Virus record (IMG/VR): IMGVR_UViG_3300011008_000071
Coordinates: 54,714 to 118,713 of that record
Direction: 5' to 3' (one strand)
DNA: 64,000 bases
From: a virus
Lineage: Duplodnaviria > Caudoviricetes
The translations under genes and the position numbers were made by a program. Under the pieces are notes generated by a model that searched no databases, was not told the DNA's origin, and was given only the letters and a program-made list of their open reading frames with translations. Positions 1-64,000 of the stretch are shown piece by piece. Each line of letters starts with the position of its first letter. Positions within the stretch are counted from its first letter, which is position 1.

Positions 1-2
1 CG

Positions 3-380
3 GTTTCTGTAGTATGACCTGTAATACTTATTGATGCAGGTCATCTCTTGTTCCTCTTCTGCAAGCAGGTCTGTATAGTAATAGTATATATTAACATTGC
101 ATCTCATCTTCTTGGCAAAGAGGAGACGGTAATGTGCAACCAGATTCAGAATCGCCGATTCCAGTTCAATTACGACCTGCTGCTTATATTGCACCAGAGA
201 GGTTATCAGCCTCGACTGTAGTGTCAGGTTACGTAACACAGATTCGAAATTGATAAACACATTTAGGTCATCACCTGGTTGTATGTTTAACATACTCGAA
301 TTGATATGAATATCCAGATCTGCCCATCTGGCCATATATCTACCTGCGGCAACAGCTACCCCAGGATGGTATCCTTCCAT
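3..380 (-). CDS. 5' part of a hypothetical phage protein, running off the window edge
   Basis: GGAGG RBS, then ATG at 380. Open frame MEGYHPGVAVAAGRYMARW...VFINFESVLRNL...NLVAHYR continues to the edge. Not in the ORF track. Confidence 0.6.
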   Translation of the reverse strand, partial: MEGYHPGVAVAAGRYMARWADLDIHINSSMLNIQPGDDLNVFINFESVLRNLTLQSRLITSLVQYKQQVVIELESAILNLVAHYRLLFAKKMRCNVNIYYYYTDLLAEEEQEMTCINKYYRSYYRN

Positions 381-395
381 GTACAATCCTCCTTC

Positions 396-587
396 CTATA
401 GTATATTCATAATGATTAACATGATGCATGCGACCCATCGCAAAGTCTCATCACCACTCAGTATCAGTGCTAACATAATTCCTCCATATAATGTATATGG
501 AATAAGGATTATCAGTGTTGCAGCAGTAATACTGAATTGAGAAGCGAAATCAATCAACAGGTCACGGGGTCTCCTTATTTGTTTCAT
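396..587 (-). CDS. small two-TM membrane protein
   Basis: 63 aa with two hydrophobic stretches; start overlaps the primase stop (ATGA). Confidence 0.55.
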   Translation of the reverse strand: MKQIRRPRDLLIDFASQFSITAATLIILIPYTLYGGIMLALILSGDETLRWVACIMLIIMNIL

Positions 588-1558
588 ACATTCTTATGGG
601 CGAGCTTGATTTCTTCCAGCTTCACTCCTACGTCCTTTCCTATAACATTCCAGCACAACGTGATCTGTTTAAACATCCACTTGTAGCCCTTTAATCGGAA
701 TATCAATTCTTTCATATCAATTCCTTTGTCGATGTAAATCCTTACAGATACATTCTTGCCTATGATACCTTTTCCTATCATGTGTTCTAGGGCGGAGATA
801 TAGTCGGAACCCAGTGCAGCAATGAATGCAGAATTCTTGGTATCATAGAAGTTCTTGTAAACGGAAAGAATATCAAAAACACCTTCTGCAATATTGATAA
901 CAATCGACTCCTGGGTGAATATATCAATCTGGGATTTGATTGTATAGAATGCCCGACCCATGCCTCTCATGATTCCCAGCTTCCTCCAGGAATGATCTTC
1001 ATCTGCTGGAGTTAATCTTCGAATCATCAACGTGGTCTTATCATCTGATAAGAATGTAATGGTTTCGCCTGGGTTGGGTAATGTGTTGCGGACCTTGGCG
1101 GAATCGATATATGGAATAATTCCTCGGAAATCCCATACGATTTTGAACCTATCATAGTCTTCGAATGAGAAACCTTTTCCAAGTCGGTTTTCAATATATG
1201 CAACCTGGTTGGATGCAATTACAGGTGTTCCTATTACCAGACTTACATCCGATACCGATGTTAATGGAATCTTCCTAGAGCGGTTTGTTAATGCCAGTCG
1301 CTGTACATCTTTGCTCAGACCGAGCTTCTTCAGGAAGTACTTGTTCACAATACCATGTGCATTACACAGAAAGCAATTATAGAGCAGAGGTTCCATCGGA
1401 TCATTTGAGCATTTGATGTAACAATGGCTGTCTGTTGGGTCCTTCTGACTATCCCCACAGATAGGACATCGTATCCTATATTCCACACCGTTAACAGGTT
1501 TGCATATGGGAACGCCTTTCTGAATCTCAGAAAGGATTTCATATTTCGTTGGTTTCAT
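584..1558 (-). CDS. DNA primase (Zn-binding domain + TOPRIM; T4 gp61-like)
   Basis: N-terminal RCPICGDS...YNCFLC zinc ribbon, TOPRIM motif IAEGVFD and a later YID. GGAGG RBS before ATG 1558. Confidence 0.8.
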   Translation of the reverse strand: MKPTKYEILSEIQKGVPICKPVNGVEYRIRCPICGDSQKDPTDSHCYIKCSNDPMEPLLYNCFLCNAHGIVNKYFLKKLGLSKDVQRLALTNRSRKIPLTSVSDVSLVIGTPVIASNQVAYIENRLGKGFSFEDYDRFKIVWDFRGIIPYIDSAKVRNTLPNPGETITFLSDDKTTLMIRRLTPADEDHSWRKLGIMRGMGRAFYTIKSQIDIFTQESIVINIAEGVFDILSVYKNFYDTKNSAFIAALGSDYISALEHMIGKGIIGKNVSVRIYIDKGIDMKELIFRLKGYKWMFKQITLCWNVIGKDVGVKLEEIKLAHKNV

Positions 1559-1610
1559 CTTTACATCCTCCTTCATCCTTGTTAAATACAGAATATATCA
1601 TTTTAAAATA

Positions 1611-1618
1611 TATATTAT
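1611..1618 (+). promoter_or_regulatory. putative early promoter motif TATATTAT (one of more than 12 intergenic copies)
   Basis: Also at +16142, +21549, +22298, +23334, +52521 and -38903, -55070, -63797. Variants at +4486 (TATATTAC), +28943 (TATATTCT) and +18489, +37474, +63848 (TATATCAT). Resembles the phiKZ early consensus TATATTAC. Confidence 0.65.
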
Positions 1619-1725
1619 CATAGTAGATGAATTAAGGACGAATGCCAACCGAAGCAGTAATTGTCCATGGAGAGGCATACTTATTCATTGGCAAAATTAA
1701 AAATTTTATACAGGAGGAATTTTCA

Positions 1726-2904
1726 ATGGAAACATTAGAAAAGAAAGCAGTAATCATAGGCATTGGTAACTGTGGTTCCCAGGTTGCTAATCTAGCCGAG
1801 AAGAAGTACTCTGATCTCTTCGACTGTGTTTACATCAACAGCAGTGAAGCGGATCTTGCAATGGTTCAGACACAGAGTAATCTGAAGTACAAAATCGGCG
1901 ACAGAGAAAAGATAGAAGGCTCAGGTAAAGACCGCAGTAAGATGAAGGAATATCTCAGAGCAGGAGCGAAGAAGATCATCTGCGATGAGGCATTCAGAGA
2001 TGTTGTTGCCAGTAAGAAATATTGCTTCGTAGTTGCATCATCTGCAGGCGGAACAGGATCTGGTTCGGCACCACTTCTGATGGAACTTCTCCGTCAACTC
2101 TTCCCTGACACGCATTTCATTCTGATTGGCGTATTACCACAGCTGGCTGCATCGCTGATGGAGCAGGGTAATACACTTGAGTTCCTGAATGAACTGTATG
2201 AGCTGTTGGGTGACGACACTACGTATATGATTTATGACAATGAGACGGTTTCCGATCTCCCGCCTACGATGGCTCTGGAGAAGGTGAATGAATCCATCGT
2301 TGAAGATCTGAAAGTTCTTACTGGTGTTGACAACTACCCCACACCATATGAATCTATTGATGAGGCAGATATGGAACAGATCATCACGACCCCAGGGAGG
2401 CTTCTGGTTACCAGAATCAACAAGGGACTTACGGAGAAGGCGATGGAAGACAATCGTCTGGACGAGCTCATTGTTAAATCGATCAAGAACTCCAACCACT
2501 GCGAGACGGACCGCAACAAGAAGGTTATTCGTTGCGGAATAATCACATTCTTCACGGACGAAGTTAACAGACTTTATGCTCCGAACCTGGAAGGGCTTAT
2601 CAAGTTCCTCGGAACCCCGAAGGAGAGATTCAATCATAACGCGGTAAACGGCGGTCAGGAATCATTGAACTTCCTGTACATGATTGCATCTGGTCTCTCC
2701 CCGATCAATGACAGGGCAAAGAAGATCAATGAACGCATTGAGGAACTCAAGGAGATGTTGGCAAAGGATGACACCAACAAGTATGTCCTGTCCGGGGATG
2801 TTGAAACATACTCCAGTGCCGCTGAGAGAAGGAAGATGGCTTCAAAGTCCAAGGAAGGAACAGCAATCGACACGGCTGCCATCTTCGACAAGTTCATGAA
2901 ATAA
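1726..2904 (+). CDS. phuZ: phage tubulin (PhuZ/TubZ, tubulin/FtsZ GTPase family)
   Basis: IGIGNCGSQ T1 loop, GSGKDR and the tubulin signature GGGTGSG; AGGAGG RBS before ATG 1726. Confidence 0.85.
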   Translation: METLEKKAVIIGIGNCGSQVANLAEKKYSDLFDCVYINSSEADLAMVQTQSNLKYKIGDREKIEGSGKDRSKMKEYLRAGAKKIICDEAFRDVVASKKYCFVVASSAGGTGSGSAPLLMELLRQLFPDTHFILIGVLPQLAASLMEQGNTLEFLNELYELLGDDTTYMIYDNETVSDLPPTMALEKVNESIVEDLKVLTGVDNYPTPYESIDEADMEQIITTPGRLLVTRINKGLTEKAMEDNRLDELIVKSIKNSNHCETDRNKKVIRCGIITFFTDEVNRLYAPNLEGLIKFLGTPKERFNHNAVNGGQESLNFLYMIASGLSPINDRAKKINERIEELKEMLAKDDTNKYVLSGDVETYSSAAERRKMASKSKEGTAIDTAAIFDKFMK

Positions 2905-2927
2905 TTTCATATCATATCAATTACAAC

Positions 2928-2956
2928 TTCATACCCCGCAACAGGCGGGGTATGAA
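2928..2956 (+). terminator. GC-rich hairpin after the tubulin gene
   Basis: TTCATACCCCGC-AACAG-GCGGGGTATGAA, 12-bp stem. Confidence 0.55.
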
Positions 2957-2988
2957 ATACTATTTTAACTCTAAGGAGGAGTTTTACA

Positions 2989-4311
2989 ATGGCTAGTTTA
3001 CCTGTCAAGGCAGTACAGGCAGTTGGAAAATGGTTAGGCGACAAGGCCCTGAAAACAATCGCCAAACCACTCGATGAAATGGTTGATAAGAATATCACTG
3101 ATATTACGACAACCATTGGCTCATTCGTCATCCGTAAGGTACGAGGAAAGTTCCAAAGATCATTAACATTCGAAGTCGGGGTTCATTACGGCGACAATTG
3201 GATGGAAGAAGCCCTGTATGGAATTCTGTATGAGTATAACAACATCAAGAATTCCACCCAGGTTCACCTTACCAATATTCGCAAGCCCGGGAAACCTGAT
3301 GACTTATATTCCACCCTCGGTGAAGGTACTCACAACATGAAGTACAGAGAGTGGAACATTCTTCTGTGTATTCAGAGCAGTACCATAGGAGGACATGGTA
3401 CACCTGTTCGACATGTGACAATATACACCATCATCACGTATGATATGAATCCGAAGTTCGTCAAGATGTTCGAAGCCGACATGCGTCGTCACCGCAATGC
3501 CCTACTTCATATCAGTCCTGATTCTCCTACTCTGAATGTGTATACCGATGGTCATGAGAATGATGGTCTGACATACTGGGAATATTCGGCCCCAATTCCC
3601 AAACGCAGAATCAATACCATCTATCTCCCCAGAGAACAGCTGAAACGTATCATTGATACCATCAATGAGTTCTTCGCTAACAAGCAGTTCTATATCGATC
3701 ATGGAATTCCGTGGACATTGAAGATCCTGTTCTATGGTCCAGCAGGTACAGGCAAAAGCAGTCTTGTTAAGATGATTGCTTCAGAATGGAACCGAAATCT
3801 CTTCGAATGTTCCGGTGGTAAGATGGGCAAATTCATTCCTAACTGTCTAACAGACTATATCGAGGGAATGATTGACCCTGTTCTATCAATATCTGATGTC
3901 GATAAGTATCCAATCCTGATCAATGAAGCCGATACCAACATTGCAAACAAGGACGAGAAGCAGAGCGAAGAACAGCTTCAGTACAAGCAGATCTTCAATA
4001 AGATGATTAATGCTCTAGACGGCATTACCTCAGGCGAGAACAGAATCATCATCATGACCACGAATCACATTGAGAAGTTCTCTGAGACATTCCTGAGACC
4101 AGGTAGAATAGATCTGATCGAAGAGATCGGCTATGTTACACCGGAAACATTCAGACGGTTCTTCCTTGATTTCTATAATATCGTCCTTCCGGAAAATATT
4201 GAACTCCGTGACGGCCCGTTGACCATTGCAGAAATGCAGAGAGACATTCTGTATTACAAGCTTGATTCAGATCAGTTCCTTGAGAAATATCTGAAGAAAA
4301 ATAAGAAGTAA
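2989..4311 (+). CDS. BCS1-like AAA+ ATPase
   Basis: Walker A GPAGTGKS, Walker B-like ISDVD, INALDG, IMTTNH, RPGRID and GIPW before Walker A, as in the BCS1 clade. Confidence 0.8.
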   Translation: MASLPVKAVQAVGKWLGDKALKTIAKPLDEMVDKNITDITTTIGSFVIRKVRGKFQRSLTFEVGVHYGDNWMEEALYGILYEYNNIKNSTQVHLTNIRKPGKPDDLYSTLGEGTHNMKYREWNILLCIQSSTIGGHGTPVRHVTIYTIITYDMNPKFVKMFEADMRRHRNALLHISPDSPTLNVYTDGHENDGLTYWEYSAPIPKRRINTIYLPREQLKRIIDTINEFFANKQFYIDHGIPWTLKILFYGPAGTGKSSLVKMIASEWNRNLFECSGGKMGKFIPNCLTDYIEGMIDPVLSISDVDKYPILINEADTNIANKDEKQSEEQLQYKQIFNKMINALDGITSGENRIIIMTTNHIEKFSETFLRPGRIDLIEEIGYVTPETFRRFFLDFYNIVLPENIELRDGPLTIAEMQRDILYYKLDSDQFLEKYLKKNKK

Positions 4312-4320
4312 AAGATCAAA

Positions 4321-4347
4321 AATCCCGGTGGAATTTCCACCGGGATT
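4321..4347 (+). terminator. hairpin after the AAA gene
   Basis: Inverted repeat AATCCCGGTGGAA/TTCCACCGGGATT. Confidence 0.6.
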
Positions 4348-4487
4348 ACGAATTTATTTTTGTCAAAAATGGGCAAATTTTGGTCATTTTTGGTCAATGT
4401 CCCACACTTTGCGAAAAGTAAAATTTCCAAACACCCTCTAGCTCCCAGCTCTGGCCGAGAAAAACGGATCCCGATTTTTCAGATATA

Positions 4488-4646
4488 TATTACATGTATA
4501 GACATGTAAATGTCTGTACATGTAACTCCTTGACAGTCGTTCCATGATCGACATGGATGAGTAATCATGTATAGTCATCCATGATTACTACAGTCATGAC
4601 ATAGTCATGTAATCCATGTCTATACAGACTGTCTATACATGTAATA
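4488..4646. repeat. CATG-rich nested inverted-repeat element
   Basis: Perfect 17-bp terminal inverted repeat TATTACATGTATAGACA/TGTCTATACATGTAATA, internal inverted repeats and 11 CATG in about 160 bp of intergenic DNA. Confidence 0.8.
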
Positions 4647-4752
4647 ATTCTCAGTGGAGTTTTCAATTTTTGAGGGTTTTCAAATTGACTAAAATTGAAG
4701 ATAATCAACCGTGGGTAAGACGGTTGATTATCACTATATTATTCTTTTCTGA

Positions 4753-5856
4753 TTATGCCTGTAATTCTCTTTCTATTACACTTATTCTGCCCGATAATGT
4801 TATTACTTCATTCCTCAGGTTATTCAATTCAGCCAGTATCTGCTCTACAGGTAGAGATACCTGCTGATCAATCTTTGATCTCAGTTCCATCAGTTCCTGT
4901 CTGATTTCAGGTATCTCTACGTTAGCTGATGATTGTATTGATACAGGCTGTGTATTTTCTAACTGGGTGATACGGTCAAGTATGATAGAGATATCATCAG
5001 TAGAAGCTTTGCCTAACAAAACACTGTCTAAGCCTGTAATGTCTTCGACGGTTAGTTGAGGTAAATCTTCTTTTGTCAGGTTTGATACTCCTGTAATCTG
5101 CCCAGTACTGGATACAGTCAGCTTCGTGTATATACCAGGTTTGATATCGGTCTGCATGGCATCCAGTCTGGAAAATACAGTATCTCTGATATTGTTAATA
5201 TCATCAATGGATGCCATATTCAGTATCCTGGATTCTATCTTCTGTAATCTACCTGTCAACTGAGTAGGAATATCCTGCATGGTCAGTTCAGAACCGCCTG
5301 TAACTCGACCTTTGGAATCCCAGAACACCTTGCAACCATTACCGGCTATGGTAGAGAATCTATCCTCAGTCACTGTAGGAATACTTGCTTTGATCAGCTC
5401 AAGATTCTCTGCCAATCCAGATATCTTCTCAACAGGGAGTTCTGGGATATCCTCAACCAACAATGGTGAAGCGTCTATGACCAAACCATGGTCATCGACA
5501 TTCACCTTACACCCGCTAACAGCAGGAATAGATTTTTTAGTGAAAGAATCAAATGCCGACGAAATGCGGGACAATTCCGCCCGCCCGGGCAGTGATGAAA
5601 TGAGGTCACGTAGTCCAGTTACCTTGTCGATTGGAATGTCAGGTATATCGGAAACGTCAAGTGGAGAACCGGCGTACACCAGCCCCGCCGCGTTGTATGC
5701 CACCTTACATGCCATTCCAGGAGATATTGGTTTCTCTGCTTTCACGGATGTTTTGGAGTCTATCTTCAGAGCTGTTAATTGTTTCTTTGCTGCCTCCAGC
5801 TCCTGCTCCAGAGTCCGTATTCTATTCTGTATATCATTGATTATTTCAGTATTCAT
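4753..5856 (-). CDS. putative tail-fibre-associated protein with phage-tail-type repeats and coiled coils
   Basis: Four repeats of K-V..(D/N)..G.V....L...D(I/L)P, three followed by (I/V).GL; heptads at both ends; GGAGG RBS before ATG 5856. Confidence 0.55.
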   Translation of the reverse strand: MNTEIINDIQNRIRTLEQELEAAKKQLTALKIDSKTSVKAEKPISPGMACKVAYNAAGLVYAGSPLDVSDIPDIPIDKVTGLRDLISSLPGRAELSRISSAFDSFTKKSIPAVSGCKVNVDDHGLVIDASPLLVEDIPELPVEKISGLAENLELIKASIPTVTEDRFSTIAGNGCKVFWDSKGRVTGGSELTMQDIPTQLTGRLQKIESRILNMASIDDINNIRDTVFSRLDAMQTDIKPGIYTKLTVSSTGQITGVSNLTKEDLPQLTVEDITGLDSVLLGKASTDDISIILDRITQLENTQPVSIQSSANVEIPEIRQELMELRSKIDQQVSLPVEQILAELNNLRNEVITLSGRISVIERELQA

Positions 5857-5958
5857 ATCGATCCCTCCTAAGACCAAACCTTTAATAATTTAAGCATCGG
5901 TTTTGCCCTGTGGAACGCAGTATTAAACCGAAAATCTATTGAGAGGAGTTGTTTCCAA

Positions 5959-8900
5959 ATGCGGAATAATATGTATGAAGGCAGATGGAGCCCATTCGAT
6001 CCCATCTGGTATCAGCAAGCATTTGACAAATTTATTTCCACGGCAGATGAATTGTTTAACCAGGACGAAATCATCGCCGCTGGTTATGAGCTCCCTGAGT
6101 CCGATGGATCTAAATCATCGGTCTTTCACCATGATGCAGTTACTAATAACTCATTCGATGAGATACAGCTCCGTGAGACCCTGAAAGACATTTACTTGAA
6201 TTCTCATAACCGTCTCATGGCTGCCAATCATGACAACGTTCATTTCTTTCAGTATCAGTGTACGATGAAAGACGTGAAGTTGATTCCGAATACCAGATTC
6301 TGTGAACTTACCATCCCTACAGAATCCCTGATCACATCACGTGATAAATACAAGTTCCAGCAGTTTTACCGTAAGTGGATCCCTATTACGGATCTCCTGA
6401 ACTCTTGGGACGTGTTCAAATTCTCCGTCCTGTTATTCATCAATCAGAAAATCTATTCTGAGTATGAGTTGCGGATGGATGACCAGGAGACGGTAATCCG
6501 TTTCAAGTATTATGATCACTGGATAGACAACGACTATACTATTTATATATACAAATTCGATACCAATGCTCAGTGTAGAGTAAAGGTATCGAAAGAGTTG
6601 ATTCTTAATCAGTGGAATTGGAAGATGCCCATATCCTATCTTCCTGATAAGCGTATCCTAAATTCCAATAAACTGATCTGTGCATTCAACAAGATATCGG
6701 ATATGAATATCCGTACAGACGGCATTACCAAGGCGGAAGTCATGGGTGATAACCTGGAGTTCCTCACGATCGAAGATGGGTATATAGATCTATCCAAATG
6801 CAGTGAATTCAACAAGCACCTGATGGTTACGGACAACCAGCAGTGGATATGGATGACCATCATCTGTCCGAAGTTCATGCATGAGTTTCCGATACTGAAT
6901 CCGACAGATGTAATCTACCGTCCATATGTCCCCAGATACAAACAGATCAAAGTCAAGGATAATGGGATCTGGAAGAATGTCAGAACGGATGTTAACTCCG
7001 AGAGAAAGAATGTATACATCAACATGTATGACCCTCCGGCCAATCTAAGTTTCTATATCAATGAAGATGATGAACTCGTCATTGAATACAACGGAAATGA
7101 CGATCTGGAAGTTGGAACGGACATATTCATTGATGAGAATGGGTATGTGATTCTGAACTCAAATGCTTCCGGTGTTGATATCGAACTTTCCAAGTACTAC
7201 TTCAAAGAAGATGGAAATGGAGAGTTGAATGTATACTATTCATGGAATGATGGATGGAATTACATCATTCGACCAATTGTTTTATCAGATGCATATGATG
7301 TCCAAGATATGGACGTGTATGACCTGATCAATGCGGATATGGAACAGCTTAGACAGTTGACCATTGAAGCAGCAGATATGGTTGAAACATTCCGCAGCTT
7401 CATCACCTATGAATACACCTCAGATGATGACTTCTTCACCAAGTTCAATGCTTTGATCGCCAAGTTCGATGAGATTCATACATATCTGAATGAGTATATG
7501 ACCAAGAAACGGATGTCATATATCACAGAGTATGAAGCTGTATGGGAAGAGTTCCATGAAATTGCAGAAGAGATCATATCTACCCCAGGTACGGTTGTAA
7601 CCAGAAACAATCCTGAAGATGAACTTAAGACGGTGAATGCTTACTATGCAATCACTCGTTTCCATCGGCAGCATTCCAAATATAAAGACTTCTGGGCATT
7701 CATATCTCCTTTGATATATATTCCCCGTGAGTTTGCAGATAGATATGAAATATCCATCATCACTTCCAGAATTGGAAATGTTACTCTCTGGGAGGATCCC
7801 AAGAAGGCAACTACTAAGTTGAGATTCAAACGCCCCGTGGACACATCTGATTTCTGGACCTTCGAGTACGATCAGGATGATCAAGTATGGAGACCATATA
7901 TGCTTAATATTGATCACCGTTTCCCGGATGTATATCTCCTGACGGATCCAAATGAGGAAACTCCTACACCGAATCGTGTATTCAAATCTTTCATATTCTA
8001 TTCTGATACGATGAATGTTAGAGAACCCAGCTCTGATATCGTTAGAGCATCTGCTTCATGGGATGATGATATGAATGAATTCGAATATGATAAGGCAGGA
8101 TCATACCGGAATATCTTCATGGAGAAGTTCTACTGGATGGCTGTCAAGACCATCTACAGAGGAATCATGATGACGAACTATAGGTGGGAATGTATTGAAT
8201 ATATTCAAGACAATGCCAGCTATGAACGTTTCAATGCCCTGTTCCTCAACACAATGGAGCCATATATCAAGATGGGCGAAAGCACATATCTCAAGTCGGA
8301 TGATTACGGCTTCCTCGTGGATAATCGAATCTCGAAGATGAATGAATACCTGAAGGCATCCTTCCTCGGGTATAATCAAACCACAGGGTTTGAGATGTAT
8401 CTTAACAAGACATGGAAGCCTTCATACTATGATTTCATTGTGAATGTTGACGATAACTTCCAGGGCGATATGAGATTGGTTAGAAGACCTAGATCCACAT
8501 TCGATACCAGACGTGTGATCAAGACTCTGCAGGAAACCCAGTTTTATATCTCCGGAGCAATCAAGGTGCTGAATAAGAATATTGAGGAAATCATTTCCGA
8601 CATCAAGTATTCAGGACTTAACTTCCAGATTGAGTTGCTTGAAGAGCTTTTCGATCTTACATCCAAACTCCAATCCAATATGGACAAATGTATCGAGTTC
8701 GTAAACAACCTCGATCTTGATATATATTCCATAGAGGATGTAAATACAATCATCAGATACATTGAAAGACATTATGAACTCATAGAGATTATCAAGGATA
8801 AATTCTCCGGTATCAAAGACTTGCTTGGAGACCCTTCCCTGTTTGACGCCAAACTCACAATTCTTGAAGCGATATCCGCTGTGATCAGAATCGATCTGTA

Positions 8901-11900
8901 TGATATCGTGTTCGAACTGGGTTCATACATTCAGGTATTTGACATCGAATCTTTCATGAGAGGTGTAAACAACCCTGAATTCTTCAATGATCTGGATCAT
9001 GTTGATGATTCATCCCTCATAGGAGCAATCAACACATTCAAGACAGCATGGCCTGCATCGGTACAGAAAGCACGTAATGCACTATACGTTTCAACGACAT
9101 CATTATGGGCATTCTATAATCCGGATAAGTCATACAAACAGTCTGAAGTAGAGCGCATGCTCCAGTTGGTACAGAATGTACGAGATGATATGTATGATCT
9201 TGAAACGGAAGTATACAAGTGCTGGCCAAAAGAAACGGACTATGAGCCAAACATCGTTTCCAAGATGATATTCGCCAAGGAATCGATCGACGCTTTGGTT
9301 GATTCCATGGAACACATCGTAAATCTGAGGGTTCGTCTATTCAATGTCTTTGACGACATTCGCTCCAGAATCGTTGAAGTGACGTCAATTGGAACCGATC
9401 AACAGGAAGATGATTATGCTCTCACCATCGATTCCGCCTTTGATGTGATTACGGAACATCTGTCATACATCGCAGGTGAAAACAGAAAATCCGATGCTCT
9501 CGAGGAGCATCAGAAATGTATTGCATCGATTGAAGGATGGATTACATATGTTACCAGAGCTAAGGATATTTACATGAGACTTGCTTCCGTTGTAGGAACT
9601 CCGAATGTGTTCTTAGATACACTTGCTCCGTATCATGAGTATCTTGATGCATTACTGGCATACATGCGTACGGTTGATAGGGAATTCATACCTGATACCC
9701 ATTCTCCGACATATTCTTCTGTATATCAGATTGACGAGATCCGTCTTACCAATGGCGGCTACAATCACCAAGTTGGTGATGAAGCATACTTCGAGAATCT
9801 CGGTGTATATACAATATCTGGTACAGATGGAAACATCAATGTTTGCACAGGTCTAGAAGATCCGAATCTGTATGAGATTGATCTTTCATTTGATGCTTAC
9901 ATCGACAATGCCGGGGATCTGATTCTTGAGGTTCCTAATACTCCTGTGTCCGATGCATACATCAATGCATACGGGAATCTGGTGGTAATCCTGGATGATG
10001 ATTCTACCAGCGACATTCAGAATTATCAATTCAGAGTTAACCATGATGGATACCTATACATGACCCAGGTAAACAAGACGGGAATATATCTGAACTCGAG
10101 AGAGGAACTCATCATTGAAGTTGATACAGACGTTGATTTCACATTAGTGGTCAATGAGAATGGAGAATTGATTCTAACAATGAATGAAGACGATGCACTC
10201 GATCTTGAGCTGTATCGGTTCTATGTCACATCGGATGATGATCTGATGATCCGTCGTACGGATAACGTATTCTATCGTAATACAACATTCAGAGATCCAT
10301 GCGTACAATCTAACCCATATGATTCCATTACATCTGGAAACGGTGTAGGTATTACAATTGACTCTATTTCATCTACGGAAATCAAAATCTTCAATGATTC
10401 GGTAATAACATCATACATCGACAGAGCTAAGAATCTGCTGCACATGGCTGAACGTGACATGTATTCTATTAACCCATTCAGCAATAATGGTATACACACT
10501 CTGATTGAAAAGCTGAATGTTCTTCAGTCTGATTGGAGGAAGTTCCGTTCTGTATACTCTGAGTATATTTCTCCGTCAATTGTATCTTCAATGGATACAA
10601 TGATTGAATCATTGACCAGTCTAATTGATCCTCTGAATGTTCTTGTAACTACCAGAGAGAAGAATGATCTGAAGACATTGGTTGGAACATTCACCGATTT
10701 CCTCGATACTACGAATCTGGTATTCCAAAAGAATAACATGCGTACTCCAAACTACATCTACTTCGTTAATAGAGTAAATGTTAGATATGGTGAGTTGGTG
10801 GATTATTACGGAAATGGAACCACTTGGAATGGCGCAGATGAACTCAGAGAGATACTGGATGACTGCGAGTATGAACTCAGACTTTTCAATCGAAAGATGA
10901 TATCCCTTCTTCCGAATGAGGTTGAACCTCAGGCACTATATGCGTCCGTAATGGCATTGATTGCAAACAGTCTTATCTGTCTAACGACAATACCAGAAAC
11001 ATATCAGGCAATCAACTCAGCAATTGTGAATATCAATTACTACATGAACCTGATTCCAGATCCAATCAGAGTTGATGAATGGTATCGTTTCAACAAGGTG
11101 ACGATTGCGGAAGAAGGCCGTAACTACCAGCCTGGCGACATCATTGAAATCATTCCTGCTCTTCCTAAAGATGCATATGGGAATGAAATTCATGATAACG
11201 AGGATGTTATCATGTCGGATAAGATGTTTATCAAAGTTACCAAGGTAACACCATCCGGCGGAGTAATTGAAGCAATTCCGATAATGGAATATGCAATCCC
11301 GTATCAGGCATGGGGAGTAAGAGATACAATAACCAAATCTGGAACAGGTGAATTCCTGAGGATAATGGTATACTCCTATCCAATTACTCAGAATGATTCT
11401 ACACTATTCCTGTCAGATGACTCGTATATTCCTCCTGTAAACCAATTCGATGAGAATGACTTGTTCATGTTCAAGTTTGGAAACATTCATGATCTTCCGA
11501 TTGGATATGACATATTCTTCAACGGCAAGCAGGCACAGGACGTAATCATTCGTCATGAGCATGAAAGTAATCAATATCAGGGCAGAGATGTCGATGTGAT
11601 ATACTTGAATGCAAATGAGGTAATGAGACTTGCAGATTCATCTGTATTCATGGAGAATGAAAATTACTTCGTATACAAGATTGATCAGCTGTCAATTACG
11701 GATCCTGGTGCAGGATATTACGAGGGACAGGTTATCACCATTGATACAGGTACAGTTGCCATGAAAGTTCAGGTAACTGCATTAACCGACAATCTTACCA
11801 AGGGTATCAAATCGATATCCATGGTTCAAGATTATCAACTCTTTGAAGGAGTTGATCCTACATGTGAAAGTGCTGAAGTTGTTACAGATTCGATGAATAA

Positions 11901-14900
11901 CATTGATGACGAATACAACTCTGGTTACTATGATAACATTCCTGCTGATGGAATTCTTAAGCCGGCAACGGCACCGTACAGAGCGGATGAATATCCATTT
12001 GTATCCAGACGGTTTGAGGACGTTGTATATGTAGACCGTAACTCGGTATGGATGTATTGTGACGTTCCATTCCCCGAAGGATATGACGATGTCGCCAATG
12101 GAGATCCCGATGATCACCAGTATCTGGGAATCAGAGAAGATAATTCATATTTGGAGATTTCTTCCGATGTATGGAATGGAATTGTTGAAGTCATTCCTGT
12201 AACTGATCCATTCATTCCTGATGAGGATCGTGTTCCCACAGGACAACCGACAAGAGGTGAATACCAGCACATCGATTCCGTTCGAATTCATACGCTCAAT
12301 ACACAGATGATGGATTATATCCCTGAAAGATCCTTAAACAAGATCCTGGACAATGGAATTGTCGAAGAACCTGCTGAGGGAACATTCCGTACCAGGAATG
12401 GTTATGAATACGAAGCCGTTCCTACGGTGCCAAATACTTCCGCGTTCAACAACCCGACAGTTGTGGTTGATAACGAAATCATCAAGGCAATTGATATCCG
12501 TCGAATTGCAGCATTGATACGTGGGCAGGTTTCAAGTGTTCAGAACCCGGGTCCTTACTTCAGAGACTTCACCTTCTCCAATATTCCCGAGGTCGATAAT
12601 AATGCATACTATTCAAATACAATCAATGTCGTAGGTGACAGGGTTGTTGAGACATATGCATCACTACCTCAGCATATCAATGAGTGGACGGGAGTTGCCG
12701 TAGGAAATAGTGTAATCGTGGAGCATGATGAAACGATGGCCAACCACCGCACATCATACAAGGTTCGCACATTCATCATCTCTGGATACATCGTGTATGA
12801 CAAGCCAATCATTGTTGATTATGAATGGAACTCATTCATTGTTGACTGGAATATGATTGACTACTATCCAGATATCCCAACACTGATTCAGCAGTACCCG
12901 TCTGATATATGGGATAGCGCAGAGACGTTCTTGGATGTTCAACATGCAATCACTGATGGCAAGATTGACCGTGTTCTTACACCTAAGGCACATGTCGGTA
13001 CATACATTGCGGATCTCACGGTAGATGATCTTTCCGTATATAACTTCACCTTGAAGAAATGGGAAGATCTGCACGATGATTCGAAATGGTTGCTAACGGT
13101 GAATGATATGGGGTTTGAACTGAAGTATCTGTCATCCGAAACGTGTTCGTATAACATGATGCTCTTCCTGAATAAGACAGCAAGAACCCAGATGAAGAAT
13201 GCCCAGCAAAAGAGAAATGCTGTATTCAACATCAGTGCGGAAATATTCAATGATGTGAGCACCCCTGCTAGAAATATCAGAGTTGACACAGGTAACCATC
13301 TACGTATCAGGAAGATGTTCCCATATGAGCAGAAGGAAGAGTATATACTGGATGGAGCCAGACATGAATACACCATGGAATTCACTCTTGCTCCATATCT
13401 ACATTTCAAGAATGAGATCCAAGTTGGAGACATTCTGATCTACAACATGTCTGCAGGACGCTTTGAAGATGCTCTGGACACATCGATGTTTGAAATCCAA
13501 ATCAAGGATGACAAGGCAACTTCCAGAGGATATGAAACCCAGACGAAGATCGAACAGGTGATACTTGTAGATACAGGCAATGGGTTCACGAATGGGGAAG
13601 CATGGGCATGGAATGAAGAATATGGAGTTCATGTATTCGGACATATTGAAACCGATTTCGAGAATGACGGCCATATTCTGAAATTCATCCCGGATCATAC
13701 CGTAAATGCTCCTACATCTCATATCGCCCTAGAATTTAAACTGTACCAGTTCTCCACGGTATATGATTCATCTGTAGCAACAGTACTGATCGAATTCAAT
13801 ACGGAAAGGGTACAGGTAGCAGGAGACGGTTGGTTGCACAATGTAACGAATCCATATGCCCCGATCAAGAAAGCATTCCGAGTAGTTGTACAGTACGACT
13901 ACGATGATCTTATCAAGTATCAGATCATCATTAATAAGAAGCCGGATGTATGGGGATTCATTCGTGATACTTCCGAAGTATTTCCAACCTTCTCCATTCC
14001 GAATTCTCATATCAGATACAACTGTATCTATCTGACAACAGAGATGGGACGCCTCCCTCTGATCAATCCATCTACGGGCAAACCTTCAATCAATGTAACA
14101 TATACAGATACGACTACGGAAGTGAAGTTCCTCAATATCTATCACAAATATGAAAAGATTAAGGTTCATTCCACGCCATACCCAATGAGGTCTGTATATG
14201 TACAGAGACGTATTCCAGAATCAGGTTTCATAGACCTGAAGGGAAGGATTAACAAGCCTCTCAACAAGAAGTATTTCGAGTTCTGGATGAACGGTCGTCT
14301 TCTGAATGATGAAGTAACAATCATCAGTCCGACGAAGATATTTTTACATGGACTGAAGTCTTTACGTAATTTCGAAATCATCGAAATTAACAGAGATCCC
14401 AACGAATACTTCTCCGATACATTCTTAGGCATGGAAACGGAATCCGGAATTCCTCATCCTGTATGGAACTATGACACGTATCTGGATGATGCCCTTGAAG
14501 GCAATCTTGATTACGACAACTACACTATGAAAGAACAGGCTGCATTGCTATCACCAGTATGGCCACAAGTTAATATCGATGATCCTGAGTATTCATCGTA
14601 TCCGGCAAACATGGATACTGAAGATGATATTCTCATGAGAATTGATTCCAATACAGATGCATCAGATATACTTGATATGCCATCATTCCAATTCTCTATC
14701 ATAGACGTTCCGACAATCGAGGGTGTTCCTGTATACAGCAGAGATATTACATTTGAGCACTTTGGTTTCAAACCCATAACAGATCAGATGATAATTGACA
14801 TGCTGAATGAAGAATGGAAGGATGAGATTGCTCAAGGATTGATTCCAACTCATACTATCATATCCGATGATGATTGGTACGGCATTGCGTCACAACTGTA

Positions 14901-15036
14901 TGACGAAGAAGGGAATCTGGTTCATACATTGGATGAAGCAGCATATCATGTTTCGAACAACCAGCTTCTGTCCATCAACACTTCAACCAAGATATCTCGG
15001 ATAACACAAACTTCTGTCAACTATGACCTAAGTTAA
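5959..15036 (+). CDS. giant putative virion structural protein (3025 aa; tail/baseplate-like)
   Basis: Very large and acidic. Repeated I...G..Y..G motifs (LTNGGYNHQVG, IAEEGRNYQPG, ITDPGAGYYEG), F.NG motifs and two inserted blocks of the shared GELII module. Confidence 0.65.
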   Translation: MRNNMYEGRWSPFDPIWYQQAFDKFISTADELFNQDEIIAAGYELPESDGSKSSVFHHDAVTNNSFDEIQLRETLKDIYLNSHNRLMAANHDNVHFFQYQCTMKDVKLIPNTRFCELTIPTESLITSRDKYKFQQFYRKWIPITDLLNSWDVFKFSVLLFINQKIYSEYELRMDDQETVIRFKYYDHWIDNDYTIYIYKFDTNAQCRVKVSKELILNQWNWKMPISYLPDKRILNSNKLICAFNKISDMNIRTDGITKAEVMGDNLEFLTIEDGYIDLSKCSEFNKHLMVTDNQQWIWMTIICPKFMHEFPILNPTDVIYRPYVPRYKQIKVKDNGIWKNVRTDVNSERKNVYINMYDPPANLSFYINEDDELVIEYNGNDDLEVGTDIFIDENGYVILNSNASGVDIELSKYYFKEDGNGELNVYYSWNDGWNYIIRPIVLSDAYDVQDMDVYDLINADMEQLRQLTIEAADMVETFRSFITYEYTSDDDFFTKFNALIAKFDEIHTYLNEYMTKKRMSYITEYEAVWEEFHEIAEEIISTPGTVVTRNNPEDELKTVNAYYAITRFHRQHSKYKDFWAFISPLIYIPREFADRYEISIITSRIGNVTLWEDPKKATTKLRFKRPVDTSDFWTFEYDQDDQVWRPYMLNIDHRFPDVYLLTDPNEETPTPNRVFKSFIFYSDTMNVREPSSDIVRASASWDDDMNEFEYDKAGSYRNIFMEKFYWMAVKTIYRGIMMTNYRWECIEYIQDNASYERFNALFLNTMEPYIKMGESTYLKSDDYGFLVDNRISKMNEYLKASFLGYNQTTGFEMYLNKTWKPSYYDFIVNVDDNFQGDMRLVRRPRSTFDTRRVIKTLQETQFYISGAIKVLNKNIEEIISDIKYSGLNFQIELLEELFDLTSKLQSNMDKCIEFVNNLDLDIYSIEDVNTIIRYIERHYELIEIIKDKFSGIKDLLGDPSLFDAKLTILEAISAVIRIDLYDIVFELGSYIQVFDIESFMRGVNNPEFFNDLDHVDDSSLIGAINTFKTAWPASVQKARNALYVSTTSLWAFYNPDKSYKQSEVERMLQLVQNVRDDMYDLETEVYKCWPKETDYEPNIVSKMIFAKESIDALVDSMEHIVNLRVRLFNVFDDIRSRIVEVTSIGTDQQEDDYALTIDSAFDVITEHLSYIAGENRKSDALEEHQKCIASIEGWITYVTRAKDIYMRLASVVGTPNVFLDTLAPYHEYLDALLAYMRTVDREFIPDTHSPTYSSVYQIDEIRLTNGGYNHQVGDEAYFENLGVYTISGTDGNINVCTGLEDPNLYEIDLSFDAYIDNAGDLILEVPNTPVSDAYINAYGNLVVILDDDSTSDIQNYQFRVNHDGYLYMTQVNKTGIYLNSREELIIEVDTDVDFTLVVNENGELILTMNEDDALDLELYRFYVTSDDDLMIRRTDNVFYRNTTFRDPCVQSNPYDSITSGNGVGITIDSISSTEIKIFNDSVITSYIDRAKNLLHMAERDMYSINPFSNNGIHTLIEKLNVLQSDWRKFRSVYSEYISPSIVSSMDTMIESLTSLIDPLNVLVTTREKNDLKTLVGTFTDFLDTTNLVFQKNNMRTPNYIYFVNRVNVRYGELVDYYGNGTTWNGADELREILDDCEYELRLFNRKMISLLPNEVEPQALYASVMALIANSLICLTTIPETYQAINSAIVNINYYMNLIPDPIRVDEWYRFNKVTIAEEGRNYQPGDIIEIIPALPKDAYGNEIHDNEDVIMSDKMFIKVTKVTPSGGVIEAIPIMEYAIPYQAWGVRDTITKSGTGEFLRIMVYSYPITQNDSTLFLSDDSYIPPVNQFDENDLFMFKFGNIHDLPIGYDIFFNGKQAQDVIIRHEHESNQYQGRDVDVIYLNANEVMRLADSSVFMENENYFVYKIDQLSITDPGAGYYEGQVITIDTGTVAMKVQVTALTDNLTKGIKSISMVQDYQLFEGVDPTCESAEVVTDSMNNIDDEYNSGYYDNIPADGILKPATAPYRADEYPFVSRRFEDVVYVDRNSVWMYCDVPFPEGYDDVANGDPDDHQYLGIREDNSYLEISSDVWNGIVEVIPVTDPFIPDEDRVPTGQPTRGEYQHIDSVRIHTLNTQMMDYIPERSLNKILDNGIVEEPAEGTFRTRNGYEYEAVPTVPNTSAFNNPTVVVDNEIIKAIDIRRIAALIRGQVSSVQNPGPYFRDFTFSNIPEVDNNAYYSNTINVVGDRVVETYASLPQHINEWTGVAVGNSVIVEHDETMANHRTSYKVRTFIISGYIVYDKPIIVDYEWNSFIVDWNMIDYYPDIPTLIQQYPSDIWDSAETFLDVQHAITDGKIDRVLTPKAHVGTYIADLTVDDLSVYNFTLKKWEDLHDDSKWLLTVNDMGFELKYLSSETCSYNMMLFLNKTARTQMKNAQQKRNAVFNISAEIFNDVSTPARNIRVDTGNHLRIRKMFPYEQKEEYILDGARHEYTMEFTLAPYLHFKNEIQVGDILIYNMSAGRFEDALDTSMFEIQIKDDKATSRGYETQTKIEQVILVDTGNGFTNGEAWAWNEEYGVHVFGHIETDFENDGHILKFIPDHTVNAPTSHIALEFKLYQFSTVYDSSVATVLIEFNTERVQVAGDGWLHNVTNPYAPIKKAFRVVVQYDYDDLIKYQIIINKKPDVWGFIRDTSEVFPTFSIPNSHIRYNCIYLTTEMGRLPLINPSTGKPSINVTYTDTTTEVKFLNIYHKYEKIKVHSTPYPMRSVYVQRRIPESGFIDLKGRINKPLNKKYFEFWMNGRLLNDEVTIISPTKIFLHGLKSLRNFEIIEINRDPNEYFSDTFLGMETESGIPHPVWNYDTYLDDALEGNLDYDNYTMKEQAALLSPVWPQVNIDDPEYSSYPANMDTEDDILMRIDSNTDASDILDMPSFQFSIIDVPTIEGVPVYSRDITFEHFGFKPITDQMIIDMLNEEWKDEIAQGLIPTHTIISDDDWYGIASQLYDEEGNLVHTLDEAAYHVSNNQLLSINTSTKISRITQTSVNYDLS

Positions 15037-15044
15037 ACAAAAGA

Positions 15045-15073
15045 AATGCACCCCGGCTCGACCGGGGTGCATT
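15045..15073. terminator. bidirectional terminator-like hairpin between convergent genes
   Basis: AATGCACCCCGG/CCGGGGTGCATT flanked by A- and T-rich tracts. Confidence 0.65.
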
Positions 15074-15076
15074 GTT

Positions 15077-16039
15077 TTACTTCTTTTTGGTGGTCCTGGA
15101 AGCAGGCTTCTTTGTCGCGGGTTTAGGTTCTGCCGTAATGGTAGGAACAGCCGCACGCTTCTTCTTGTCTTCGAGGTAATCCTCATACATTTCATTGAAC
15201 CTGCCAACGATGTCACAGATCATCTTCTGGGTTGCAGCGAGGGTATTCTCGTTATCCTGGATCTTGCCGTAGATGTCTTTGAGTACTTGAGACATGTTGT
15301 TGATGAGCTGGTCCTGTGTGCTGGAGTATCTCTGCCCTGCCAGAATATTGTTGATGCTGGTAATGTGATCCTCGATACTCTTCAGACACTTATCGGTTTC
15401 CTCACTGAGCCATGCCGGGCTAACTTCCTCGATGGTGTTCTTGATCTCATCAAACCGTTCCTCGAGATTTTCGATCGCGAACGTGAGAGATTCGATGTGC
15501 TTCTTCTTGGTCTGAAGCACGATGTTCGTTCTGCGTACGCGCTTGATCTCTTCGAGGATTTCCGATATGCCAGCATCCATATCCGCAAGTTTATCATCGA
15601 AGTGCTCGTAGATATCTCCCAGCATCTCTTCGTATGTGCCGGGCCATTCACCGTCGCTTTCCGTAGCAGGGCATACATCAGGCTCACACTCATCACAGCA
15701 TTCGGCTGCAAGATCTTCTGTCTCACGATACGTACTTCCTTTGGGTTCCATTTTTGTATCCTCCTCTAATTCCGTATTATCCATGGAGCACATCTCGAAA
15801 TCGAGTTCCTTGGAATGTTTGTCCATGGCACCAACCATTCCTGCCAGCTGATCCTTCAACTTGTTTGTTTCCGAGATAAGCTTTTCTTTTGTCTCTTTCT
15901 TCCCGGTGAGTTGAATAGCTCCTTGGCAGACTTCGCCGTCCGGCATGAAAGTGATGTCGATATGAACATGTTCACATCCATTGAACCGTCCATCTTCCTT
16001 GATTGCCTTTGTAATTTTGGCTATGAATTCGTCCCTCAT
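15077..16039 (-). CDS. hypothetical coiled-coil protein with basic C-terminal tail
   Basis: GGAGG RBS, heptad repeats, ends KPATKKPASRTTKKK. Confidence 0.7.
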   Translation of the reverse strand: MRDEFIAKITKAIKEDGRFNGCEHVHIDITFMPDGEVCQGAIQLTGKKETKEKLISETNKLKDQLAGMVGAMDKHSKELDFEMCSMDNTELEEDTKMEPKGSTYRETEDLAAECCDECEPDVCPATESDGEWPGTYEEMLGDIYEHFDDKLADMDAGISEILEEIKRVRRTNIVLQTKKKHIESLTFAIENLEERFDEIKNTIEEVSPAWLSEETDKCLKSIEDHITSINNILAGQRYSSTQDQLINNMSQVLKDIYGKIQDNENTLAATQKMICDIVGRFNEMYEDYLEDKKKRAAVPTITAEPKPATKKPASRTTKKK

Positions 16040-16202
16040 TACAAGCTACCTCCTTAAGTATTTTTTTCGTATGATAATGGTTACCATATCTACGTTAATA
16101 ATATATATTCAAGATTACCGTATATCTGATACGAATATGAATATATTATCTTAATAAGATATCGCTCCCGATATCGAAATTACACATTGGAGGAAATCAC
16201 AA

Positions 16203-16820
16203 ATGAATTACACAAACAGACCATTGGACATACCTACAGCGGTGGAGTATGTAAGTAACATGTTACTGATCCAAAAAGGATTCTTTATCATGACAGACAT
16301 GGGCAGAATTGCAATTGAGGGCGTAATGGAAACTGATCCTGTCCACCCCATCTCCCTGAGGAATTGGAAATCCAATGACCTCACATCCAACTGGAAATCA
16401 TCTCAGCATAATGAGATCGCGGACTACTATGTCCAGATTGGAATTCATCCTAATGCGTCTATGGACTATATCCGTCTATTATCCATTGCGGCATTAATGC
16501 ATGTAAAGATGTACAATGCGGTGCATTACCATGTTACATATGCATACATCGACGCAGCCGTACTTAGCTATATTACTGAAACGGAAAGAGACCCGGAGTT
16601 GTACATCAGCAATATGCAGAAGGAGTTCATGAATCTTCATTACATGCTCAGACCCAACAAACTCGGAATTGAACTGGCACATTACATGATGAAAGAAAGA
16701 ATAACCAAAGCAGTCCAGTTAACAGACAAAGTCGAAAAGCAGTTCTATGCAAAATCAGGAGATAGCTATTTCAACTTCCTTACATTAGCACTTATCTATG
16801 ATCTTCGGATGGCGAGTTGA
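16203..16820 (+). CDS. hypothetical protein
   Basis: 205-aa ORF with GGAGG RBS and upstream TATATTAT motif. Confidence 0.7.
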   Translation: MNYTNRPLDIPTAVEYVSNMLLIQKGFFIMTDMGRIAIEGVMETDPVHPISLRNWKSNDLTSNWKSSQHNEIADYYVQIGIHPNASMDYIRLLSIAALMHVKMYNAVHYHVTYAYIDAAVLSYITETERDPELYISNMQKEFMNLHYMLRPNKLGIELAHYMMKERITKAVQLTDKVEKQFYAKSGDSYFNFLTLALIYDLRMAS

Positions 16821-16833
16821 TCCTAAAGACAAC

Positions 16834-16866
16834 AAAAGAAAGGGTGGGATTCCCACCCTTTCTTTT
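16834..16866. terminator. bidirectional intrinsic terminator
   Basis: AAAAGAAAGGGTGGGA-T-TCCCACCCTTTCTTTT. Confidence 0.75.
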
Positions 16867-16990
16867 CCAAGTCTCTTGATTCTCCCTTCCGCGGTCGGTT
16901 TCAGGGAGAGGCGGGCGCCAATAATCCAGTAGGAATAAGACACAGTACTATTCAGGAGGCACGAGAAAGCACCAGATCGAGCACCGTCAT
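16867..16990 (-). repeat. DGR template/variable-repeat-like cassette, copy 1 (3' part with IMH-like GC-rich end and hairpin)
   Basis: 16917-16990 is the exact reverse complement of 37551-37624 (74 nt). It reads DGARSGAFSCLLNSTVSYSYWIIGARLSL, like a CLec-fold variable repeat, and includes a TCTCCCT...AGGGAGA stem at its 3' end. Confidence 0.8.
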
Positions 16991-17007
16991 CTCCCCTATG
17001 AATTTTA

Positions 17008-18441
17008 TCACATATTGAATTGATGAATTTCTTTTACCAGAGTTTCGATCTTCTTCATACGTGAGCGATGCCACCATGTATTCGGAGGAACTGCGCGGTC
17101 GATTATATCCCAATAGTAAGTGTCCTTATCCGGAGCATATTCGCGCAGACGGCCAATCATTTGTTCCGTTACAACTTTGGACGCAATGGGTTCCGCACAT
17201 ATCACTGTACGTAGGCCTTTAATATCCTTACCTGTACCACAGGACTTGATCGTTGACACAATGATATCCTTCTTAATAAGACCTTCTTCTTTTTCCTCCT
17301 TATCCATTTTAGAATGATAAGGTGTCACCGACTTTTCTGGGAAGTCGGTCTTTAATCTTCGTACTACTTCATCCACACCTTCAATGATTGGTAAGAATAT
17401 TATAGTCTTTCCTTCCACATCTTTCGTCTTCTTAAGGATTGAAAGAATCGTTTGATATAGCGTATCTGACTTATCCTGAAACAAAGCATATCGTCCATAC
17501 TTCACGCTGGAGAATCCTGGATAACTCATAAGCTGCGCTCGGGCATGTGCAGTGATCTTGGAATATACATTGACGGCGTGATAAACCACATGTTTCCGTT
17601 TAACTTTCTTGGATTCTTCTTCACCATATGGAATTACAGACTGAAATGCTCGTTTGAAACATTTGGATTCTGATTTATCCGAACGATCGAACGTTGCCGT
17701 AAGATACCATGTTCTATCCGTATTGGAGAAGAAGTCTATTAATAGAATATTGGCAAAGTCCATATGACTCTCATCATATACTTTTACTCCGATATTCAAC
17801 TTCTTGAAGAATTGATGAAACACATATCCGTTCGTCTGATTGAGGAATGAATGAAGTGTTTGGTGATTCACGAAGTATGCTTCTGCCGGTTTAAGCTGGT
17901 CATTCAATATGGCCTGAATAATCCCCGAGCCTGAAATGTTGCACAGCTCGGATTCTCTGAAGCCAAACATCTTCTGATACGTATTCATCCACTGTATCTT
18001 CAGACCATCTGTCGGAGTTATGATTAATGCTCTTAAATGTAATTTTACACACGTATAAATAACACAGAAAGTTTTACCCCATCCAGTGGAGATGTTTAGC
18101 GAGAGTTGCTGGTATCGTTGTTGAGTGTCCTCCAAAAACTTTATACTCTCTTCCTGAATTTCATTACGAGGTTCATATAATGGAGAATGGTAATTATCCA
18201 TCTCTTCAGATGGATCGGAATCATTAATGAACTTCGCTTTTACACCCAGGAGATCTTCCAACCTGGATATGGAAGTTCCTCTTGGGATATACAACTTGCC
18301 ATTGTCGATAAGATAACCACATGGGAAATCATTCCCACTGAACTTATCCTGGGCAGTATACATATTCTCAATTACGGGAAGATCTCCTTTGGAATATGGA
18401 TATATTTCAATATGTGTATTATAAATATCAAGATTAGTCAT
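17008..18441 (-). CDS. uvsW: SF2 DNA helicase (UvsW-like)
   Basis: PRNEIQ Q-motif, STGWGKT, DESH, LTAT, GTGKDI and QMIGRLR. Confidence 0.85.
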   Translation of the reverse strand: MTNLDIYNTHIEIYPYSKGDLPVIENMYTAQDKFSGNDFPCGYLIDNGKLYIPRGTSISRLEDLLGVKAKFINDSDPSEEMDNYHSPLYEPRNEIQEESIKFLEDTQQRYQQLSLNISTGWGKTFCVIYTCVKLHLRALIITPTDGLKIQWMNTYQKMFGFRESELCNISGSGIIQAILNDQLKPAEAYFVNHQTLHSFLNQTNGYVFHQFFKKLNIGVKVYDESHMDFANILLIDFFSNTDRTWYLTATFDRSDKSESKCFKRAFQSVIPYGEEESKKVKRKHVVYHAVNVYSKITAHARAQLMSYPGFSSVKYGRYALFQDKSDTLYQTILSILKKTKDVEGKTIIFLPIIEGVDEVVRRLKTDFPEKSVTPYHSKMDKEEKEEGLIKKDIIVSTIKSCGTGKDIKGLRTVICAEPIASKVVTEQMIGRLREYAPDKDTYYWDIIDRAVPPNTWWHRSRMKKIETLVKEIHQFNM

Positions 18442-18510
18442 CGTTTCTCCTCCTATTGAAATTATATATTCTCAACTTGTAATGAAAATATATCATTAAT
18501 AATTTGAAAG

Positions 18511-20160
18511 GTGGGAATGTTAAAAATGAAGGATGTATTTTCGCAAATGTATTTCAGTGATACACTCAAGATCAAGGTGTGTAGATCCGGCAACTATGTA
18601 TACCCTGTACCGATGAAGAGTTCGTTACCGGACAAAGAATACCTGGCAACACTGGAGTACTGCAAGATCGGTATAGTAGACGAATATATGAATCATGTAT
18701 ACCTGAAACATGTGAATGATTCTGTATTTGAATATACTCCTGATAAGAGCGATCATGTTATTAGTGACATCAATCGTTGGAGGAATTCGATCAGCATTTC
18801 ATTACGTCGTATATCCAGGCTTGTCGACCTTCATAAGGAACCCATGGAGTTCTATATGCAGTCGGATCACTACTCACTTCGGTTGTCATTGATTGACGAC
18901 CGTGTTGAAGGTAATTCCTTCATCGTACATATGTATCTGGCGGATGATGCGGATAAGTTCATCCAAATGTGTATGATTAGTATTGTCACCGATAAGGAAA
19001 GAACGGCTGATGGAGCAGCAATCATGGTATATGGATCCAGTACAGCATATTTCATGTCTCCTGTACGAAAGACTGCTGAAAAGATAGCAAACGGTTACAA
19101 GTCTGCCACATTGAACGGATTGGTTGGTACTTATGAAACATATCTGATCGATTGCGTTCTCAATAAGCTCTACGAATGTATTTGGAATAATGATAAGCAA
19201 ACAATCGATTACACATATACTCCGATCGAGATGTGGATGTTCAAAATGATCATGAAAGATCTCGGGAATGAAACATGTACCCATCGGATATTCACTTGGG
19301 CACATGAAGAGGATCTGTCCAAGGATCTCTTTCTGGATGACCAGGAGCTCCCTGAATACGCAATCATAAACACCGATAGCTTTCCATTGGTCGATTTCTC
19401 GGAGAAGGAGTGGAAGTTCGTAGACGGTTTCTGTAAACGGAATAACCTCTTTGAAGATGCTCCAACAAACATACTTCCGTACTTTGCTCAGCCGAGATAT
19501 GGTAAAGTATACAGAATGGACGTAAGTACATCCGATGACAAGAAAGTCCCGTTGACAATAACATTCAAACTCAATGAAGAAAAGCGGTATCTCAAAATGT
19601 ACATCGTAGAAACTCTAGATGAAAATACATATGTGTACGCAACCGTTGACTGCTCTGATATTGATCAATACACCCATGAGAACTCTGTGCGACGTTTGAG
19701 CAAACATGTATTGTACACGAAACTCACAGCAATGAGACCAACTGTCCGGGAACTGATCCATGATTCGTCGCTGCTTCAATCCGGTATTGATAATACATCC
19801 TCTCTAGTAGGAGAGATACTGAAACTGTTTGCAATCATGTATCATAGACCGGAACGTAGCAGAATGATCAAGTGTGTTCGGCATCATGAAACTGTCAAAC
19901 ATACAAAGCACGGTATTAAGCGTGAGCAGAAAGAAACGATATGGCGAATTCTGAAACCAACCAAAGAGGCAAAAGAATATGTATCCCAAATGAGTTCAGG
20001 CAGTGCACATCGACAGGCGGAATACACTCTTGAAGAGTGGCCGCGTATTGGATACAGTTACACAACAAAGACCGGAAGAGTTGTATGGGTTCCTCCTACA
20101 ACATGCAGACGGCATGAGGACCTCCTGAACAAAGACAAAGAAATCAAAATCAAATTATAA
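18511..20160 (+). CDS. hypothetical protein with basic C-terminal domain
   Basis: 549-aa ORF; C-terminus WPRIGYSYTTKTGRVVWVPPT; exact start uncertain. Confidence 0.7.
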   Translation: MGMLKMKDVFSQMYFSDTLKIKVCRSGNYVYPVPMKSSLPDKEYLATLEYCKIGIVDEYMNHVYLKHVNDSVFEYTPDKSDHVISDINRWRNSISISLRRISRLVDLHKEPMEFYMQSDHYSLRLSLIDDRVEGNSFIVHMYLADDADKFIQMCMISIVTDKERTADGAAIMVYGSSTAYFMSPVRKTAEKIANGYKSATLNGLVGTYETYLIDCVLNKLYECIWNNDKQTIDYTYTPIEMWMFKMIMKDLGNETCTHRIFTWAHEEDLSKDLFLDDQELPEYAIINTDSFPLVDFSEKEWKFVDGFCKRNNLFEDAPTNILPYFAQPRYGKVYRMDVSTSDDKKVPLTITFKLNEEKRYLKMYIVETLDENTYVYATVDCSDIDQYTHENSVRRLSKHVLYTKLTAMRPTVRELIHDSSLLQSGIDNTSSLVGEILKLFAIMYHRPERSRMIKCVRHHETVKHTKHGIKREQKETIWRILKPTKEAKEYVSQMSSGSAHRQAEYTLEEWPRIGYSYTTKTGRVVWVPPTTCRRHEDLLNKDKEIKIKL

Positions 20161-20164
20161 GATG

Positions 20165-20198
20165 AAAAGAAAAGGCGGATACGTCCGCCTTTTCTTTT
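20165..20198. terminator. bidirectional intrinsic terminator
   Basis: AAAAGAAAAGGCGGA-TACG-TCCGCCTTTTCTTTT. Confidence 0.75.
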
Positions 20199-20202
20199 GT
20201 GT

Positions 20203-20721
20203 TTAAATTACCTGATATGGGATGTTCATGGTGAATGCCGTGTTCGGTATTGGGGTTTCAAACTTCTTCCGCACAACCAGAATCACCTTTTCCCGTCTGA
20301 TGACCTGATACGAGAAGTTGGTGAATTCCGTCTTGCGGAGCTTGACTGGGAATATTTTCACATTGATTGGAATTGTGTACTCAAATCCCTCGATCTTTAG
20401 ATGGACTAGATCACCTGAATACATCTTCTCCGGGTCGATTGGAATCCAGTCATCGTTCATGATGCTAAAGTATGTGAACTTGTCTTTGTATGTCAAGTCT
20501 TTAGCAGGATCAAATGGCTGAAGTGTATCCTTGAATTCCGTTTCCATTAATGCTGCCCATAGATCAGGTTCAACTATAATTGCCACTGTACCATCATCCT
20601 TCTTTGGAATGATAATTGTCTGATTTTGGTATAATCTGGGTGATGATAGTTTAGACCGTTTCATGATATCATTAAATATCAATATGGAGTCTTTAATAGT
20701 GGGCTCTTTCGCTTTGGCCAT
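20203..20721 (-). CDS. hypothetical protein
   Basis: 172-aa ORF with GGAGG RBS. Confidence 0.7.
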   Translation of the reverse strand: MAKAKEPTIKDSILIFNDIMKRSKLSSPRLYQNQTIIIPKKDDGTVAIIVEPDLWAALMETEFKDTLQPFDPAKDLTYKDKFTYFSIMNDDWIPIDPEKMYSGDLVHLKIEGFEYTIPINVKIFPVKLRKTEFTNFSYQVIRREKVILVVRKKFETPIPNTAFTMNIPYQVI

Positions 20722-21476
20722 ATTTTGTTTCCTCCTATATTAAGCTTCTTTGGATTTATCCATGGTTCATTCTCCAGTAACCTATTAAGATAGTATTCTG
20801 TAGTCTTCTTTGATTCTTCCTCTCCATCCTTACCGGCAATAAGTCTGGTGCAGTGCAGTCCGAAATTGAAATGGAGTTCGTTTCCTGTTAAACCAAACAC
20901 AGCCTGTTCAAGATCCATCAGTACTTCCGTTTCTCTCCAATTGATTTTCAGATAGTTTGATGATAGCTTATCTGCCAATAAGATGATATCGATGTATCTT
21001 GTAGTCTGTATAGGCAATGACTGATATACTTCCATTATTGGGCATGAATGAAACATTACTGGATACAGAATCTCCGGGTCCTTGATTCCGAACTCTTTGT
21101 ACAGGAATATTCCTCCTGCTAGTGCATGATACTGAGCAGATGAATTGAAGTACTCATCCATGTTGAACTTCTCCAGTGTATCCAAATTGTTTCTGACATA
21201 CAGGGTTGTGGATGTAGGGATTGATATCCCTTTGTATTCCCGAGTCGTTTCAGTGAGCCCATGTTCTTTAAGTATGTCGTGTGCATATGCAATATATGCC
21301 AGCTTATGTTCATCCAGTCTATAGCCCAATTTCCGATTTAATATCAGAGCATATTGTTTCACCAAATCGATGTGTGCCCGGTGATACTCTGCATATTCCT
21401 TCTTGGGATCGGAATGGATGAAGTCATTTATTGCCAACAACGACCTCAATTCCAAATCCAACTTTTCATGTAACAT
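20679..21476 (-). CDS. HD-domain phosphohydrolase, YqeK-like
   Basis: H...AYAHDILK...YHALAG..LYKEFGIKDPEIL...FH...ILLADK follows the YqeK (Ap4A hydrolase) metal-ligand pattern. Confidence 0.7.
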   Translation of the reverse strand: MLHEKLDLELRSLLAINDFIHSDPKKEYAEYHRAHIDLVKQYALILNRKLGYRLDEHKLAYIAYAHDILKEHGLTETTREYKGISIPTSTTLYVRNNLDTLEKFNMDEYFNSSAQYHALAGGIFLYKEFGIKDPEILYPVMFHSCPIMEVYQSLPIQTTRYIDIILLADKLSSNYLKINWRETEVLMDLEQAVFGLTGNELHFNFGLHCTRLIAGKDGEEESKKTTEYYLNRLLENEPWINPKKLNIGGNKIWPKRKSPLLKTPY

Positions 21477-21574
21477 ATATATTTCATCCTTCCTTTCATA
21501 ATGATTCATATTAATAATATATAATCGTATATGAAAGATTCAAATCGATATATTATTACATTGAGGGAAATCAA

Positions 21575-22273
21575 ATGATAGCCGTAAAGGAGGTTAATAT
21601 TATGGCTAAAAAGACTAACAAAAACAACTTCGATATCTTCCAGATTATATTCTGGGGAGTATTAAGCATTGCAGTAATTGCAATCATCGTTGGGGTGATC
21701 ATCTTCACAGTTAATCAATTCAGAGAAATCGGGAATACCATTGAAGGGAACCCGACAACTACTGCGACCGAAGAGTCAACCACGACGACAGCAGAATTCC
21801 CGACATGGAATGGCGAGGATCCTGGAGTTGCACTTGGCGCTGTAGATCTTACGAGATACACAGACAGACTTGTTGCTACACCTGATCTGAATTTCCAGAT
21901 AGGAAACGAAACAATCAGAATCGGTAATGACATATTCCTGCACAAACTCCCTGGGATGTCCCAGGGAGTTTCCCTTCTTACATCTGTAGATGCATGGGAT
22001 GATTATGTAGATGCAGAAGGACTTGGGAGATCATTCACCCATGCAGGAATGTTTGCTGTCAACTGCAAAGATGATTACATGATTGCTGGAACGGAAATTG
22101 GCAAACGCTACCTCATCGTCACAGAAGATGATATGTTCACAGTCAAGGTTGACAGAGAAGTCACAGATGAAGAAACTCATGCGGTATCGAATATCAAATA
22201 CATATATGAGATCGAAGAATCGTATGTCGAAGAAGAATACCCAAAGACAGATGGGCATGGGAATCTGATCTGA
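21575..22273 (+). CDS. membrane-anchored extracellular protein
   Basis: Single N-terminal TM helix followed by a Thr-rich linker. Confidence 0.65.
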   Translation: MIAVKEVNIMAKKTNKNNFDIFQIIFWGVLSIAVIAIIVGVIIFTVNQFREIGNTIEGNPTTTATEESTTTTAEFPTWNGEDPGVALGAVDLTRYTDRLVATPDLNFQIGNETIRIGNDIFLHKLPGMSQGVSLLTSVDAWDDYVDAEGLGRSFTHAGMFAVNCKDDYMIAGTEIGKRYLIVTEDDMFTVKVDREVTDEETHAVSNIKYIYEIEESYVEEEYPKTDGHGNLI

Positions 22274-22388
22274 CCGTATATTCCATACATATGGGCATAT
22301 ATTATTAATATGAGGATACGAGAAGAATGTATCTTGATGGAGAAATCAAACGTACAAATCCAACACACATTGACAGGAGGAATTATCT

Positions 22389-22661
22389 ATGAAAAAGGAA
22401 AGAAATCTCACAATGGAACTTCAGAAGGAAGGACTCAAGGCACTTAAGATTTACAACGGCATGCTCATTGGCAGCGCAGTTATGACAGTTGCAGGACTCG
22501 GCATCATGGGCTACATTGCAGTAAAGCAGAAACTCGGAGAGCTTGAGGATGACGGCCTGTGGGCTCCCAGCGACAGCTTCGCTGGCTGGATTCAGAAGCA
22601 CAAGACTGAAAGCGACAACACAGACGAAAATACCGAAGACGATACACCTGACGAGGAGTAA
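22389..22661 (+). CDS. small single-TM protein with acidic tail
   Basis: AGGAGG RBS; one hydrophobic helix. Confidence 0.65.
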   Translation: MKKERNLTMELQKEGLKALKIYNGMLIGSAVMTVAGLGIMGYIAVKQKLGELEDDGLWAPSDSFAGWIQKHKTESDNTDENTEDDTPDEE

Positions 22662-22756
22662 TCCTCATTTGTGATTTCCCCATCAGAAGGAAGCGGCCCC
22701 TCAATGCCGCTTTCTTTTTGCCACTGAAATGTAATATTTACAGGAGGTGATCCGTA

Positions 22757-23293
22757 ATGGATTGGAATAGTATATTTTCGAGTGGCGTTATAACACCAAT
22801 ATTGGGTGCAATTGTCACAGTAATTGTGGGCTATCTAGGGTGGAGACTGAATAAAGTATCGAAGGCTGCCATGGCAAAGAATGTAATGGCAGAGATGGAG
22901 AAGAAGAACGGAATCAGAAACCAAGTAATGGATCTGATATCGAAGAATGTCAAATCGGCTGTAGAGTCGAATATGCAGCTGGCTGACAGTATGAAACAGG
23001 CCGGGCATAGCCTTGATCAGGATGAAATTAAGGCTCTTAACAATTCTGCCAAACAGATGGTTCTGAACAACCTTCCGTTGGAACTCACGAACTCTGATGG
23101 TGTTCTGTGCGAGATCATAGGCGGTGTAGACAAATTGAATTCCATCATAGATACAATGATGGAGCAGTATGTCTACGAGATCAAGCTGGCGAAGCTCCAG
23201 CAGAAGCCCGATACAATTTCCCAATCACTCCAGGACTATATCAACGAGAAGTCCAATAAACCTAAGGTAACAATCAAGCCTACTAAGAAGTAG
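22757..23293 (+). CDS. putative holin (LL-H-like)
   Basis: N-terminal TM followed by a helical SAV...Q..DSMK...I..MEQYVYEIK pattern resembling LL-H-type holins. Confidence 0.5.
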   Translation: MDWNSIFSSGVITPILGAIVTVIVGYLGWRLNKVSKAAMAKNVMAEMEKKNGIRNQVMDLISKNVKSAVESNMQLADSMKQAGHSLDQDEIKALNNSAKQMVLNNLPLELTNSDGVLCEIIGGVDKLNSIIDTMMEQYVYEIKLAKLQQKPDTISQSLQDYINEKSNKPKVTIKPTKK

Positions 23294-23398
23294 TATTACA
23301 GGGACCCATCATGGGTCCCTGTAATTTCACGTATATATTATTAACTTAGGAGGATATGAGGGTAAATCTTCCAAAAATACAGAAAGGAATGATATAAC

Positions 23399-24031
23399 AT
23401 GGATGAATATCCAATACTTAAAGGAATATTCAAAGAGGGTACAGAAGTTCTTATACCTGAACTACATTACGAAAGCGGAGTAGTATTGGGTATCGTTGAT
23501 AAACAATATTTGATTAAGCTTGATGATGATACTATACTGCTTCCTGAGTATTCGTTGGAGTTTGCAGATTTGCTTGATACGCCAATCGATACGGAGCTGA
23601 TATATGAGGAATCTGATTTACTTGCTAAATCGAATTCAAGAAACAAATATAAATGGACACTCCCAGACGGAATTCCTATAATCGGGAAGCCAAAGCTTCC
23701 ACATTTGATATTCTGTGTCGGGAGCGATGAAGGGCCCATTCCTCATGCTCATATATTTAGGACAAAGGAAGATAGTATTGCATGGTTCAATGGTGCATGT
23801 TTGATACTTAATAAGAATATGTATTTCGATCATGCTCATAATGATAAGTCATTGACTAATAGAGAATTGAATAGTGTCATTGCAAAGCTATCTCAATTGA
23901 GGAATGATACAAATCGAACATGGTGGGATGAAGTAATAGTTCAATGGAATAAAATCAACGATTTTAAAATTCCATCGAATCTTCCTATGCCATCATGGAA
24001 TGATGGACATATCAAGAGAATGCATGAGTAG
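23399..24031 (+). CDS. hypothetical protein with PHxH motif
   Basis: DEGPIPHAHIF...WFNGACLIL; paralogous to the next ORF. Confidence 0.6.
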   Translation: MDEYPILKGIFKEGTEVLIPELHYESGVVLGIVDKQYLIKLDDDTILLPEYSLEFADLLDTPIDTELIYEESDLLAKSNSRNKYKWTLPDGIPIIGKPKLPHLIFCVGSDEGPIPHAHIFRTKEDSIAWFNGACLILNKNMYFDHAHNDKSLTNRELNSVIAKLSQLRNDTNRTWWDEVIVQWNKINDFKIPSNLPMPSWNDGHIKRMHE

Positions 24032-24713
24032 GAGGTATATTATGGGTAGACCAGAATATCCAGACGGGACCAGAGTTTACAATATTGACACTGATGAATT
24101 TGGGCATATACTATCATCACGTCATATGATATCATGGAGAAAATGTAATTGTCATGACCCGTATATTTATAAGATACAATACGGCAATCATGTATCTGCA
24201 AGTAAAGGTTCTGCTCATTTATGTTCAGGAGAAATACGACCAGATGATCCAAAAGAACTTGCAGTCGGCAGACGATTTACTGAACGAACGGTGAGATTCT
24301 TTAAAGGAACTGCAGGCTATTTAAATGTATTTCCATTCATCGTTGAATCCACTGGACATGAATTATGGTTTGATGTTGAATGGCCATGCTCCGGACAAAC
24401 ACCGCATCTCCATGTATGGAGAAATGAAACCGATGCCCGCAATTGGGCAAATGGCTTTTCATTGTTGCTGAACTCCAATACATCATATGAACATGACTTG
24501 TCGACGATTAATGGGACATCTCAAGAAGAACTTGATACAATTACAAACGCTTTCAATACAAAACTGATATCGGATGATGTATCTATTCAGACGTTATGGG
24601 AACGATTTATGAATGATTTAGCCGAAGCCGGCGAAGAGTATACTAAGTACAAAGATTATATATCCCCTCCATTGTATGATCTCAGTACTATGGATAAGGT
24701 GTATACCCTATAA
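24000..24713 (+). CDS. hypothetical protein with PHxH motif (paralog)
   Basis: GQTPHLHVW...WANGFSLLL; true start probably ATG 24042 after GGAGG. Confidence 0.6.
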   Translation: MMDISRECMSRRYIMGRPEYPDGTRVYNIDTDEFGHILSSRHMISWRKCNCHDPYIYKIQYGNHVSASKGSAHLCSGEIRPDDPKELAVGRRFTERTVRFFKGTAGYLNVFPFIVESTGHELWFDVEWPCSGQTPHLHVWRNETDARNWANGFSLLLNSNTSYEHDLSTINGTSQEELDTITNAFNTKLISDDVSIQTLWERFMNDLAEAGEEYTKYKDYISPPLYDLSTMDKVYTL

Positions 24714-24796
24714 TATCAACAAAGAAAAGGGTGGATCTCCACCCTTTTCTTTTGTATTTGACCTACCGGATTTATAATCTTTACTAAGAAAAGGAG

Positions 24797-26225
24797 ATGG
24801 AAAGTATGAAGATATCCATACTTGATGTCGACCGACTTATCGAGGTTAATAAGCTGGAAGAGGTCACTTCACAACATCTGTTTTCAAACAAGATGATGTA
24901 TGACCCTCAGGGGATATTATCCACCGATATTTTCGGTATCTCAAAGAATGACAGACGGACTACGTTTGCATATATTAGCCTGAAGAAGAAATTCATTCAT
25001 CCTCACATATACACCAAGGTGTTGAAGCCTATGTTCAAAAACATCGTGTATATCGTTGCTGGGCAGAAGCGGTATGTCATCGAGAACGGATGGTTCAAAG
25101 AGGACAAGGATAATGGATGGACTGGGCTGGTTTCTTTGTATGATCATTGGAATGAGATTGACTGGTCTCAGAAACGTTCCGAAAATAAGATCAATAAGGA
25201 ACTTCTTACCATACTAACCAGAGATCAGATATTCCTTGATAAGATCATCATTGTTCCCCCGGCATATCGTGACGTAATGTTGGCTGGAACAGTTGATGCT
25301 TCGGATCACGTATCAGAATTGAATGAAATGTATCAAAAGTTAATACGTGCTGTGTCAATGATACAGGAAGGCGGATTATTTGCCAGGACCCAGTATGGGG
25401 CCCAGCTCAAGATACAGAATCTGCTATGTGATATTTCAAAATTCTTCTCAGATCAGATATCGAAGAAGACCGGGTTGATCCGTAAGTATCTAATGGGTAA
25501 ATCCGTTGATTACGGTACCCGTGTCGTCATCAGTGCTCCTACATACAACTTTGATCGCTTCGGAGATAATATGATTGATGTAGAACACACGGCAATCCCC
25601 ATTGAGATATGCTGCTCCACGTTCTATCCATTCATAGAAGCATGGTTGAAGAACTTCTTCACCAAGGAAATCGTGAATGATCCAAACATGTTTACTTTCT
25701 ATGATATTGAAAATAAGAGAGAATTCACAGGAGTCATCAAAGACGTAGATATCCAGTTCTCTGAGAAGAATATCAGGAAGGTGATCAATGATTACTGTCT
25801 GAATCCGGATAACCGATTCAAGATGATTACGCTGGAAGTCATTGCTCCTGGAGCAACGCCAAAGGAGAATAAGACTCTGAAGGCAAATCTGGTATTGAAA
25901 GGAAATGTTCTTCTTCCTAACAATATCAGGCAAGTCCTGAATCGAGGAATGACCATTACGGACCTGCTGTATCTGGCATGTGTGGATGTCTGTGAAAAGA
26001 GACACGTAATGGTATCCAGATATCCTGTCGGTACAGATAAGGGAATATACTTCTCGAAGATCAGAGTTCAATCCACTCCAAATCATATCCGTCTAACATT
26101 CAATGGAAAAGATTATCCGTATTATCCGGATATAAATCTAAAAACACCAATTGATCAAGTTGGTGTGCAATTCATAGATACTTTAGTTCCATCCAATTCA
26201 CACTTGGATGGTATGGGGGCCGATT
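24797..26225 (+). CDS. multisubunit RNA polymerase beta' subunit, exon 1
   Basis: GILSTDIFG, IIVPPAYRD, KTGLIRKYLMGKSVDYGTRVVIS and SRYP are beta'-type conserved regions. The exon ends at GAD plus the first base of Y. Confidence 0.9.
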
Positions 26226-27527
26226 ATATCTCCATGTCATGGTCGGCTAGAATAGCAATATTCTACAAGAATAATCTGGTGAACGCCTAACAAGCGGTGT
26301 CGTATATTTACGGCTAACGGTAAGAGTTATATAAGCTGGGTCAGGAATACCCCACCTGACTAATCAACAGACGAATACGCTCTCTGAGAGATTCTAAGGT
26401 CCATATTATGGATAGCTTGATAATACCGTGCGAAGACTCGATATTTGAGTAACGTGTAGAGACTAATTAGTAGGGCTATGGTGGAACGCTATAGTTCGAA
26501 GTGCCAGACTCCTGATCACATCAGGATGAAGAGATAGTCCACATATTTATCATTTTTGATCGATTATGTATTCTAGAGGTTTCATTAATTCAAAATCAGA
26601 AAAGTGAATCGATTTGGCGCCATTAGATATATAATCGGATACTTTATCGTATATTTCTTTATAACTGGCTTTAGATTTATTACTATGACGATCGTCTTTA
26701 GCCAAGCCGTCTCCAAAAACATTCGTTTCTAGAATATACTGGCGTTTATCTTTATCAACATAGAATAGATACCAGCCCTTATACGGTCTTCCTTTACGAA
26801 CAGAATTTTTGATCATATCCTTGCTAGAGGATATAAAATCCCCGAATAATTTCATAGAATCAGAATATAACATTTGCTTTGTATTAATATTAATACAAAA
26901 AATTTGTTCTGAACGCAATAATTTTTCTTCCTGACTCAAGGATCTGCCAATAGTATTCGATGGCGGAATTGCTTTATATTGGTTATATCCGTTCTTGACA
27001 GAATTGTATAATTTTATAAAGTAATTTTCCGCATGGGTATGTGTCCATCGAGTTGTTTCTGCAATAGGATACATAATGAAGTTTTCAATTCCGTCTACAA
27101 CCATTGCTCTGATGACAGGTCTTAACGTATTTAAGAGGTCTGGGAACGCATTGATCATACGGGTATCTCTATTATATTCATATATATACTGAGACGCTCG
27201 TTTGTGCAGGGAACAATATACGGTCGGTCTAGATATCCCAACCCATACTGAGTGTGTTGACCCGATATATTTCTTACCATTCTTCTTATTCTCAATGCAG
27301 TAAATATATCCATATGGGATCATATCTTCTTTTAATCGAAATTCTTTCGGGATTTCCTTAATAACTAGGAAATTATTCATAATATCTCGATTTCTAGCTA
27401 AATTCTGTTCTGTCATAATACAGTACCTCCAGTGAAATTGTTATGAGATTTATTTGATCTCTATAAGTATTGTTATATGAAAAATAAAAGAAATATACGG
27501 AAGTAAAATCAGAAAGCATCTAATGAG
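26226..27527 (+). mobile_element. group I intron (1302 nt) in the RNAP catalytic motif
   Basis: Exon end GCCGAUU pairs with internal guide GGUCGGC (U-G at the splice site). Intron GUCAU pairs with exon-2 AUGAC (P10). Core elements GTAGAGACTA (~26456) and GAAGAGATAGTCC (~26528); terminal G at 27527. Splicing restores GADYDGDQ. Confidence 0.9.
26550..27416 (-). CDS. GIY-YIG homing endonuclease, antisense within the intron
   Basis: YGYIYCIENKKNGKKYIGST...R...E..FIKLYNS..NGYN, followed by a NUMOD-like C-terminal part; GGAGG RBS; AT-rich. Confidence 0.85.
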   Translation of the reverse strand: MTEQNLARNRDIMNNFLVIKEIPKEFRLKEDMIPYGYIYCIENKKNGKKYIGSTHSVWVGISRPTVYCSLHKRASQYIYEYNRDTRMINAFPDLLNTLRPVIRAMVVDGIENFIMYPIAETTRWTHTHAENYFIKLYNSVKNGYNQYKAIPPSNTIGRSLSQEEKLLRSEQIFCININTKQMLYSDSMKLFGDFISSSKDMIKNSVRKGRPYKGWYLFYVDKDKRQYILETNVFGDGLAKDDRHSNKSKASYKEIYDKVSDYISNGAKSIHFSDFELMKPLEYIIDQK

Positions 27528-28930
27528 ATGACGGGGATCAGATCTCTTGCAGAGCTTTGTGGAGTGATGAAGCAAATCTCGAAGCAGAGAAGATCATGAA
27601 TAGTAAGATGAGTGCATTGAATATTACAGGTACGAACAGTAAAGTTGTTGCCAAAGAAGTATTCAACTCAATGTATGAGCTTACTAAGATAGGAAATACA
27701 AAAGCAAAAACGGTTCCGGATAAATTAATCCGGGAGATAGTCGCGATACCTGCAAACGACATTACCAGAACAATGCTGGTTGAATGGTTCGCAGATACCG
27801 TTTCAGCAACCAGTGGCAATACCCACCCGACAGGAAAACCCAGACCGAATTTCAACACATGGGATACTGTTGAAATAGGTGAAAATGCATTCTATGAAGG
27901 ACAGCCTAAAATGACTACAACATTCGGCCGTTTGATATTCAACAAGTTCGTTCTCAGTTCCTGCGGGATACTTGGGCTGATTCCATTTGTGAATGACACT
28001 GTTGCCAAAAAGCAAATGGGAGATATTGATGATCAGGTAGCAACACTGTATATGACAGATAAGATTACCAGAGCACAGTTTAACTCATATCTAGATCATC
28101 GTGATACGTTAGGTTACTGGCTCAATGGTATGCTTGCCCACACTATCTCTGAAAGAATGGCTAAGCCTCTTAAGGAGATAGAGCAGAAGAAGGCAGAACT
28201 GTGCCAGAAATATGCCAAGGAGATCGAAGAGAAGAATATCGATGTCATGACCAAGATATCTGATGAATTGGTTGCATATGCCAAGGAAGTTCTGAAGGAT
28301 GATCCAGGTATGGATCTGTATCTTTCTGGTGACTTGGACTTCGGTAACAACTACAAGAACAACTCGATCTTGAAGGGTGCCGTAATGAATAAGATCACAG
28401 GTGAGTTCGACTTCATCGAAACATCCTTCATGGATGGTATTGATGTCAAGGACATACCGGCTCATGCCAACTCTATTCTGGCGTCGCAGTATCCTGCTTC
28501 CATAGCAACGGCTGATGCCGGCTATATGGGCAAACGTCTCATGGCATTACTGCAGATGATGGATGTTGATGTGGACGGAACCGACTGTCATACCAAGAAT
28601 CTTATCCCAATTACAATTACCAAAACCAACATGAAGAATCTGTTGTATAGATACTTCAAAGAGGATGGTGTGGAGAAGCTTACCACACCTGAGAATATCA
28701 AAGGCTATCTCGGTAAGACATTGATGTTCCGCAGTCCCATGTCGTGTCTTGGAGATAAGATATGCTCGAAGTGTGCAGGCAAGCTGTTCTATATGTTAGG
28801 AGTAACACATGCAGGATTATTCGCGTCACAGATATCCCATGCTGCTCTGAATCTTGGACTAAAAGCAAAACATAATTCCGTTGTTGAACTCTACAACCTG
28901 GATCCTGATAACATCATCAAACCTCTCTAA
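27528..28930 (+). CDS. multisubunit RNA polymerase beta' subunit, exon 2
   Basis: Begins (Y)DGDQISCRALWS. Contains TTFGRLIFN, bridge helix TADAGYMGKRL, zinc site DC...RSPMSC...ICSKCAG and trigger-loop-like LKAKH. Spliced product about 943 aa. Confidence 0.9.
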
Positions 28931-29024
28931 TATTTTTGAATATATATTCTTCTATTGAATCGAATATAATTCTATTCAATCCTAACATAGTTCATTAACA
29001 CTCGTAACAAAGGAGGAAGTTTAC

Positions 29025-29792
29025 ATGAGTGAAATTATGATCAAATCACAATGCCCGAAGTGCGGAGAAGAACTCGCACTCAAGGCAAATGTGCCGGACG
29101 TTATGCCGGCACAGGTCAGATCCGGTATGCAGCCGATCGGATCGATTCAGGTGTATAAGATTACATCTGAAATGATGAAGGAATTCATTATCGCAAAGGC
29201 TAAGAAGTACTGCCCGGCGGTGAAGATGGAGATCGTGCCCAGATACACCGAACGCAAGCCCAGGCCGAATGAACCTCACAGAGCATATGCATCGCTGCGT
29301 ATTGCCTTCTCGGAAGAGGCAATGGAGAAGAAGGAAGACTATGGATTCTATGACCAGATAGGCGAGTCCAATCTCACACCTCATCTCCAGCCGAGCATCT
29401 TCCAGAACCTGATTCGTATGTACGGCTACAATCCTAAGGACATCAATGAATGGCTGCATTCGTACAAGAACATGGAGAAGCTTGAAGAGGCTCTCGGTAT
29501 CACGGAAGCATACATCGACGATCTTAAGAAGTACGCAACACCGCGTCTGGTTAAGTCCAACGATGATCACAAGTGGATCATCTTCTCTGCTGCTGCTGAG
29601 AACGTAATCGCGGATATGCTTACAGATGTTACAACCAACGAGGTTGCCGGCAGAATCCAGATCCAGGATGTATACCAGATCAGCAAGGACATTGTCGAGT
29701 TCATCGTTTATCTCCATCCGGCTACAATGAAGATCAAAGAGAACCCGCACGTTCGTCAGATTCTTCTTGGTGAGGAAAAGCCCAAGAAGTAA
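29025..29792 (+). CDS. hypothetical protein with N-terminal CPKC
   Basis: AAGGAGG RBS; upstream TATATTCT motif. Confidence 0.75.
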   Translation: MSEIMIKSQCPKCGEELALKANVPDVMPAQVRSGMQPIGSIQVYKITSEMMKEFIIAKAKKYCPAVKMEIVPRYTERKPRPNEPHRAYASLRIAFSEEAMEKKEDYGFYDQIGESNLTPHLQPSIFQNLIRMYGYNPKDINEWLHSYKNMEKLEEALGITEAYIDDLKKYATPRLVKSNDDHKWIIFSAAAENVIADMLTDVTTNEVAGRIQIQDVYQISKDIVEFIVYLHPATMKIKENPHVRQILLGEEKPKK

Positions 29793-29849
29793 ACAGTTAT
29801 ATACCTAAAGCTTTAGGCATATTAATAAACATACAAGGAGCAATTGCAA

Positions 29850-30083
29850 ATGAAGGGTAAAGTAAAGTGGTTTGATGTTAACCGTGGATTTGGATTCGTT
29901 GTTAAGGAAGATGGAACGGAGACACATATATCCGCTCGCAACATCAAGTCCGGCAGAACTTTCGTTGGTCTCACTGCAGGAGACACGATCGAGTTCGATG
30001 AGAAGAAGTTCCGTAAGGGAATGGAAGCGGTAAATGTTACGCTGGCCGAGGACGATAAGGCTGAAGCAAAGACCGAAGAATGA
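29850..30083 (+). CDS. cold-shock domain protein
   Basis: MKGKVKWFDVNRGFGFV...H...G.EAVNV. Confidence 0.9.
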   Translation: MKGKVKWFDVNRGFGFVVKEDGTETHISARNIKSGRTFVGLTAGDTIEFDEKKFRKGMEAVNVTLAEDDKAEAKTEE

Positions 30084-30087
30084 TGTA

Positions 30088-30120
30088 ATGACCCCGGGGA
30101 GATTATCTCCCCGGGGTCAT
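30088..30120 (+). terminator. hairpin terminator
   Basis: ATGACCCCGGGGAGA/TCTCCCCGGGGTCAT followed by a T-rich tract. Confidence 0.7.
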
Positions 30121-30178
30121 GTCTTTTCTTTTGTCAATACAAACACTCATGGTAACTTTTGTGAAAGGATATGATCAT

Positions 30179-30748
30179 ATGCCAAAAACAATTTTTATGA
30201 ATAAATCTACCGATGATAAACCGGCTTCCACACCAACTAACGTTAGACCATCACCACAACCTGGCCAGAAACCTGGGATGAAGATTAGCCCACCTAAATC
30301 TCCACAACCTTCCCCGCAGCCTAAACTAAGTCCTCAACCAAAGTCGCCTGTTAAACCAAAGGCTGTTCCAGCACCGATTGAAATCAAAAAAGAAGAACCG
30401 GCACAAGAACCGCCGAAGGAACTTAAGGCTGGACGGAAGAATATCAATATGCAAACATATATTGATACTCCGGATGATGATTGGGGTGTAATGGCTCCTG
30501 TACACAAAGCTGTCGGTAATGCATTACCCAAGGTCACTAATCCCGTTCTCACTGTTCCCGTAAATCCACCTAAGGGCGAATCCATTGATAAACCGTTGTA
30601 TGTGTTGGACCAGGATGGTTTAAATACTCTAATATCATCTCTGGTGAATGAGTTATCAGAGAGATTCGTTACAAAAGAAGAAGTTCAAACACTGGTTCGA
30701 AACAGCTTGCAAACAATGGTAATGGAACAAGTACGTCCGAAGAAGTAA
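30179..30748 (+). CDS. Pro/Lys-rich hypothetical protein
   Basis: AAAGGA RBS; repeated PSPQP/SPQPK low-complexity N-terminus. Confidence 0.6.
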   Translation: MPKTIFMNKSTDDKPASTPTNVRPSPQPGQKPGMKISPPKSPQPSPQPKLSPQPKSPVKPKAVPAPIEIKKEEPAQEPPKELKAGRKNINMQTYIDTPDDDWGVMAPVHKAVGNALPKVTNPVLTVPVNPPKGESIDKPLYVLDQDGLNTLISSLVNELSERFVTKEEVQTLVRNSLQTMVMEQVRPKK

Positions 30749-30783
30749 CAAAGACACCCGGGATATCCCGGGTGTCTTTACTG

Positions 30784-32082
30784 TTAATAATCGAGAGATC
30801 TGTCATCAAATTCATTGCCTGGTTCGATGAAGGGTAGATGACGGTTAAGATCGGGTATGATATACTTCTTGACATTTTCCCAAATAGGCTTTTCTTTTGC
30901 CTCCTTGTAAATGTCTTTGAATGTGAATGTAAATGAGTCGTCGCCTTTGAATTTGAGACGGTTACGGTTACCTTCGATGATTCCGTTCTCTCTTCCATAT
31001 GACACCAATGACCTCAGATTGTCGAAGCCGTATTTGTGGCTGAATACAAGTTCGAATGATATACCTTTGGAGTTATTTCCAGACTGATTAGATGAGGATT
31101 TCACCGGTTCAACCATGACCATATGTCCAGATATACCATCAGCTTCTTCCGTAAAGTCGTCGCCTGGACGAGCCGTAAGCTTGATTATATTGAATGGGTA
31201 GTATATCATTGTTTTTCCGCCTGGGATAGACTCATCCTGTTTAAGATAATTCTGCTGTCTGGCTACTGGTATGAAAGCATTCATGCTCATATTTGTATTG
31301 ATATGGTTGATACCATATACGATAATATTCGCTTCCTTGCACATCGGAAGAATGTCTTTGAAGAAGCCTTTCATTGTCTTGGCATCTCTTGCGCCTTCGG
31401 TATTACCACGCATTGCTTCAGCAGCCGCAGCTTCTTTGGCATTATCAGGATTGAATGTTTCATTCATTACTGTGGTAATTGAATCGATGATGACTACTGT
31501 AGGTTGGAATATTACAACGTCTTTACCGAACTCATCTTTGAATCCGGAATTGACCAGAAGCTGGTCTTTAAGCTTCATCTTGGATACATACGTCTTGACA
31601 ATCATCTCCTGAATCGTATCCAGTCCGACCATACCAGAACGAATCATGTATCGCTCATTCTCAAAATACTGAGAGGGAAGACCAGTGATGGTCTCGGCCC
31701 TGGATACATCGAAACGGTTTTCGCAGTCGAAATGAATGACATTGGCATACTTGTATTGTCTTATGATATTTGCAGCTATCTGTGCGGCTAAGGTCGTTTT
31801 GCCGCTCCCGCTGTTGCCAATGATGAGGTTAAATGTACCGGCAGCCTGGCCTATGCGTGCCTCCTGTTTTTCCAGTCTTCCTAAATCATCATGTATGTTT
31901 ATGACAGAACCGAAGTAGTAATCGAACAATGGATACCCCGTCTTGATGAACGCGGTGCGGACATTGGTATGAAACAGATTCTTCTTATCATTGTCACGTA
32001 ATGCAGTAAGTAACGGATTGAATGTAGATAGATCCTCCTGCTGTTGCATGATAGTATCAAGTGCATCATTTTTCTTAGCCAT
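30784..32082 (-). CDS. uvsX: RecA/UvsX-like recombinase
   Basis: IKTG..LFD, Walker A GNSGSGKTT, FDCE, Walker B VIIDS, INH and PGGK. Confidence 0.85.
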   Translation of the reverse strand: MAKKNDALDTIMQQQEDLSTFNPLLTALRDNDKKNLFHTNVRTAFIKTGYPLFDYYFGSVINIHDDLGRLEKQEARIGQAAGTFNLIIGNSGSGKTTLAAQIAANIIRQYKYANVIHFDCENRFDVSRAETITGLPSQYFENERYMIRSGMVGLDTIQEMIVKTYVSKMKLKDQLLVNSGFKDEFGKDVVIFQPTVVIIDSITTVMNETFNPDNAKEAAAAEAMRGNTEGARDAKTMKGFFKDILPMCKEANIIVYGINHINTNMSMNAFIPVARQQNYLKQDESIPGGKTMIYYPFNIIKLTARPGDDFTEEADGISGHMVMVEPVKSSSNQSGNNSKGISFELVFSHKYGFDNLRSLVSYGRENGIIEGNRNRLKFKGDDSFTFTFKDIYKEAKEKPIWENVKKYIIPDLNRHLPFIEPGNEFDDRSLDY

Positions 32083-32187
32083 ATTTAGGCCTCCTTAAAT
32101 CATTTTTTTGTTTACCCATTCGGGTTCAGAATATATCATTATCTTATCGGATATTTAATATGGCCCAGGAATTCCTGGGCCATATCC

Positions 32188-33189
32188 TTATTCACTACAT
32201 CTTGGCAGGAATTGACTCGTGTAATATATGGTAGGTTTGTCAAAAACCAATCTAGGTATCTGGATAGGTCCTTCAATCTTTTCAGTCTTGACGATCCCAA
32301 ATGTTCTACGATGTTCCAACGATGGGTACATATAGTTTTTGACAATTTGTTGTTCAAGATATGACCAGTAGAAGAAGCCTGGATACCTGGCAGCATAGTC
32401 CAGAACATTGAGTTGATATTTGATTTTATCATTATCATATTCAGGATATTCTTTGAGCTCACATGGAATACCCATGCTCCATATCATCCACTGTAACCAT
32501 TCAAGTCTTTCTTTGGACCAATGGTTTACCGACACCTGATCCGGTGTTAAATCCTTTCTGTAGCCGATATCAAATGCTCCTCGGATGAATTGCACCCTGT
32601 CCTTCTTCCATGCAAACATGTACTCCAATGGGATCGGTGTCGAAGCAATACAGTGTGTCTTGGCAAAGAAGTTGTAACCCGGGAAGAATTCATCCCATGT
32701 AATGCGGTGATCTGTGTCTTTGCCCTTCCACTGGAAATACAACTTCCCAGTACCGATTGTAGGAAAGTATTCGATATTGTATGTATGTGAGAGATTGTTA
32801 TTCACTTCATATCTACCGGAAGGAAGATTCAGATATGGGTCATTGTAATCTCCATACATGAGCAATGCTCCGGCTACATATGGATCTGGATACAGCGGTT
32901 CCGTAATCCGTTTCCGATCAAACTCAACTTCATATAGAAAGAATGCTCCTTCTATTCCATCTTCTGGAATGTCCTTTGCATGCTTATATACTCCTACAGG
33001 AATATACTCACAGCATCCATATACATCTTCCCTGCCATCTGAAAATGTTATCTTAACTCCTGAATCAAATGTTACAGTATCTATGCTTCTAACTTCTATA
33101 GGATTTCCTGTTCCATATTCATATACCGTATCTCCAATAACGACATCTGTTACTGGTAAAATTCCTCGGGTTGTGATTACTTTAAACAT
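32188..33189 (-). CDS. free-standing degenerate intein-like protein (Hint + LAGLIDADG-like)
   Basis: VITTRG..PVTDVVIGDTVY, ITFSDG, DPYVAGALLMYGD and IPLEY......RVQFIRGAFD. It has no N-terminal Cys/Ser, no C-terminal HN and no exteins. Confidence 0.7.
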   Translation of the reverse strand: MFKVITTRGILPVTDVVIGDTVYEYGTGNPIEVRSIDTVTFDSGVKITFSDGREDVYGCCEYIPVGVYKHAKDIPEDGIEGAFFLYEVEFDRKRITEPLYPDPYVAGALLMYGDYNDPYLNLPSGRYEVNNNLSHTYNIEYFPTIGTGKLYFQWKGKDTDHRITWDEFFPGYNFFAKTHCIASTPIPLEYMFAWKKDRVQFIRGAFDIGYRKDLTPDQVSVNHWSKERLEWLQWMIWSMGIPCELKEYPEYDNDKIKYQLNVLDYAARYPGFFYWSYLEQQIVKNYMYPSLEHRRTFGIVKTEKIEGPIQIPRLVFDKPTIYYTSQFLPRCSE

Positions 33190-33297
33190 GATTCGTATCC
33201 TCCTTTTGTAAGGTTATTATTAGCAATGGGTTTGAAACAGGCATATTAATCAGAGCCTGCCCGGCTCAATTATTTAACATTTATGAGGAGAATTACT

Positions 33298-34368
33298 ATG
33301 GAAAAGGTTAAAAACACAACAGCAGAAGATGTCCAGGCTTCTGTTAGCTCAATATATTCTGCTTTGATTGGAAAACGGAAAAAAGATAAGGAAGCAAAGG
33401 AAGAAGAGAAACGTCTTGCAAAGGAGGCTAAGGAAGCAGCCAAGCAAGATAAGAAGGATGATGAAGAAGAAAAGATTTCCAAGCGTGCAAAACGTGAAAA
33501 GGAACTGGATGCATGGAAATCTGTGTTCTGTGAACTTACCGGAGATGATCTGGAATATGTCGGAACCAAGAAGAAGAAAGGTAAAAAGAAATACAAGAAA
33601 TGGATCGATGATGATCTCGAGAATGAAGTTCGAGTTCAGAAGGCCAAGAAAGTAAAGAAGAAAAATTACCGCAAAGAATTTGAACCTGAACTGAACATGC
33701 TCAAGACACTGCTGGCTGAACAGAACCGCATCAATGCTGATATGTTGAAGCGTTTCCAGAATGCCGCAGGGCCAGCAACCAAGGATGCGATGTTCCCGAA
33801 TAAGACACTCGTGGAGCTCATGGCTACCATTAATGCTGGTAAGACCAACTCTCTTTCTATGTTGAGGGAAATCGGGAGTCTGAAGAAGGCTGTGGCCGAT
33901 CTGGAAATGAAGAGGAAGAAGATGGAGCTGGATGCTGGAGGCAGCAATAACGATAGTATGGATCTCGGATTAATGGGCTCTTCCCTGGCATCGAATATGT
34001 TCATGGGCTCTACTAATCCATATGCATCCACCCCTGTATCTAATCCTGTTGATTTGCCTGTATCAACACCGAATATTCCTCCTGTTACGAACACTTTCAC
34101 TCTTCCAACAGAGGAGTTTGATCCTGCCACATGGGAAGGAATCCCTGGGGCTAGCGAGTACAACTACGAGGACATTCCTCATGAGATATATGTGGAGCAG
34201 AAGGGTGATACAGGTGAGAAGAGATTCGTTGCTGTTCGTACCGACACCGGAGAAGAGATCAATATTCCGAATCTTCCAACGGTTGATCCTAACACCCTTC
34301 CGGTAGATGAGAAGAAAGGTACAGTAAAGGGAAAGTTTGAAGAAGTATACAAACTGAAAATTGTATAA
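33298..34368 (+). CDS. hypothetical Lys-rich/coiled-coil protein
   Basis: GAGGAG RBS before ATG 33298. Confidence 0.7.
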   Translation: MEKVKNTTAEDVQASVSSIYSALIGKRKKDKEAKEEEKRLAKEAKEAAKQDKKDDEEEKISKRAKREKELDAWKSVFCELTGDDLEYVGTKKKKGKKKYKKWIDDDLENEVRVQKAKKVKKKNYRKEFEPELNMLKTLLAEQNRINADMLKRFQNAAGPATKDAMFPNKTLVELMATINAGKTNSLSMLREIGSLKKAVADLEMKRKKMELDAGGSNNDSMDLGLMGSSLASNMFMGSTNPYASTPVSNPVDLPVSTPNIPPVTNTFTLPTEEFDPATWEGIPGASEYNYEDIPHEIYVEQKGDTGEKRFVAVRTDTGEEINIPNLPTVDPNTLPVDEKKGTVKGKFEEVYKLKIV

Positions 34369-34382
34369 GGGAGTGATACCTT

Positions 34383-37300
34383 ATGAATTATACGAATTCT
34401 CGAGAGACATCCCCTCTTCAGAATTTATTCGTTGATGTAAAGAAGATACTCGACTTCCTGGTTGTTAAGGATAACGAAGCGGCAAAGGAAGCCGAGACGG
34501 ATGAAAGTAAATGGCTGGCATATGCATGGATGGATGCACGGATGCATCATGATGATTATACCACATACAAGAAGTTTTGGACAATCGATATGTTCCAGCA
34601 GGTTGCTCCTGTGACGAAGCGGGAATTCAACTTCTATGTTGAACATCCGGACAGAGTGGGACTTAAGTTCCGTGATACGCTTCGGACATTGGGTAGAGAG
34701 AAGTTCTTAGAGTCTTACGTAGAGAAGAATAACTACTATCGAATGTTACAGGGTCTTCCGGATGTCGATGATACCGATTACATATATCTTCCAACATCTC
34801 TTCAGGAGAAGTATGGTTTGACAGAACGTACTCCTGTGCATGAGTTGGATGAGTATCTCCAACGGCGGTATATGAACACCGATGAGTATGCCAAAGTCGT
34901 TACAGATAACCCTAGTAAGAAGTATCTTCAATTCCTTGGAAATAACAAGGTTGACCTATACACTGCTAGGAATGCCAAAGACTTTGAAATCATTCGGTAT
35001 CCAAACAATAGAGCAGATATCAATCCGAACCTGCTATTGTCATTTGCTGAGTTATATTCCAATTACCGTGAGTATGTGATGGTCGTTTTGTACAACCCCC
35101 AATTTGAGAATGTATATGACTATTACAGGACATTCATGGGAACATTGATCCTGGAATATACATTACTTCAGATTGGCAACTCTGCTTTGGAAGCCGTGAA
35201 TACACACAAGTATCTGGATGATTCTGTGCTACATACGATACTGTCGATGTATGGAATTCCGGATTCATTAATCATGAACCGGAATAGCAGACGTGATCTG
35301 GCAATCAACATTCTGAAATTAGTCAAAGAGAAGGGAACGAATGATGTTTACTATGATATCATTCGGATTCTGGGCTACCAGGACGTTGCAATATCCAAAC
35401 TAGTTCTGATGAAGGGGCAAGAATTCGATTCCAATAAGGATGCTTTAAGCACCGTCGATCCATACTTCCTGGAGATTGATCTGAAAGATCCCAACCCATA
35501 CAATACAATCACCAACGGGAAGGCAAATAGGTATTCGTATCATGACATCATCTCCGGGGATCAGAGTTGGTGGGATACCCCAGATGTCCAGAAGATTTTA
35601 AAAGAATCAGATTACTCCATGATGGACACCAAGTATATCACCATTGAGGCAACGATTAACCAGATGCAACATATGTTGGAAATGATATACTTCCCCAGAA
35701 TGATTCTGGATAACAAGTCCGTAGCCGAGGATCTGGAGATTGAGATTCCTGAATTGTTTGGTACCAATACCGTTCCCGTATATGATATCATTCTATTCAT
35801 CATCTCGGCACTATGTCTGGAGACGAAGTCAGAAGCAAAGTTCGTTGATGACAACTCATTGCAGGCTGTAGCCGGTTTCAACTTTGATATCAAAATGGAT
35901 TCGTTCAAAGAATTTCTGGATACGACTTCGTATGTCGATAAGGCCCAGATCATGAAGTTCATGAATGCAATCAATATCGGAAATCTGGATGACATTACCA
36001 GGGTCTTCTCAGATGTGATAATTCCAATGAGGGAATGGCTAGAACGGAAGGTTGTCAATGCGTCAACCAGGGAAGAATTCCTGGAATATGAATCCATATA
36101 CAGAGCTCTCTTCTCATATGACATTGCCAAGAACTCTGTCGTAGATGATATGAACTTCAAAACACCTTTGGAGATCATATGTGAGGAATATGGTATTTCC
36201 GAAGAACAGATAAAGGCATATCAGCACTTCTACCCAAGACAGCTGTCTGGAGAAGCGGTGCTAGATTCTGAATTCGAAAACTCCCGCTATGCAAACTCAA
36301 ACGAATTCCGTTCCAAGATTGCATGGAAGTTCAATATCACTGTTGAGGTCGGCTCCAAGATTGACCAGCGTGGTTTCATATATTTACATGATATTCTGAA
36401 CTACCATGACTGCCGGGATATCCCGTGCTATGTAATGGGCAATGACGGAACATACCATACTGAAGGTAGAATGTTCATGGATTATATTTCCGAAGAAGAA
36501 GGATGGGTCGTAAACCAAGACGTTGTTAAGAAGGTAATTGAAAAGATAAACTATCTGGATGATAATCAGTTGAACGGGGCATATTTCGTTGCCGATACAC
36601 CGATCATCAACTCTGGTGGACAGTGGTACAATTCCGGAACGAAACTGTCAAAGATTTCTCCCGTATTCAAAAACATTCTCATCGAGAAGATTCAATTGGA
36701 TATGGATGGGAGAGCCGACCCAGCGGACAACTATTATGAACTCCTAAGAAGGAGAAATACATTGCTTTACAACACGTTATTCGGCATAACGAAAGACCGA
36801 TATAACCGTGAACCAGAAGCATGGCTTAACGATGTAATGTCTGTATTCACCTCCCTGGAAACGGAATTGTCCATTCATCTTAAGTACTATGAACATTCTG
36901 TACTTGGAAAAGATATGTTCTTTAAACCTTTGATAACTCTCATCAATCATTTCAAATCAATGATGGTTCATATTGCCAAGACAGGCGTAAGATACATATT
37001 CGACTCCAAGATGGACATCACTGGTACATCGAATATGTTCCGACTTTTCGATGATACCAGTATGACTATCCATTTCACCACAATTGCCAACTCCGGCTTC
37101 ACCTCCGAATTTGCATTGTATGATACTATTCCATCTACAAAAAGAAATATCATAATCAAAGATCAAACTAGGTTAATCAAAGAAACGGTTGGATCTGGAT
37201 TTGCAACGGAAGTAAGAACACGATATGATGGATCAATTCATATGGTGGATGAAGCCAAATTCTATATCAATGGGAAACCGTTGGATCCTAATGATCATGC

Positions 37301-37454
37301 TTCACTATGGTTCAATGGAGAACCTGGAACTGGCCGTTGGTCGGAAGAAGATGACATCCTGGTACGTACCAGGATGGGTCAGGAACGTATCAAAGATTAT
37401 AAAGTCGATTATGAAGGATGGAAGGATTTTATAATTTCACAAAGTCCAGTATGA
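34383..37454 (+). CDS. putative virion structural protein (baseplate wedge-like)
   Basis: 1023 aa; YVEKNNYYRML.G.P and L.K.KGT...Y motifs reminiscent of baseplate wedge proteins. Confidence 0.5.
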   Translation: MNYTNSRETSPLQNLFVDVKKILDFLVVKDNEAAKEAETDESKWLAYAWMDARMHHDDYTTYKKFWTIDMFQQVAPVTKREFNFYVEHPDRVGLKFRDTLRTLGREKFLESYVEKNNYYRMLQGLPDVDDTDYIYLPTSLQEKYGLTERTPVHELDEYLQRRYMNTDEYAKVVTDNPSKKYLQFLGNNKVDLYTARNAKDFEIIRYPNNRADINPNLLLSFAELYSNYREYVMVVLYNPQFENVYDYYRTFMGTLILEYTLLQIGNSALEAVNTHKYLDDSVLHTILSMYGIPDSLIMNRNSRRDLAINILKLVKEKGTNDVYYDIIRILGYQDVAISKLVLMKGQEFDSNKDALSTVDPYFLEIDLKDPNPYNTITNGKANRYSYHDIISGDQSWWDTPDVQKILKESDYSMMDTKYITIEATINQMQHMLEMIYFPRMILDNKSVAEDLEIEIPELFGTNTVPVYDIILFIISALCLETKSEAKFVDDNSLQAVAGFNFDIKMDSFKEFLDTTSYVDKAQIMKFMNAINIGNLDDITRVFSDVIIPMREWLERKVVNASTREEFLEYESIYRALFSYDIAKNSVVDDMNFKTPLEIICEEYGISEEQIKAYQHFYPRQLSGEAVLDSEFENSRYANSNEFRSKIAWKFNITVEVGSKIDQRGFIYLHDILNYHDCRDIPCYVMGNDGTYHTEGRMFMDYISEEEGWVVNQDVVKKVIEKINYLDDNQLNGAYFVADTPIINSGGQWYNSGTKLSKISPVFKNILIEKIQLDMDGRADPADNYYELLRRRNTLLYNTLFGITKDRYNREPEAWLNDVMSVFTSLETELSIHLKYYEHSVLGKDMFFKPLITLINHFKSMMVHIAKTGVRYIFDSKMDITGTSNMFRLFDDTSMTIHFTTIANSGFTSEFALYDTIPSTKRNIIIKDQTRLIKETVGSGFATEVRTRYDGSIHMVDEAKFYINGKPLDPNDHASLWFNGEPGTGRWSEEDDILVRTRMGQERIKDYKVDYEGWKDFIISQSPV

Positions 37455-37471
37455 TAATCCACCAAAAATAA

Positions 37472-37624
37472 AGTATATCATATAAAGCCGGGCGCCAGGG
37501 ATGGACGGGGCAGGATGTGGAAAGAGGGGCGCTATTCGGTGGTGACTCGTATGACGGTGCTCGATCTGGTGCTTTCTCGTGCCTCCTGAATAGTACTGTG
37601 TCTTATTCCTACTGGATTATTGGC
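37472..37624 (+). repeat. DGR template/variable-repeat-like cassette, copy 2 (promoter-like motif + leader + repeat, 3'-truncated)
   Basis: 51-nt leader identical to copy 3; repeat reads GALFGGDSYDGARSGAFSCLLNSTVSYSYWIIG. Confidence 0.85.
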
Positions 37625-37834
37625 ATAAGGTACGGCGGATTTAATCCAATCAAATGCAACGAATTTGAAACTACCATTTCCTGCATTGGCATCTTCGATA
37701 GAATCGAATACGGTAAGATCCACTCCACTATTACAGAAGGATTTGATCTTTCCTATGACAATTTCATTTTTGGCACACTCGATGATTAACAGTGTCCCGT
37801 CTGTCTTGAATTGTTCCAACTTCTTTTGTCTCAC
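37532..37834 (-). CDS. hypothetical protein whose C-terminus is the antisense of cassette copy 2
   Basis: Last gene of a minus-strand run; the final ~30 codons lie inside the repeat. Confidence 0.5.
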   Translation of the reverse strand: MRQKKLEQFKTDGTLLIIECAKNEIVIGKIKSFCNSGVDLTVFDSIEDANAGNGSFKFVAFDWIKSAVPYANNPVGIRHSTIQEARESTRSSTVIRVTTE

Positions 37835-37885
37835 ATTAACTCATCTCTTTTCTGTCTATATACCGTAATAACGGTTAAGACAGAG

Positions 37886-38446
37886 TTAGTTGCTAAGATT
37901 CTTATTCCACTCAGGATTTTCCGAGTCAGGATAGAACCATTTCGGTTTTCTTGTAGAGATGTAATAATCAGGGATATCAGGATATAGATTCTGGAACTGG
38001 CCTGATGTGGGATCGCAGTAGATGGTAGTATGCTTCCAGTGTATTGCCAACCATGTATGTTCGATGTACCAATCCTCTTCTTTAATCTTCTTGCTGTGCT
38101 TCTGTTCTCCATGGATGAAGTCAATCGTTATGTCCAGTTCCTTAAGAACGTCACAGTTGGAAAGGTAATTGATGTTAGGCATATTCACTGTATGGTAGGT
38201 AACGCTGCCATCTTCTTTGAACAGGGAATCAATCAGTGCGATTCCTACTAAGTAACGGAGATAGTCACAGAAGTAGATGTCAAACATCAAACATGCCCGA
38301 TTACATTCCCCTTCAAAATTTAATGGGACCTTTTGTCCACGTTGGGCATAATGCTTAGTAATTTGGTCACGGACCTTAATCACTGTCTGTGTGATAATGG
38401 ATACCATATCATTCTTATCAATCTTTAAAATGTCTTTAATTTTCAT
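37886..38446 (-). CDS. hypothetical protein, possibly transglutaminase/papain-like fold
   Basis: G.C...HTW...DPTSGQF, a Cys-His-Asp-like pattern; AGGAGG RBS. Confidence 0.5.
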   Translation of the reverse strand: MKIKDILKIDKNDMVSIITQTVIKVRDQITKHYAQRGQKVPLNFEGECNRACLMFDIYFCDYLRYLVGIALIDSLFKEDGSVTYHTVNMPNINYLSNCDVLKELDITIDFIHGEQKHSKKIKEEDWYIEHTWLAIHWKHTTIYCDPTSGQFQNLYPDIPDYYISTRKPKWFYPDSENPEWNKNLSN

Positions 38447-38535
38447 ATTTCCTCCTTTGGAAACAAAAGACCCATATTGCCATAGCCCGGCAATGCCGGG
38501 CTATGGACAACACGGATCCGAATTCGATAAAAGGG

Positions 38536-38715
38536 TCACTCAGTAAAATACTGAAGTTTTTCATCGTCTGTATAAACGTCCTCTGTTATGGGTTCTTCCC
38601 CATTCTTCTTTTTCAGCAAGTCGTCGACTTTGCTCTGAGAATTGGGACGGTTGATCAGTCCGTCCCGGAACATAAGATCATTGTCTTCGTTTGCCGAAAT
38701 GACTTTGTCATTCAT
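38536..38715 (-). CDS. small hypothetical protein
   Basis: AAGGAG RBS before MNDKVIS. Confidence 0.5.
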   Translation of the reverse strand: MNDKVISANEDNDLMFRDGLINRPNSQSKVDDLLKKKNGEEPITEDVYTDDEKLQYFTE

Positions 38716-38872
38716 TTTGAAACAACTCCTTTTCTTTACTGTAGTCCTTGGATTTGTCGATTTTAACAAGATATGAATATCTGCCCGGTTTGATTTCGCC
38801 ACGAATCATCTTCGATAGAAGAATATCCAGAGGTTCGTCTCCAAACTGTTTCAATCGCTTTACTGCCTGCAT
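38708..38872 (-). CDS. small hypothetical protein (54 aa, below the ORF-track cut-off)
   Basis: AAGGAGG RBS, MQAVKRLKQFGDEP...; overlaps the start of the next gene; upstream TATATTAT. Confidence 0.55.
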   Translation of the reverse strand: MQAVKRLKQFGDEPLDILLSKMIRGEIKPGRYSYLVKIDKSKDYSKEKELFQNE

Positions 38873-38987
38873 TTAAAGTCCTCCTTTATACTTCCTATAT
38901 CTATAATATATATCCATAAGATAAATATATGCTTAGAAGAACCCGAATTTAATTTGACTATACTTTTATATTATGAGGTGAATTGTT

Positions 38988-40037
38988 ATGGAATTTTTAG
39001 ATCTTCCGATATACGACAATATACTGGATGAATTCCTTGATAGGAAATCGTTCCTGGAATCATGCTATGAACTCAGAGCACTTGAGGAGTTATGTAACCC
39101 CGTTGATGAACTCCAACGATATTTCGATGAAACATACATGAGTGAAGCACTGAATGATATCAATCAGAGCGCTGCCAAGACAGTAGGAAATGCATTGAAG
39201 GCAACGAGAGATACAACGACCGGAATGGTTAAAGCCCATTCTGCTCTTACAACATCTTTGGGTAATGCGATGGGGACGACATACAATCTTCTGTATAACC
39301 TCGCAATGGGAATTATAAAGATAATTACATTTATCTTTAACTCTTTCACAATCCTTCCGAGAATGTTACTTAAAGTGACAAATGCAGTAGGAAATATACC
39401 AGGAGATGTTAGATCCAAAGTAAATGGTGATATTCAGCTCTTCATAACAGCTGAAGATATTTCTGTAATGTATGAGCATTCAATCATCAAGAAGCTTAAA
39501 TTATTCATAGCAAATGCTGCTGCTATGAGTAAGGGAGATATGTGGGGAAGCAAACATCACATGACATCCAAAGATAATGATGGAGAAAAGATCAAAGCAA
39601 CCAATAATGATATTGGTCTCGCCAAGCAGCTGCACAAATCATATCTTGATCTTAGTCAGATATCATTCTCCAAAACATTGATTAAAATCAATGACGATTC
39701 GGTGAGAAAATTATATTTTTCCAAAGATGATAGTGGCTCCGGGTCATATTTCAAAAGAATGGACCAGCTTCTGAAGGATGTTCGAGGAATGGAATCCGAT
39801 CTCAGAGATATTAAGAAGTCATTGGAGGAAAAATATAATAAGACTGTTGACAATGGTACATTCATTAAGATGGGTAATTCAATAGAAGGATCTATGAATC
39901 AAAGTTGGATTACCAATTCTATCAGTGATGTATCTAAGACGATGACAATTATTGGGAATTTATTGAAGAATATCCATGAAGACATCAATACCATCAACAG
40001 TGCCGTCAATAAGATTCTCAAAGCAGATAAAAAGTAA
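38988..40037 (+). CDS. hypothetical protein, possibly an internal head protein
   Basis: Acidic N-terminal propeptide-like region (ALEE, YMSEA) followed by a helical body; late-type upstream motif. Confidence 0.45.
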   Translation: MEFLDLPIYDNILDEFLDRKSFLESCYELRALEELCNPVDELQRYFDETYMSEALNDINQSAAKTVGNALKATRDTTTGMVKAHSALTTSLGNAMGTTYNLLYNLAMGIIKIITFIFNSFTILPRMLLKVTNAVGNIPGDVRSKVNGDIQLFITAEDISVMYEHSIIKKLKLFIANAAAMSKGDMWGSKHHMTSKDNDGEKIKATNNDIGLAKQLHKSYLDLSQISFSKTLIKINDDSVRKLYFSKDDSGSGSYFKRMDQLLKDVRGMESDLRDIKKSLEEKYNKTVDNGTFIKMGNSIEGSMNQSWITNSISDVSKTMTIIGNLLKNIHEDINTINSAVNKILKADKK

Positions 40038-40078
40038 AATGTGTGTCACCCTGGGATTTCCCAGGGTGACACATTGTC

Positions 40079-40477
40079 TTATGCACTTAAGAAATCCCTT
40101 AAAGCCATTACAATCAGTTTATCAATACCGTCATTAACCTTGATGGCAATATGGTTGTTTAAATTGATCGGCTTGTCTTCCGGGAGTTGTTTCTGATACT
40201 TCTTAATTGATGATGAGAACTTCAATTGTTCCGTTTTGTGATCACTGTAGAATATTCCGATATTATCTCCCTCAACGGATGAAATTTTCATCGTAGGTTC
40301 TTCGAATGGATATGAGAAACCGAACTTGATACTCCCATACTCAGATTCTACTTCAGTAAGTGCCCCATACCAGGATGGCGTAGAAGTTTTACACTCGGCC
40401 ATCTTCGGATGGTTAATGGTATTCCTTTTGATCACTTCTAGGATGTCTGAATACTTGTAATCACTTAATGATTCCAT
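40079..40477 (-). CDS. hypothetical protein
   Basis: GAGGAGG RBS; last gene of a long minus-strand cluster. Confidence 0.65.
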   Translation of the reverse strand: MESLSDYKYSDILEVIKRNTINHPKMAECKTSTPSWYGALTEVESEYGSIKFGFSYPFEEPTMKISSVEGDNIGIFYSDHKTEQLKFSSSIKKYQKQLPEDKPINLNNHIAIKVNDGIDKLIVMALRDFLSA

Positions 40478-40480
40478 AAG

Positions 40481-40879
40481 TTATTCCTCCTCGCTGTATG
40501 GGCCATAATTATCATTGCCCGTAGAAATATAACTAGTATCAAGAAATATGAACCTAAATAATTCATCCTCGTTATCAATGATTGGTATCAATTTCTCAAG
40601 ATGTTCATCTGCGTGGTCAACATAGCATTCATTCCATGGCTTATATTTATCACACATCGGTCCCATACACACTGTGACACCGCAAGCAGTACATGTGTTA
40701 CGAATTGATTTCACATTTGGTACCTTGACATGATACTTCTTTAGGAAGTTTATTAGTTTCTTTTTATATTTCTGAATTCGTAGATCATGTGGATATGAAT
40801 TCATGGCTATAGATATATGGACACTCTTCATCATCCCAATTCTCATCGGTTTGGTAACGCCAGTTACATTCAATCTCAA
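40481..40879 (-). CDS. hypothetical protein with Cys cluster
   Basis: CTAC...C...C; start uncertain. Confidence 0.5.
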   Translation of the reverse strand: MRLNVTGVTKPMRIGMMKSVHISIAMNSYPHDLRIQKYKKKLINFLKKYHVKVPNVKSIRNTCTACGVTVCMGPMCDKYKPWNECYVDHADEHLEKLIPIIDNEDELFRFIFLDTSYISTGNDNYGPYSEEE

Positions 40880-41072
40880 GCAATAAACACCAAATGATGT
40901 TTATCTTCTCAGCTGCAGAATTGACGATGTCTCCTTCGGTATATGGTAACTTTGTATGAAGGATCACTTCCTTCGGCCCGTAATAATAGCGGGCAGCATG
41001 TTCAGGAGATATGATAATCTGATTCATGGTGGAACTGTTGGTCTCCCACATTGATTGACGTACATATATCAT
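40785..41072 (-). CDS. hypothetical protein
   Basis: GGAGG RBS; abuts the upstream gene. Confidence 0.5.
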   Translation of the reverse strand: MIYVRQSMWETNSSTMNQIIISPEHAARYYYGPKEVILHTKLPYTEGDIVNSAAEKINIIWCLLLEIECNWRYQTDENWDDEECPYIYSHEFIST

Positions 41073-42209
41073 TTATGAATCCTCCTTCGGATGATCTATC
41101 TCTCCGTAATATCTCTGGGACTTTGTGATCAACCATTTGTTGTATTCAGCCACGCCGTCCTTTACGGGATGTGATATGTTGTGGGCCTTGATGGTGTCAT
41201 CAATATTGTTTTGGATATATGATAACATAGTCACCATATCGAATACACCGAACGTTGTGATAGTTGTAGTTTCTGTGTGGACTAGTGTTTCTGTGTGGAC
41301 TAGTGTTCCGTCTGATCCTTTGTCAAAAGTGTCTTTATGCTTTTCGATGCTCTTTATCATGGCCTTGCTGAGAACTTCAACCTTGTCCTTATCATAGAAG
41401 CTGTCAAACTGATTCACCTTCTCCAGATATCGTTTCATATCGTCTACATCGAATATGATACGTTTCACCGGATTCAATGGATCGCCTCTGTCATCCAGAT
41501 AGTATTGCTGTCGAGCGGCTACGGCTCTGCACAGTTTACCGTCTGTAGTAACATATTGCAATACTATTACATCATCCGCAATATGTTCATCTACAAACGG
41601 TGTGATGTAGTTGTGTAACCATTTGCAAACAGCATTCGTGTAAAGAACCTTACCTGTTTTATCTTCGACCAAAACAGTAGCATATGTTCCATTAACACCA
41701 TATACAAACCAATCATCATTCAGTTCGAATGGGTTGTTGCTACCACCGTCTGTACTGATGATGTGGAAGAAACCTTTGATATCCCGATGACGTCTGTACT
41801 GAGTTGTTGAATATGACTGCCTCGGCGGCTCAATAGACCATAATTTCTTATAATCGATTAACGCCCGTAAAATTCTATCATCTTCACCTTCGATTGTGAA
41901 TGTATTACCCAGTGAAAACTCATCCATAGACCGACTGCCATTATGACTATCCCGAATATGGGGCGGATTACCAGGAACGAATTCGAATATTCGATCAAAT
42001 AATACATTATTCTCCGATCTAAAATCGATACAGTATCCCCAATATGGATTATCTGTATTTCTGGTAAACTTTACAGTCATTCCATTCCGGCAGAAGATCC
42101 TCTCTGGATTTTGCCTATAACCAAGCTGAAACTGTGTCATGCCAAAATCAGGATATGGTATATAAAAGCCGAATAAATCTAACAATTCGGCTCCCATGTA
42201 AACACTCAT
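41073..42209 (-). CDS. hypothetical protein
   Basis: AAGGAG RBS before MSVYMG; contains an 18-bp tandem duplication (TLVHTE x2). Confidence 0.7.
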   Translation of the reverse strand: MSVYMGAELLDLFGFYIPYPDFGMTQFQLGYRQNPERIFCRNGMTVKFTRNTDNPYWGYCIDFRSENNVLFDRIFEFVPGNPPHIRDSHNGSRSMDEFSLGNTFTIEGEDDRILRALIDYKKLWSIEPPRQSYSTTQYRRHRDIKGFFHIISTDGGSNNPFELNDDWFVYGVNGTYATVLVEDKTGKVLYTNAVCKWLHNYITPFVDEHIADDVIVLQYVTTDGKLCRAVAARQQYYLDDRGDPLNPVKRIIFDVDDMKRYLEKVNQFDSFYDKDKVEVLSKAMIKSIEKHKDTFDKGSDGTLVHTETLVHTETTTITTFGVFDMVTMLSYIQNNIDDTIKAHNISHPVKDGVAEYNKWLITKSQRYYGEIDHPKEDS

Positions 42210-42270
42210 TATGACTCCTTTCTTAAATGACAAATCCACCCGGGATTTACCCCGGGTGGATTGATTATAC

Positions 42271-42654
42271 TTACGGATGATGATGCATATAGTATATCAA
42301 CATATGTTCCATTTCAGAAGTATATAACATACTATCAATTGATGCACCAACGGACAGGCTCATATCATTGATGAATTTATAGTATGCCATATATTCACCC
42401 TCTTCAGGAATGACGGATGTGTTATACGATACTATCACGTTGTCGGTATCGCCCGACAACTCAAGAACGAAGATAGGTATTCTCGCCGTAATGTTTTTGG
42501 GGTAGAATGATATCTTATAGCCCGAATCGGAGTTATCGATAAACATCCGAACACTAAGTGATTCATCGACGAAGATATATGTCCCAGAATTCCGATTTTC
42601 AAAGTCGGAACTGATGCAATCAAACAGGTCTTGGTATGTGTACTTTAACATCAT
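42271..42654 (-). CDS. hypothetical protein
   Basis: Start overlaps the rtcB stop. Confidence 0.6.
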   Translation of the reverse strand: MMLKYTYQDLFDCISSDFENRNSGTYIFVDESLSVRMFIDNSDSGYKISFYPKNITARIPIFVLELSGDTDNVIVSYNTSVIPEEGEYMAYYKFINDMSLSVGASIDSMLYTSEMEHMLIYYMHHHP

Positions 42655-43856
42655 TCATCACCTGCTTTGAAGTTGTAGATGGGTTTGATCACTTTCAGAA
42701 TATCAACTGTGTCACCAATGTTGTTAACGATGGCTTCCATTGGCTTGTAAGCCATGGGTGCCTCATCGATCGTTGCCGTTGATACTGATGTAGTATAGAC
42801 GTCCTTCATGGAAGATTTGAATTCTTCCATAGTGAGAGATGATCTCGCCTCGGATCTACTCATTAATCGTCCGGTCCCATGAGGTGCAGAATAGTTCCAA
42901 TCCGGGTTACCCTTGCCGACACATATGATTGAACCATCGCGCATGTTCATCGGGATAATCAGCCGTTCACCCTTCTGAGCAGATACAGCACCCTTACGAA
43001 GAATCATGTGTTCAGTATCAAGATAGTTATGCATCGTAGTAAATTGATCAACCAGGTGCCATCCCATACCTTTAATTATGTCATCGGCCATGGCCAGACG
43101 ATTGAAATACGCATACTCCTGCATGATCTTCATATCATGAACATATGCATCGAAAAGGTCGCCCTCACAGTATGCAAGATGCTTCGGAATATTTGTCCGT
43201 TTGGTGTTCTTCAACTTCTTGATTTCCGCTTCAATCTGCTTCTGTTTACCCTCCGCCTTCATCTTCGCTACCAACTCTTTGATTTCCTTCTCGCCGCATT
43301 CATTGAGTCTTCTGTAAGCTTCATTCTGGTAGTAGTTACATACTTCCAAGCCAAGATGTCTGGAGCCGGAGTGAATCACCAGATAAATGTTTCCTTCATC
43401 ATCTTTATTCACTTCGATGAAGTGGTTTCCGCCACCGAGTGATCCAAGACTGTGTTCAGCTCTGATCGGGTTGATATGTTTATAACACATCAGATCCTCA
43501 ACATGAACTCGGTCATTATATCGGTGACTTTTCTCGCGGATATTTGCACCGGAAGGGATGTTCATCTTGATGAACTTGTCAAGCTTCTCCGGTTCGATAT
43601 AGGTTTCCTTAATTTGGGTGACAAGCATTGAACATCCAATATCTACTCCGACCAAATTGGGCACTATCTTGTCTTTGATAGTAATTGTAGTTCCTATGGT
43701 ACATCCTGCTCCTGCATGAACATCCGGCATGATACGTACCTGGGTTCCTTCACACATCGGCTGAGAACATACCTCGATGATCTGACTGATTGAAGGCTGA
43801 TCAATCAGATCTGTGAATACTTTTGCTGTTGTATATTTGCCTTGCAGCTCTAACAT
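42651..43856 (-). CDS. rtcB: RNA-splicing/repair ligase RtcB
   Basis: MPDVHAG, VGVDIGC, GSLGGGNHFIE, HSGSR, HNY, RKGA, SAPHG.GR and DEAPMAYK. Confidence 0.95.
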   Translation of the reverse strand: MLELQGKYTTAKVFTDLIDQPSISQIIEVCSQPMCEGTQVRIMPDVHAGAGCTIGTTITIKDKIVPNLVGVDIGCSMLVTQIKETYIEPEKLDKFIKMNIPSGANIREKSHRYNDRVHVEDLMCYKHINPIRAEHSLGSLGGGNHFIEVNKDDEGNIYLVIHSGSRHLGLEVCNYYQNEAYRRLNECGEKEIKELVAKMKAEGKQKQIEAEIKKLKNTKRTNIPKHLAYCEGDLFDAYVHDMKIMQEYAYFNRLAMADDIIKGMGWHLVDQFTTMHNYLDTEHMILRKGAVSAQKGERLIIPMNMRDGSIICVGKGNPDWNYSAPHGTGRLMSRSEARSSLTMEEFKSSMKDVYTTSVSTATIDEAPMAYKPMEAIVNNIGDTVDILKVIKPIYNFKAGDE

Positions 43857-44641
43857 ATTTCCTCCTTGAATGCATCTATCAAAGCGTTCTTGAGTTGAAC
43901 CGCTTTGATGGTATTCTGATAATCGCCAAGTGTTATTCGTTCACCACACTCCGACCATACAAGGGCGGTGATTGTTTCGAAAAGTTGTTCGATCTTTTCT
44001 TCAGGGATGATGTAGTGGTAATTATGAACTTCAGGATCTTTCACAATGATCTTCTTGAAGTTAGGAGATACCGATGACTGCTCTGGTGTCTTATTGATGA
44101 TATTCTCAGCATCAAGAAGTACACGATGATCTTCTTCAGATTCTTTCCTGGATTCATCTAAAGCAGCCTCTCTTTGCAACCATTTCAACTCAGGATGGTT
44201 ATCGCTGAGATTCTTCAGAAAGTGGTCGTCATGATTCTCGGCATATGCCTCCTCATCGATCTCGATATGACATTCCTTGGGTTCCGTAGCGAGAGGGAAG
44301 TATTCATTGCGTTTAATCTGGTAAATAATGAATAATACGCCTGCTGTATAAAATCCTACCTCTCCAGGATCTATGGCATCTGCTGTGTCATATTTATATC
44401 TATATTGACATTTATCACCAGATCGACAGATAACCACAGTATGCGTAGGACCGATAACAATGATATCCTTGCGAATGTTGGCGCAGATTATATCATTACT
44501 TTTGTATGAAAATGAACAAGAGCAAGGATTTGATTCGGATACACCATTGGTGAGACGTACCTCCATACTATTACCAACTTCACCACCGAGCATTCTCTTT
44601 ACAAGTTCATATATGTCCTTCCATCTTAACAAATCATTCAT
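43850..44641 (-). CDS. hypothetical protein
   Basis: 263-aa ORF in the operon. Confidence 0.65.
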   Translation of the reverse strand: MNDLLRWKDIYELVKRMLGGEVGNSMEVRLTNGVSESNPCSCSFSYKSNDIICANIRKDIIVIGPTHTVVICRSGDKCQYRYKYDTADAIDPGEVGFYTAGVLFIIYQIKRNEYFPLATEPKECHIEIDEEAYAENHDDHFLKNLSDNHPELKWLQREAALDESRKESEEDHRVLLDAENIINKTPEQSSVSPNFKKIIVKDPEVHNYHYIIPEEKIEQLFETITALVWSECGERITLGDYQNTIKAVQLKNALIDAFKEEIC

Positions 44642-44734
44642 TATTACTTTCCTTTCTATTCTTCAGTTTCATCCTCTTTAATATAACGCTGGATGAATGC
44701 TAACATCAGCAGCGATACCATAGGCTCTGCATAA

Positions 44735-44980
44735 TCAGAATCGATTCCGAGGCCGATGGGGGGTGTCAGCATCAACTTCACCCCATTCAGGCTCTTTGCC
44801 CTTGGTCTTGATATACTTAATCGTACTGCCTTTAAGCGTGATCCGTTTCAGCACGGTGCCTGTATCCTGTATAAGAACCTCGAACTTGATAATGAAATTA
44901 TCTTTGGTATCTTTCTTCCGGAATGTAATTAATGGACTACTATAGTCGAGTTCACCCCAGGAGATACATATCAATCCCAT
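44735..44980 (-). CDS. small hypothetical protein
   Basis: 81-aa ORF in the operon. Confidence 0.5.
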   Translation of the reverse strand: MGLICISWGELDYSSPLITFRKKDTKDNFIIKFEVLIQDTGTVLKRITLKGSTIKYIKTKGKEPEWGEVDADTPHRPRNRF

Positions 44981-45057
44981 TAACCTTAAACTTTCCTGGA
45001 CGTGCGTATGTCAAACAGAGGGTATTTACAAAATCCCTATATGTCAATTTCTTCATT

Positions 45058-45762
45058 TTATTTCCTTTCTATGTTGGGGATTTGCCAGTCGATTGTTGAA
45101 TTGCTCACTTCATACAAGTAGTTATTACACTTTACGAAGTGATCACATCCAAAGAACTTTCCTCCAGCAAGAGGAGATGGATGTGCTGCCTGTAGTACCA
45201 GATGGGAACCCTCAGGTATCAATTCCGCTTTGGATCTGGCATCCACTCCCCATAACATAAATACCAGATGTTTTGACCAATCATTCGCCAACAGACGAAT
45301 GATGAAGTCGGTGAAATGTTGCCAACCAAGATTCTTATGCGACTTGGATTGGCCAGCTCTTACGGTCATCACTGTGTTTAATAGAAGAACTCCCTGTTTT
45401 GCCCAAGGAACCAGGTACCCGTTGTTTGGTATCTGGCATCCGAGTTCATTCTTCAATTCAACAAAGATGTTCATCAGTGATGGTGGGATTGGTAACGACT
45501 CAGGTTTGACGGAGAATGCCAAGCCATGTGCCTGTCCTGGATTGATATATGGGTCTTGGCCAAGTATCACAACCTTGGTATCCGCATACGAGGTGTATTT
45601 GAAGGCATTGAATATATCCTCCTTGGGTGGATAGCATTCATACTCTTCATACTCCCGATCCACGTTATCAATCAGCTGTACAAGTTCTTTATCCGTCTTG
45701 AATACTTCCGGGATCACATTATCCCAACTATTGTTGAATGTCGGAATAATCATGTCATTCAC
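45058..45762 (-). CDS. ung: uracil-DNA glycosylase (family 1)
   Basis: VVILGQDPY, QAHGLAFSV, PPSL.NI, WAKQGVLLLN and HPSPL. Confidence 0.95.
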   Translation of the reverse strand: MNDMIIPTFNNSWDNVIPEVFKTDKELVQLIDNVDREYEEYECYPPKEDIFNAFKYTSYADTKVVILGQDPYINPGQAHGLAFSVKPESLPIPPSLMNIFVELKNELGCQIPNNGYLVPWAKQGVLLLNTVMTVRAGQSKSHKNLGWQHFTDFIIRLLANDWSKHLVFMLWGVDARSKAELIPEGSHLVLQAAHPSPLAGGKFFGCDHFVKCNNYLYEVSNSTIDWQIPNIERK

Positions 45763-46309
45763 CTATTTCCACATGAACACGGATATCGGCTTCTTCAACC
45801 CGATGATTCAGGAGCATTGTTTTACCCATCGCCTGCAATTGTCTTTTGAGAAACCATTTTGCAAACTGGGTTAGTGTGGAATCGATGCGGGTTCTAAACA
45901 ATCCCATCGATTCCGATATCGGATCAGTAACCTCGACCAGATCGTTTGTTGCGATTGCTCTGGCTTCTTCGTTATAGATACCGAAAGTAATCTTGGGAAG
46001 TTCGACGATCGGCTTCTCCAGGAACTTGAGTGTGATGTTGTTAGCACGGCACCATTCAATTTCCTCCTGGGTGTCTTTGCCGATGTAGCCGTTCTTATTC
46101 ACCACCAGCACATACTCAGCCATTCTCATCTTGGAACGGTGGAGTTCATCGAGATATTGGTGTTCCTGCTCCGACAATTCAGCAGGGTCTGCAATGTTGA
46201 AGATCTCCGGTGTGAGTACATGAGTGTCACCATTCTCCTCAAGTTCCGACTTGATATCCAGGAAGTCCTTATAGAACTTATGACTTCCGATTAGTGTTAC
46301 AAATTTCAT
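45755..46309 (-). CDS. nucleoside 2-deoxyribosyltransferase-like (DUF4406-like) domain protein
   Basis: VTLIGS.KF...H..KM..AE.VLVVN..GYIG..T..EI. Confidence 0.55.
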   Translation of the reverse strand: MKFVTLIGSHKFYKDFLDIKSELEENGDTHVLTPEIFNIADPAELSEQEHQYLDELHRSKMRMAEYVLVVNKNGYIGKDTQEEIEWCRANNITLKFLEKPIVELPKITFGIYNEEARAIATNDLVEVTDPISESMGLFRTRIDSTLTQFAKWFLKRQLQAMGKTMLLNHRVEEADIRVHVEIGE

Positions 46310-46310
46310 T

Positions 46311-46577
46311 CTACTTTTCCTCCTTGTATTTTAAATAGATTATGATATGATCATCTGATTCCTCAACATGATCGATGTCATCGAACACAACCTTCGAATA
46401 GGTATTGACCATCTTCTGGTCTTCATAGTGGTACATTTCAATCACCGTGCAAGTTCCTTCATATTCAGTCTTCCGATCGAACCATCCAGTGGCCCAGAAT
46501 ATGAGTATTGAAATGCAGGTTCCTAAAATGGTTGCAAATAGTACTGTGAATATATGCCATAGTATTTCTTTTTTCAT
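46311..46577 (-). CDS. small membrane protein
   Basis: GAGG RBS before MKKEILW; one TM helix. Confidence 0.55.
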   Translation of the reverse strand: MKKEILWHIFTVLFATILGTCISILIFWATGWFDRKTEYEGTCTVIEMYHYEDQKMVNTYSKVVFDDIDHVEESDDHIIIYLKYKEEK

Positions 46578-46579
46578 AA

Positions 46580-47047
46580 CTACCTCACAAATTCCACCAA
46601 CTTGATTATCCCAAACGCCATAATAGCTGCCAATAACAGCATGGCGATCAGACTGATCACCCCAAGCAATAGATTGAAGACCCAACTCCGTGGATGATCA
46701 TTCTCTACATCATCATGGTAATCGTTTTTGATATTGGGATAATATTCTCCATCATCCGGTTCATCATTAAACATTTTCCTGTCATCTGTAGAGTTGTTAT
46801 GCGAATTAGCCTGGTGAGATAAATCAATTCCTATGATATCTGTATGACCTGGCCAGCGATGGAAGGCGACTATAGGGGGATCCAACCACCATTGTGCCTT
46901 ATTGCGTTTTCTCTTAGCAGAATACCGATAGTGGATGCGATTGATATAATCATCATAGAACCGTTTGGACAGATGTTTCCATTGACGATCCGTCATTGGT
47001 CTCCGGAACCGTTTGATCCTGTTCAGTTCCCTCTCTATTCCGTTCAT
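46580..47047 (-). CDS. hypothetical protein with C-terminal TM
   Basis: GGAGG RBS before MNGIERE. Confidence 0.55.
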   Translation of the reverse strand: MNGIERELNRIKRFRRPMTDRQWKHLSKRFYDDYINRIHYRYSAKRKRNKAQWWLDPPIVAFHRWPGHTDIIGIDLSHQANSHNNSTDDRKMFNDEPDDGEYYPNIKNDYHDDVENDHPRSWVFNLLLGVISLIAMLLLAAIMAFGIIKLVEFVR

Positions 47048-47348
47048 CTTCAACCTCCTGCACTGATGATATTTGGTTAAGCCGTTCTTCAAGTTCATGT
47101 ATTCGATAACGGCAAGATAGATTGTTTGCAATTAGAGTAACACCTAGAAATATCACTATTACTATCAGCAACGTGATGAGTCGGTGATCATCAATAAATT
47201 TGTCAGATATGGACTCCACCTTCTCATCAAGTTCGCTTATGCAATCGCTTTGATGTTCCAGCGTCTTATCGGTCTCATCTTTGTATTGATGAAGCTCGGT
47301 TAGAGCAGGTTCACATAACTCGGTAAGAGATATTCTGTCATTGCCCAT
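46953..47348 (-). CDS. coiled-coil single-TM protein
   Basis: GGAGG RBS before MGNDRIS. Confidence 0.55.
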   Translation of the reverse strand: MGNDRISLTELCEPALTELHQYKDETDKTLEHQSDCISELDEKVESISDKFIDDHRLITLLIVIVIFLGVTLIANNLSCRYRIHELEERLNQISSVQEVEDERNREGTEQDQTVPETNDGSSMETSVQTVL

Positions 47349-47658
47349 TATTCTCATTCCTCCGTTTATATACGTCTCTCGCCCAGAGAGTATCTTTAAC
47401 AATTTCCCTCTTGAGATACATTTGATACCGTTCGAAAAATATCCGATCTTCCGGTTCAATATCATCCATGATGTGCATCAACTCCAGATCTTTATCAGTG
47501 ACAGCAAGTATTTTTAGTACCTCTAGAGAGCCTAGAACCTTTTCAACATTCTCTTCAAGATTGTCTTCAAGTATTCCTCTCTTCTGGATATTACAGATTT
47601 CACGAAAATCGGTATCCTGAAGTCTCCTCATTATGCTATCAATTGGGCTTTTCGTCAT
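47338..47658 (-). CDS. hypothetical protein
   Basis: AAGGAAGG RBS before MTKSPI. Confidence 0.55.
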   Translation of the reverse strand: MTKSPIDSIMRRLQDTDFREICNIQKRGILEDNLEENVEKVLGSLEVLKILAVTDKDLELMHIMDDIEPEDRIFFERYQMYLKREIVKDTLWARDVYKRRNENNGQ

Positions 47659-47716
47659 TTTAATCCTTCCTTTCAACGATATAGTTTAATTATACTTCAA
47701 ACAAGGATGTGATCCA

Positions 47717-48904
47717 ATGGCAGTTAATACAACTGATCAATACATCGCCCTACATATTCTGAATCATTGGTATCAGAAATACAATCATCAAGTGATTGAA
47801 ATATCTGGAACCATTGGTACAGGTGTGGACAAGGTAATCTCGCAATTCATTGAATACCAAGAATTTGATCCCCGTGAAGTAATGTACCTATCTCTTGACC
47901 AAAAACAGGTACTTGAGTTAGCTTACAAGCGCTTTCACGCATACTATCTCAATAGTATAATATATAAGTATATCCGCGAAGTATGCTTTGATACACTTCC
48001 TGTCTTCAATCCGAACTCGAAAATTCTTGAAGCCAGAATCGAACGCCGTGTCCGGAAGAAACTTCCTGATGATCGTTACAGGCTAATGATCGTCTATGAC
48101 TCAGTCTTATTATCAAAAGAAATGATAGAGGACCTGATGTCGTTTGGATTACCGATCATATTGGTGAGGGATCCATACTTAATCCCAGCTAAAGATCCAT
48201 ATGTATTCTTGAGAGAACCGGAGATACAGCTCCGGGATCCTGATCCGATCGAGACCCGTGATCCAATTACGTTCTTTGCCCGGCAACTTCTCGATGATAA
48301 CAAGCCTGCAATCGGTACATATGACAATGTATCCATCATCTCCAAAAAGAATCTGAATCTGTACAATTTCCGTTCTGCAGATATGATGATCACTCTGACC
48401 CATGAAACGGCTTCAGATATCAATCATCTATACAGGGAAAGAATTTTACGGATAGATGATACCCGAAATGTTCCTGGTGAACGGATGATTGCATTAAGTA
48501 CATTATACACGGAGAAACTTGTGAATGAGGATGAGAAACATGTTAAAGTATTCCTGACGAAGGGAATAGTCGGTACACTGTCGAAATGTCCAAGGCATGC
48601 TCTATCGACTAAATACATTCCAGTTGACTTCAAACCGGAATTTTACCATGAGTCATTTGAGGAGATATACATAGACCGTTTCTACTTAAATAACATGGAC
48701 AACACCCCGTCACGGCAACAAGTGCCGGACGAGATATTGTACGTTGGGTATGCATATGCATTACAGGTTTCATTAGCCAGATTAAGTCATTGGGACAAAG
48801 TTGTACTGATGTTAGACTATCCGGATGTAGATCAGGACGTGTACCGATCCATGCTGTATACAGCCGTCACCAGATGTAAGTCGGCATTAACGATTGTGGT
48901 TTAA
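47717..48904 (+). CDS. Dda/RecD-like SF1 helicase homolog with degenerate ATPase motifs
   Basis: T.DQ..A, ISGTIGTGVD (Walker A lacks Lys), IVYDS (for IIDE), YAL.V..A..S.WDKV and R.MLYTAVTR. Confidence 0.7.
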   Translation: MAVNTTDQYIALHILNHWYQKYNHQVIEISGTIGTGVDKVISQFIEYQEFDPREVMYLSLDQKQVLELAYKRFHAYYLNSIIYKYIREVCFDTLPVFNPNSKILEARIERRVRKKLPDDRYRLMIVYDSVLLSKEMIEDLMSFGLPIILVRDPYLIPAKDPYVFLREPEIQLRDPDPIETRDPITFFARQLLDDNKPAIGTYDNVSIISKKNLNLYNFRSADMMITLTHETASDINHLYRERILRIDDTRNVPGERMIALSTLYTEKLVNEDEKHVKVFLTKGIVGTLSKCPRHALSTKYIPVDFKPEFYHESFEEIYIDRFYLNNMDNTPSRQQVPDEILYVGYAYALQVSLARLSHWDKVVLMLDYPDVDQDVYRSMLYTAVTRCKSALTIVV

Positions 48905-50196
48905 TCCCCTACCTTCTTCAGGACAATTCGATGCCCGCATATCATGTATCCTTCCGTTTCATGCCGGATCATATGATATGCATAAGACAGTCTAAACTTC
49001 ATCTTCCCGTATTTCTTTTGCTTGGATTCATCATCGAATACGAGCTTGTATGTCTTATTCAGAGTGAAGGCATTGATATCAAGATTCTCGGCACTGATCA
49101 TGACGATGCAGTTGTTCTCCTCCATCCTGGCCTTCAGAATCGTTCCCATGAACTTGTTATCATCGGAACGGACATAGCGAATCATTTCATTTTTGGAGTT
49201 GACATACTCAGCTGAAGATTCTTCCAATCCGGCGGATGTCCCATCGGCAACAACAATTCGAGCAGAGGCACCAAGCTTCTCGTTCTTAGTAATGGAAGGA
49301 ACGTTGAAGTTGATATCTTCCTCGGTGATATTGCAGTAGTTGATCTTCTCGCCTGGTTTCCGAACCATCGCATTGCCCGGGATGGATTCATTTCGTGTCG
49401 TCACCAGGAATACGGTATCGACCCATTCCTCTTCTTCTCTTGCAGTAACCTTACCATTTGGATTGATGATGTACAACTTGTCTACGTCATAATACACAAT
49501 CGATCCTTTCTTATACAGACCGAAGTATTGATCGAGATAGGCAATGCACTTATATGCCTCATGATATGGGATGAGTAACTCCTGATATGATTTGCTATTT
49601 TCGATCTTACTCATCAGGACTTTCTTGTGTCCTGTCTTGGTGAGAATACGGGCAATGATATTCTGAATAGTACCCGATGTAATTACTTCATTATACTTCT
49701 TATTTGAAGCCTTCAGAAGTTTGTCATCAAACAGGTATATGTCCACCAGGTTCTGAGAATTGAAGTAGTCTTCTTTCTTCAGCTCTTCTTCCGTAAAGTC
49801 GTCGCCCTCATTCATTTCCATGGATCCAAACATGGATGCAACGTCGGTGGATTCATCATCATCATTAAGCCGTAATGAGAAGTCGATGTTCCAACATTTC
49901 TCCGGACCAACGATCATTTCTTCGACATCCCGCGTCTGGCCTAATTTCACCAGTTCAAACTTAACCGTGATTTCACGTTTATGTTTCATTATCCACAGCT
50001 TCCAACGTATATCCATACGTAGATGAAGCTTCAGTATCGTACGAATATTATATTCGTAATCATCCAACTTTTCTATAGTCAAGATGTTTGAAGGATCCAT
50101 CTCTATCTTCTTTCCTTGATATGAAAAGATCAGATTCTCTGCTCTGTATCTGCACAAGAAGATTTGATCCTTCTTTTCATCAATTAAGTCGGCCAT
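48901..50196 (-). CDS. hypothetical protein, possibly virion/baseplate hub
   Basis: 431-aa beta-rich ORF; late-type upstream motif. Confidence 0.5.
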   Translation of the reverse strand: MADLIDEKKDQIFLCRYRAENLIFSYQGKKIEMDPSNILTIEKLDDYEYNIRTILKLHLRMDIRWKLWIMKHKREITVKFELVKLGQTRDVEEMIVGPEKCWNIDFSLRLNDDDESTDVASMFGSMEMNEGDDFTEEELKKEDYFNSQNLVDIYLFDDKLLKASNKKYNEVITSGTIQNIIARILTKTGHKKVLMSKIENSKSYQELLIPYHEAYKCIAYLDQYFGLYKKGSIVYYDVDKLYIINPNGKVTAREEEEWVDTVFLVTTRNESIPGNAMVRKPGEKINYCNITEEDINFNVPSITKNEKLGASARIVVADGTSAGLEESSAEYVNSKNEMIRYVRSDDNKFMGTILKARMEENNCIVMISAENLDINAFTLNKTYKLVFDDESKQKKYGKMKFRLSYAYHMIRHETEGYMICGHRIVLKKVGD

Positions 50197-50280
50197 CTTA
50201 TGTAATCTCCTTTCGTTGATTAGTATTATATAGTTGGACCTGAAATTAAAAGCTTTTATTCACAGAAAGGATGAATCAAT

Positions 50281-51228
50281 ATGAATCGTGTTATTAAATC
50301 ATTTGATAAATTTGCTACATCGGAATTGCATGAAGGTGGTTTCCGTGGTAGAGTCATAATAGGCAGAGGTAAACATAAAAATGAATTTGTCGATCCTTAC
50401 GGCAACAAGAACTTCATCACGGAGTTCGACGAGGTCATATCCGATGAGGAAAATATAATCCCGATAGGTGGGTACCAATTCGCATTCGATAAGCTGTTCA
50501 ACATCGCTCTTGATGATGAAACGACACTGCGTGTTGGGGATCTAAATGATGAAGCTCCTCAGATGCGTATTGGTGTATCCCGCGGTCAATACAAATCTAA
50601 ATATTATGATGCCGAGAAGTCCATCAACAACACAGCCCTTTCTCTTAACGGTGGAATCAACATCTCGGCAATGAACTTCATCTTCGGCTTCATGATAGGT
50701 GATGGCGGATGTAGAGAAGATAATCTAACCGTTATTGCACCCAACTACAAGGATAGAGGTCTCTTCCATGCTATCCCATTCAGAATGTCCACAGATGGAA
50801 CAGACATTCCCAATGGGAAATACTTCGGTAAAGCATCTACTTCAGAGAGTTCTCTTGGAGCAATCATAGATTCATACTATGTGAAGACATTTGATACTCC
50901 GGATCCTCATATCGTGCACTGCTGGGCTACCGATAGCAATTCCGAAATATCTCCTGTAGATGATACGGTATTCTCATCTACATCCAGTATGCCTATAGAG
51001 TCATTTGTGGAGATGAATCTATCGATAACAGCAGATGACTGCCGTGGTTACTTCACTACCAATGATACTACTCCGAGAATAAACGAACTCGGCCTTGTAT
51101 CCGGTTGGTATAATGGCGAAGAAGGAGACTATGAATCGTTAAGATTATTCAGTCACTTCTGCCGTCCTACAATCACTCTTGCAGATGGCGATTCCATTGA
51201 TATCATATACAGGCTATATGCTAGATAA
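50281..51228 (+). CDS. putative tail/baseplate structural protein
   Basis: EN.I...G, GF.IGDGG and INELGL...RLFS...I.I.Y pattern typical of tail-collar-like proteins. Confidence 0.5.
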   Translation: MNRVIKSFDKFATSELHEGGFRGRVIIGRGKHKNEFVDPYGNKNFITEFDEVISDEENIIPIGGYQFAFDKLFNIALDDETTLRVGDLNDEAPQMRIGVSRGQYKSKYYDAEKSINNTALSLNGGINISAMNFIFGFMIGDGGCREDNLTVIAPNYKDRGLFHAIPFRMSTDGTDIPNGKYFGKASTSESSLGAIIDSYYVKTFDTPDPHIVHCWATDSNSEISPVDDTVFSSTSSMPIESFVEMNLSITADDCRGYFTTNDTTPRINELGLVSGWYNGEEGDYESLRLFSHFCRPTITLADGDSIDIIYRLYAR

Positions 51229-51369
51229 GACACACTCCTAACCTGTCCTATATACCTTTTCGCAATACCAACCCCACCGTCTGGTGGGGTTGGTATTTGC
51301 TCACCATTTGTTAACATGAGAACTGTACATATGCATGAGTGTAAATTATGCAAAGGAGGAATTGAATAA

Positions 51370-51978
51370 ATGAATAACAAAGGGAAGGGTAAACGGTCCG
51401 CAATATTAGAAGCCGTTATAATCCTATTAATTGGAGCCGGGTTGATCTTCCTCAATTTATATACAGAAAATCTCTTTAGAGAGTTACATCAAGCGGGACA
51501 ATCGGCCGTCTTTGTAATGGATGATACAACATTCGAAAACGAGGATGAGTTTGCAGAGAAGCTGACCGAATACCTGCCAAGTAGCTACAAGATGATTGAA
51601 CTGTATGATGAGAATATCGATCTCCTATTCCAGATCCAGTTCAATGATAAGATCGAAAACACCGAAGATATTCATGACCATCCAAACATGATGAATTTCT
51701 TCAAAGCCAACCAAGAAGGGCAAACAAAGATCATGATCGATGATGTGGAACAAAATGTCTATTTCAAATGGATGGACAATACCCGTGGCGAACATAGACT
51801 TCTGGTCGTTTATTCCAGCATCGAAACTGTACAGGGTATATGGGTATTCCACCTTGTCTCATACGTAATCATCGCTCTGGTATTTGCATTGCTCCTGGTA
51901 CTTAGCATTCGTCGTCATAATGATACCATCTCAGCTTATAAGGTTATGATTGATAATGAACTAGATGAACTTCGATAA
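51370..51978 (+). CDS. two-TM protein with an extracytoplasmic sensor-like domain
   Basis: TM - ~130-aa domain - TM, short cytoplasmic tail, no kinase domain. Confidence 0.6.
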   Translation: MNNKGKGKRSAILEAVIILLIGAGLIFLNLYTENLFRELHQAGQSAVFVMDDTTFENEDEFAEKLTEYLPSSYKMIELYDENIDLLFQIQFNDKIENTEDIHDHPNMMNFFKANQEGQTKIMIDDVEQNVYFKWMDNTRGEHRLLVVYSSIETVQGIWVFHLVSYVIIALVFALLLVLSIRRHNDTISAYKVMIDNELDELR

Positions 51979-52055
51979 TGTTCAAAACTCATGCCAAGAA
52001 AAGTTACTCATTAATCATAAATTTTACCTCAAGGGAAGGGAGGAGTTGATACGTC

Positions 52056-52469
52056 ATGGATCAGTATGTTTCCGCAATAATTATTGCGGTAATAACAGGC
52101 ATATTCGGAATCATTACGATACTGATACAGAACCGACAAAAGAAAGATGTTGAAAAGATCGATCGGAGTGCCGCTGAACTAAAGAAGGAAAAGAAACTCA
52201 AGAATGATCTTGAGAAGGCGAAGAATGATCTGGAAGCAACTCTTCATCATATAATGATTCTCATACTTGATACGAATATCGAAATCCTGAAACATACTTC
52301 AAGCATGGACAACATATCCATTGACAACACCATATATGAAGCAGAGCAGCTTAAGCAGCAATTCAATCTGGTGTTGAATCAGATACGGAGTATCAATCAT
52401 GATTACGAAATACTTCTGGAAATACGCCAAGAACTACAATCTTCCTCCGGTGAAAATCGACGTTCATGA
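52056..52469 (+). CDS. holin-like single-TM coiled-coil protein
   Basis: IIIAVITGIFGIITILI followed by heptads; GGAGG RBS. Confidence 0.5.
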   Translation: MDQYVSAIIIAVITGIFGIITILIQNRQKKDVEKIDRSAAELKKEKKLKNDLEKAKNDLEATLHHIMILILDTNIEILKHTSSMDNISIDNTIYEAEQLKQQFNLVLNQIRSINHDYEILLEIRQELQSSSGENRRS

Positions 52470-52656
52470 TATGATTTTGAGATACCCGGTCTGAGACCGG
52501 GTATCTCTGGCTTTTGTGTATATATTATAATAGTGGACGATTGGATCACATGGGAATTCTTCGGTATTAAAAACATTTCATAGTCCCACTGGAGGATTAA
52601 CGTTGCAAGCCAACGCCTATACCAACCATCGAAATTTAAAAAGGAGGAATTTTACT

Positions 52657-53223
52657 ATGAAGATGGTAAACGAAGTCCTTGGCAAGATCAAGGGCGAAGA
52701 CAAGATTAACGACACTCTTACAGGCAAGGGAGCATTCAGTGTTACAGGGTTCAATGACCTGGTTAATGCAATGATCAATGATACGAGCTTCAAGATCCCT
52801 ACCTACGGCAAGGACGGCAAGAAGGACGGCGAGATCAGCATTTCTGAGCTTGTTCGTAATGACATCGCTAAAACGGCCGACAAGGCAAAATATCCTCAGA
52901 AGTCCGAAGCTGGCGTATTCAATTCTTCAGAGATCGTTACGACAGGTCTGGCAAAGGCTATTCCGTACATCTGCCTCACATGGCTCGCAGCTGGTAAGAA
53001 GTTCGAACTTCCGAACACTGGCGATATGTCCGGCTTTATCTATCTCCAGAACGTCCCCGGCGGCACCAAGGTATCCCAGGTACGCGATATGAAGACAGGC
53101 GCAAACATCGGCACGTCCGAAACAAAGACCAAGGATCATATCGAAGTAAGAGCTAAGAGTTCCGCTCCGGATTGGCTCAAGACTAAGGTAAGAAAGGATG
53201 TCAACGGCAAGGTTGTTAATTAA
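52657..53223 (+). CDS. basic protein, possibly HU/IHF-like DNA-binding
   Basis: AAGGAGG RBS; C-terminal VRDMKTGANI...VRAKS...LK resembles the HU arm (RNP.TGE.I). Confidence 0.4.
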   Translation: MKMVNEVLGKIKGEDKINDTLTGKGAFSVTGFNDLVNAMINDTSFKIPTYGKDGKKDGEISISELVRNDIAKTADKAKYPQKSEAGVFNSSEIVTTGLAKAIPYICLTWLAAGKKFELPNTGDMSGFIYLQNVPGGTKVSQVRDMKTGANIGTSETKTKDHIEVRAKSSAPDWLKTKVRKDVNGKVVN

Positions 53224-53253
53224 TCCAACACCTCCGTAAGGAGGTTGATACCA

Positions 53254-53508
53254 ATGTATCTAGGAAGAATTAACAACCCATCTGATATCCAGAAGGCATT
53301 CGGAAAGAAACCTCTGGAGATGACTGGTGACAGGCAAGGATGGCTACTGAAGTATCGTTGCTTCTATATCAAGATCTATTCCAAGAAACAATTGGAGTAT
53401 GAAATTCAATACTATGCATGGGGTGCGGATTTTCCCTACAAGGTAGATATAGTCAATGCAAATGAGCTTCATAGGTATGCATCCTACATCAGAGAACAAT
53501 TCAGTTGA
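53254..53508 (+). CDS. hypothetical protein
   Basis: AAGGAGG RBS. Confidence 0.6.
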   Translation: MYLGRINNPSDIQKAFGKKPLEMTGDRQGWLLKYRCFYIKIYSKKQLEYEIQYYAWGADFPYKVDIVNANELHRYASYIREQFS

Positions 53509-53641
53509 ACACACCGAGGCATGCCTCGGTGTGTTTCGCTGCCTACTTGAATTATGAATGATAACAATTATACAATCAACTCGAAAGGGTTGATACACTT
53601 CAACTGTTTCGTTCATATAAGTCCTTAATGGAGGTAAAGCT

Positions 53642-54400
53642 ATGCAACTTGCAAAAGTGTCATCGACGATGTTAGCGGCATTATCTATTGCCGTGCTCAC
53701 ATCATTTGTTTGTGGGTCGACGTCGATGGCAGCAGAAACAAGTGAATCGAAAGAGGAGGATCTTGAATCCTCAATAACTGCGATCGCAGAAGAACCGAAA
53801 GAAATGAAGTTTCCTAAACAGACAGGTCCTGTGTTGGAGTTCGAACTAAATGTCACGCCCTTAAATACCTTCGACAATATTGAAGAGACACTGGTGCAAA
53901 GTTCGATGACAACAACTGAAAGTGATGAAGAAATTATGGACGAAGCAGAGGAAGATACTCAGGACGACGAGGATATAGATCCTCTATCTTACTACGCCGG
54001 ATTACCTGAACCTGATTGGTCAGTAATCCCTCTGGATCAGTCTTTGGTAGAAACTGTCTTCTATGAAGCAGCAGAAAACAAAGTTGATCCATGCGTTGTG
54101 ATTGCGCTAATGCAATCCGAATCCGGGTTCAAACTGGATGTAGTTTCAAGCGCAGGCTGTTATGGCCTGATGCAGCTTCATCCTCTATACTATCCGGAAG
54201 ACATCGTCGACCCCTATCGCAATATCCATTATGGGGTCGAAACAATAGGAAACAACCTACAGAAGACTGATGGGAATTATGTCGAGGCATTGTCAATATA
54301 CGCGAACGGACATGTCGGAACAAATTTCACATATCAGTATGATGTAATGCGTCGTGCCGAAGAGTGGCGTACAACGCTACAGGAGGCAAATATCATATAG
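53642..54400 (+). CDS. secreted lytic transglycosylase (SLT domain)
   Basis: Signal peptide, acidic linker, then ALMQSESGF, SSAGCYGLMQL, DPY.NI..G and AL..Y..G. Confidence 0.85.
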   Translation: MQLAKVSSTMLAALSIAVLTSFVCGSTSMAAETSESKEEDLESSITAIAEEPKEMKFPKQTGPVLEFELNVTPLNTFDNIEETLVQSSMTTTESDEEIMDEAEEDTQDDEDIDPLSYYAGLPEPDWSVIPLDQSLVETVFYEAAENKVDPCVVIALMQSESGFKLDVVSSAGCYGLMQLHPLYYPEDIVDPYRNIHYGVETIGNNLQKTDGNYVEALSIYANGHVGTNFTYQYDVMRRAEEWRTTLQEANII

Positions 54401-54411
54401 GAAGAAGTACT

Positions 54412-54555
54412 ATGTACCAGAACCTTATTCGATTTCCCTGTCCAAATGACGGGGAAATGACCACCATTGACAAATGTGATGAATGTTTGCACAAAGATGA
54501 ATGCGATACATATGTCACAATTCTCAATGAACCCAATGATACTTTCGATTCATAA
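54412..54555 (+). CDS. small Cys-rich protein
   Basis: MYQNLIRFPCP...CDEC....C. Confidence 0.4.
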   Translation: MYQNLIRFPCPNDGEMTTIDKCDECLHKDECDTYVTILNEPNDTFDS

Positions 54556-54602
54556 ACAAAAGAAAACGGGGCTTTGTGGCCCCGTTTTCTTTTTTTTTGT
54601 CT

Positions 54603-55013
54603 TCAGAAGCGTTCTACCTGAACATTGGGATGTTCAGCAATGTAGTTTGCGATCTCAGTATCGATCTCAGCGATCTCTTTCTTTTCTTTTGCATGAGATG
54701 CAATCTTCTTGGCCACGAACCCAACGAGAAGAGCCCCAGCAATTCCAATGATGATGTTTCTGTTGCGGCAGTTGTTCTCATACACCTTCTGCATCACACT
54801 GATGAACTCTTCACGGTCGATACTCAACATCAGCTCTTTCGGAATGACAACATCGTCGGGGCTATAGGTGTTGAGTTCTTCATCAATGGGATCACTGCAG
54901 GCAGCCATCACCTTTTTGAAGTTCTTCTTAGTCGGCGGTAAGCCTTTCGATACGTAGTTGATGATGTCGTCTCTGTCTTCGAAGACTATTGACTTAGGAT
55001 CTACTAATAACAT
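54603..55013 (-). CDS. single-TM hypothetical protein
   Basis: AAGGAGG RBS; upstream TATATTAT. Confidence 0.65.
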   Translation of the reverse strand: MLLVDPKSIVFEDRDDIINYVSKGLPPTKKNFKKVMAACSDPIDEELNTYSPDDVVIPKELMLSIDREEFISVMQKVYENNCRNRNIIIGIAGALLVGFVAKKIASHAKEKKEIAEIDTEIANYIAEHPNVQVERF

Positions 55014-55141
55014 TATAGATTCCTCCTTTGAATTTATTGAATAACACCCGGGCGTGATATTCTACAATTATAATATATACACATAAATGCCCGATGAACG
55101 ACAATTTAAATGATCAAATCTACAAAAGGAGGTATTAGGTC

Positions 55142-57367
55142 ATGGCTAATGAAGTTATATCCGTTCTAACCAGAGATCTGATCACATTAGATGATGAAAC
55201 TAATCCTGAAGGTTCGGGTATTAATACCATTTACCCTTCAACCACACTTGATCAGGTGTTTGATAATAGATCGTCTACTAATAAAACATTACGGACTATC
55301 ATTGAAGAACTCAAGGTTGATATCCTAACAGGCGGCCGAGGAAATATCAATTTTCCAGTGACATCCGTAAATGGTAAAACGGGCAATATTGAAATCAGTC
55401 CCGCAGATTTAGGCTTACAGGATCTGATCGGCAACAAGCCTGATATGGACAAACCTTTGTCTGATCCACAACGAGAAGCCGTAAGTCAAATGATCTCGTC
55501 ATACAGATATGAAGTAGATCTGTCTGATCTGTATAATCATATCAATGACATGGATAATCCACATGGAGTTACAATTGCACAGCTTGATTCCAGTGGTGCT
55601 GTAACATCGATGATCAAAGCGTTGATCCATAGTCATAGTATAGATACAGACATGAATACCCATCTCGATATCAGGAATCAGATATCGGCATTGAGTAGTC
55701 GTCTCAGTAATCTATCAACTGCTGTTGATCAGACCGTTACAACGACTTTTGATACCATTGCTAGACATGACACAGATACTGCGGCTCATATCAATCTCTT
55801 CTCCAAGAAAGAAGATGCTGATAACAAAGCATATGAAATAGGAGAAGGAAATCATAAATCATATCCATCAACCAGAGCAGTTGTCGAATATGTAACAGCC
55901 AGACTTGCTGAGTACAAGAGATCCAATCCTGATGTCCAGCAGTGGATAGATGATATCATATTCATCGATAACAGATCTGAATTGCCTATGGCCAATTACG
56001 GAGTATATCGTAAAGCATACTTCATTCGATACGGCAATGGGTCACATCCGGAGTTGGCGATATGCAGGATGAACCCAGATGGTAGAACATATGGATGGGA
56101 CATTTCAACATCCAGTACCTTCTCTAAGTTCGATCCTGTATACTTCACCGAGAACGCAGATGGTTTGAGCATCAATCTGAATACAATCACAGACCGTATC
56201 ATGCAGGAGGATTCGATACTGAATTCCATGAAATCTCAGCTATCCAATCTGATGCCAAACATAATGGGTGAGTACTACACCAAGACAGCAATCGATACAT
56301 TTCACTTCATCAGAAGTATATCAATCCTTCCTGGGACACAGGACGGAACAATTCGTTACTTTATCAATGAAGATGAAAGAACGATGAGTGACGACATTCG
56401 AGTTACGGGGTTGCAGCGTCTTGCATTCCTTGAATGGATAACCGAGGGAGAACTTGCAGATCAAGCTGTTCAATCCAGACACATCGTAGATAGAGCCATC
56501 GAACACAGACATATGGGTGACAAGGCCGTATCTTACAAAAATATGCAAGCATCTCATATGACGATGTTTGGTAATCTGGAAGACGAAACCAATCACTCTG
56601 TACAGGAGATCACAATACCTGAACTCGCCGCTACACTGAACCCATATCTGCAACTACAAATTGATGATACCCGATTCTCTGTATTGACGGATCCGGAAAT
56701 ATATTCGATCATGAATAAGGCATTCCGTAGTAGTCAGGGATGGGTTGATCCTGAGCTGTGCGTAAATGCATATGTATCCCGTGAAGGAGAACTCATAATT
56801 GAATATGATTATGATGATCCGATCATATGGATGGAACCTGATGGAACTGTATACATGATGTGGGATAACACGGCTACAGATAACGCCCTGGTACGTTTCA
56901 AGTTCAGGATTGATGGTGAGAACCTCGTGATTGATTACACTGAGCTTGATCCTACGAAGCCTGCTGAATTCAAGATTATGGACGATGAACTGATCGTCGA
57001 ATATTCCGAAATGTTCAACGCTCCTCAGATTTCTCATGATGCAGAAGGAAATATTATACTCACTTCGTATGACTCGGAAGTTGACGTTGAATTGAGTAAA
57101 TACTTCTTCATGGAGACATCTAATGGAGATCTGATCATGTTCTATGATATGCCAGACTTCTCTGATAAGGTTGCCAAGTTTGACTTCCTTGGAGAGGATC
57201 TGATTGTTACATATGATGAAGCATATGGACAGCCTGAGATCTGGCTGGATAGAACAACCGGAGATCTGATTCTGAATTCGTATGATTCGGAGAACGATGT
57301 AGAACTCTCCAGATACATCTTCAAGATTAATCTTGAAGGAGAACTCGAAGCAACTTATCTTGATTAA
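55142..57367 (+). CDS. tail fibre-like protein with C-terminal GELII repeats
   Basis: Fibre-type motifs IYPSTT..QV, VTSVNGKTG, DKPLS.PQ, H..D..NPHGVT, KE...NK and YPS..AV..YV. Confidence 0.7.
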   Translation: MANEVISVLTRDLITLDDETNPEGSGINTIYPSTTLDQVFDNRSSTNKTLRTIIEELKVDILTGGRGNINFPVTSVNGKTGNIEISPADLGLQDLIGNKPDMDKPLSDPQREAVSQMISSYRYEVDLSDLYNHINDMDNPHGVTIAQLDSSGAVTSMIKALIHSHSIDTDMNTHLDIRNQISALSSRLSNLSTAVDQTVTTTFDTIARHDTDTAAHINLFSKKEDADNKAYEIGEGNHKSYPSTRAVVEYVTARLAEYKRSNPDVQQWIDDIIFIDNRSELPMANYGVYRKAYFIRYGNGSHPELAICRMNPDGRTYGWDISTSSTFSKFDPVYFTENADGLSINLNTITDRIMQEDSILNSMKSQLSNLMPNIMGEYYTKTAIDTFHFIRSISILPGTQDGTIRYFINEDERTMSDDIRVTGLQRLAFLEWITEGELADQAVQSRHIVDRAIEHRHMGDKAVSYKNMQASHMTMFGNLEDETNHSVQEITIPELAATLNPYLQLQIDDTRFSVLTDPEIYSIMNKAFRSSQGWVDPELCVNAYVSREGELIIEYDYDDPIIWMEPDGTVYMMWDNTATDNALVRFKFRIDGENLVIDYTELDPTKPAEFKIMDDELIVEYSEMFNAPQISHDAEGNIILTSYDSEVDVELSKYFFMETSNGDLIMFYDMPDFSDKVAKFDFLGEDLIVTYDEAYGQPEIWLDRTTGDLILNSYDSENDVELSRYIFKINLEGELEATYLD

Positions 57368-57430
57368 CATAAATCACATGGGGCTTTATAAAGCCCCATG
57401 TGATTTGACTTGCTTTTAAGAGGAGGATTG

Positions 57431-59662
57431 ATGACAATGTCTTTTTATCAACTTGACAAATCAATCATATTATACAGACAACAATTCGAACGGTATGTAT
57501 TGCAGATCTTTGGAGATCATCGAATATCGAGATGCTCCATGGATCTGGAGGGACAAATGTTCCGGATAAAGTACGTACTTCGAAAGAAAGGATACACGGA
57601 AGAGGTCAAATCCCTCATAGACGAATACTGCGAAATGTCTACGGAGATGCGGAAATACTTCAGCCGGTTCGTTGTTGAACTGATTCAGAATCGGATTATC
57701 AAAGCCGATGAGATGACAGATGTCATGACATATGACGTGAAGTTCGATGCAAACTACGTATCATTTACAATGAAGGTCATATCTGAATCGGAACGGTGGC
57801 TACAATGGTTTGATGAAGCTTTTGATTCATCTGTACCGTTCAACATCTTTCCGCATGAATATTTCCGATTCAGTACCGATTCATACAACGATGGGATTGC
57901 CAAAGCATATCCAGAACTGTTCGAACAGAAACATGCTGATATTGGTGTTGGGGATGACGGGGATATCTTCTGTCATTCCTTTACATTCCAAACAACCGAA
58001 GCATGCTCCCTTAACTGCTTTGCCAAGGGTACACAGATACTGATGGCGGATGGAACATATAAGAACATCGAAGACATCAAACTCGGTGAGTATGTAATGG
58101 GCTTCGATGAAGAGGATTACGTGGATGAACCGGCATCTGATTTCTATCCAACTCGTGTGACAGGAATGTATTTGAACTACTCCCCATGCTACACCATTTC
58201 CTCCAAGGAACTTCAACATGATATTCTTGTAACACCAGAGCATCTGATATACACCGACATTGATGAATGGACCAAGGTAGAAGACTTGGATAAGACCAAG
58301 GGTATCATGATATACAATGAGAAAGGTTTCTTCGAGCAAATATACAACTATTCCGTGAAACGAAAGAATACTAATGATCAAGACGTATACGACCTGGAAA
58401 CAGAATCCCATACATTCATTGCAGCTGGACTCTGTGTTCATAACTGCACCTACTGCTATCAGTTCAATAAATCCAATATGAGGATGCAGTTTGACACAGC
58501 GAAAGAATTCATAGATCATTTATTGAATGATGATTATGGATACATCAACCGATATAACTCCCCGGCAATCATTCTGGAGTTCATAGGTGGAGAACCTCTC
58601 TTAGAGATATCTCTAACAAGAAGAATCTATGAATACTTCCTCGATAGATGTTATGAACTAAATCATCCCTGGTTTACCCTACACAGGTTATCCATCTGCA
58701 GTAATGGCATGCAATACTTCAATGAAGAAGTGCAGGAGTTCTTCAAGCTATACTCTTCACAGATATCATTCAATATATCCATTGATGGTAACAAGGAACT
58801 CCATGATACATGCCGGAAACAGCCAAATGGAGAAGGATCATATGACATCGATATTGCAGCACTAAACCATTTCAACAAGCATTTCTCCCCAGAGAGAAAT
58901 AGTAAGATGACCCTATCTCCACAGAATATTGGTTATTTGTATGATTCCGTCGTGGACTTCATCAAACATGATATGAAGGTAATCAATATCAACTGTGTGT
59001 TTGAGGAAGGATGGAAACCAGAACACGCCAAGACTGAATACTATCAACTCAAGAAGTTGGCTGATTATCTAATTGACAATGATCTTGAAAACATCTACGT
59101 GGCCATCTTTGATGAGAGACAGGAAGAACAAATGGATCCTCTCAGTGACGGCAGTTTCTGTGGCGGAGATGGAAGCATGTTGGCTGTCCGCCCAAATGGA
59201 GAATTCTATCCTTGTCTACGATATATGCCATCGTCTGTAGGAGATGATGGCCCGGATATGTGTATAGGAACGGTCAAGGATGGAATGATTGGAAGAGAGC
59301 AAGGATCAGAAGTTCTTAAAATGTTAGATAGTATTACGCGTAGAGGGCAGAATACTGATATCTGTTGGAGTTGTCCTATTGGTACTGCATGTGCTTCATG
59401 TTTGGCTTTGGGAGCTACGGTTTTTGGTACTCCAACAAAACGTACTACGTTCATATGCCTGATGGTGATTGCCGAAACGCTTGCCAATGTTTACTACTGG
59501 AATAGATTGATTATAAAACATCCTGATTTGAATATTAATGTCAGGGAGAATAATGTTCCAGATGAATGGGCAAGAATCATATTAACGGAAGAAGAACTCG
59601 CAGAGCTTCGTATCATCGAACTGGTAGCGAAGATGTCTAAAATGACGTATGAACACTTTTAA
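57431..59662 (+). CDS. radical SAM/SPASM maturase of the CXXX-repeat-target type, with N-terminal extension and intein
   Basis: TFQTTEACSLN[intein]CTYCY, EFIGGEPLLE, HPWF, SNG, SIDG.KE.HD.CR, GSYD, and SPASM CG...G..YPC.R...C.SC.....CA.C...C. Confidence 0.9.
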   Translation: MTMSFYQLDKSIILYRQQFERYVLQIFGDHRISRCSMDLEGQMFRIKYVLRKKGYTEEVKSLIDEYCEMSTEMRKYFSRFVVELIQNRIIKADEMTDVMTYDVKFDANYVSFTMKVISESERWLQWFDEAFDSSVPFNIFPHEYFRFSTDSYNDGIAKAYPELFEQKHADIGVGDDGDIFCHSFTFQTTEACSLNCFAKGTQILMADGTYKNIEDIKLGEYVMGFDEEDYVDEPASDFYPTRVTGMYLNYSPCYTISSKELQHDILVTPEHLIYTDIDEWTKVEDLDKTKGIMIYNEKGFFEQIYNYSVKRKNTNDQDVYDLETESHTFIAAGLCVHNCTYCYQFNKSNMRMQFDTAKEFIDHLLNDDYGYINRYNSPAIILEFIGGEPLLEISLTRRIYEYFLDRCYELNHPWFTLHRLSICSNGMQYFNEEVQEFFKLYSSQISFNISIDGNKELHDTCRKQPNGEGSYDIDIAALNHFNKHFSPERNSKMTLSPQNIGYLYDSVVDFIKHDMKVININCVFEEGWKPEHAKTEYYQLKKLADYLIDNDLENIYVAIFDERQEEQMDPLSDGSFCGGDGSMLAVRPNGEFYPCLRYMPSSVGDDGPDMCIGTVKDGMIGREQGSEVLKMLDSITRRGQNTDICWSCPIGTACASCLALGATVFGTPTKRTTFICLMVIAETLANVYYWNRLIIKHPDLNINVRENNVPDEWARIILTEEELAELRIIELVAKMSKMTYEHF
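58016..58444 (+). mobile_element. mini-intein (143 aa, no endonuclease)
   Basis: CFAKGTQILMADG..KNIEDI..G..V, VTPEH, VYDLET..HTFIA.G..VHN, followed by +1 Cys. Confidence 0.92.
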
Positions 59663-59746
59663 GAACAATCCATCCACCCCGGTCACCCGGGGTGGATGGA
59701 TTTCTCGGAGGTAGTCCAAATGACTAAGACAGAAATGTGATCATTA

Positions 59747-60475
59747 TTATTGACCGAGACCGTTACCTTCACCTTCGGGTTCTTCCTTGGTAAATGTTAC
59801 GGTTTCCTCAACGTCTGCAGTACCCATTGTTCCAGCTACAGTTGCCTTGTCAGCCGTATAGCCTTCAACTTCAGGAGTTGTTACGGAGTAAGCTGCGCCT
59901 TCTTCATACTCTTCGAGGTAATCATCGGGAGCAGTGAAGTCTGTATCATCTTCAGGACCTACATACTCTATTGAAAGTGTATGCTTAGCCTTGGGCTTTT
60001 CAGTCGGTTCTTCCACTGTGGGCTCTTTATCCTCTTCTTCCTTAGCGTCCTTGGTGTATGTAATAGTTACTTCCTTACCTGCAGCAGGCATCTTACCAGT
60101 GATAAGATTCTGATCAGGTGTGTATCCTACTACGGTGTAGGGCACGAATGTGTATGTAGCGCCTACAGCGTACTTCTTGGTGAAGGGTTTAAACTTCTCG
60201 AAGTCGTTATCATCCTTGGGGCCTTCGAACTTCACAGTGAGATTTGCTGTAGCAGGAAGAACTTCGATGTCATCACCAGGAGCATCTGTTGGCTCACCCT
60301 TCTCAGGAAGTCCTTCTGTAAGAACTTCTATTACCGTAGGCATTACAGCAAAGAACTCATCTTTGGTAAGACTAATGCCGAGACCGGAACGAGAAAGAAT
60401 GTGGCGAAGAGCTTCAACGATTTCTACAGCAGCAGCTTCAAGCTTACCTTCAGCTATGAGAGTTTTTACGCTCAT
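59747..60475 (-). CDS. protein with two MucBP-like domains
   Basis: Two repeats of L...(F/Y).GP.DD.DF.........GA.Y........GYT.D.....G.M......T.T(Y/F)TK; no signal peptide or LPXTG. Confidence 0.7.
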   Translation of the reverse strand: MSVKTLIAEGKLEAAAVEIVEALRHILSRSGLGISLTKDEFFAVMPTVIEVLTEGLPEKGEPTDAPGDDIEVLPATANLTVKFEGPKDDNDFEKFKPFTKKYAVGATYTFVPYTVVGYTPDQNLITGKMPAAGKEVTITYTKDAKEEEDKEPTVEEPTEKPKAKHTLSIEYVGPEDDTDFTAPDDYLEEYEEGAAYSVTTPEVEGYTADKATVAGTMGTADVEETVTFTKEEPEGEGNGLGQ

Positions 60476-60589
60476 GAAATATCATTCCTTTCAAAAAATA
60501 AATTATGTTTAATACCTCATTATCCGCTTGAGGGTTACATAATGGTGAGGTTCAACGACTAATTAACTATCTTAGCCGTATAGGAGGTA

Positions 60590-63226
60590 ATGATAATGAA
60601 TAAAGATCTTTATTCGAATACTGAATTTACGGAACTCAAAAAACGGATTAATGCAGAAATAATTCGTCGTGGTGGATATAAGTGGTATGACCCATTATCC
60701 ACACCCAAGATTGGAGAAGACAGATCGTCTCCAATGTCAATCCCTGATATAGGCAAACGAGTTCCCGTAGATGATAAAACATATACAATCAATAACCCGT
60801 CCGAGGGATCAATAGAACGGACTCGGAATATTCAATACCCGGCAAATGGCGAGAACCCTGGTGGATCCAACCCAGAGTTCATTAGCAATATTGGCTCTTC
60901 AGCTGCAGCATTAACTGTAGATGAGATCAAGAATATGATTGTCGGTCTAAGCAAGATACAGGATATCAATCTCTTTTATGGAAGGGATGAAAAGGCTGGA
61001 ATAGCTTTTAGAGATCCTCAGGCAATTGAAGATCTATTAGATACAATAGAGAATGATGTACTTAATAAACGTCATGAAGCAACATTTGAATTCCATATGA
61101 TTGATGGTAATCTTATCATTACTTCCTACAAGGACATTGATTTCAATGCTTCAATTAATGACAATGGAGAGTTGATAATCACATATACAGACGAGGAAGT
61201 TGAGAAGATAGAATCATTTGTGTTTACACAAAATGACGATGGGGAATTAATCATTACGGATAAGAATGGGCTTATGTGTTTCAGATACGATCCCAACGGA
61301 GATATCAAGGGATATCCAAATCCTGAATATCCCGTGGAGAATCCTCCTTTATATGAATTCCCCGTACAAGATGGCTATTACGTAATCCCATCTGGTGAAC
61401 GAGATGGAGAAGAAGTTGCAACATGGAATGGTCTTGGTCCGGACAATTTCTTTGATGACTATGGAGCAACACCAGGAGATGGGAATTACCATCCATACAA
61501 CCATGCTACCACACCTCAGACCAGGAGAGATTACTATATATATGACACATCTCGGAAAGGTAAGAAGATAATCGTAATCCAAGGTGGGATCAAAGCATCA
61601 TCGTATGGGCAGAACCCTCGTAATCCTAACCCAGGTAATGAATACAAACCAATGCCTATGTTCAGTGGTGTTCTTGGAACATGTAACAATGCATGCACAG
61701 GATTATGTCATGAGACATGCGATTCTCAATGTTCCGAATCATGTTCGGCAACATGCTTCTCCAGATGCGGAAATGCATGCACGGCCTCGTGTGGTAATGT
61801 ATGTACCGGATGTAGTACGATGTGTCACGCTTCCTGTCAAACGAAGTGTGAGAATGCCACGGGATATGCATGTGTCAAGTCTGGAGCAAAGACCGTAAAG
61901 ATCTATACCACAGGTGGAGCAGATGGTGTCCCTGCAAAAAATCATCTTGAGTACACAACACATACCTGTCAAGGATGTTCCTATTCATGTCAGTTCTACC
62001 CCAATAAGAAGACAGATTGTTGGGATGCCGGATGTATGGGTAAATGCTTCACATCATGTGATACAGCATGTTCTACATCTTGTCTTGGTGGATGTATTAA
62101 TAATGATGCACGGAACGGAAAGGGACAAGGCTGTTCCGCAGGCTGCACAATCAACTGCTCTGGAGTGTGCCAAGGAACATGTGAAGGACTATGTACGGAA
62201 ACATGTTTCCATCAGTGCAAAGAACTGTGTTCTGATACTTGTGAATGGACATGCGAGACGGCATGTGGTGCAGGATGCGATACAGGATGTACCAACGGTT
62301 GTACCGGTTGTGACGGTACCTGTGAATCATACTGCACAGGAGATTCCGACATGTATGGCTGTACAGGATGCAGCACCAAAGGTGGATGTACATCAGTATG
62401 TCAATTCGACTGTAACAGCAATTGCATCAATAAGGGATGTAAATCAATGTGTGGCATAGACAGTGCTGGAGCATGTTCAAATAACTGCCGTATCTCATGT
62501 TCATCTTCGTCATGTACTTCCCAGTGTTCCAACCAGTGTACAGACGAATGTACTACATGTGTGAACACTTGCGGTTGGGGTTGCGGGGCATGTAGTTCCG
62601 CCTGCAGTAATGGGTGTGAATCGACATGCAATATTACATGCACCGCTACATGCGAGAATTCATGCAATACGAATTGTGTTCAATCATGCTCTGAAGAATG
62701 CGCCGGATGTTCGAATTTATGCTACTCGTGTGTGGGAATGTGCATTGGGGTATGTTCGGTGAAGTGTTCCGGTAACTGTTCATCATGTACAAATCAGTGT
62801 AGTTGGTGGTGCGATACACAGTGTAATCAGGCTTGTTTCTCCAACTGTGATGATCAATGCCTAACATCTTGCAATGGAACGTGTGCAACATTCGCAGATA
62901 TGGATGCAAATCTTCCTGGACCGGAAAGAGGACCTACTTCCCCTGGTTATGCGAACCCGAATATTACAAACCGTATCGAAGAACAAGAATCATTCCGCCT
63001 CATCAGAACCTTATACAGTTCCGAAACATTCAATGTATATCTTACCGAAGATAAGGAGCTATATGTGGAATATGATGAAGAGGAAGACTTTGTCATTGAC
63101 TTAGTAATCGATGATGACGGAAACTTAGTCCTTAATTCGAATAACACACCATTCGACATTACACTCAAGAAATTACATTTCGAAGTGAAAAATGGCGAAC
63201 TAACAATGACAATACAAGAGGGATGA
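60590..63226 (+). CDS. CXXX-repeat Cys-rich protein, probable radical SAM substrate and virion component
   Basis: About 88 Cys (hand count) in CXXX/CXX spacing at 61682-62884; two copies of the GELII module; AGGAGG RBS. Confidence 0.8.
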   Translation: MIMNKDLYSNTEFTELKKRINAEIIRRGGYKWYDPLSTPKIGEDRSSPMSIPDIGKRVPVDDKTYTINNPSEGSIERTRNIQYPANGENPGGSNPEFISNIGSSAAALTVDEIKNMIVGLSKIQDINLFYGRDEKAGIAFRDPQAIEDLLDTIENDVLNKRHEATFEFHMIDGNLIITSYKDIDFNASINDNGELIITYTDEEVEKIESFVFTQNDDGELIITDKNGLMCFRYDPNGDIKGYPNPEYPVENPPLYEFPVQDGYYVIPSGERDGEEVATWNGLGPDNFFDDYGATPGDGNYHPYNHATTPQTRRDYYIYDTSRKGKKIIVIQGGIKASSYGQNPRNPNPGNEYKPMPMFSGVLGTCNNACTGLCHETCDSQCSESCSATCFSRCGNACTASCGNVCTGCSTMCHASCQTKCENATGYACVKSGAKTVKIYTTGGADGVPAKNHLEYTTHTCQGCSYSCQFYPNKKTDCWDAGCMGKCFTSCDTACSTSCLGGCINNDARNGKGQGCSAGCTINCSGVCQGTCEGLCTETCFHQCKELCSDTCEWTCETACGAGCDTGCTNGCTGCDGTCESYCTGDSDMYGCTGCSTKGGCTSVCQFDCNSNCINKGCKSMCGIDSAGACSNNCRISCSSSSCTSQCSNQCTDECTTCVNTCGWGCGACSSACSNGCESTCNITCTATCENSCNTNCVQSCSEECAGCSNLCYSCVGMCIGVCSVKCSGNCSSCTNQCSWWCDTQCNQACFSNCDDQCLTSCNGTCATFADMDANLPGPERGPTSPGYANPNITNRIEEQESFRLIRTLYSSETFNVYLTEDKELYVEYDEEEDFVIDLVIDDDGNLVLNSNNTPFDITLKKLHFEVKNGELTMTIQEG

Positions 63227-63486
63227 ATAGTATGATTTGTAAGATCATATATGGAGCATTCCCAGAAAATTATACCGATATGGACATTAGCAAGAATAAT
63301 GCATTACGGGAACTTCTGGGGATGAATGATGAGCTGGACAACGAGTTCAAACGGCAGGAACTCCATACTATGGAAGCAAAAAATAAAGCTCTTTCATCGA
63401 TAGGAAATTCTGTGGATGTAAACAGCATCTCGTTTGGTTCAAGTGCATTTTCAGACAAAATAATATTTACAGTAGAAACATTATGA
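63223..63486 (+). CDS. small hypothetical protein coupled to the Cys-rich gene
   Basis: ATGA overlap. Confidence 0.55.
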   Translation: MNSMICKIIYGAFPENYTDMDISKNNALRELLGMNDELDNEFKRQELHTMEAKNKALSSIGNSVDVNSISFGSSAFSDKIIFTVETL

Positions 63487-63523
63487 GTATGGAGTCCCGG
63501 AACATTCCGGGACTCCTATCTTC

Positions 63524-63736
63524 TCATTCTGCTACAGGAGTAGCACAGTCGTCGATAAGAACCGGACGGGACAGTCGGTCTGCGATCTTTGTTACAATGA
63601 TACTACCAGCAGCGCTACATGCTCCGCTTACGAGACCTGTCGCTGCTGCTACACCGATTGCCTTTGAAATTGCCTTCTTGGAATACTTGGATCTGTGATG
63701 GCCTAACTTCTTAATGTTAAATACTTTCTTTTTCAT
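63524..63736 (-). CDS. small basic/hydrophobic protein
   Basis: GGAGG RBS; upstream TATATTAT. Confidence 0.55.
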   Translation of the reverse strand: MKKKVFNIKKLGHHRSKYSKKAISKAIGVAAATGLVSGACSAAGSIIVTKIADRLSRPVLIDDCATPVAE

Positions 63737-63845
63737 GATATTTTCCTCCAGTCATGATATAAATTTGGATACATACTCTTTATGTACCTCAAGTTAATAA
63801 TATATGTATAAATGCGGAGAATATACGGTAATGACCCAAATATTT

Positions 63846-64000
63846 AGTATATCATATAAAGCCGGGCGCCAGGGATGGACGGGGCAGGATGTGGAATAGG
63901 GGCGCTATTCGGTGGTAGCTCGAATCACGGTGCTAAGGATGGTGCATTCGGTTGCTCCCTGAATGATACTGTGTCTCGTTCCTACTGGACTTGTGGCGCC
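63846..64000 (+). repeat. DGR template/variable-repeat-like cassette, copy 3 (different variant; runs off the window)
   Basis: Same 51-nt leader as copy 2; repeat reads GALFGGSSNHGAKDGAFGCSLNDTVSRSYWTCGA with 22 substitutions relative to copy 2. Confidence 0.85.

Follow-up and report, generated by a model that had tools for sequence, protein, structure and literature searches.

The final 64 kb of a 118.7-kb large-phage contig (CheckV completeness 44%), which form the window analysed here, contain three GC-rich repeats, none of which lies inside a plausible gene. An earlier note on this DNA regarded them as promoter-bearing, template-like cassettes of a DGR, that is, as stand-alone template RNAs that had already been mutagenised at adenines, or as ectopically integrated cDNAs. 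We recovered all three copies where that note had placed them. We consider it rather probable that the three elements are instead gene-less variable repeats (VRs), which serve as recipient sites of a canonical DGR located about 45 kb upstream. All the sequence data are metagenome assemblies with a depth of ~6x, which limits this explanation. Copies 1-3 are described in window numbering, and parts elsewhere in the 118.7-kb contig in 'genome' numbering. We used Logan contigs of sequencing runs X1-X4 for the cross-sample check, of which X3 is an independent 2023 gut sample, and the IMG/VR phages G1 and G2 for comparison.

A canonical DGR in the same contig

The earlier note was right that the reverse transcriptase (RT) and the target gene are missing from the window, as is the template (TR), but this absence does not extend to the contig, where all three are found upstream:

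Genome 8810-9919, minus strand: RT ORF, ~45 kb upstream of the window
About 240 nt upstream of the RT start, between target and RT: A-rich TR, adenines still present
Genome 10610-12214, minus strand: tail-protein target gene with a VR at its 3' end, the gene ending at 10610, outside the window

The RT was identified by matches to RVT_1 (E 1e-21) and phrog_1423 (E 5e-99); matches to NCBIfam were sub-threshold only. It contains the YMDD motif and a putative DGR-like motif 4, G..TS[H]..AN, in which S-H would replace S-Q. The TR RNA folds with a z-score of -4.5, and the TR translation, ..GGNSNNGAKDGAFNCNLNNTVSNSNWNIGA, is close to the ancestor that had been deduced from the copies. No exact match to the TR was found in IMG/VR. 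Among six independent alleles, 86 of the 89 differences between VR and TR fall on TR adenines, which occupy 27 of the 91 TR positions, and ~55% of the TR adenines are changed per allele. This result bears out the claim that the copies are adenine-specific DGR products. A search with PF05635 for avd gave no match across the 118.7-kb contig (44% complete); avd is not universal among DGRs.

The C-terminal domain of the tail protein was modelled by AF2 with a pLDDT of 73.7 and low confidence at the VR tip. VIA-align of this model gave a single match, TaqVP (PDB 5vf4), with a Z-score of 6.7 and an r.m.s.d. of 3.7 Å over 171 residues at 17% identity. With Z below 8, the model suggests a C-type-lectin-like fold for the target domain with moderate confidence. 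The tail protein had no sequence match in the PDB, and a Foldseek search of the model against the PDB also returned none. The tail protein of this contig lacks 12 residues that are conserved in its own family, and these residues are kept by the cassettes. We found no paralogue of the non-VR part of the tail protein in the contig, which argues that the genes upstream of the cassettes are not decayed targets. Thus, the RT, the A-rich TR and the tail-protein target with its predicted lectin fold, all of which the earlier note had proposed to look for, occur in the same phage, with variable sites corresponding to TR adenines. Together they constitute a canonical DGR within one contig.

Structure and origin of the gene-less repeats

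The contig contains five VRs, namely copies 1-3, a cassette at genome 23190 and the VR of the tail gene, and four of these five are gene-less. The parts of the three copies in the window are as follows:

16917..16990, minus strand: VR segment of copy 1, 74 nt, 'headless', starting at TR position 14/15
16893..16919, minus strand: VR-type 3' element of copy 1 (IMH-like; GGCGCC then CGCCTC...), exact 27-mer
16881..16909, minus strand: hairpin of copy 1 (TCTCCCT ... AGGGAGA; folded), overlapping the 3' element and then extending past it
16834..16866, minus strand: intrinsic terminator closing copy 1, a member of a phage-wide terminator family (repeat family D3)
37450..37471, plus strand: stretch before the copy 2 leader, resembling copy 3 and a G1 cassette (repeat family D2)
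37472..37522, plus strand: leader of copy 2, identical to that of copy 3
37526..37543, plus strand: head of copy 2, coding for GALFGG, counterpart of the ..FALFGG.. strand conserved in the tail-fibre target family
37544..37624, plus strand: VR of copy 2, breaking off 3 nt into GGCGCC and lacking the 3' element
63846..63896, plus strand: leader of copy 3, with the inverted 3'-element motif at 63861-63870
63899..63916, plus strand: head of copy 3, coding for GALFGG
63917..64000, plus strand: VR of copy 3, running off the contig end

The sequence details noted earlier for copies 2 and 3 were reproduced: the leader is identical over 51 nt (37472-37522 and 63846-63896), copy 2 has an extra A after it (at 37524/5), and in the GALFGG frame the two copies differ at 22 positions in 12 codons, with 10, 9 and 3 differences at the first, second and third codon positions, respectively, so that 19 lie at the first two. 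The extra A is private to this contig, being absent from X3, G1 and copy 3.

None of copies 1-3 is located at the 3' end of a target gene; each is preceded by the stop of an unrelated gene or stands by itself. A complete helicase gene (17008-18441, minus strand), whose DEAD and Helicase_C domains are both complete, stops 19 nt before copy 1, which is in a different frame. The stretch preceding the copy 2 leader begins inside the stop region of a 1023-aa virion gene (34383-37454; phrog_20751 virion structural protein), for which no relative was found in IMG/VR. At its other end, the copy 2 VR borders directly on the 3' end of a small convergent gene, whose natural stop lies ~8 nt past the junction in relatives. 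The open frames of the cassettes span 36-88 codons without a ribosome-binding site and mostly without a start codon; copy 1 has neither. The cassette frames had no match in a protein database of 5.8 billion sequences except the phage's own tail protein, and a search for proteins of near the same length containing the cassette frame found none.

Copies 1-3 are depleted of adenines at the variable sites, lie 45-108 kb from the RT and carry a VR-type flank wherever the 3' end is present. The 27-nt 3' element is identical at copy 1, the tail-gene VR, the genome 23190 cassette and four G1 cassettes, and it was also found in G2, whereas the 3' flank of the TR diverges from it after GGCGCC. The hairpin of copy 1 also occurs in four other cassettes, and its terminator family is represented in G1 as well. 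Copies 1-3 are probably VRs, recipients rather than templates, judging by the VR-type 3' element of copy 1, the gene-less placement of all three, the lack of a ribosome-binding site and mostly of a start codon, and the remnant of a tail-fibre C-terminus that leader and head represent.

This remnant became apparent from the tail-fibre homologues. The pattern ..CD..W......ALFGG.S..G...GAF.. is present at the C-terminus of all 13 homologues inspected and of 20 IMG/VR relatives, and both the cassette head and the leader of the genome 23190 cassette fit it. At the level of sequence, this comparison shows leader plus head to be a remnant of the conserved tail-fibre C-terminus (..CD..W...ALFGG), and each cassette to be the 3' part of a canonical tail-fibre target gene, detached from the rest. 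A full cassette would comprise, in order, the ..SASTHYCDYGW.. remnant ('leader'), the ..ALFGG.. head, the VR, and the recipient-specific 3' element with the hairpin. The motif GCCGGGCGCC in the copy 2 leader (37487-37496) repeats the beginning of the 3' element in inverted orientation; this GC motif, the inverted complement of the 3' element, may aid target recognition. As a separate observation, copy 1 and the tail VR share the same VR start position, a coincidence that random truncation does not explain and that counts against the explanation we prefer.

Cassettes of this kind were detected in IMG/VR only in G1 and G2; the 17-nt head pattern otherwise gave chance matches there. The full cassette had no blastn match among GenBank phages, and pattern scans of metagenome contigs gave 0 matches. 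G1, a second phage that differs greatly from this one, contains the leader in five cassettes, and all five VRs are gene-less. Among 30 relatives with this target family, 29 have no gene-less copy (27 with VR plus TR, 2 with the VR only) and one has a single one. The helicases of two phages are only ~35% identical, yet their leaders are 100% conserved. An inert remnant should not be conserved to this degree unless it had been transferred recently, which also speaks against the preferred explanation.

Alleles shared between loci

The VR of copy 1 is 100% identical to copy 2 over 74 nt (16917-16990 and 37551-37624), and its differences from the TR are at TR adenines. Likewise, copy 3 (63924-64000) is identical to the VR of the tail gene over 77 nt, the longest common substring, which stops at the contig end, so the identity is traceable for these 77 nt only. 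In the 74-nt and 77-nt blocks all 11 and 12 adenines, respectively, are unchanged. At ~55% of TR adenines changed per allele, mutagenic copying without any change would have a probability of ~1e-4. The unchanged adenines therefore point to copying at the DNA level, that is, recombination, and not to mutagenic reverse transcription; for the same reason, copying between cassettes by the DGR RT was rejected. An invertase-driven shufflon was also considered and dropped, since both partners have the same VR and no functional switch would result.

According to our preferred reading, cassettes with TR homology and the 3' element would be overwritten as bystanders by adenine-mutagenised cDNA even though they encode nothing, which would account for the A-specific differences between copies and between strains. 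The cassettes themselves would have been spread and truncated by DNA-level recombination. Homologous recombination, gene conversion or duplicative rearrangement would also have carried VR alleles from one locus to another, which would explain why copies 1 and 2 have one allele in common, and copy 3 and the expressed tail VR another. Copy 2, having lost its 3' element, should by now be frozen if the junction 37624|37625 is real. This reading does not require the cassettes to have any function. X3 provides a strain comparison at the copy 2 locus: it has the same virion gene, leader and head, which confirms the cassette after the virion gene, and it keeps the first variable codon but differs in the next two, at TR adenine positions. 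This difference suggests that the copy 2 locus was rewritten and that homing at gene-less copies may be ongoing, although gene conversion could also explain this one strain comparison.

Could the shared alleles have been created by assembly? A strain mixture or assembly artefact might account for the identical inverted pairs, the break of copy 2 and the join between copy 1 and the helicase, leaving only the simple, complete orphan cassettes as real. Exactly one 77-mer of the block that copy 3 and the tail VR have in common precedes the contig end, as is typical of a k=77 graph, the depth is low, and the contigs of G2 and several relatives also break in VRs. Furthermore, the junction 37624|37625 is bridged by none of the listed Logan contigs, including those of the best-matching run X1. 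At 37625, record 8 of X1 extends leftward by 46 unmatched nt and X2/X4 show another sequence; the sequences left of 37625 in X2/X4, as well as that upstream of the extra copy in X1, are absent from the contig. The copy 2 allele occurs in a third context in the X1 Logan assembly (0 mismatches over 99 nt), and record 6 runs unbranched through this allele in another context. The best-matching run holds 97% of the words of window 35000-40000, and the missing 3% could be the private junctions of copy 2. On the other hand, the 74-nt repeat is shorter than k=77, so real k-mers must span both contexts, and the conserved stretches between variable codons are at most 11 nt, too short for chimeric paths. 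The same kind of pair is found in G1, where a block of a full cassette at 65.9 kb recurs unchanged in a truncated copy at 30.4 kb, and G2 from another sample is consistent with it. Unique sequence flanks several cassettes on either side (genome 23190; G1 at 41.2, 113.5 and 140.8 kb), and the cassette after the virion gene recurs in X3. We therefore regard the artefact as rather unlikely.

A second alternative, close to the archive with gene conversion that the earlier note had suggested, is that the cassettes are kept as silent, off-line stores or donors of receptor-binding alleles, which are diversified by the DGR if the 3' element is present and recombined with the tail VR in a pilE/pilS-like manner. 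The identity of copy 3 with the expressed tail VR over the whole comparable length with all adenines kept, alleles common to at least three cassette contexts, the conservation of leader and 3' element between very different phages and the strong enrichment of cassettes compared with the relatives are in line with such a store. In such a store, copy 2 without its 3' element would be a frozen allele. The same identity could, however, stem from a recent duplication or rearrangement, with either direction of transfer possible, and a cassette that is itself rewritten makes a poor archive. Moreover, because the tail gene lacks the 12 conserved residues that the cassettes keep, the cassettes cannot simply replace its tip. 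We consider such a reservoir unlikely. In a broader scheme, tail-fibre variation would have two tiers, in which the DGR writes into the cassettes and the expressed gene while recombination shuttles VR alleles between them, and the leader, complementary to the 3' element, marks cassettes for homing. If true, the phage could store, recover or reshuffle its receptor-binding tips, a prospect that we likewise view as doubtful.

It is quite improbable that the cassettes are small MITE-like or structured elements, or ncRNAs, that originated from the 3' end of the target gene and spread between co-infecting phages. Their length of ~170-190 nt, their intergenic and multi-copy occurrence in two dissimilar phages and their terminal GC-rich inverted motifs (8-10 nt, with a 17-nt terminal inverted repeat in one G1 copy) resemble such elements. 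Yet the aligned flanks of four full copies, when inspected, showed no target-site duplications, there is no linked transposase, the fold z-scores of the cassettes are weak (-0.9 and -2.7), and the truncated copies resemble products of illegitimate joining at microhomologies of 1-2 nt.

The promoters claimed for the cassettes were not confirmed. Copies 2 and 3 do contain the promoter-like motif TATATCAT, but a sigma-70 scan predicted no promoter there, and TATAAA-type boxes show no enrichment in front of genes. A strong promoter-like motif, AGTTAATAATATAT, lies upstream of copy 3 and faces the divergent neighbouring gene, not the cassette. In Rfam, copy 2 and the genome 23190 locus had no convincing match, with one weak match, BSnc120 (E 0.56), near the terminator of the latter. 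Stand-alone, promoter-driven template RNAs or integrated cDNAs are thus very improbable: a TATAAA-type box precedes all head-bearing cassettes and base pairing between the GC-rich 5' motif and the 3' end can close the repeat, loosely like a closed TR RNA, but the real, A-rich TR adjoins the RT, the weak Rfam match to RT-18 lies between TR and RT beside this true TR, the 3' element at copy 1, genome 23190 and the G1 cassettes is of the recipient type, and the leader, 3' element and hairpin are all missing from the TR and so cannot be cDNA.

Relation to known systems

By the usual description, a DGR acts on a coding VR located at the 3' end of a target gene. The DGR of Bordetella phage BPP-1 (mtd VR, IMH, hairpin, TR, brt) resembles the present one in that the RT adjoins an A-rich TR, a lectin-fold tail-fibre gene has the VR at its 3' end, substitutions are adenine-specific and the recipient-specific 3' element, with a hairpin just downstream, is unlike that of the TR. 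Unlike BPP-1, no avd was found in this contig, and one genic VR is accompanied by at least four gene-less VRs up to 108 kb away, several of them truncated and some sharing alleles. In multi-target DGRs (the Treponema denticola TvpA group, Legionella, Trichodesmium), several VRs, some of them remote, depend on a single TR/RT, as here. Their extra VRs are, however, in protein-coding target genes, in contrast to the gene-less extra VRs in this phage. TaqVP of Thermus aquaticus (5vf4) would be the closest counterpart of the modelled tail domain, of which it is the sole structural match; it differs by its low sequence identity, the low-confidence VR tip of our model and the 12 conserved family residues missing from the tail protein here.

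The cassettes also share features with Neisseria pilE/pilS. In both cases, partial copies that lack a promoter and a start codon represent the variable end of a surface or receptor-binding protein, and one silent copy (here copy 3) matches the expressed locus without any difference over the variable tract (77 nt). Here, a retroelement creates the variation instead of stored diverged cassettes, and we do not claim membership in that group.

The finding that most recipient sites are non-coding, four of five in the contig and five of five in G1, would show that homing needs cis elements only. If so, automated DGR surveys that demand a target ORF miss gene-less VRs. Such VR repeats also call for caution with metagenomic phage assemblies, which they break and may scramble. 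The presence of one hypermutated allele at more than one locus, the working tail-fibre gene among them, indicates that alleles made by the DGR are moved about the genome by recombination. Such movement would add allele storage or reassortment to DGR biology.

A diversity-generating retroelement and its probable gene-less recipient repeats

The source contig in IMG/VR (118,713 nt; CheckV completeness 44%; window = bases 54714-118713) carries all the canonical parts of a diversity-generating retroelement (DGR) upstream of the window. These parts and the three repeat copies of the window are as follows.

Genome 8810-9919, minus strand: reverse transcriptase (RT) ORF matching RVT_1 and phrog_1423, with YMDD and a DGR-like motif 4
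Genome, about 240 nt upstream of the RT start: A-rich template repeat (TR), its RNA predicted to be strongly structured (z -4.5)
Genome 10610-12214 (L005:1474-3072), minus strand: 534-aa tail protein with a variable repeat (VR) at its end, full-length match to phrog_5302
Window 16867-16990, minus strand: copy 1
Window 37472-37624, plus strand: copy 2
Window 63846-64000, plus strand: copy 3

Six independent VR alleles differ from the TR at 89 positions, 86 of which are TR adenines. With an RT, a TR and a tail target present and the differences adenine-specific, the DGR reading proposed in the earlier note was therefore right, and the ancestor it had deduced is close to the actual TR. When 48,161 chains were compared with the modelled C-terminal domain of the tail protein, the DGR variable protein TaqVP alone matched (Z 6.7); the AF2 model of the protein has low confidence at the VR tip. 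A weak Rfam match to RT-18 RNA (L006:2309-2389, minus strand; 27.7 bits, E 0.2, below gathering) lies between the TR and the RT start, the expected place of a DGR spacer RNA; for the fold of the TR region as a whole, z is -4.5.

All three copies were found where they had been reported. The 51-nt leader is the same, base for base, in copies 2 and 3; a 1-nt indel comes next, and in the GALFGG frame 12 codons then hold 22 differences, of which 19 fall at codon positions 1-2. A complete UvsW-like helicase gene stops 19 nt before copy 1, which is in a different frame; copy 2 begins where the gene for a 1023-aa virion protein stops; and copy 3 lies between divergent transcription units. The open stretches in the VR frame of such cassettes span 36-88 codons, mostly without a start codon, and none has a ribosome-binding site, whereas genes of the same genome have strong AAGGAGG sites. 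Searching 5.8 billion proteins with a cassette frame matched solely the phage's own tail protein. We found no description of gene-less VRs in the literature searched.

Among the three copies, a GC-rich 3' element with hairpin and terminator follows copy 1 only. After GGCGCC, copy 1 shares all 27 nt of this element with the tail-gene VR and with a cassette at genome 23190; the TR carries unrelated sequence there. The copies thus appear to be gene-less recipient sites, not templates. The proposal that they are diversified template RNAs fails on this recipient-type 3' element, as the TR continues differently; an archive written by gene conversion survives as a minority possibility.

Origin and shared alleles of the cassettes

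The C-terminal region of the tail protein has 406 homologues, and the pattern ..STxYCDxxW.......(F/Y)ALFGGxSxxG...GAF.C.L...VS.S.W..GA.LS.KP occurs in 13/13 inspected homologues and 20 IMG/VR relatives. The cassette head corresponds to the ALFGG strand of this pattern, the leader of the genome-23190 cassette reads in frame ..SAGGIRCSDGQWDGALFGG, a remnant of ..SASTHYCDYGW.., and all head-bearing cassettes have a common starting point after a TATAAA box. The cassettes are therefore 3' pieces cut off from a single canonical target-gene end, and were copied later. Unexpectedly, 12 residues that every inspected homologue conserves (the ..GTTFALVGGHS.. segment, including ALFGG) are missing from this phage's tail protein. 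The VR of this gene is headless, cut short at its 5' end just where copy 1 is; both start at TR position 14/15 (codon AAT read as GAT) behind unrelated upstream flanks.

Copies 1 and 2 have a 74-nt block in common (100% identity), and copy 3 matches the tail-gene VR over exactly 77 nt, up to the contig end. Likewise, a 65.9-kb cassette in a second phage contig (G1) equals its own truncated 30.4-kb copy across the VR 3' part, 3' element and hairpin. Copying of the shared blocks by the mutagenic RT is very unlikely, because all 11 and 12 adenines in the 74-nt and 77-nt blocks were kept, against about 55% of TR adenines changed per allele. The shared alleles appear to have been transferred at the DNA level. 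The geometry of copies 1 and 2 is that of a single inversion with a 74-nt duplicated overlap, and gene conversion between pre-existing copies fits equally well. All three identical-allele pairs (3/3) are inverted, with a chance probability of about 0.2.

Sample X3, an independent one taken from the gut in 2023, contains the end of this virion gene with the leader and head, at about 97% identity. The VR there retains copy 2's first variable codon and differs in the next two, at TR adenine positions, as expected for a tract replaced from the 3' end. This is no more than suggestive of rewriting of orphan cassettes, because another cassette could produce the same picture as a donor in gene conversion.

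The 77-nt overlap at the contig end resembles a vertex of a k=77 graph. This is an effect of assembly on the position of the contig end, and no evidence against the identity itself. The junction 37624|37625 was checked in Logan contigs (k=31; depth about 6x). None of those listed for the best-matching run (X1) bridges it; an X1 contig over the right flank has 46 unmatched nt left of 37623, and two other samples (X2 and X4) have different sequence left of 37625, with a convergent small gene stopping about 8 nt past the junction. Copy 2's allele also occurs in another X1 contig (0 mismatches in 99 nt); a short leader precedes it there, and the surrounding sequence is missing from the IMG/VR contig. 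Since the junction is unbridged among the listed contigs and other sequences lie beside it, copy 2's missing 3' element may be strain-specific or chimeric. IMG/VR contigs of phages in this target family (loci L023, L025, L026 and L011) also end inside or at a VR; such ends show the frequency with which DGR repeats break metagenomic assemblies.

Cassettes in a second phage and in relatives

The 168-kb G1 contig has five cassettes, none inside a gene (0/5); between the two phages the leader core shows 100% identity across at least 36 nt, and the 3' element is the same. Apart from the cassettes, G1 has no DNA resembling the two ~9-kb stretches of the window that surround copies 1 and 2; the helicases share about 35% identity, and an RT is absent from its assembled part. 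In both phages the frame of a convergent gene extends into the cassette antisense (G1 L015:4966-6882 and window 37532-37834, both minus strand), and therefore cassettes border on the 3' ends of adjacent genes and may replace them.

A C-terminus profile was searched in 30 further phages that have this target family; completeness is at least 90% for 22 of these. Just a VR and TR occur in 27 and a VR only in two; one has an extra gene-less, A-mutagenised copy.

G024 (IMGVR_UViG_3300045988_131358, a 60-kb phage) 57869-58012, locus L103: extra VR copy, 66-codon open frame, about 52 kb from its own DGR

Overall, VRs without a gene are thus rare, and these two large phages are strongly enriched in them.

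Leader motif, promoters and terminators

The GC motif of the leader reads GCCGGGCGCC, or GGCGGGCG where the leader is of the short type. It corresponds, as an inverted complement, to the start of the 3' element, and its core heptamer occurs nowhere else in 119 kb. In minimum-energy folds a GC-motif stem closes the whole VR, with weak z (-0.9 and -2.7). One G1 copy has an altered 3' flank matching its own leader over about 17 nt.

The cassettes had been called promoter-bearing, which found no support: no sigma-70-type promoter was predicted at TATATCAT, and the strong promoter-like motif upstream of copy 3 is oriented toward the neighbouring gene. The promoter-like motif ATATATTATTAA occurs eight times against 1.4 expected, always intergenic and pointing at a nearby gene start, and is probably a phage promoter class.

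Window 16095-16106, 21511-21522, 22297-22308, 23333-23344, 63794-63805 and others: ATATATTATTAA sites
Window 20166-20216, 24721-24771, 16834-16866 and G1 30.3 kb: intrinsic terminator family

This terminator family is common to both otherwise dissimilar phages; its flanks are conserved (AAAGAAAAGG ... CCTTTTCTTTTGT), and its stems differ but compensate.

Follow-up and report, generated by a model that had tools for sequence, protein, structure and literature searches.

A proposed radical SAM maturation cassette and its candidate substrate, a cysteine-ladder protein, in a tail gene region of an uncultured jumbo phage

Phage particles are reinforced in several ways, for example by the isopeptide 'chainmail' of the HK97 capsid or by disulfides or metal (HxH-iron) that stabilize tail fibres. 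Thioether staples in a structural protein are known from quinohemoprotein amine dehydrogenase, where the radical SAM/SPASM enzyme QhpD forms intramolecular Cys-to-Asp/Glu thioethers in QhpC, the gamma-subunit and a structural subunit of the complex, during its maturation. Thioether formation by radical SAM enzymes has been described mainly for small secreted RiPPs, and a full-size Cys-rich protein, of archaeal origin, was added in 2026 (PMC13692751). Among the former, the radical SAM/SPASM enzyme PapB forms Cys-Asp/Glu thioethers, giving several small rings in repeated CX3D motifs (PMC9413430, PMC10739248). In the archaeal case, CrpC, a SPASM radical SAM enzyme of Methanococcus voltae, installs ranthionines in C-x-x-acceptor motifs of a 28.8-kDa Cys-rich protein (PMC13692751). 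We found no published biochemistry of the bacterial CXXX-repeat family; literature searches with the family names, or for phages combined with radical SAM and cysteine-rich proteins, returned nothing relevant, and no radical SAM-modified virion protein is described in the literature searched.

We compared these systems with a locus on a 64,000-nucleotide stretch of viral DNA (the window, in whose numbering all coordinates are given), which probably belongs to an uncultured jumbo phage of about 270–290 kb from an anaerobic gut or rumen habitat. We propose that it carries, within a tail/fibre gene module, a maturation cassette in which a radical SAM enzyme cross-links a fibre-like virion protein with a ladder of cysteines, a reading for and against which we see about equal weight. 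All five ORFs of the original prediction are present at their coordinates. The plus strand encodes the tail-fibre-like protein P0001 (741 aa, 55142..57367), the radical SAM/SPASM enzyme P0002 (ORF 57410–59662, feature 57431..59662), the Cys-ladder protein P0004 (878 aa, ORF 60590–63226, feature 60596..63226) and P0005 (87 aa, 63223..63486), while P0006 (242 aa, 59747..60475) lies on the minus strand. A terminator-like hairpin with a 17-bp stem occupies the interval between P0001 and the enzyme gene (57370..57407, plus strand), and another, with an 11-bp stem holding 8 G-C pairs, closes the P0004–P0005 unit (63491..63516, plus strand). The enzyme gene and the gene of P0004, which begins 0.9 kb further downstream, have the antisense gene between them and do not form a single operon here. 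P0006, which has two MucBP/Muc_B2-like repeats (27.2 bits against PF17966, cut-off 23.5; 25.3 bits against PF06458, cut-off 23), had been counted as part of the cassette. It is instead an optional gene outside the cassette, inserted between those of enzyme and substrate, given its opposite strand and the fact that L007 alone among the other related loci has an orthologue, in the equivalent place. A plus-strand ORF at 59981–60562 looks like junk. Of the upstream genes checked, which have structural, tail-lysin or no matches, none stood out as a protease or exporter; on the downstream side the contig ends 514 bases past P0005.

The enzyme had been assigned to the TIGR04115 type from its motifs, and profile searches bear this out. 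TIGR04115 (radical SAM peptide maturase, CXXX-repeat target family) is the best family for P0002 (E = 5.9e-100), though its 335.2 bits (338.1 bits in a genome search) lie 15 bits below the curated cut-off of 350 bits. Orthologues without the intein reach 338, 343, 360 and 364 bits; the enzymes of the jumbo clade straddle this cut-off. Since the match spans profile positions 2–359, the intein described below costs the score almost nothing. Some orthologues bear the TIGR04115 family name in NCBI and JGI. The second-best family is the PapB ranthipeptide maturase (NF047865; E = 3.3e-40), whose cut-off of 340 bits is not reached at 138.3 bits, and P0002 is thus a relative of the PapB family and not a member. 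Other SPASM families (anSME, sactisynthases, cyclophane synthases) match at E = 1e-8 to 1e-21 and at most 83 bits, and phrog_1802 matches at E = 1e-42. Translation likely starts at the ATG at 57431 or 57437, with an AGGAGG site ahead, inside an ORF that opens at 57410. The SPASM cysteines are invariant or at least 90% conserved and follow the pattern CX12GX4C (C584...C602), C618, C652-x2-C655-x5-C661-x2-C664 and C683, which leaves room for two auxiliary clusters; the SPASM profile TIGR04085 itself is borderline, at 26.4 bits with a cut-off of 27. There are 2645 enzyme homologues at E<=1e-20, many of them from contigs of 250–300 kb. Related loci were recovered with an enzyme alignment as the query; a single-protein query yielded none.

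Three elements go beyond the original prediction: an intein, an N-terminal domain of the enzyme and a helper protein. The intein is a mini-intein of 143 aa (enzyme residues 203–345; 58016..58444, plus strand) that matches PF05203 Hom_end_hint at E = 1.1e-10 (42.3 bits, cut-off 32.1) and PF14890 at E = 1.6e-5 and contains no endonuclease domain. It is inserted between the first and the second Cys of the CX3CX2C iron-sulfur motif, which reads C199-S-L-N, intein, C346-T-Y-C349, with the junctions ...CSLN | C-F-A-K-G-T ... V-H-N | C-T-Y-C... The hallmarks of an intein are in place, namely C203 (Cys1), a T-P-E-H block, V-H-N345 and the +1 residue C346. Excision of exactly this segment gives the orthologue sequence, intein-less orthologues reading CSLNCTYC contiguously, and CX3CX2C is contiguous in 63 of the 120 closest enzyme homologues. 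Inteins of different orthologues occupy either of two sites within CX3CX2C, three residues apart. Judging from the intact intein blocks, splicing would join CSLN to CTYC, and only if it takes place would the CX3CX2C motif of P0002 be functional. With Cys1 and Cys+1 as nucleophiles, the intein could tie enzyme activation to the redox state or to the timing of infection.

The N-terminal domain of the enzyme, of ~145 aa (57431..57865, plus strand), is conserved in 24 of 24 aligned homologues and is specific to the jumbo-phage clade. AlphaFold2 models it with a pLDDT of 84–96 across residues 1–145 in the order beta-alpha-alpha-alpha-beta-beta-alpha. The domain matches nothing in Pfam or NCBIfam, only unnamed clusters in the ESM Atlas, and nothing significant in the PDB (Foldseek best E 0.08; VIA-align Z<=8.1, generic helical hairpins). 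A role in substrate docking is possible. To a PqqD-like, winged-helix RRE it gave neither an HMM match nor a fold match, within these same Foldseek and Z values, and at the sequence level the idea that it derives from fusion of a helper copy finds no support (hhalign probability 1%). The domain and the helper have a similar order of secondary structure (beta, helices, beta-beta).

The candidate substrate P0004, which likely starts at 60596 (Met3 of the ORF opening at 60590), contains 89 cysteines, 88 of them within residues 365–765, just as the predicted tract of ~400 aa with ~88 Cys in CXXX periodicity. Of the 87 gaps between tract cysteines, 68 equal four residues, nine equal three and three equal five, a spacing far beyond chance; above four there is no further periodicity in the tract, except for a weak signal at 8. 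Conservation is complete or at least 90% in nearly all Cys columns of a 36-sequence alignment (~55% identity), and the number of cysteines among these orthologues is held at 86–90. The residues in between are mostly Ser, Thr, Gly, Asn and Ala, and since Asp and Glu are few, the PapB-type acceptor is mostly missing. Ahead of the tract lie a conserved N-terminal region with the motif EFTxLKxRINxEIxRR (residues ~1–165), a window-specific 'GELIIxY' module (~165–235) and a conserved linker rich in Pro, Gly and Tyr (~250–360). The tract encloses a conserved non-repeat island (~421–477) and is followed by a conserved GPER...RESF segment and a variable C-terminal module (~800–878). A conserved N-terminus together with a variable C-terminus is the usual pattern of fibres, and P0004 orthologues likewise have conserved N-termini and variable C-termini. 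Neither a signal peptide nor a hydrophobic segment can be seen in the P0004 sequence. AlphaFold2 of the whole protein (36 sequences) gave a mean pLDDT of 44, ~25 for the tract, and hence no usable tract model; a fold search with this model gave nothing but generic helices (Z<=5.6), a result without meaning at that model quality.

PF27846 (PF27846.1) is precomputed on 121 length-matched sequences, namely P0127 (P0004 from Met3) and 120 listed homologues; the local Pfam scan of P0004, with a copy that perhaps does not include PF27846, gave no match. NCBIfam, including TIGR04117 and TIGR04118 (cut-offs 50 and 35 bits), gave none even at E<=10, and other phage CXXX proteins reach only 14–15 bits against these two profiles. 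P0004 matches phrog_6085 weakly and matches no structural family. In one homologue from a bacterial genome, the Cys tract is fused to endolysin-type cell-wall-binding repeats.

The neighbours of P0004 bear on its possible location in the particle. P0001 has short and weak PHROG matches to minor tail or tail fibre families (phrog_23595, E = 4.8e-5; phrog_8147, E = 1.7e-4). Related jumbo-phage loci conserve its N-terminal 530 aa immediately ahead of the enzyme gene, with orthologues in L004, L007, L012, L014, L015, L017 and L025 (E = 1e-32 to 1e-143). The C-terminal ~200 aa of P0001 consist of 'GELIIxY' beta-repeat modules. The C-terminus of P0004 matches that of P0001 at E = 1e-9. The module also occurs in a giant ORF of 3025 aa (5959..15036, plus strand), at residues ~380–460 and ~1335–1460; in phmmer comparisons this ORF matches the C-terminus of P0001 at E = 1.8e-10 and that of P0004 at E = 3.4e-9. 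The predicted sharing of a module between P0004 and putative virion proteins is therefore real, but the virion identity of those proteins depends on the weak matches of P0001, the 3025-aa protein having no match in PHROG; moreover, the module is absent from the orthologues of P0004. The 3025-aa protein is possibly a docking partner or a fellow appendage protein.

Downstream, P0005 overlaps the P0004 stop codon as ATGA, with a GAGGG ribosome-binding site ahead, as anticipated for a small coupled ORF, and this arrangement points to translational coupling with the P0004 gene. Related jumbo-phage loci have a small ORF of 83–97 aa in its place. By phmmer P0005 matches only the one in L013 (E = 6e-7), while the equivalently placed ORFs of six related loci align with it; searches of Pfam, NCBIfam and PHROG gave no match. 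The idea that P0005 is a paralogue of the helper was discarded (hhalign probability 2%).

The partnership of enzyme and substrate follows from conserved gene association, and the synteny check in other phages agrees with the original prediction. In 75 of 81 phage loci, a large CXXX protein (130–1072 aa, 11–105 Cys) is encoded no more than 10 kb from the enzyme, most often behind tail genes; the two genes nearly always share a strand and lie at most ~2 kb apart. Three of the six exceptions are jumbo genomes that encode the Cys-protein orthologue 45–90 kb away, two more (L005, L011) have radical SAM matches like those of these three, and the sixth is a 4.7-kb fragment. The pairing, which spans phages of 30 kb to 290 kb, enzyme identities down to ~40% and differing gene orders, is robust. 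None of the complete jumbo genomes checked lacks the Cys protein, and a conserved N-terminal region precedes the Cys tract in every lineage. In bacteria, CXXX ORFs beside more distant enzyme homologues are short, about 47–156 aa, with two of up to 242 aa. The claim that the substrate is ten times the normal size hence stands against bacterial targets (the TIGR04117 and TIGR04118 profiles are 98 and 46 aa long) but not among phages, and since substrates of 130–1072 aa are the rule in phages, calling the system a 'repurposed' RiPP system presumes a direction that is not demonstrated.

Small phages further encode a conserved helper ORF of 90–118 aa upstream of the enzyme gene. A homologue exists in the jumbo clade (hhalign 90.6%, E = 1.3e-6), where each of the three complete jumbo genomes searched contains it, as does a fourth of 66% completeness (G001–G004). 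The same profile finds no helper on the contig analysed here, and the helper of this phage probably lies past the contig end. As to gene context, the cassette directly follows genes for tail, tail fibre, minor tail and virion structural proteins in L045 and L073, and a tail protein gene lies downstream of it in L002. Genomes of cultured strains also carry the cassette, among them Neglectibacter timonensis (L090) and Desnuesiella massiliensis (L089). In SPN3US, a distantly related cassette follows the genes of tail protein gp168 and virion protein gp167 (PMC5105663). The CXXX ORFs of SPN3US are unannotated, gp166 being called in another frame, and therefore its published proteomes could not have detected their products.

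We thus propose the following course of events. The enzyme would be made as a precursor whose mini-intein splits the [4Fe-4S]/SAM-binding CX3CX2C motif, an architecture that is seen directly, and presumed splicing would yield the active enzyme. This would then recognise P0004, probably through contacts with the conserved leader-like N-terminal region and with the aid of the ~100-aa helper, perhaps assisted further by the coupled 87-aa P0005 and by the enzyme's own N-terminal domain. By analogy with PapB and CrpC, many of the 88 thiols would next be converted to intramolecular thioethers of the ranthionine type, each tied to a carbon in a residue 2–4 positions away, and small rings would then succeed one another along the 400-residue CXXX tract. 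The outcome would be a stiff shaft, resistant to reduction and proteases, in a tail fibre or other virion appendage, anchored by the conserved N-terminus and displaying the variable C-terminal domain. It is from gene context, domain layout and shared modules that we infer a virion location for P0004, whereas the chemistry is modelled on PapB and on CrpC/CrpA. In its fullest form, in which ~88 cysteines of a virion protein become a continuous run of thioether rings, a stapled 'cysteine ladder' in a tail appendage, the proposal is tentative, and we would rather expect it to fall short.

Other explanations have to be weighed against cross-linking of an appendage protein. Enzyme and Cys protein might be neighbours by chance or shared descent, with no enzyme-substrate relation. 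Many of the 81 loci are close kin, so that independent lineages are much fewer than 81, and here the two genes are not co-transcribed; yet the association holds across phage sizes, sequence divergence and varied gene orders, recurs with short peptides in bacterial genomes and persists where the genes are unlinked, which leaves coincidence highly improbable. More weight is due to the idea that the ladder binds metal or iron-sulfur clusters, as a giant metallothionein-like protein or cluster carrier whose thiols stay free for Zn, Fe or Cu while the radical SAM enzyme alters only a handful of sites or has another target. Metal-binding proteins typically have regularly spaced cysteines with small residues on either side, the tract offers few acidic acceptors, and metal binding is considered as a biological role by the authors of the CrpA study (PMC13692751). 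We nevertheless regard it as unlikely, since in dozens of phage lineages the ladder strictly accompanies a helper and a PapB-like, thioether-type maturase, which cysteines left unmodified would hardly explain, and since a position in the tail module and variable C-terminal domains ill suit a metal store.

The modification itself may also differ from the one we favour, the ladder receiving formylglycine or dehydroalanine (anSME-like), sactionines (S to C-alpha), carbon-carbon bonds or intermolecular links. P0002 does match anSME, sactisynthases and cyclophane synthases, the tract sequence does not name the acceptor residue, and intermolecular staples would fit a trimeric fibre. PapB is, however, clearly the second-best family, at 138 bits compared with at most 83 for these others, and in the sole Cys-rich protein substrate investigated to date the links are intramolecular ranthionines (PMC13692751), which makes other chemistry improbable in our view. 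Finally, the product could be a non-virion, RiPP-like protein or peptide encoded by a moron in the late region, released at lysis or kept inside the cell and directed, for example, against competing bacteria or phages or at host manipulation. The enzyme family was indeed defined on bacterial peptide systems (TIGR04117/04118; short CXXX ORFs), the N-terminal region of P0004 resembles a RiPP leader, and in some jumbo relatives the Cys-protein gene lies far from the enzyme gene. Such a product is doubtful given the large proteins with multi-domain, fibre-like layouts, the cassettes embedded between tail genes in unrelated phages, the lack of a protease or exporter among the upstream genes checked, and the presence of the protein throughout the complete jumbo genomes checked, which sets it apart from typical morons like the MucBP gene of this locus.

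If the stapled-ladder reading is true, this would be the first radical SAM post-translational modification of a virus structural protein, and, as far as we know, P0004 would be the most densely cross-linked ribosomal polypeptide, its fixed count of 86–90 Cys setting a defined shaft length. Its occurrence on a particle protein would represent a new class of virion post-translational modification, would account for a set of genes that is widespread in gut and rumen phages yet unannotated, with thousands of enzyme homologues, and would offer a natural, genetically encoded route to very long, reduction-proof and protease-resistant polypeptide rods. With the cassette as a marker, phages of strict anaerobes could be recognised, and the intein sites in CX3CX2C provide a clean system for studying conditional activation of radical SAM enzymes.

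Among described systems, the CXXX-repeat radical SAM system (TIGR04115, with targets TIGR04117 'Syntroph_Cxxx', TIGR04118 'AC3_0185 family rSAM-modified Cys-rich RiPP' and PF27846) has the same enzyme family by best HMM match, a target with Cys at every fourth residue and a leader-like N-terminus ahead of the repeat. Its TIGR04117 and TIGR04118 targets are peptides, whereas P0004 is an 878-aa, multi-domain protein in a phage tail module, and the phage system adds a separate helper, a coupled small protein, the enzyme N-domain and the intein. The intein-containing radical SAM family NF038136 (Rv2578c family) is likewise interrupted, and its N-terminal Hint block matches that of P0002 at E = 2.5e-8, but the family is unrelated and the intein of P0002 sits inside CX3CX2C itself. 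PapB/PapA, which make the ranthipeptide freyrasin in Paenibacillus polymyxa, share a related enzyme, a repeated Cys motif and thioether rings; PapA is a short secreted RiPP with Asp/Glu acceptors, whereas in P0004 position i+4 is another Cys and acidic residues are rare. QhpD/QhpC resemble the proposed system in that the substrate is a structural subunit and not a natural product, with three or four links in a subunit of ~80 aa; the QhpD-type family TIGR03906 matches P0002 distantly (E = 2.5e-17). With the HK97 chainmail and stabilized fibres, the Cys ladder would share the presumed purpose of covalent or metal-mediated stiffening of a virion structure, although the links in those particles are autocatalytic or spontaneous and the ladder would need a radical enzyme, a helper and an anaerobic cytoplasm. 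CrpC belongs to a different radical SAM subfamily (TIGR04463 matches P0002 at E = 1.7e-10 only), and CrpA has a 17-residue repeat, not CXXX, and is archaeal, cellular and tied to growth on pyrite, with no virus connection (PMC13692751). Like P0004, CrpA is a full-size Cys-rich substrate with a conserved leader-like N-terminus and a repetitive Cys-rich C-terminal region; AlphaFold fails on its repeat as it does on the P0004 tract, and a paralogous accessory protein improves its modification (PMC13692751).

The cassette lies 0.5-9 kb from the end of its source contig, a 118.7-kb IMG/VR virus record that CheckV rates 44% complete and whose last 64 kb are the window, and all five open reading frames listed in the original prediction, which was made from sequence alone, were matched. 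Its close relatives, which include a genome with terminal repeats, are complete at 270-292 kb, which places this virus among the jumbo phages, with a host that is uncultured; homologues come partly from MAGs labelled Lachnospiraceae or Ruminococcus. Upstream of the cassette, the window encodes a virion structural protein and, just before the cassette, a probable tail-associated lysin of 252 aa (53642-54400, plus strand) with a transglycosylase or lytic tail protein domain (PHROG E 1e-7 to 1e-12).

Profile matches of P0002, the radical SAM/SPASM protein (57410-59662, plus strand), establish the enzyme class. Its top NCBIfam match is TIGR04115, 'radical SAM peptide maturase, CXXX-repeat target family' (E 5.9e-100, 335 bits against a cut-off of 350), which is the family that the prediction had named, and the second is the PapB ranthipeptide maturase family (E 3.3e-40). 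Two features of the enzyme had been overlooked. An N-terminal domain of ~145 aa is conserved across the whole jumbo clade. Its predicted fold is a confident one (pLDDT 84-96), but searches of the PDB and of HMM libraries with the domain gave no match. The other is a mini-intein at residues 203-345 (58016-58444, plus strand), whose architecture is complete: Cys1, a TPEH block, terminal His-Asn and Cys+1, with PF05203 above its cut-off. Its insertion point falls after the first and before the second cysteine of CX3CX2C, the binding motif for the catalytic iron-sulfur cluster, where orthologues without an intein read uninterrupted CSLNCTYC. In an alignment of the enzyme homologues (A1; proteins P0007-P0126) the motif is intact in 63 of the 120 closest homologue clusters, while an intein precedes the second cysteine in 27 and the third in 17, so that two alternative sites lie three residues apart within the one motif. 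Some longer homologues, of up to 1288 aa, carry LAGLIDADG endonuclease domains or a second intein. Precomputed Pfam domains of the Hint, intein and LAGLIDADG types also occur in some Cys-ladder orthologues of ~1200-1280 aa (P0144, P0146, P0177, P0211, P0227, P0230-P0240); inteins have therefore invaded the substrate gene too.

The Cys-ladder protein P0004 (60590-63226, plus strand) bears 88 cysteines at residues 365-765, with 68 of the 87 inter-Cys gaps equal to 4, in agreement with the predicted tract of about 88 Cys in CXXX periodicity. Its N-terminal ~165 aa are strongly conserved and open with an aromatic or aliphatic residue followed by xxLKxxIxxExxRR, a motif common to the CXXX proteins of all phage lineages; a conserved Pro/Gly/Tyr-rich linker comes next. 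Within the tract nearly all Cys columns are invariant, and 86-90 cysteines are kept among orthologues ~55% identical. A non-repeat island (~421-477) and a segment after the tract are conserved as well, and the C-terminal domain varies or is missing among orthologues. In this phage, one beta-repeat module ('GELIIxY') supplies both this domain and an insertion at residues 165-235; it recurs at the C-terminus of the tail-fibre-like protein P0001 and twice in a 3025-aa ORF (5959-15036, plus strand) for which a PHROG search returned no match. The P0004 sequence shows neither a signal peptide nor a membrane segment. This plan, with a conserved N-terminus, a uniform shaft and a variable tip, is that of a fibre.

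Scanning IMG/VR with a profile gave 80 loci on phage contigs of ~5 to 292 kb, and one GenBank fecal phage record brought the set to 81; it includes many near-duplicates, yet covers enzyme identities of 40%-67% and at least three gene orders. The anticipated co-occurrence of the two genes in other phages was borne out: 75 of the 81 loci have, no more than 10 kb from the enzyme gene, a CXXX-rich ORF (130-1072 aa, 11-105 Cys), which is almost always on the same strand and ~2 kb or less away. The six exceptions are a 4.7-kb fragment and five jumbo-clade loci. In the three of these five that were examined (relatives G001-G003) the enzyme gene and a P0004 orthologue are 45-90 kb apart in the genome; the other two, L005 and L011, seemingly come from the same two phages as loci L006 and L009. 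In bacterial genomes, enzyme homologues of ~39% identity or more again accompany large CXXX proteins (162-917 aa), and more distant ones mostly short ORFs (47-156 aa, two up to 242 aa), the form modelled by the curated targets TIGR04117/04118. The substrate had been thought unusually large, which holds against these short bacterial peptides but not as a peculiarity of the window, since short ORFs occur only with distant bacterial homologues and a large substrate is the phage rule. Upstream of a single enzyme gene, two phage contigs, of 128 and 141 kb (L018 3549-9213; L020 2861-9238), have a row of five or six CXXX-protein genes, whose products measure 77-968 aa with up to 104 Cys apiece. In a Bacillota bacterium MAG, a 917-aa CXXX protein with 93 Cys (L136 10008-12761) joins its tract to endolysin-type wall-binding repeats, which match cell-wall-binding parts of phage endolysins (PHROG E 1e-31).

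The conserved association also includes a helper, an ORF of 90-118 aa immediately 5' of the enzyme gene in smaller phages. Its jumbo-clade homologue (hhalign 90.6%, E 1.3e-6) is on the opposite strand, ~1.2 kb beyond the Cys-protein gene in loci L003 and L004 and up to ~3 kb in others; each of the three complete jumbo genomes searched has it, and so does a fourth, 66% complete. The source contig has no helper homologue, most likely because it stops 0.8 kb after P0004. In a complete 289-kb relative the homologue (G002:C1:106550-106828) lies inside a 454-aa open frame, which suggests fusion with another domain. Seven related loci have a P0001-type gene 5' of the one for the enzyme. The start of the 87-aa P0005 is joined to the P0004 stop codon by an ATGA overlap, with a GAGGG site before and a strong hairpin after the ORF; similar small ORFs lie 3' of the Cys gene in seven jumbo loci, window included, and a direct search with P0005 matched only the ORF of L013. 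The predicted MucBP protein is real, with two MucBP/Muc_B2-like repeats in 242 aa and two Pfam families above gathering scores, but it is encoded antisense between enzyme and substrate genes (59747-60475, minus strand); the plus-strand ORF there appears to be junk. Its gene recurs in only one related locus, L007, and we treat it as an optional insert; it may be a gut-phage moron for adhesion to mucus or glycans.

We propose that the intein would splice out of the enzyme, that the enzyme would then form thioether links, by analogy with PapB and CrpC, and that the matured product would be part of the virion. A non-virion product is the rival to this last step, and the tail-module context counts against it. 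Tail protein, tail fibre, minor tail and virion structural genes immediately precede the cassette in loci L045 and L073, and in L002 a tail protein gene comes after it. The 95-kb contig of L045 also has a tubulin/FtsZ-like gene (11883-12935; TIGR00065, E 4e-7) ~0.65 kb 3' of the cassette. A distant version in Salmonella phage SPN3US (JN641803.1) comes after gp168 and gp167, gp168 being a proven tail protein (PMC5105663). Its two CXXX-repeat ORFs, 2133-2531 (133 aa, 21 Cys) and 2545-2946 (134 aa, 20 Cys), lack annotation, and gp166 as annotated is an Ala/Val-rich product of another frame over the second; the CXXX products would therefore be undetectable in published SPN3US proteomes.

As to the chemistry, PapB is described in two reports as forming Cys to Asp/Glu thioethers within a repeated CX3D motif (PMC9413430, PMC10739248), and a 2026 study has the SPASM enzyme CrpC placing ranthionine links in C-x-x-acceptor motifs of a 28.8-kDa Cys-rich protein (PMC13692751). 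Residues between the cysteines of P0004 are mainly Ser, Thr, Gly, Asn and Ala, with few Asp or Glu, and this counts against a simple transfer of PapB or CrpC chemistry. The enzyme might thus perform other radical chemistry, or the Cys ladder might bind metal; thioether formation is the reading we retain, with the PapB family as the enzyme's second match.

A TIGR04115 maturase with a CXXX target is already known as a kind of system in curated databases. As far as the literature could be searched, we found no published biochemistry for such systems and no paper on a phage tail-module version with very large substrates. The single precedent for thioether installation on a whole protein, CrpC/CrpA, is archaeal, and viruses are unmentioned there (PMC13692751). 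What sets the window apart is that its substrate belongs to the largest class, that an intein interrupts the cluster motif, that the enzyme has an extra domain and that a beta-module is shared between proteins.
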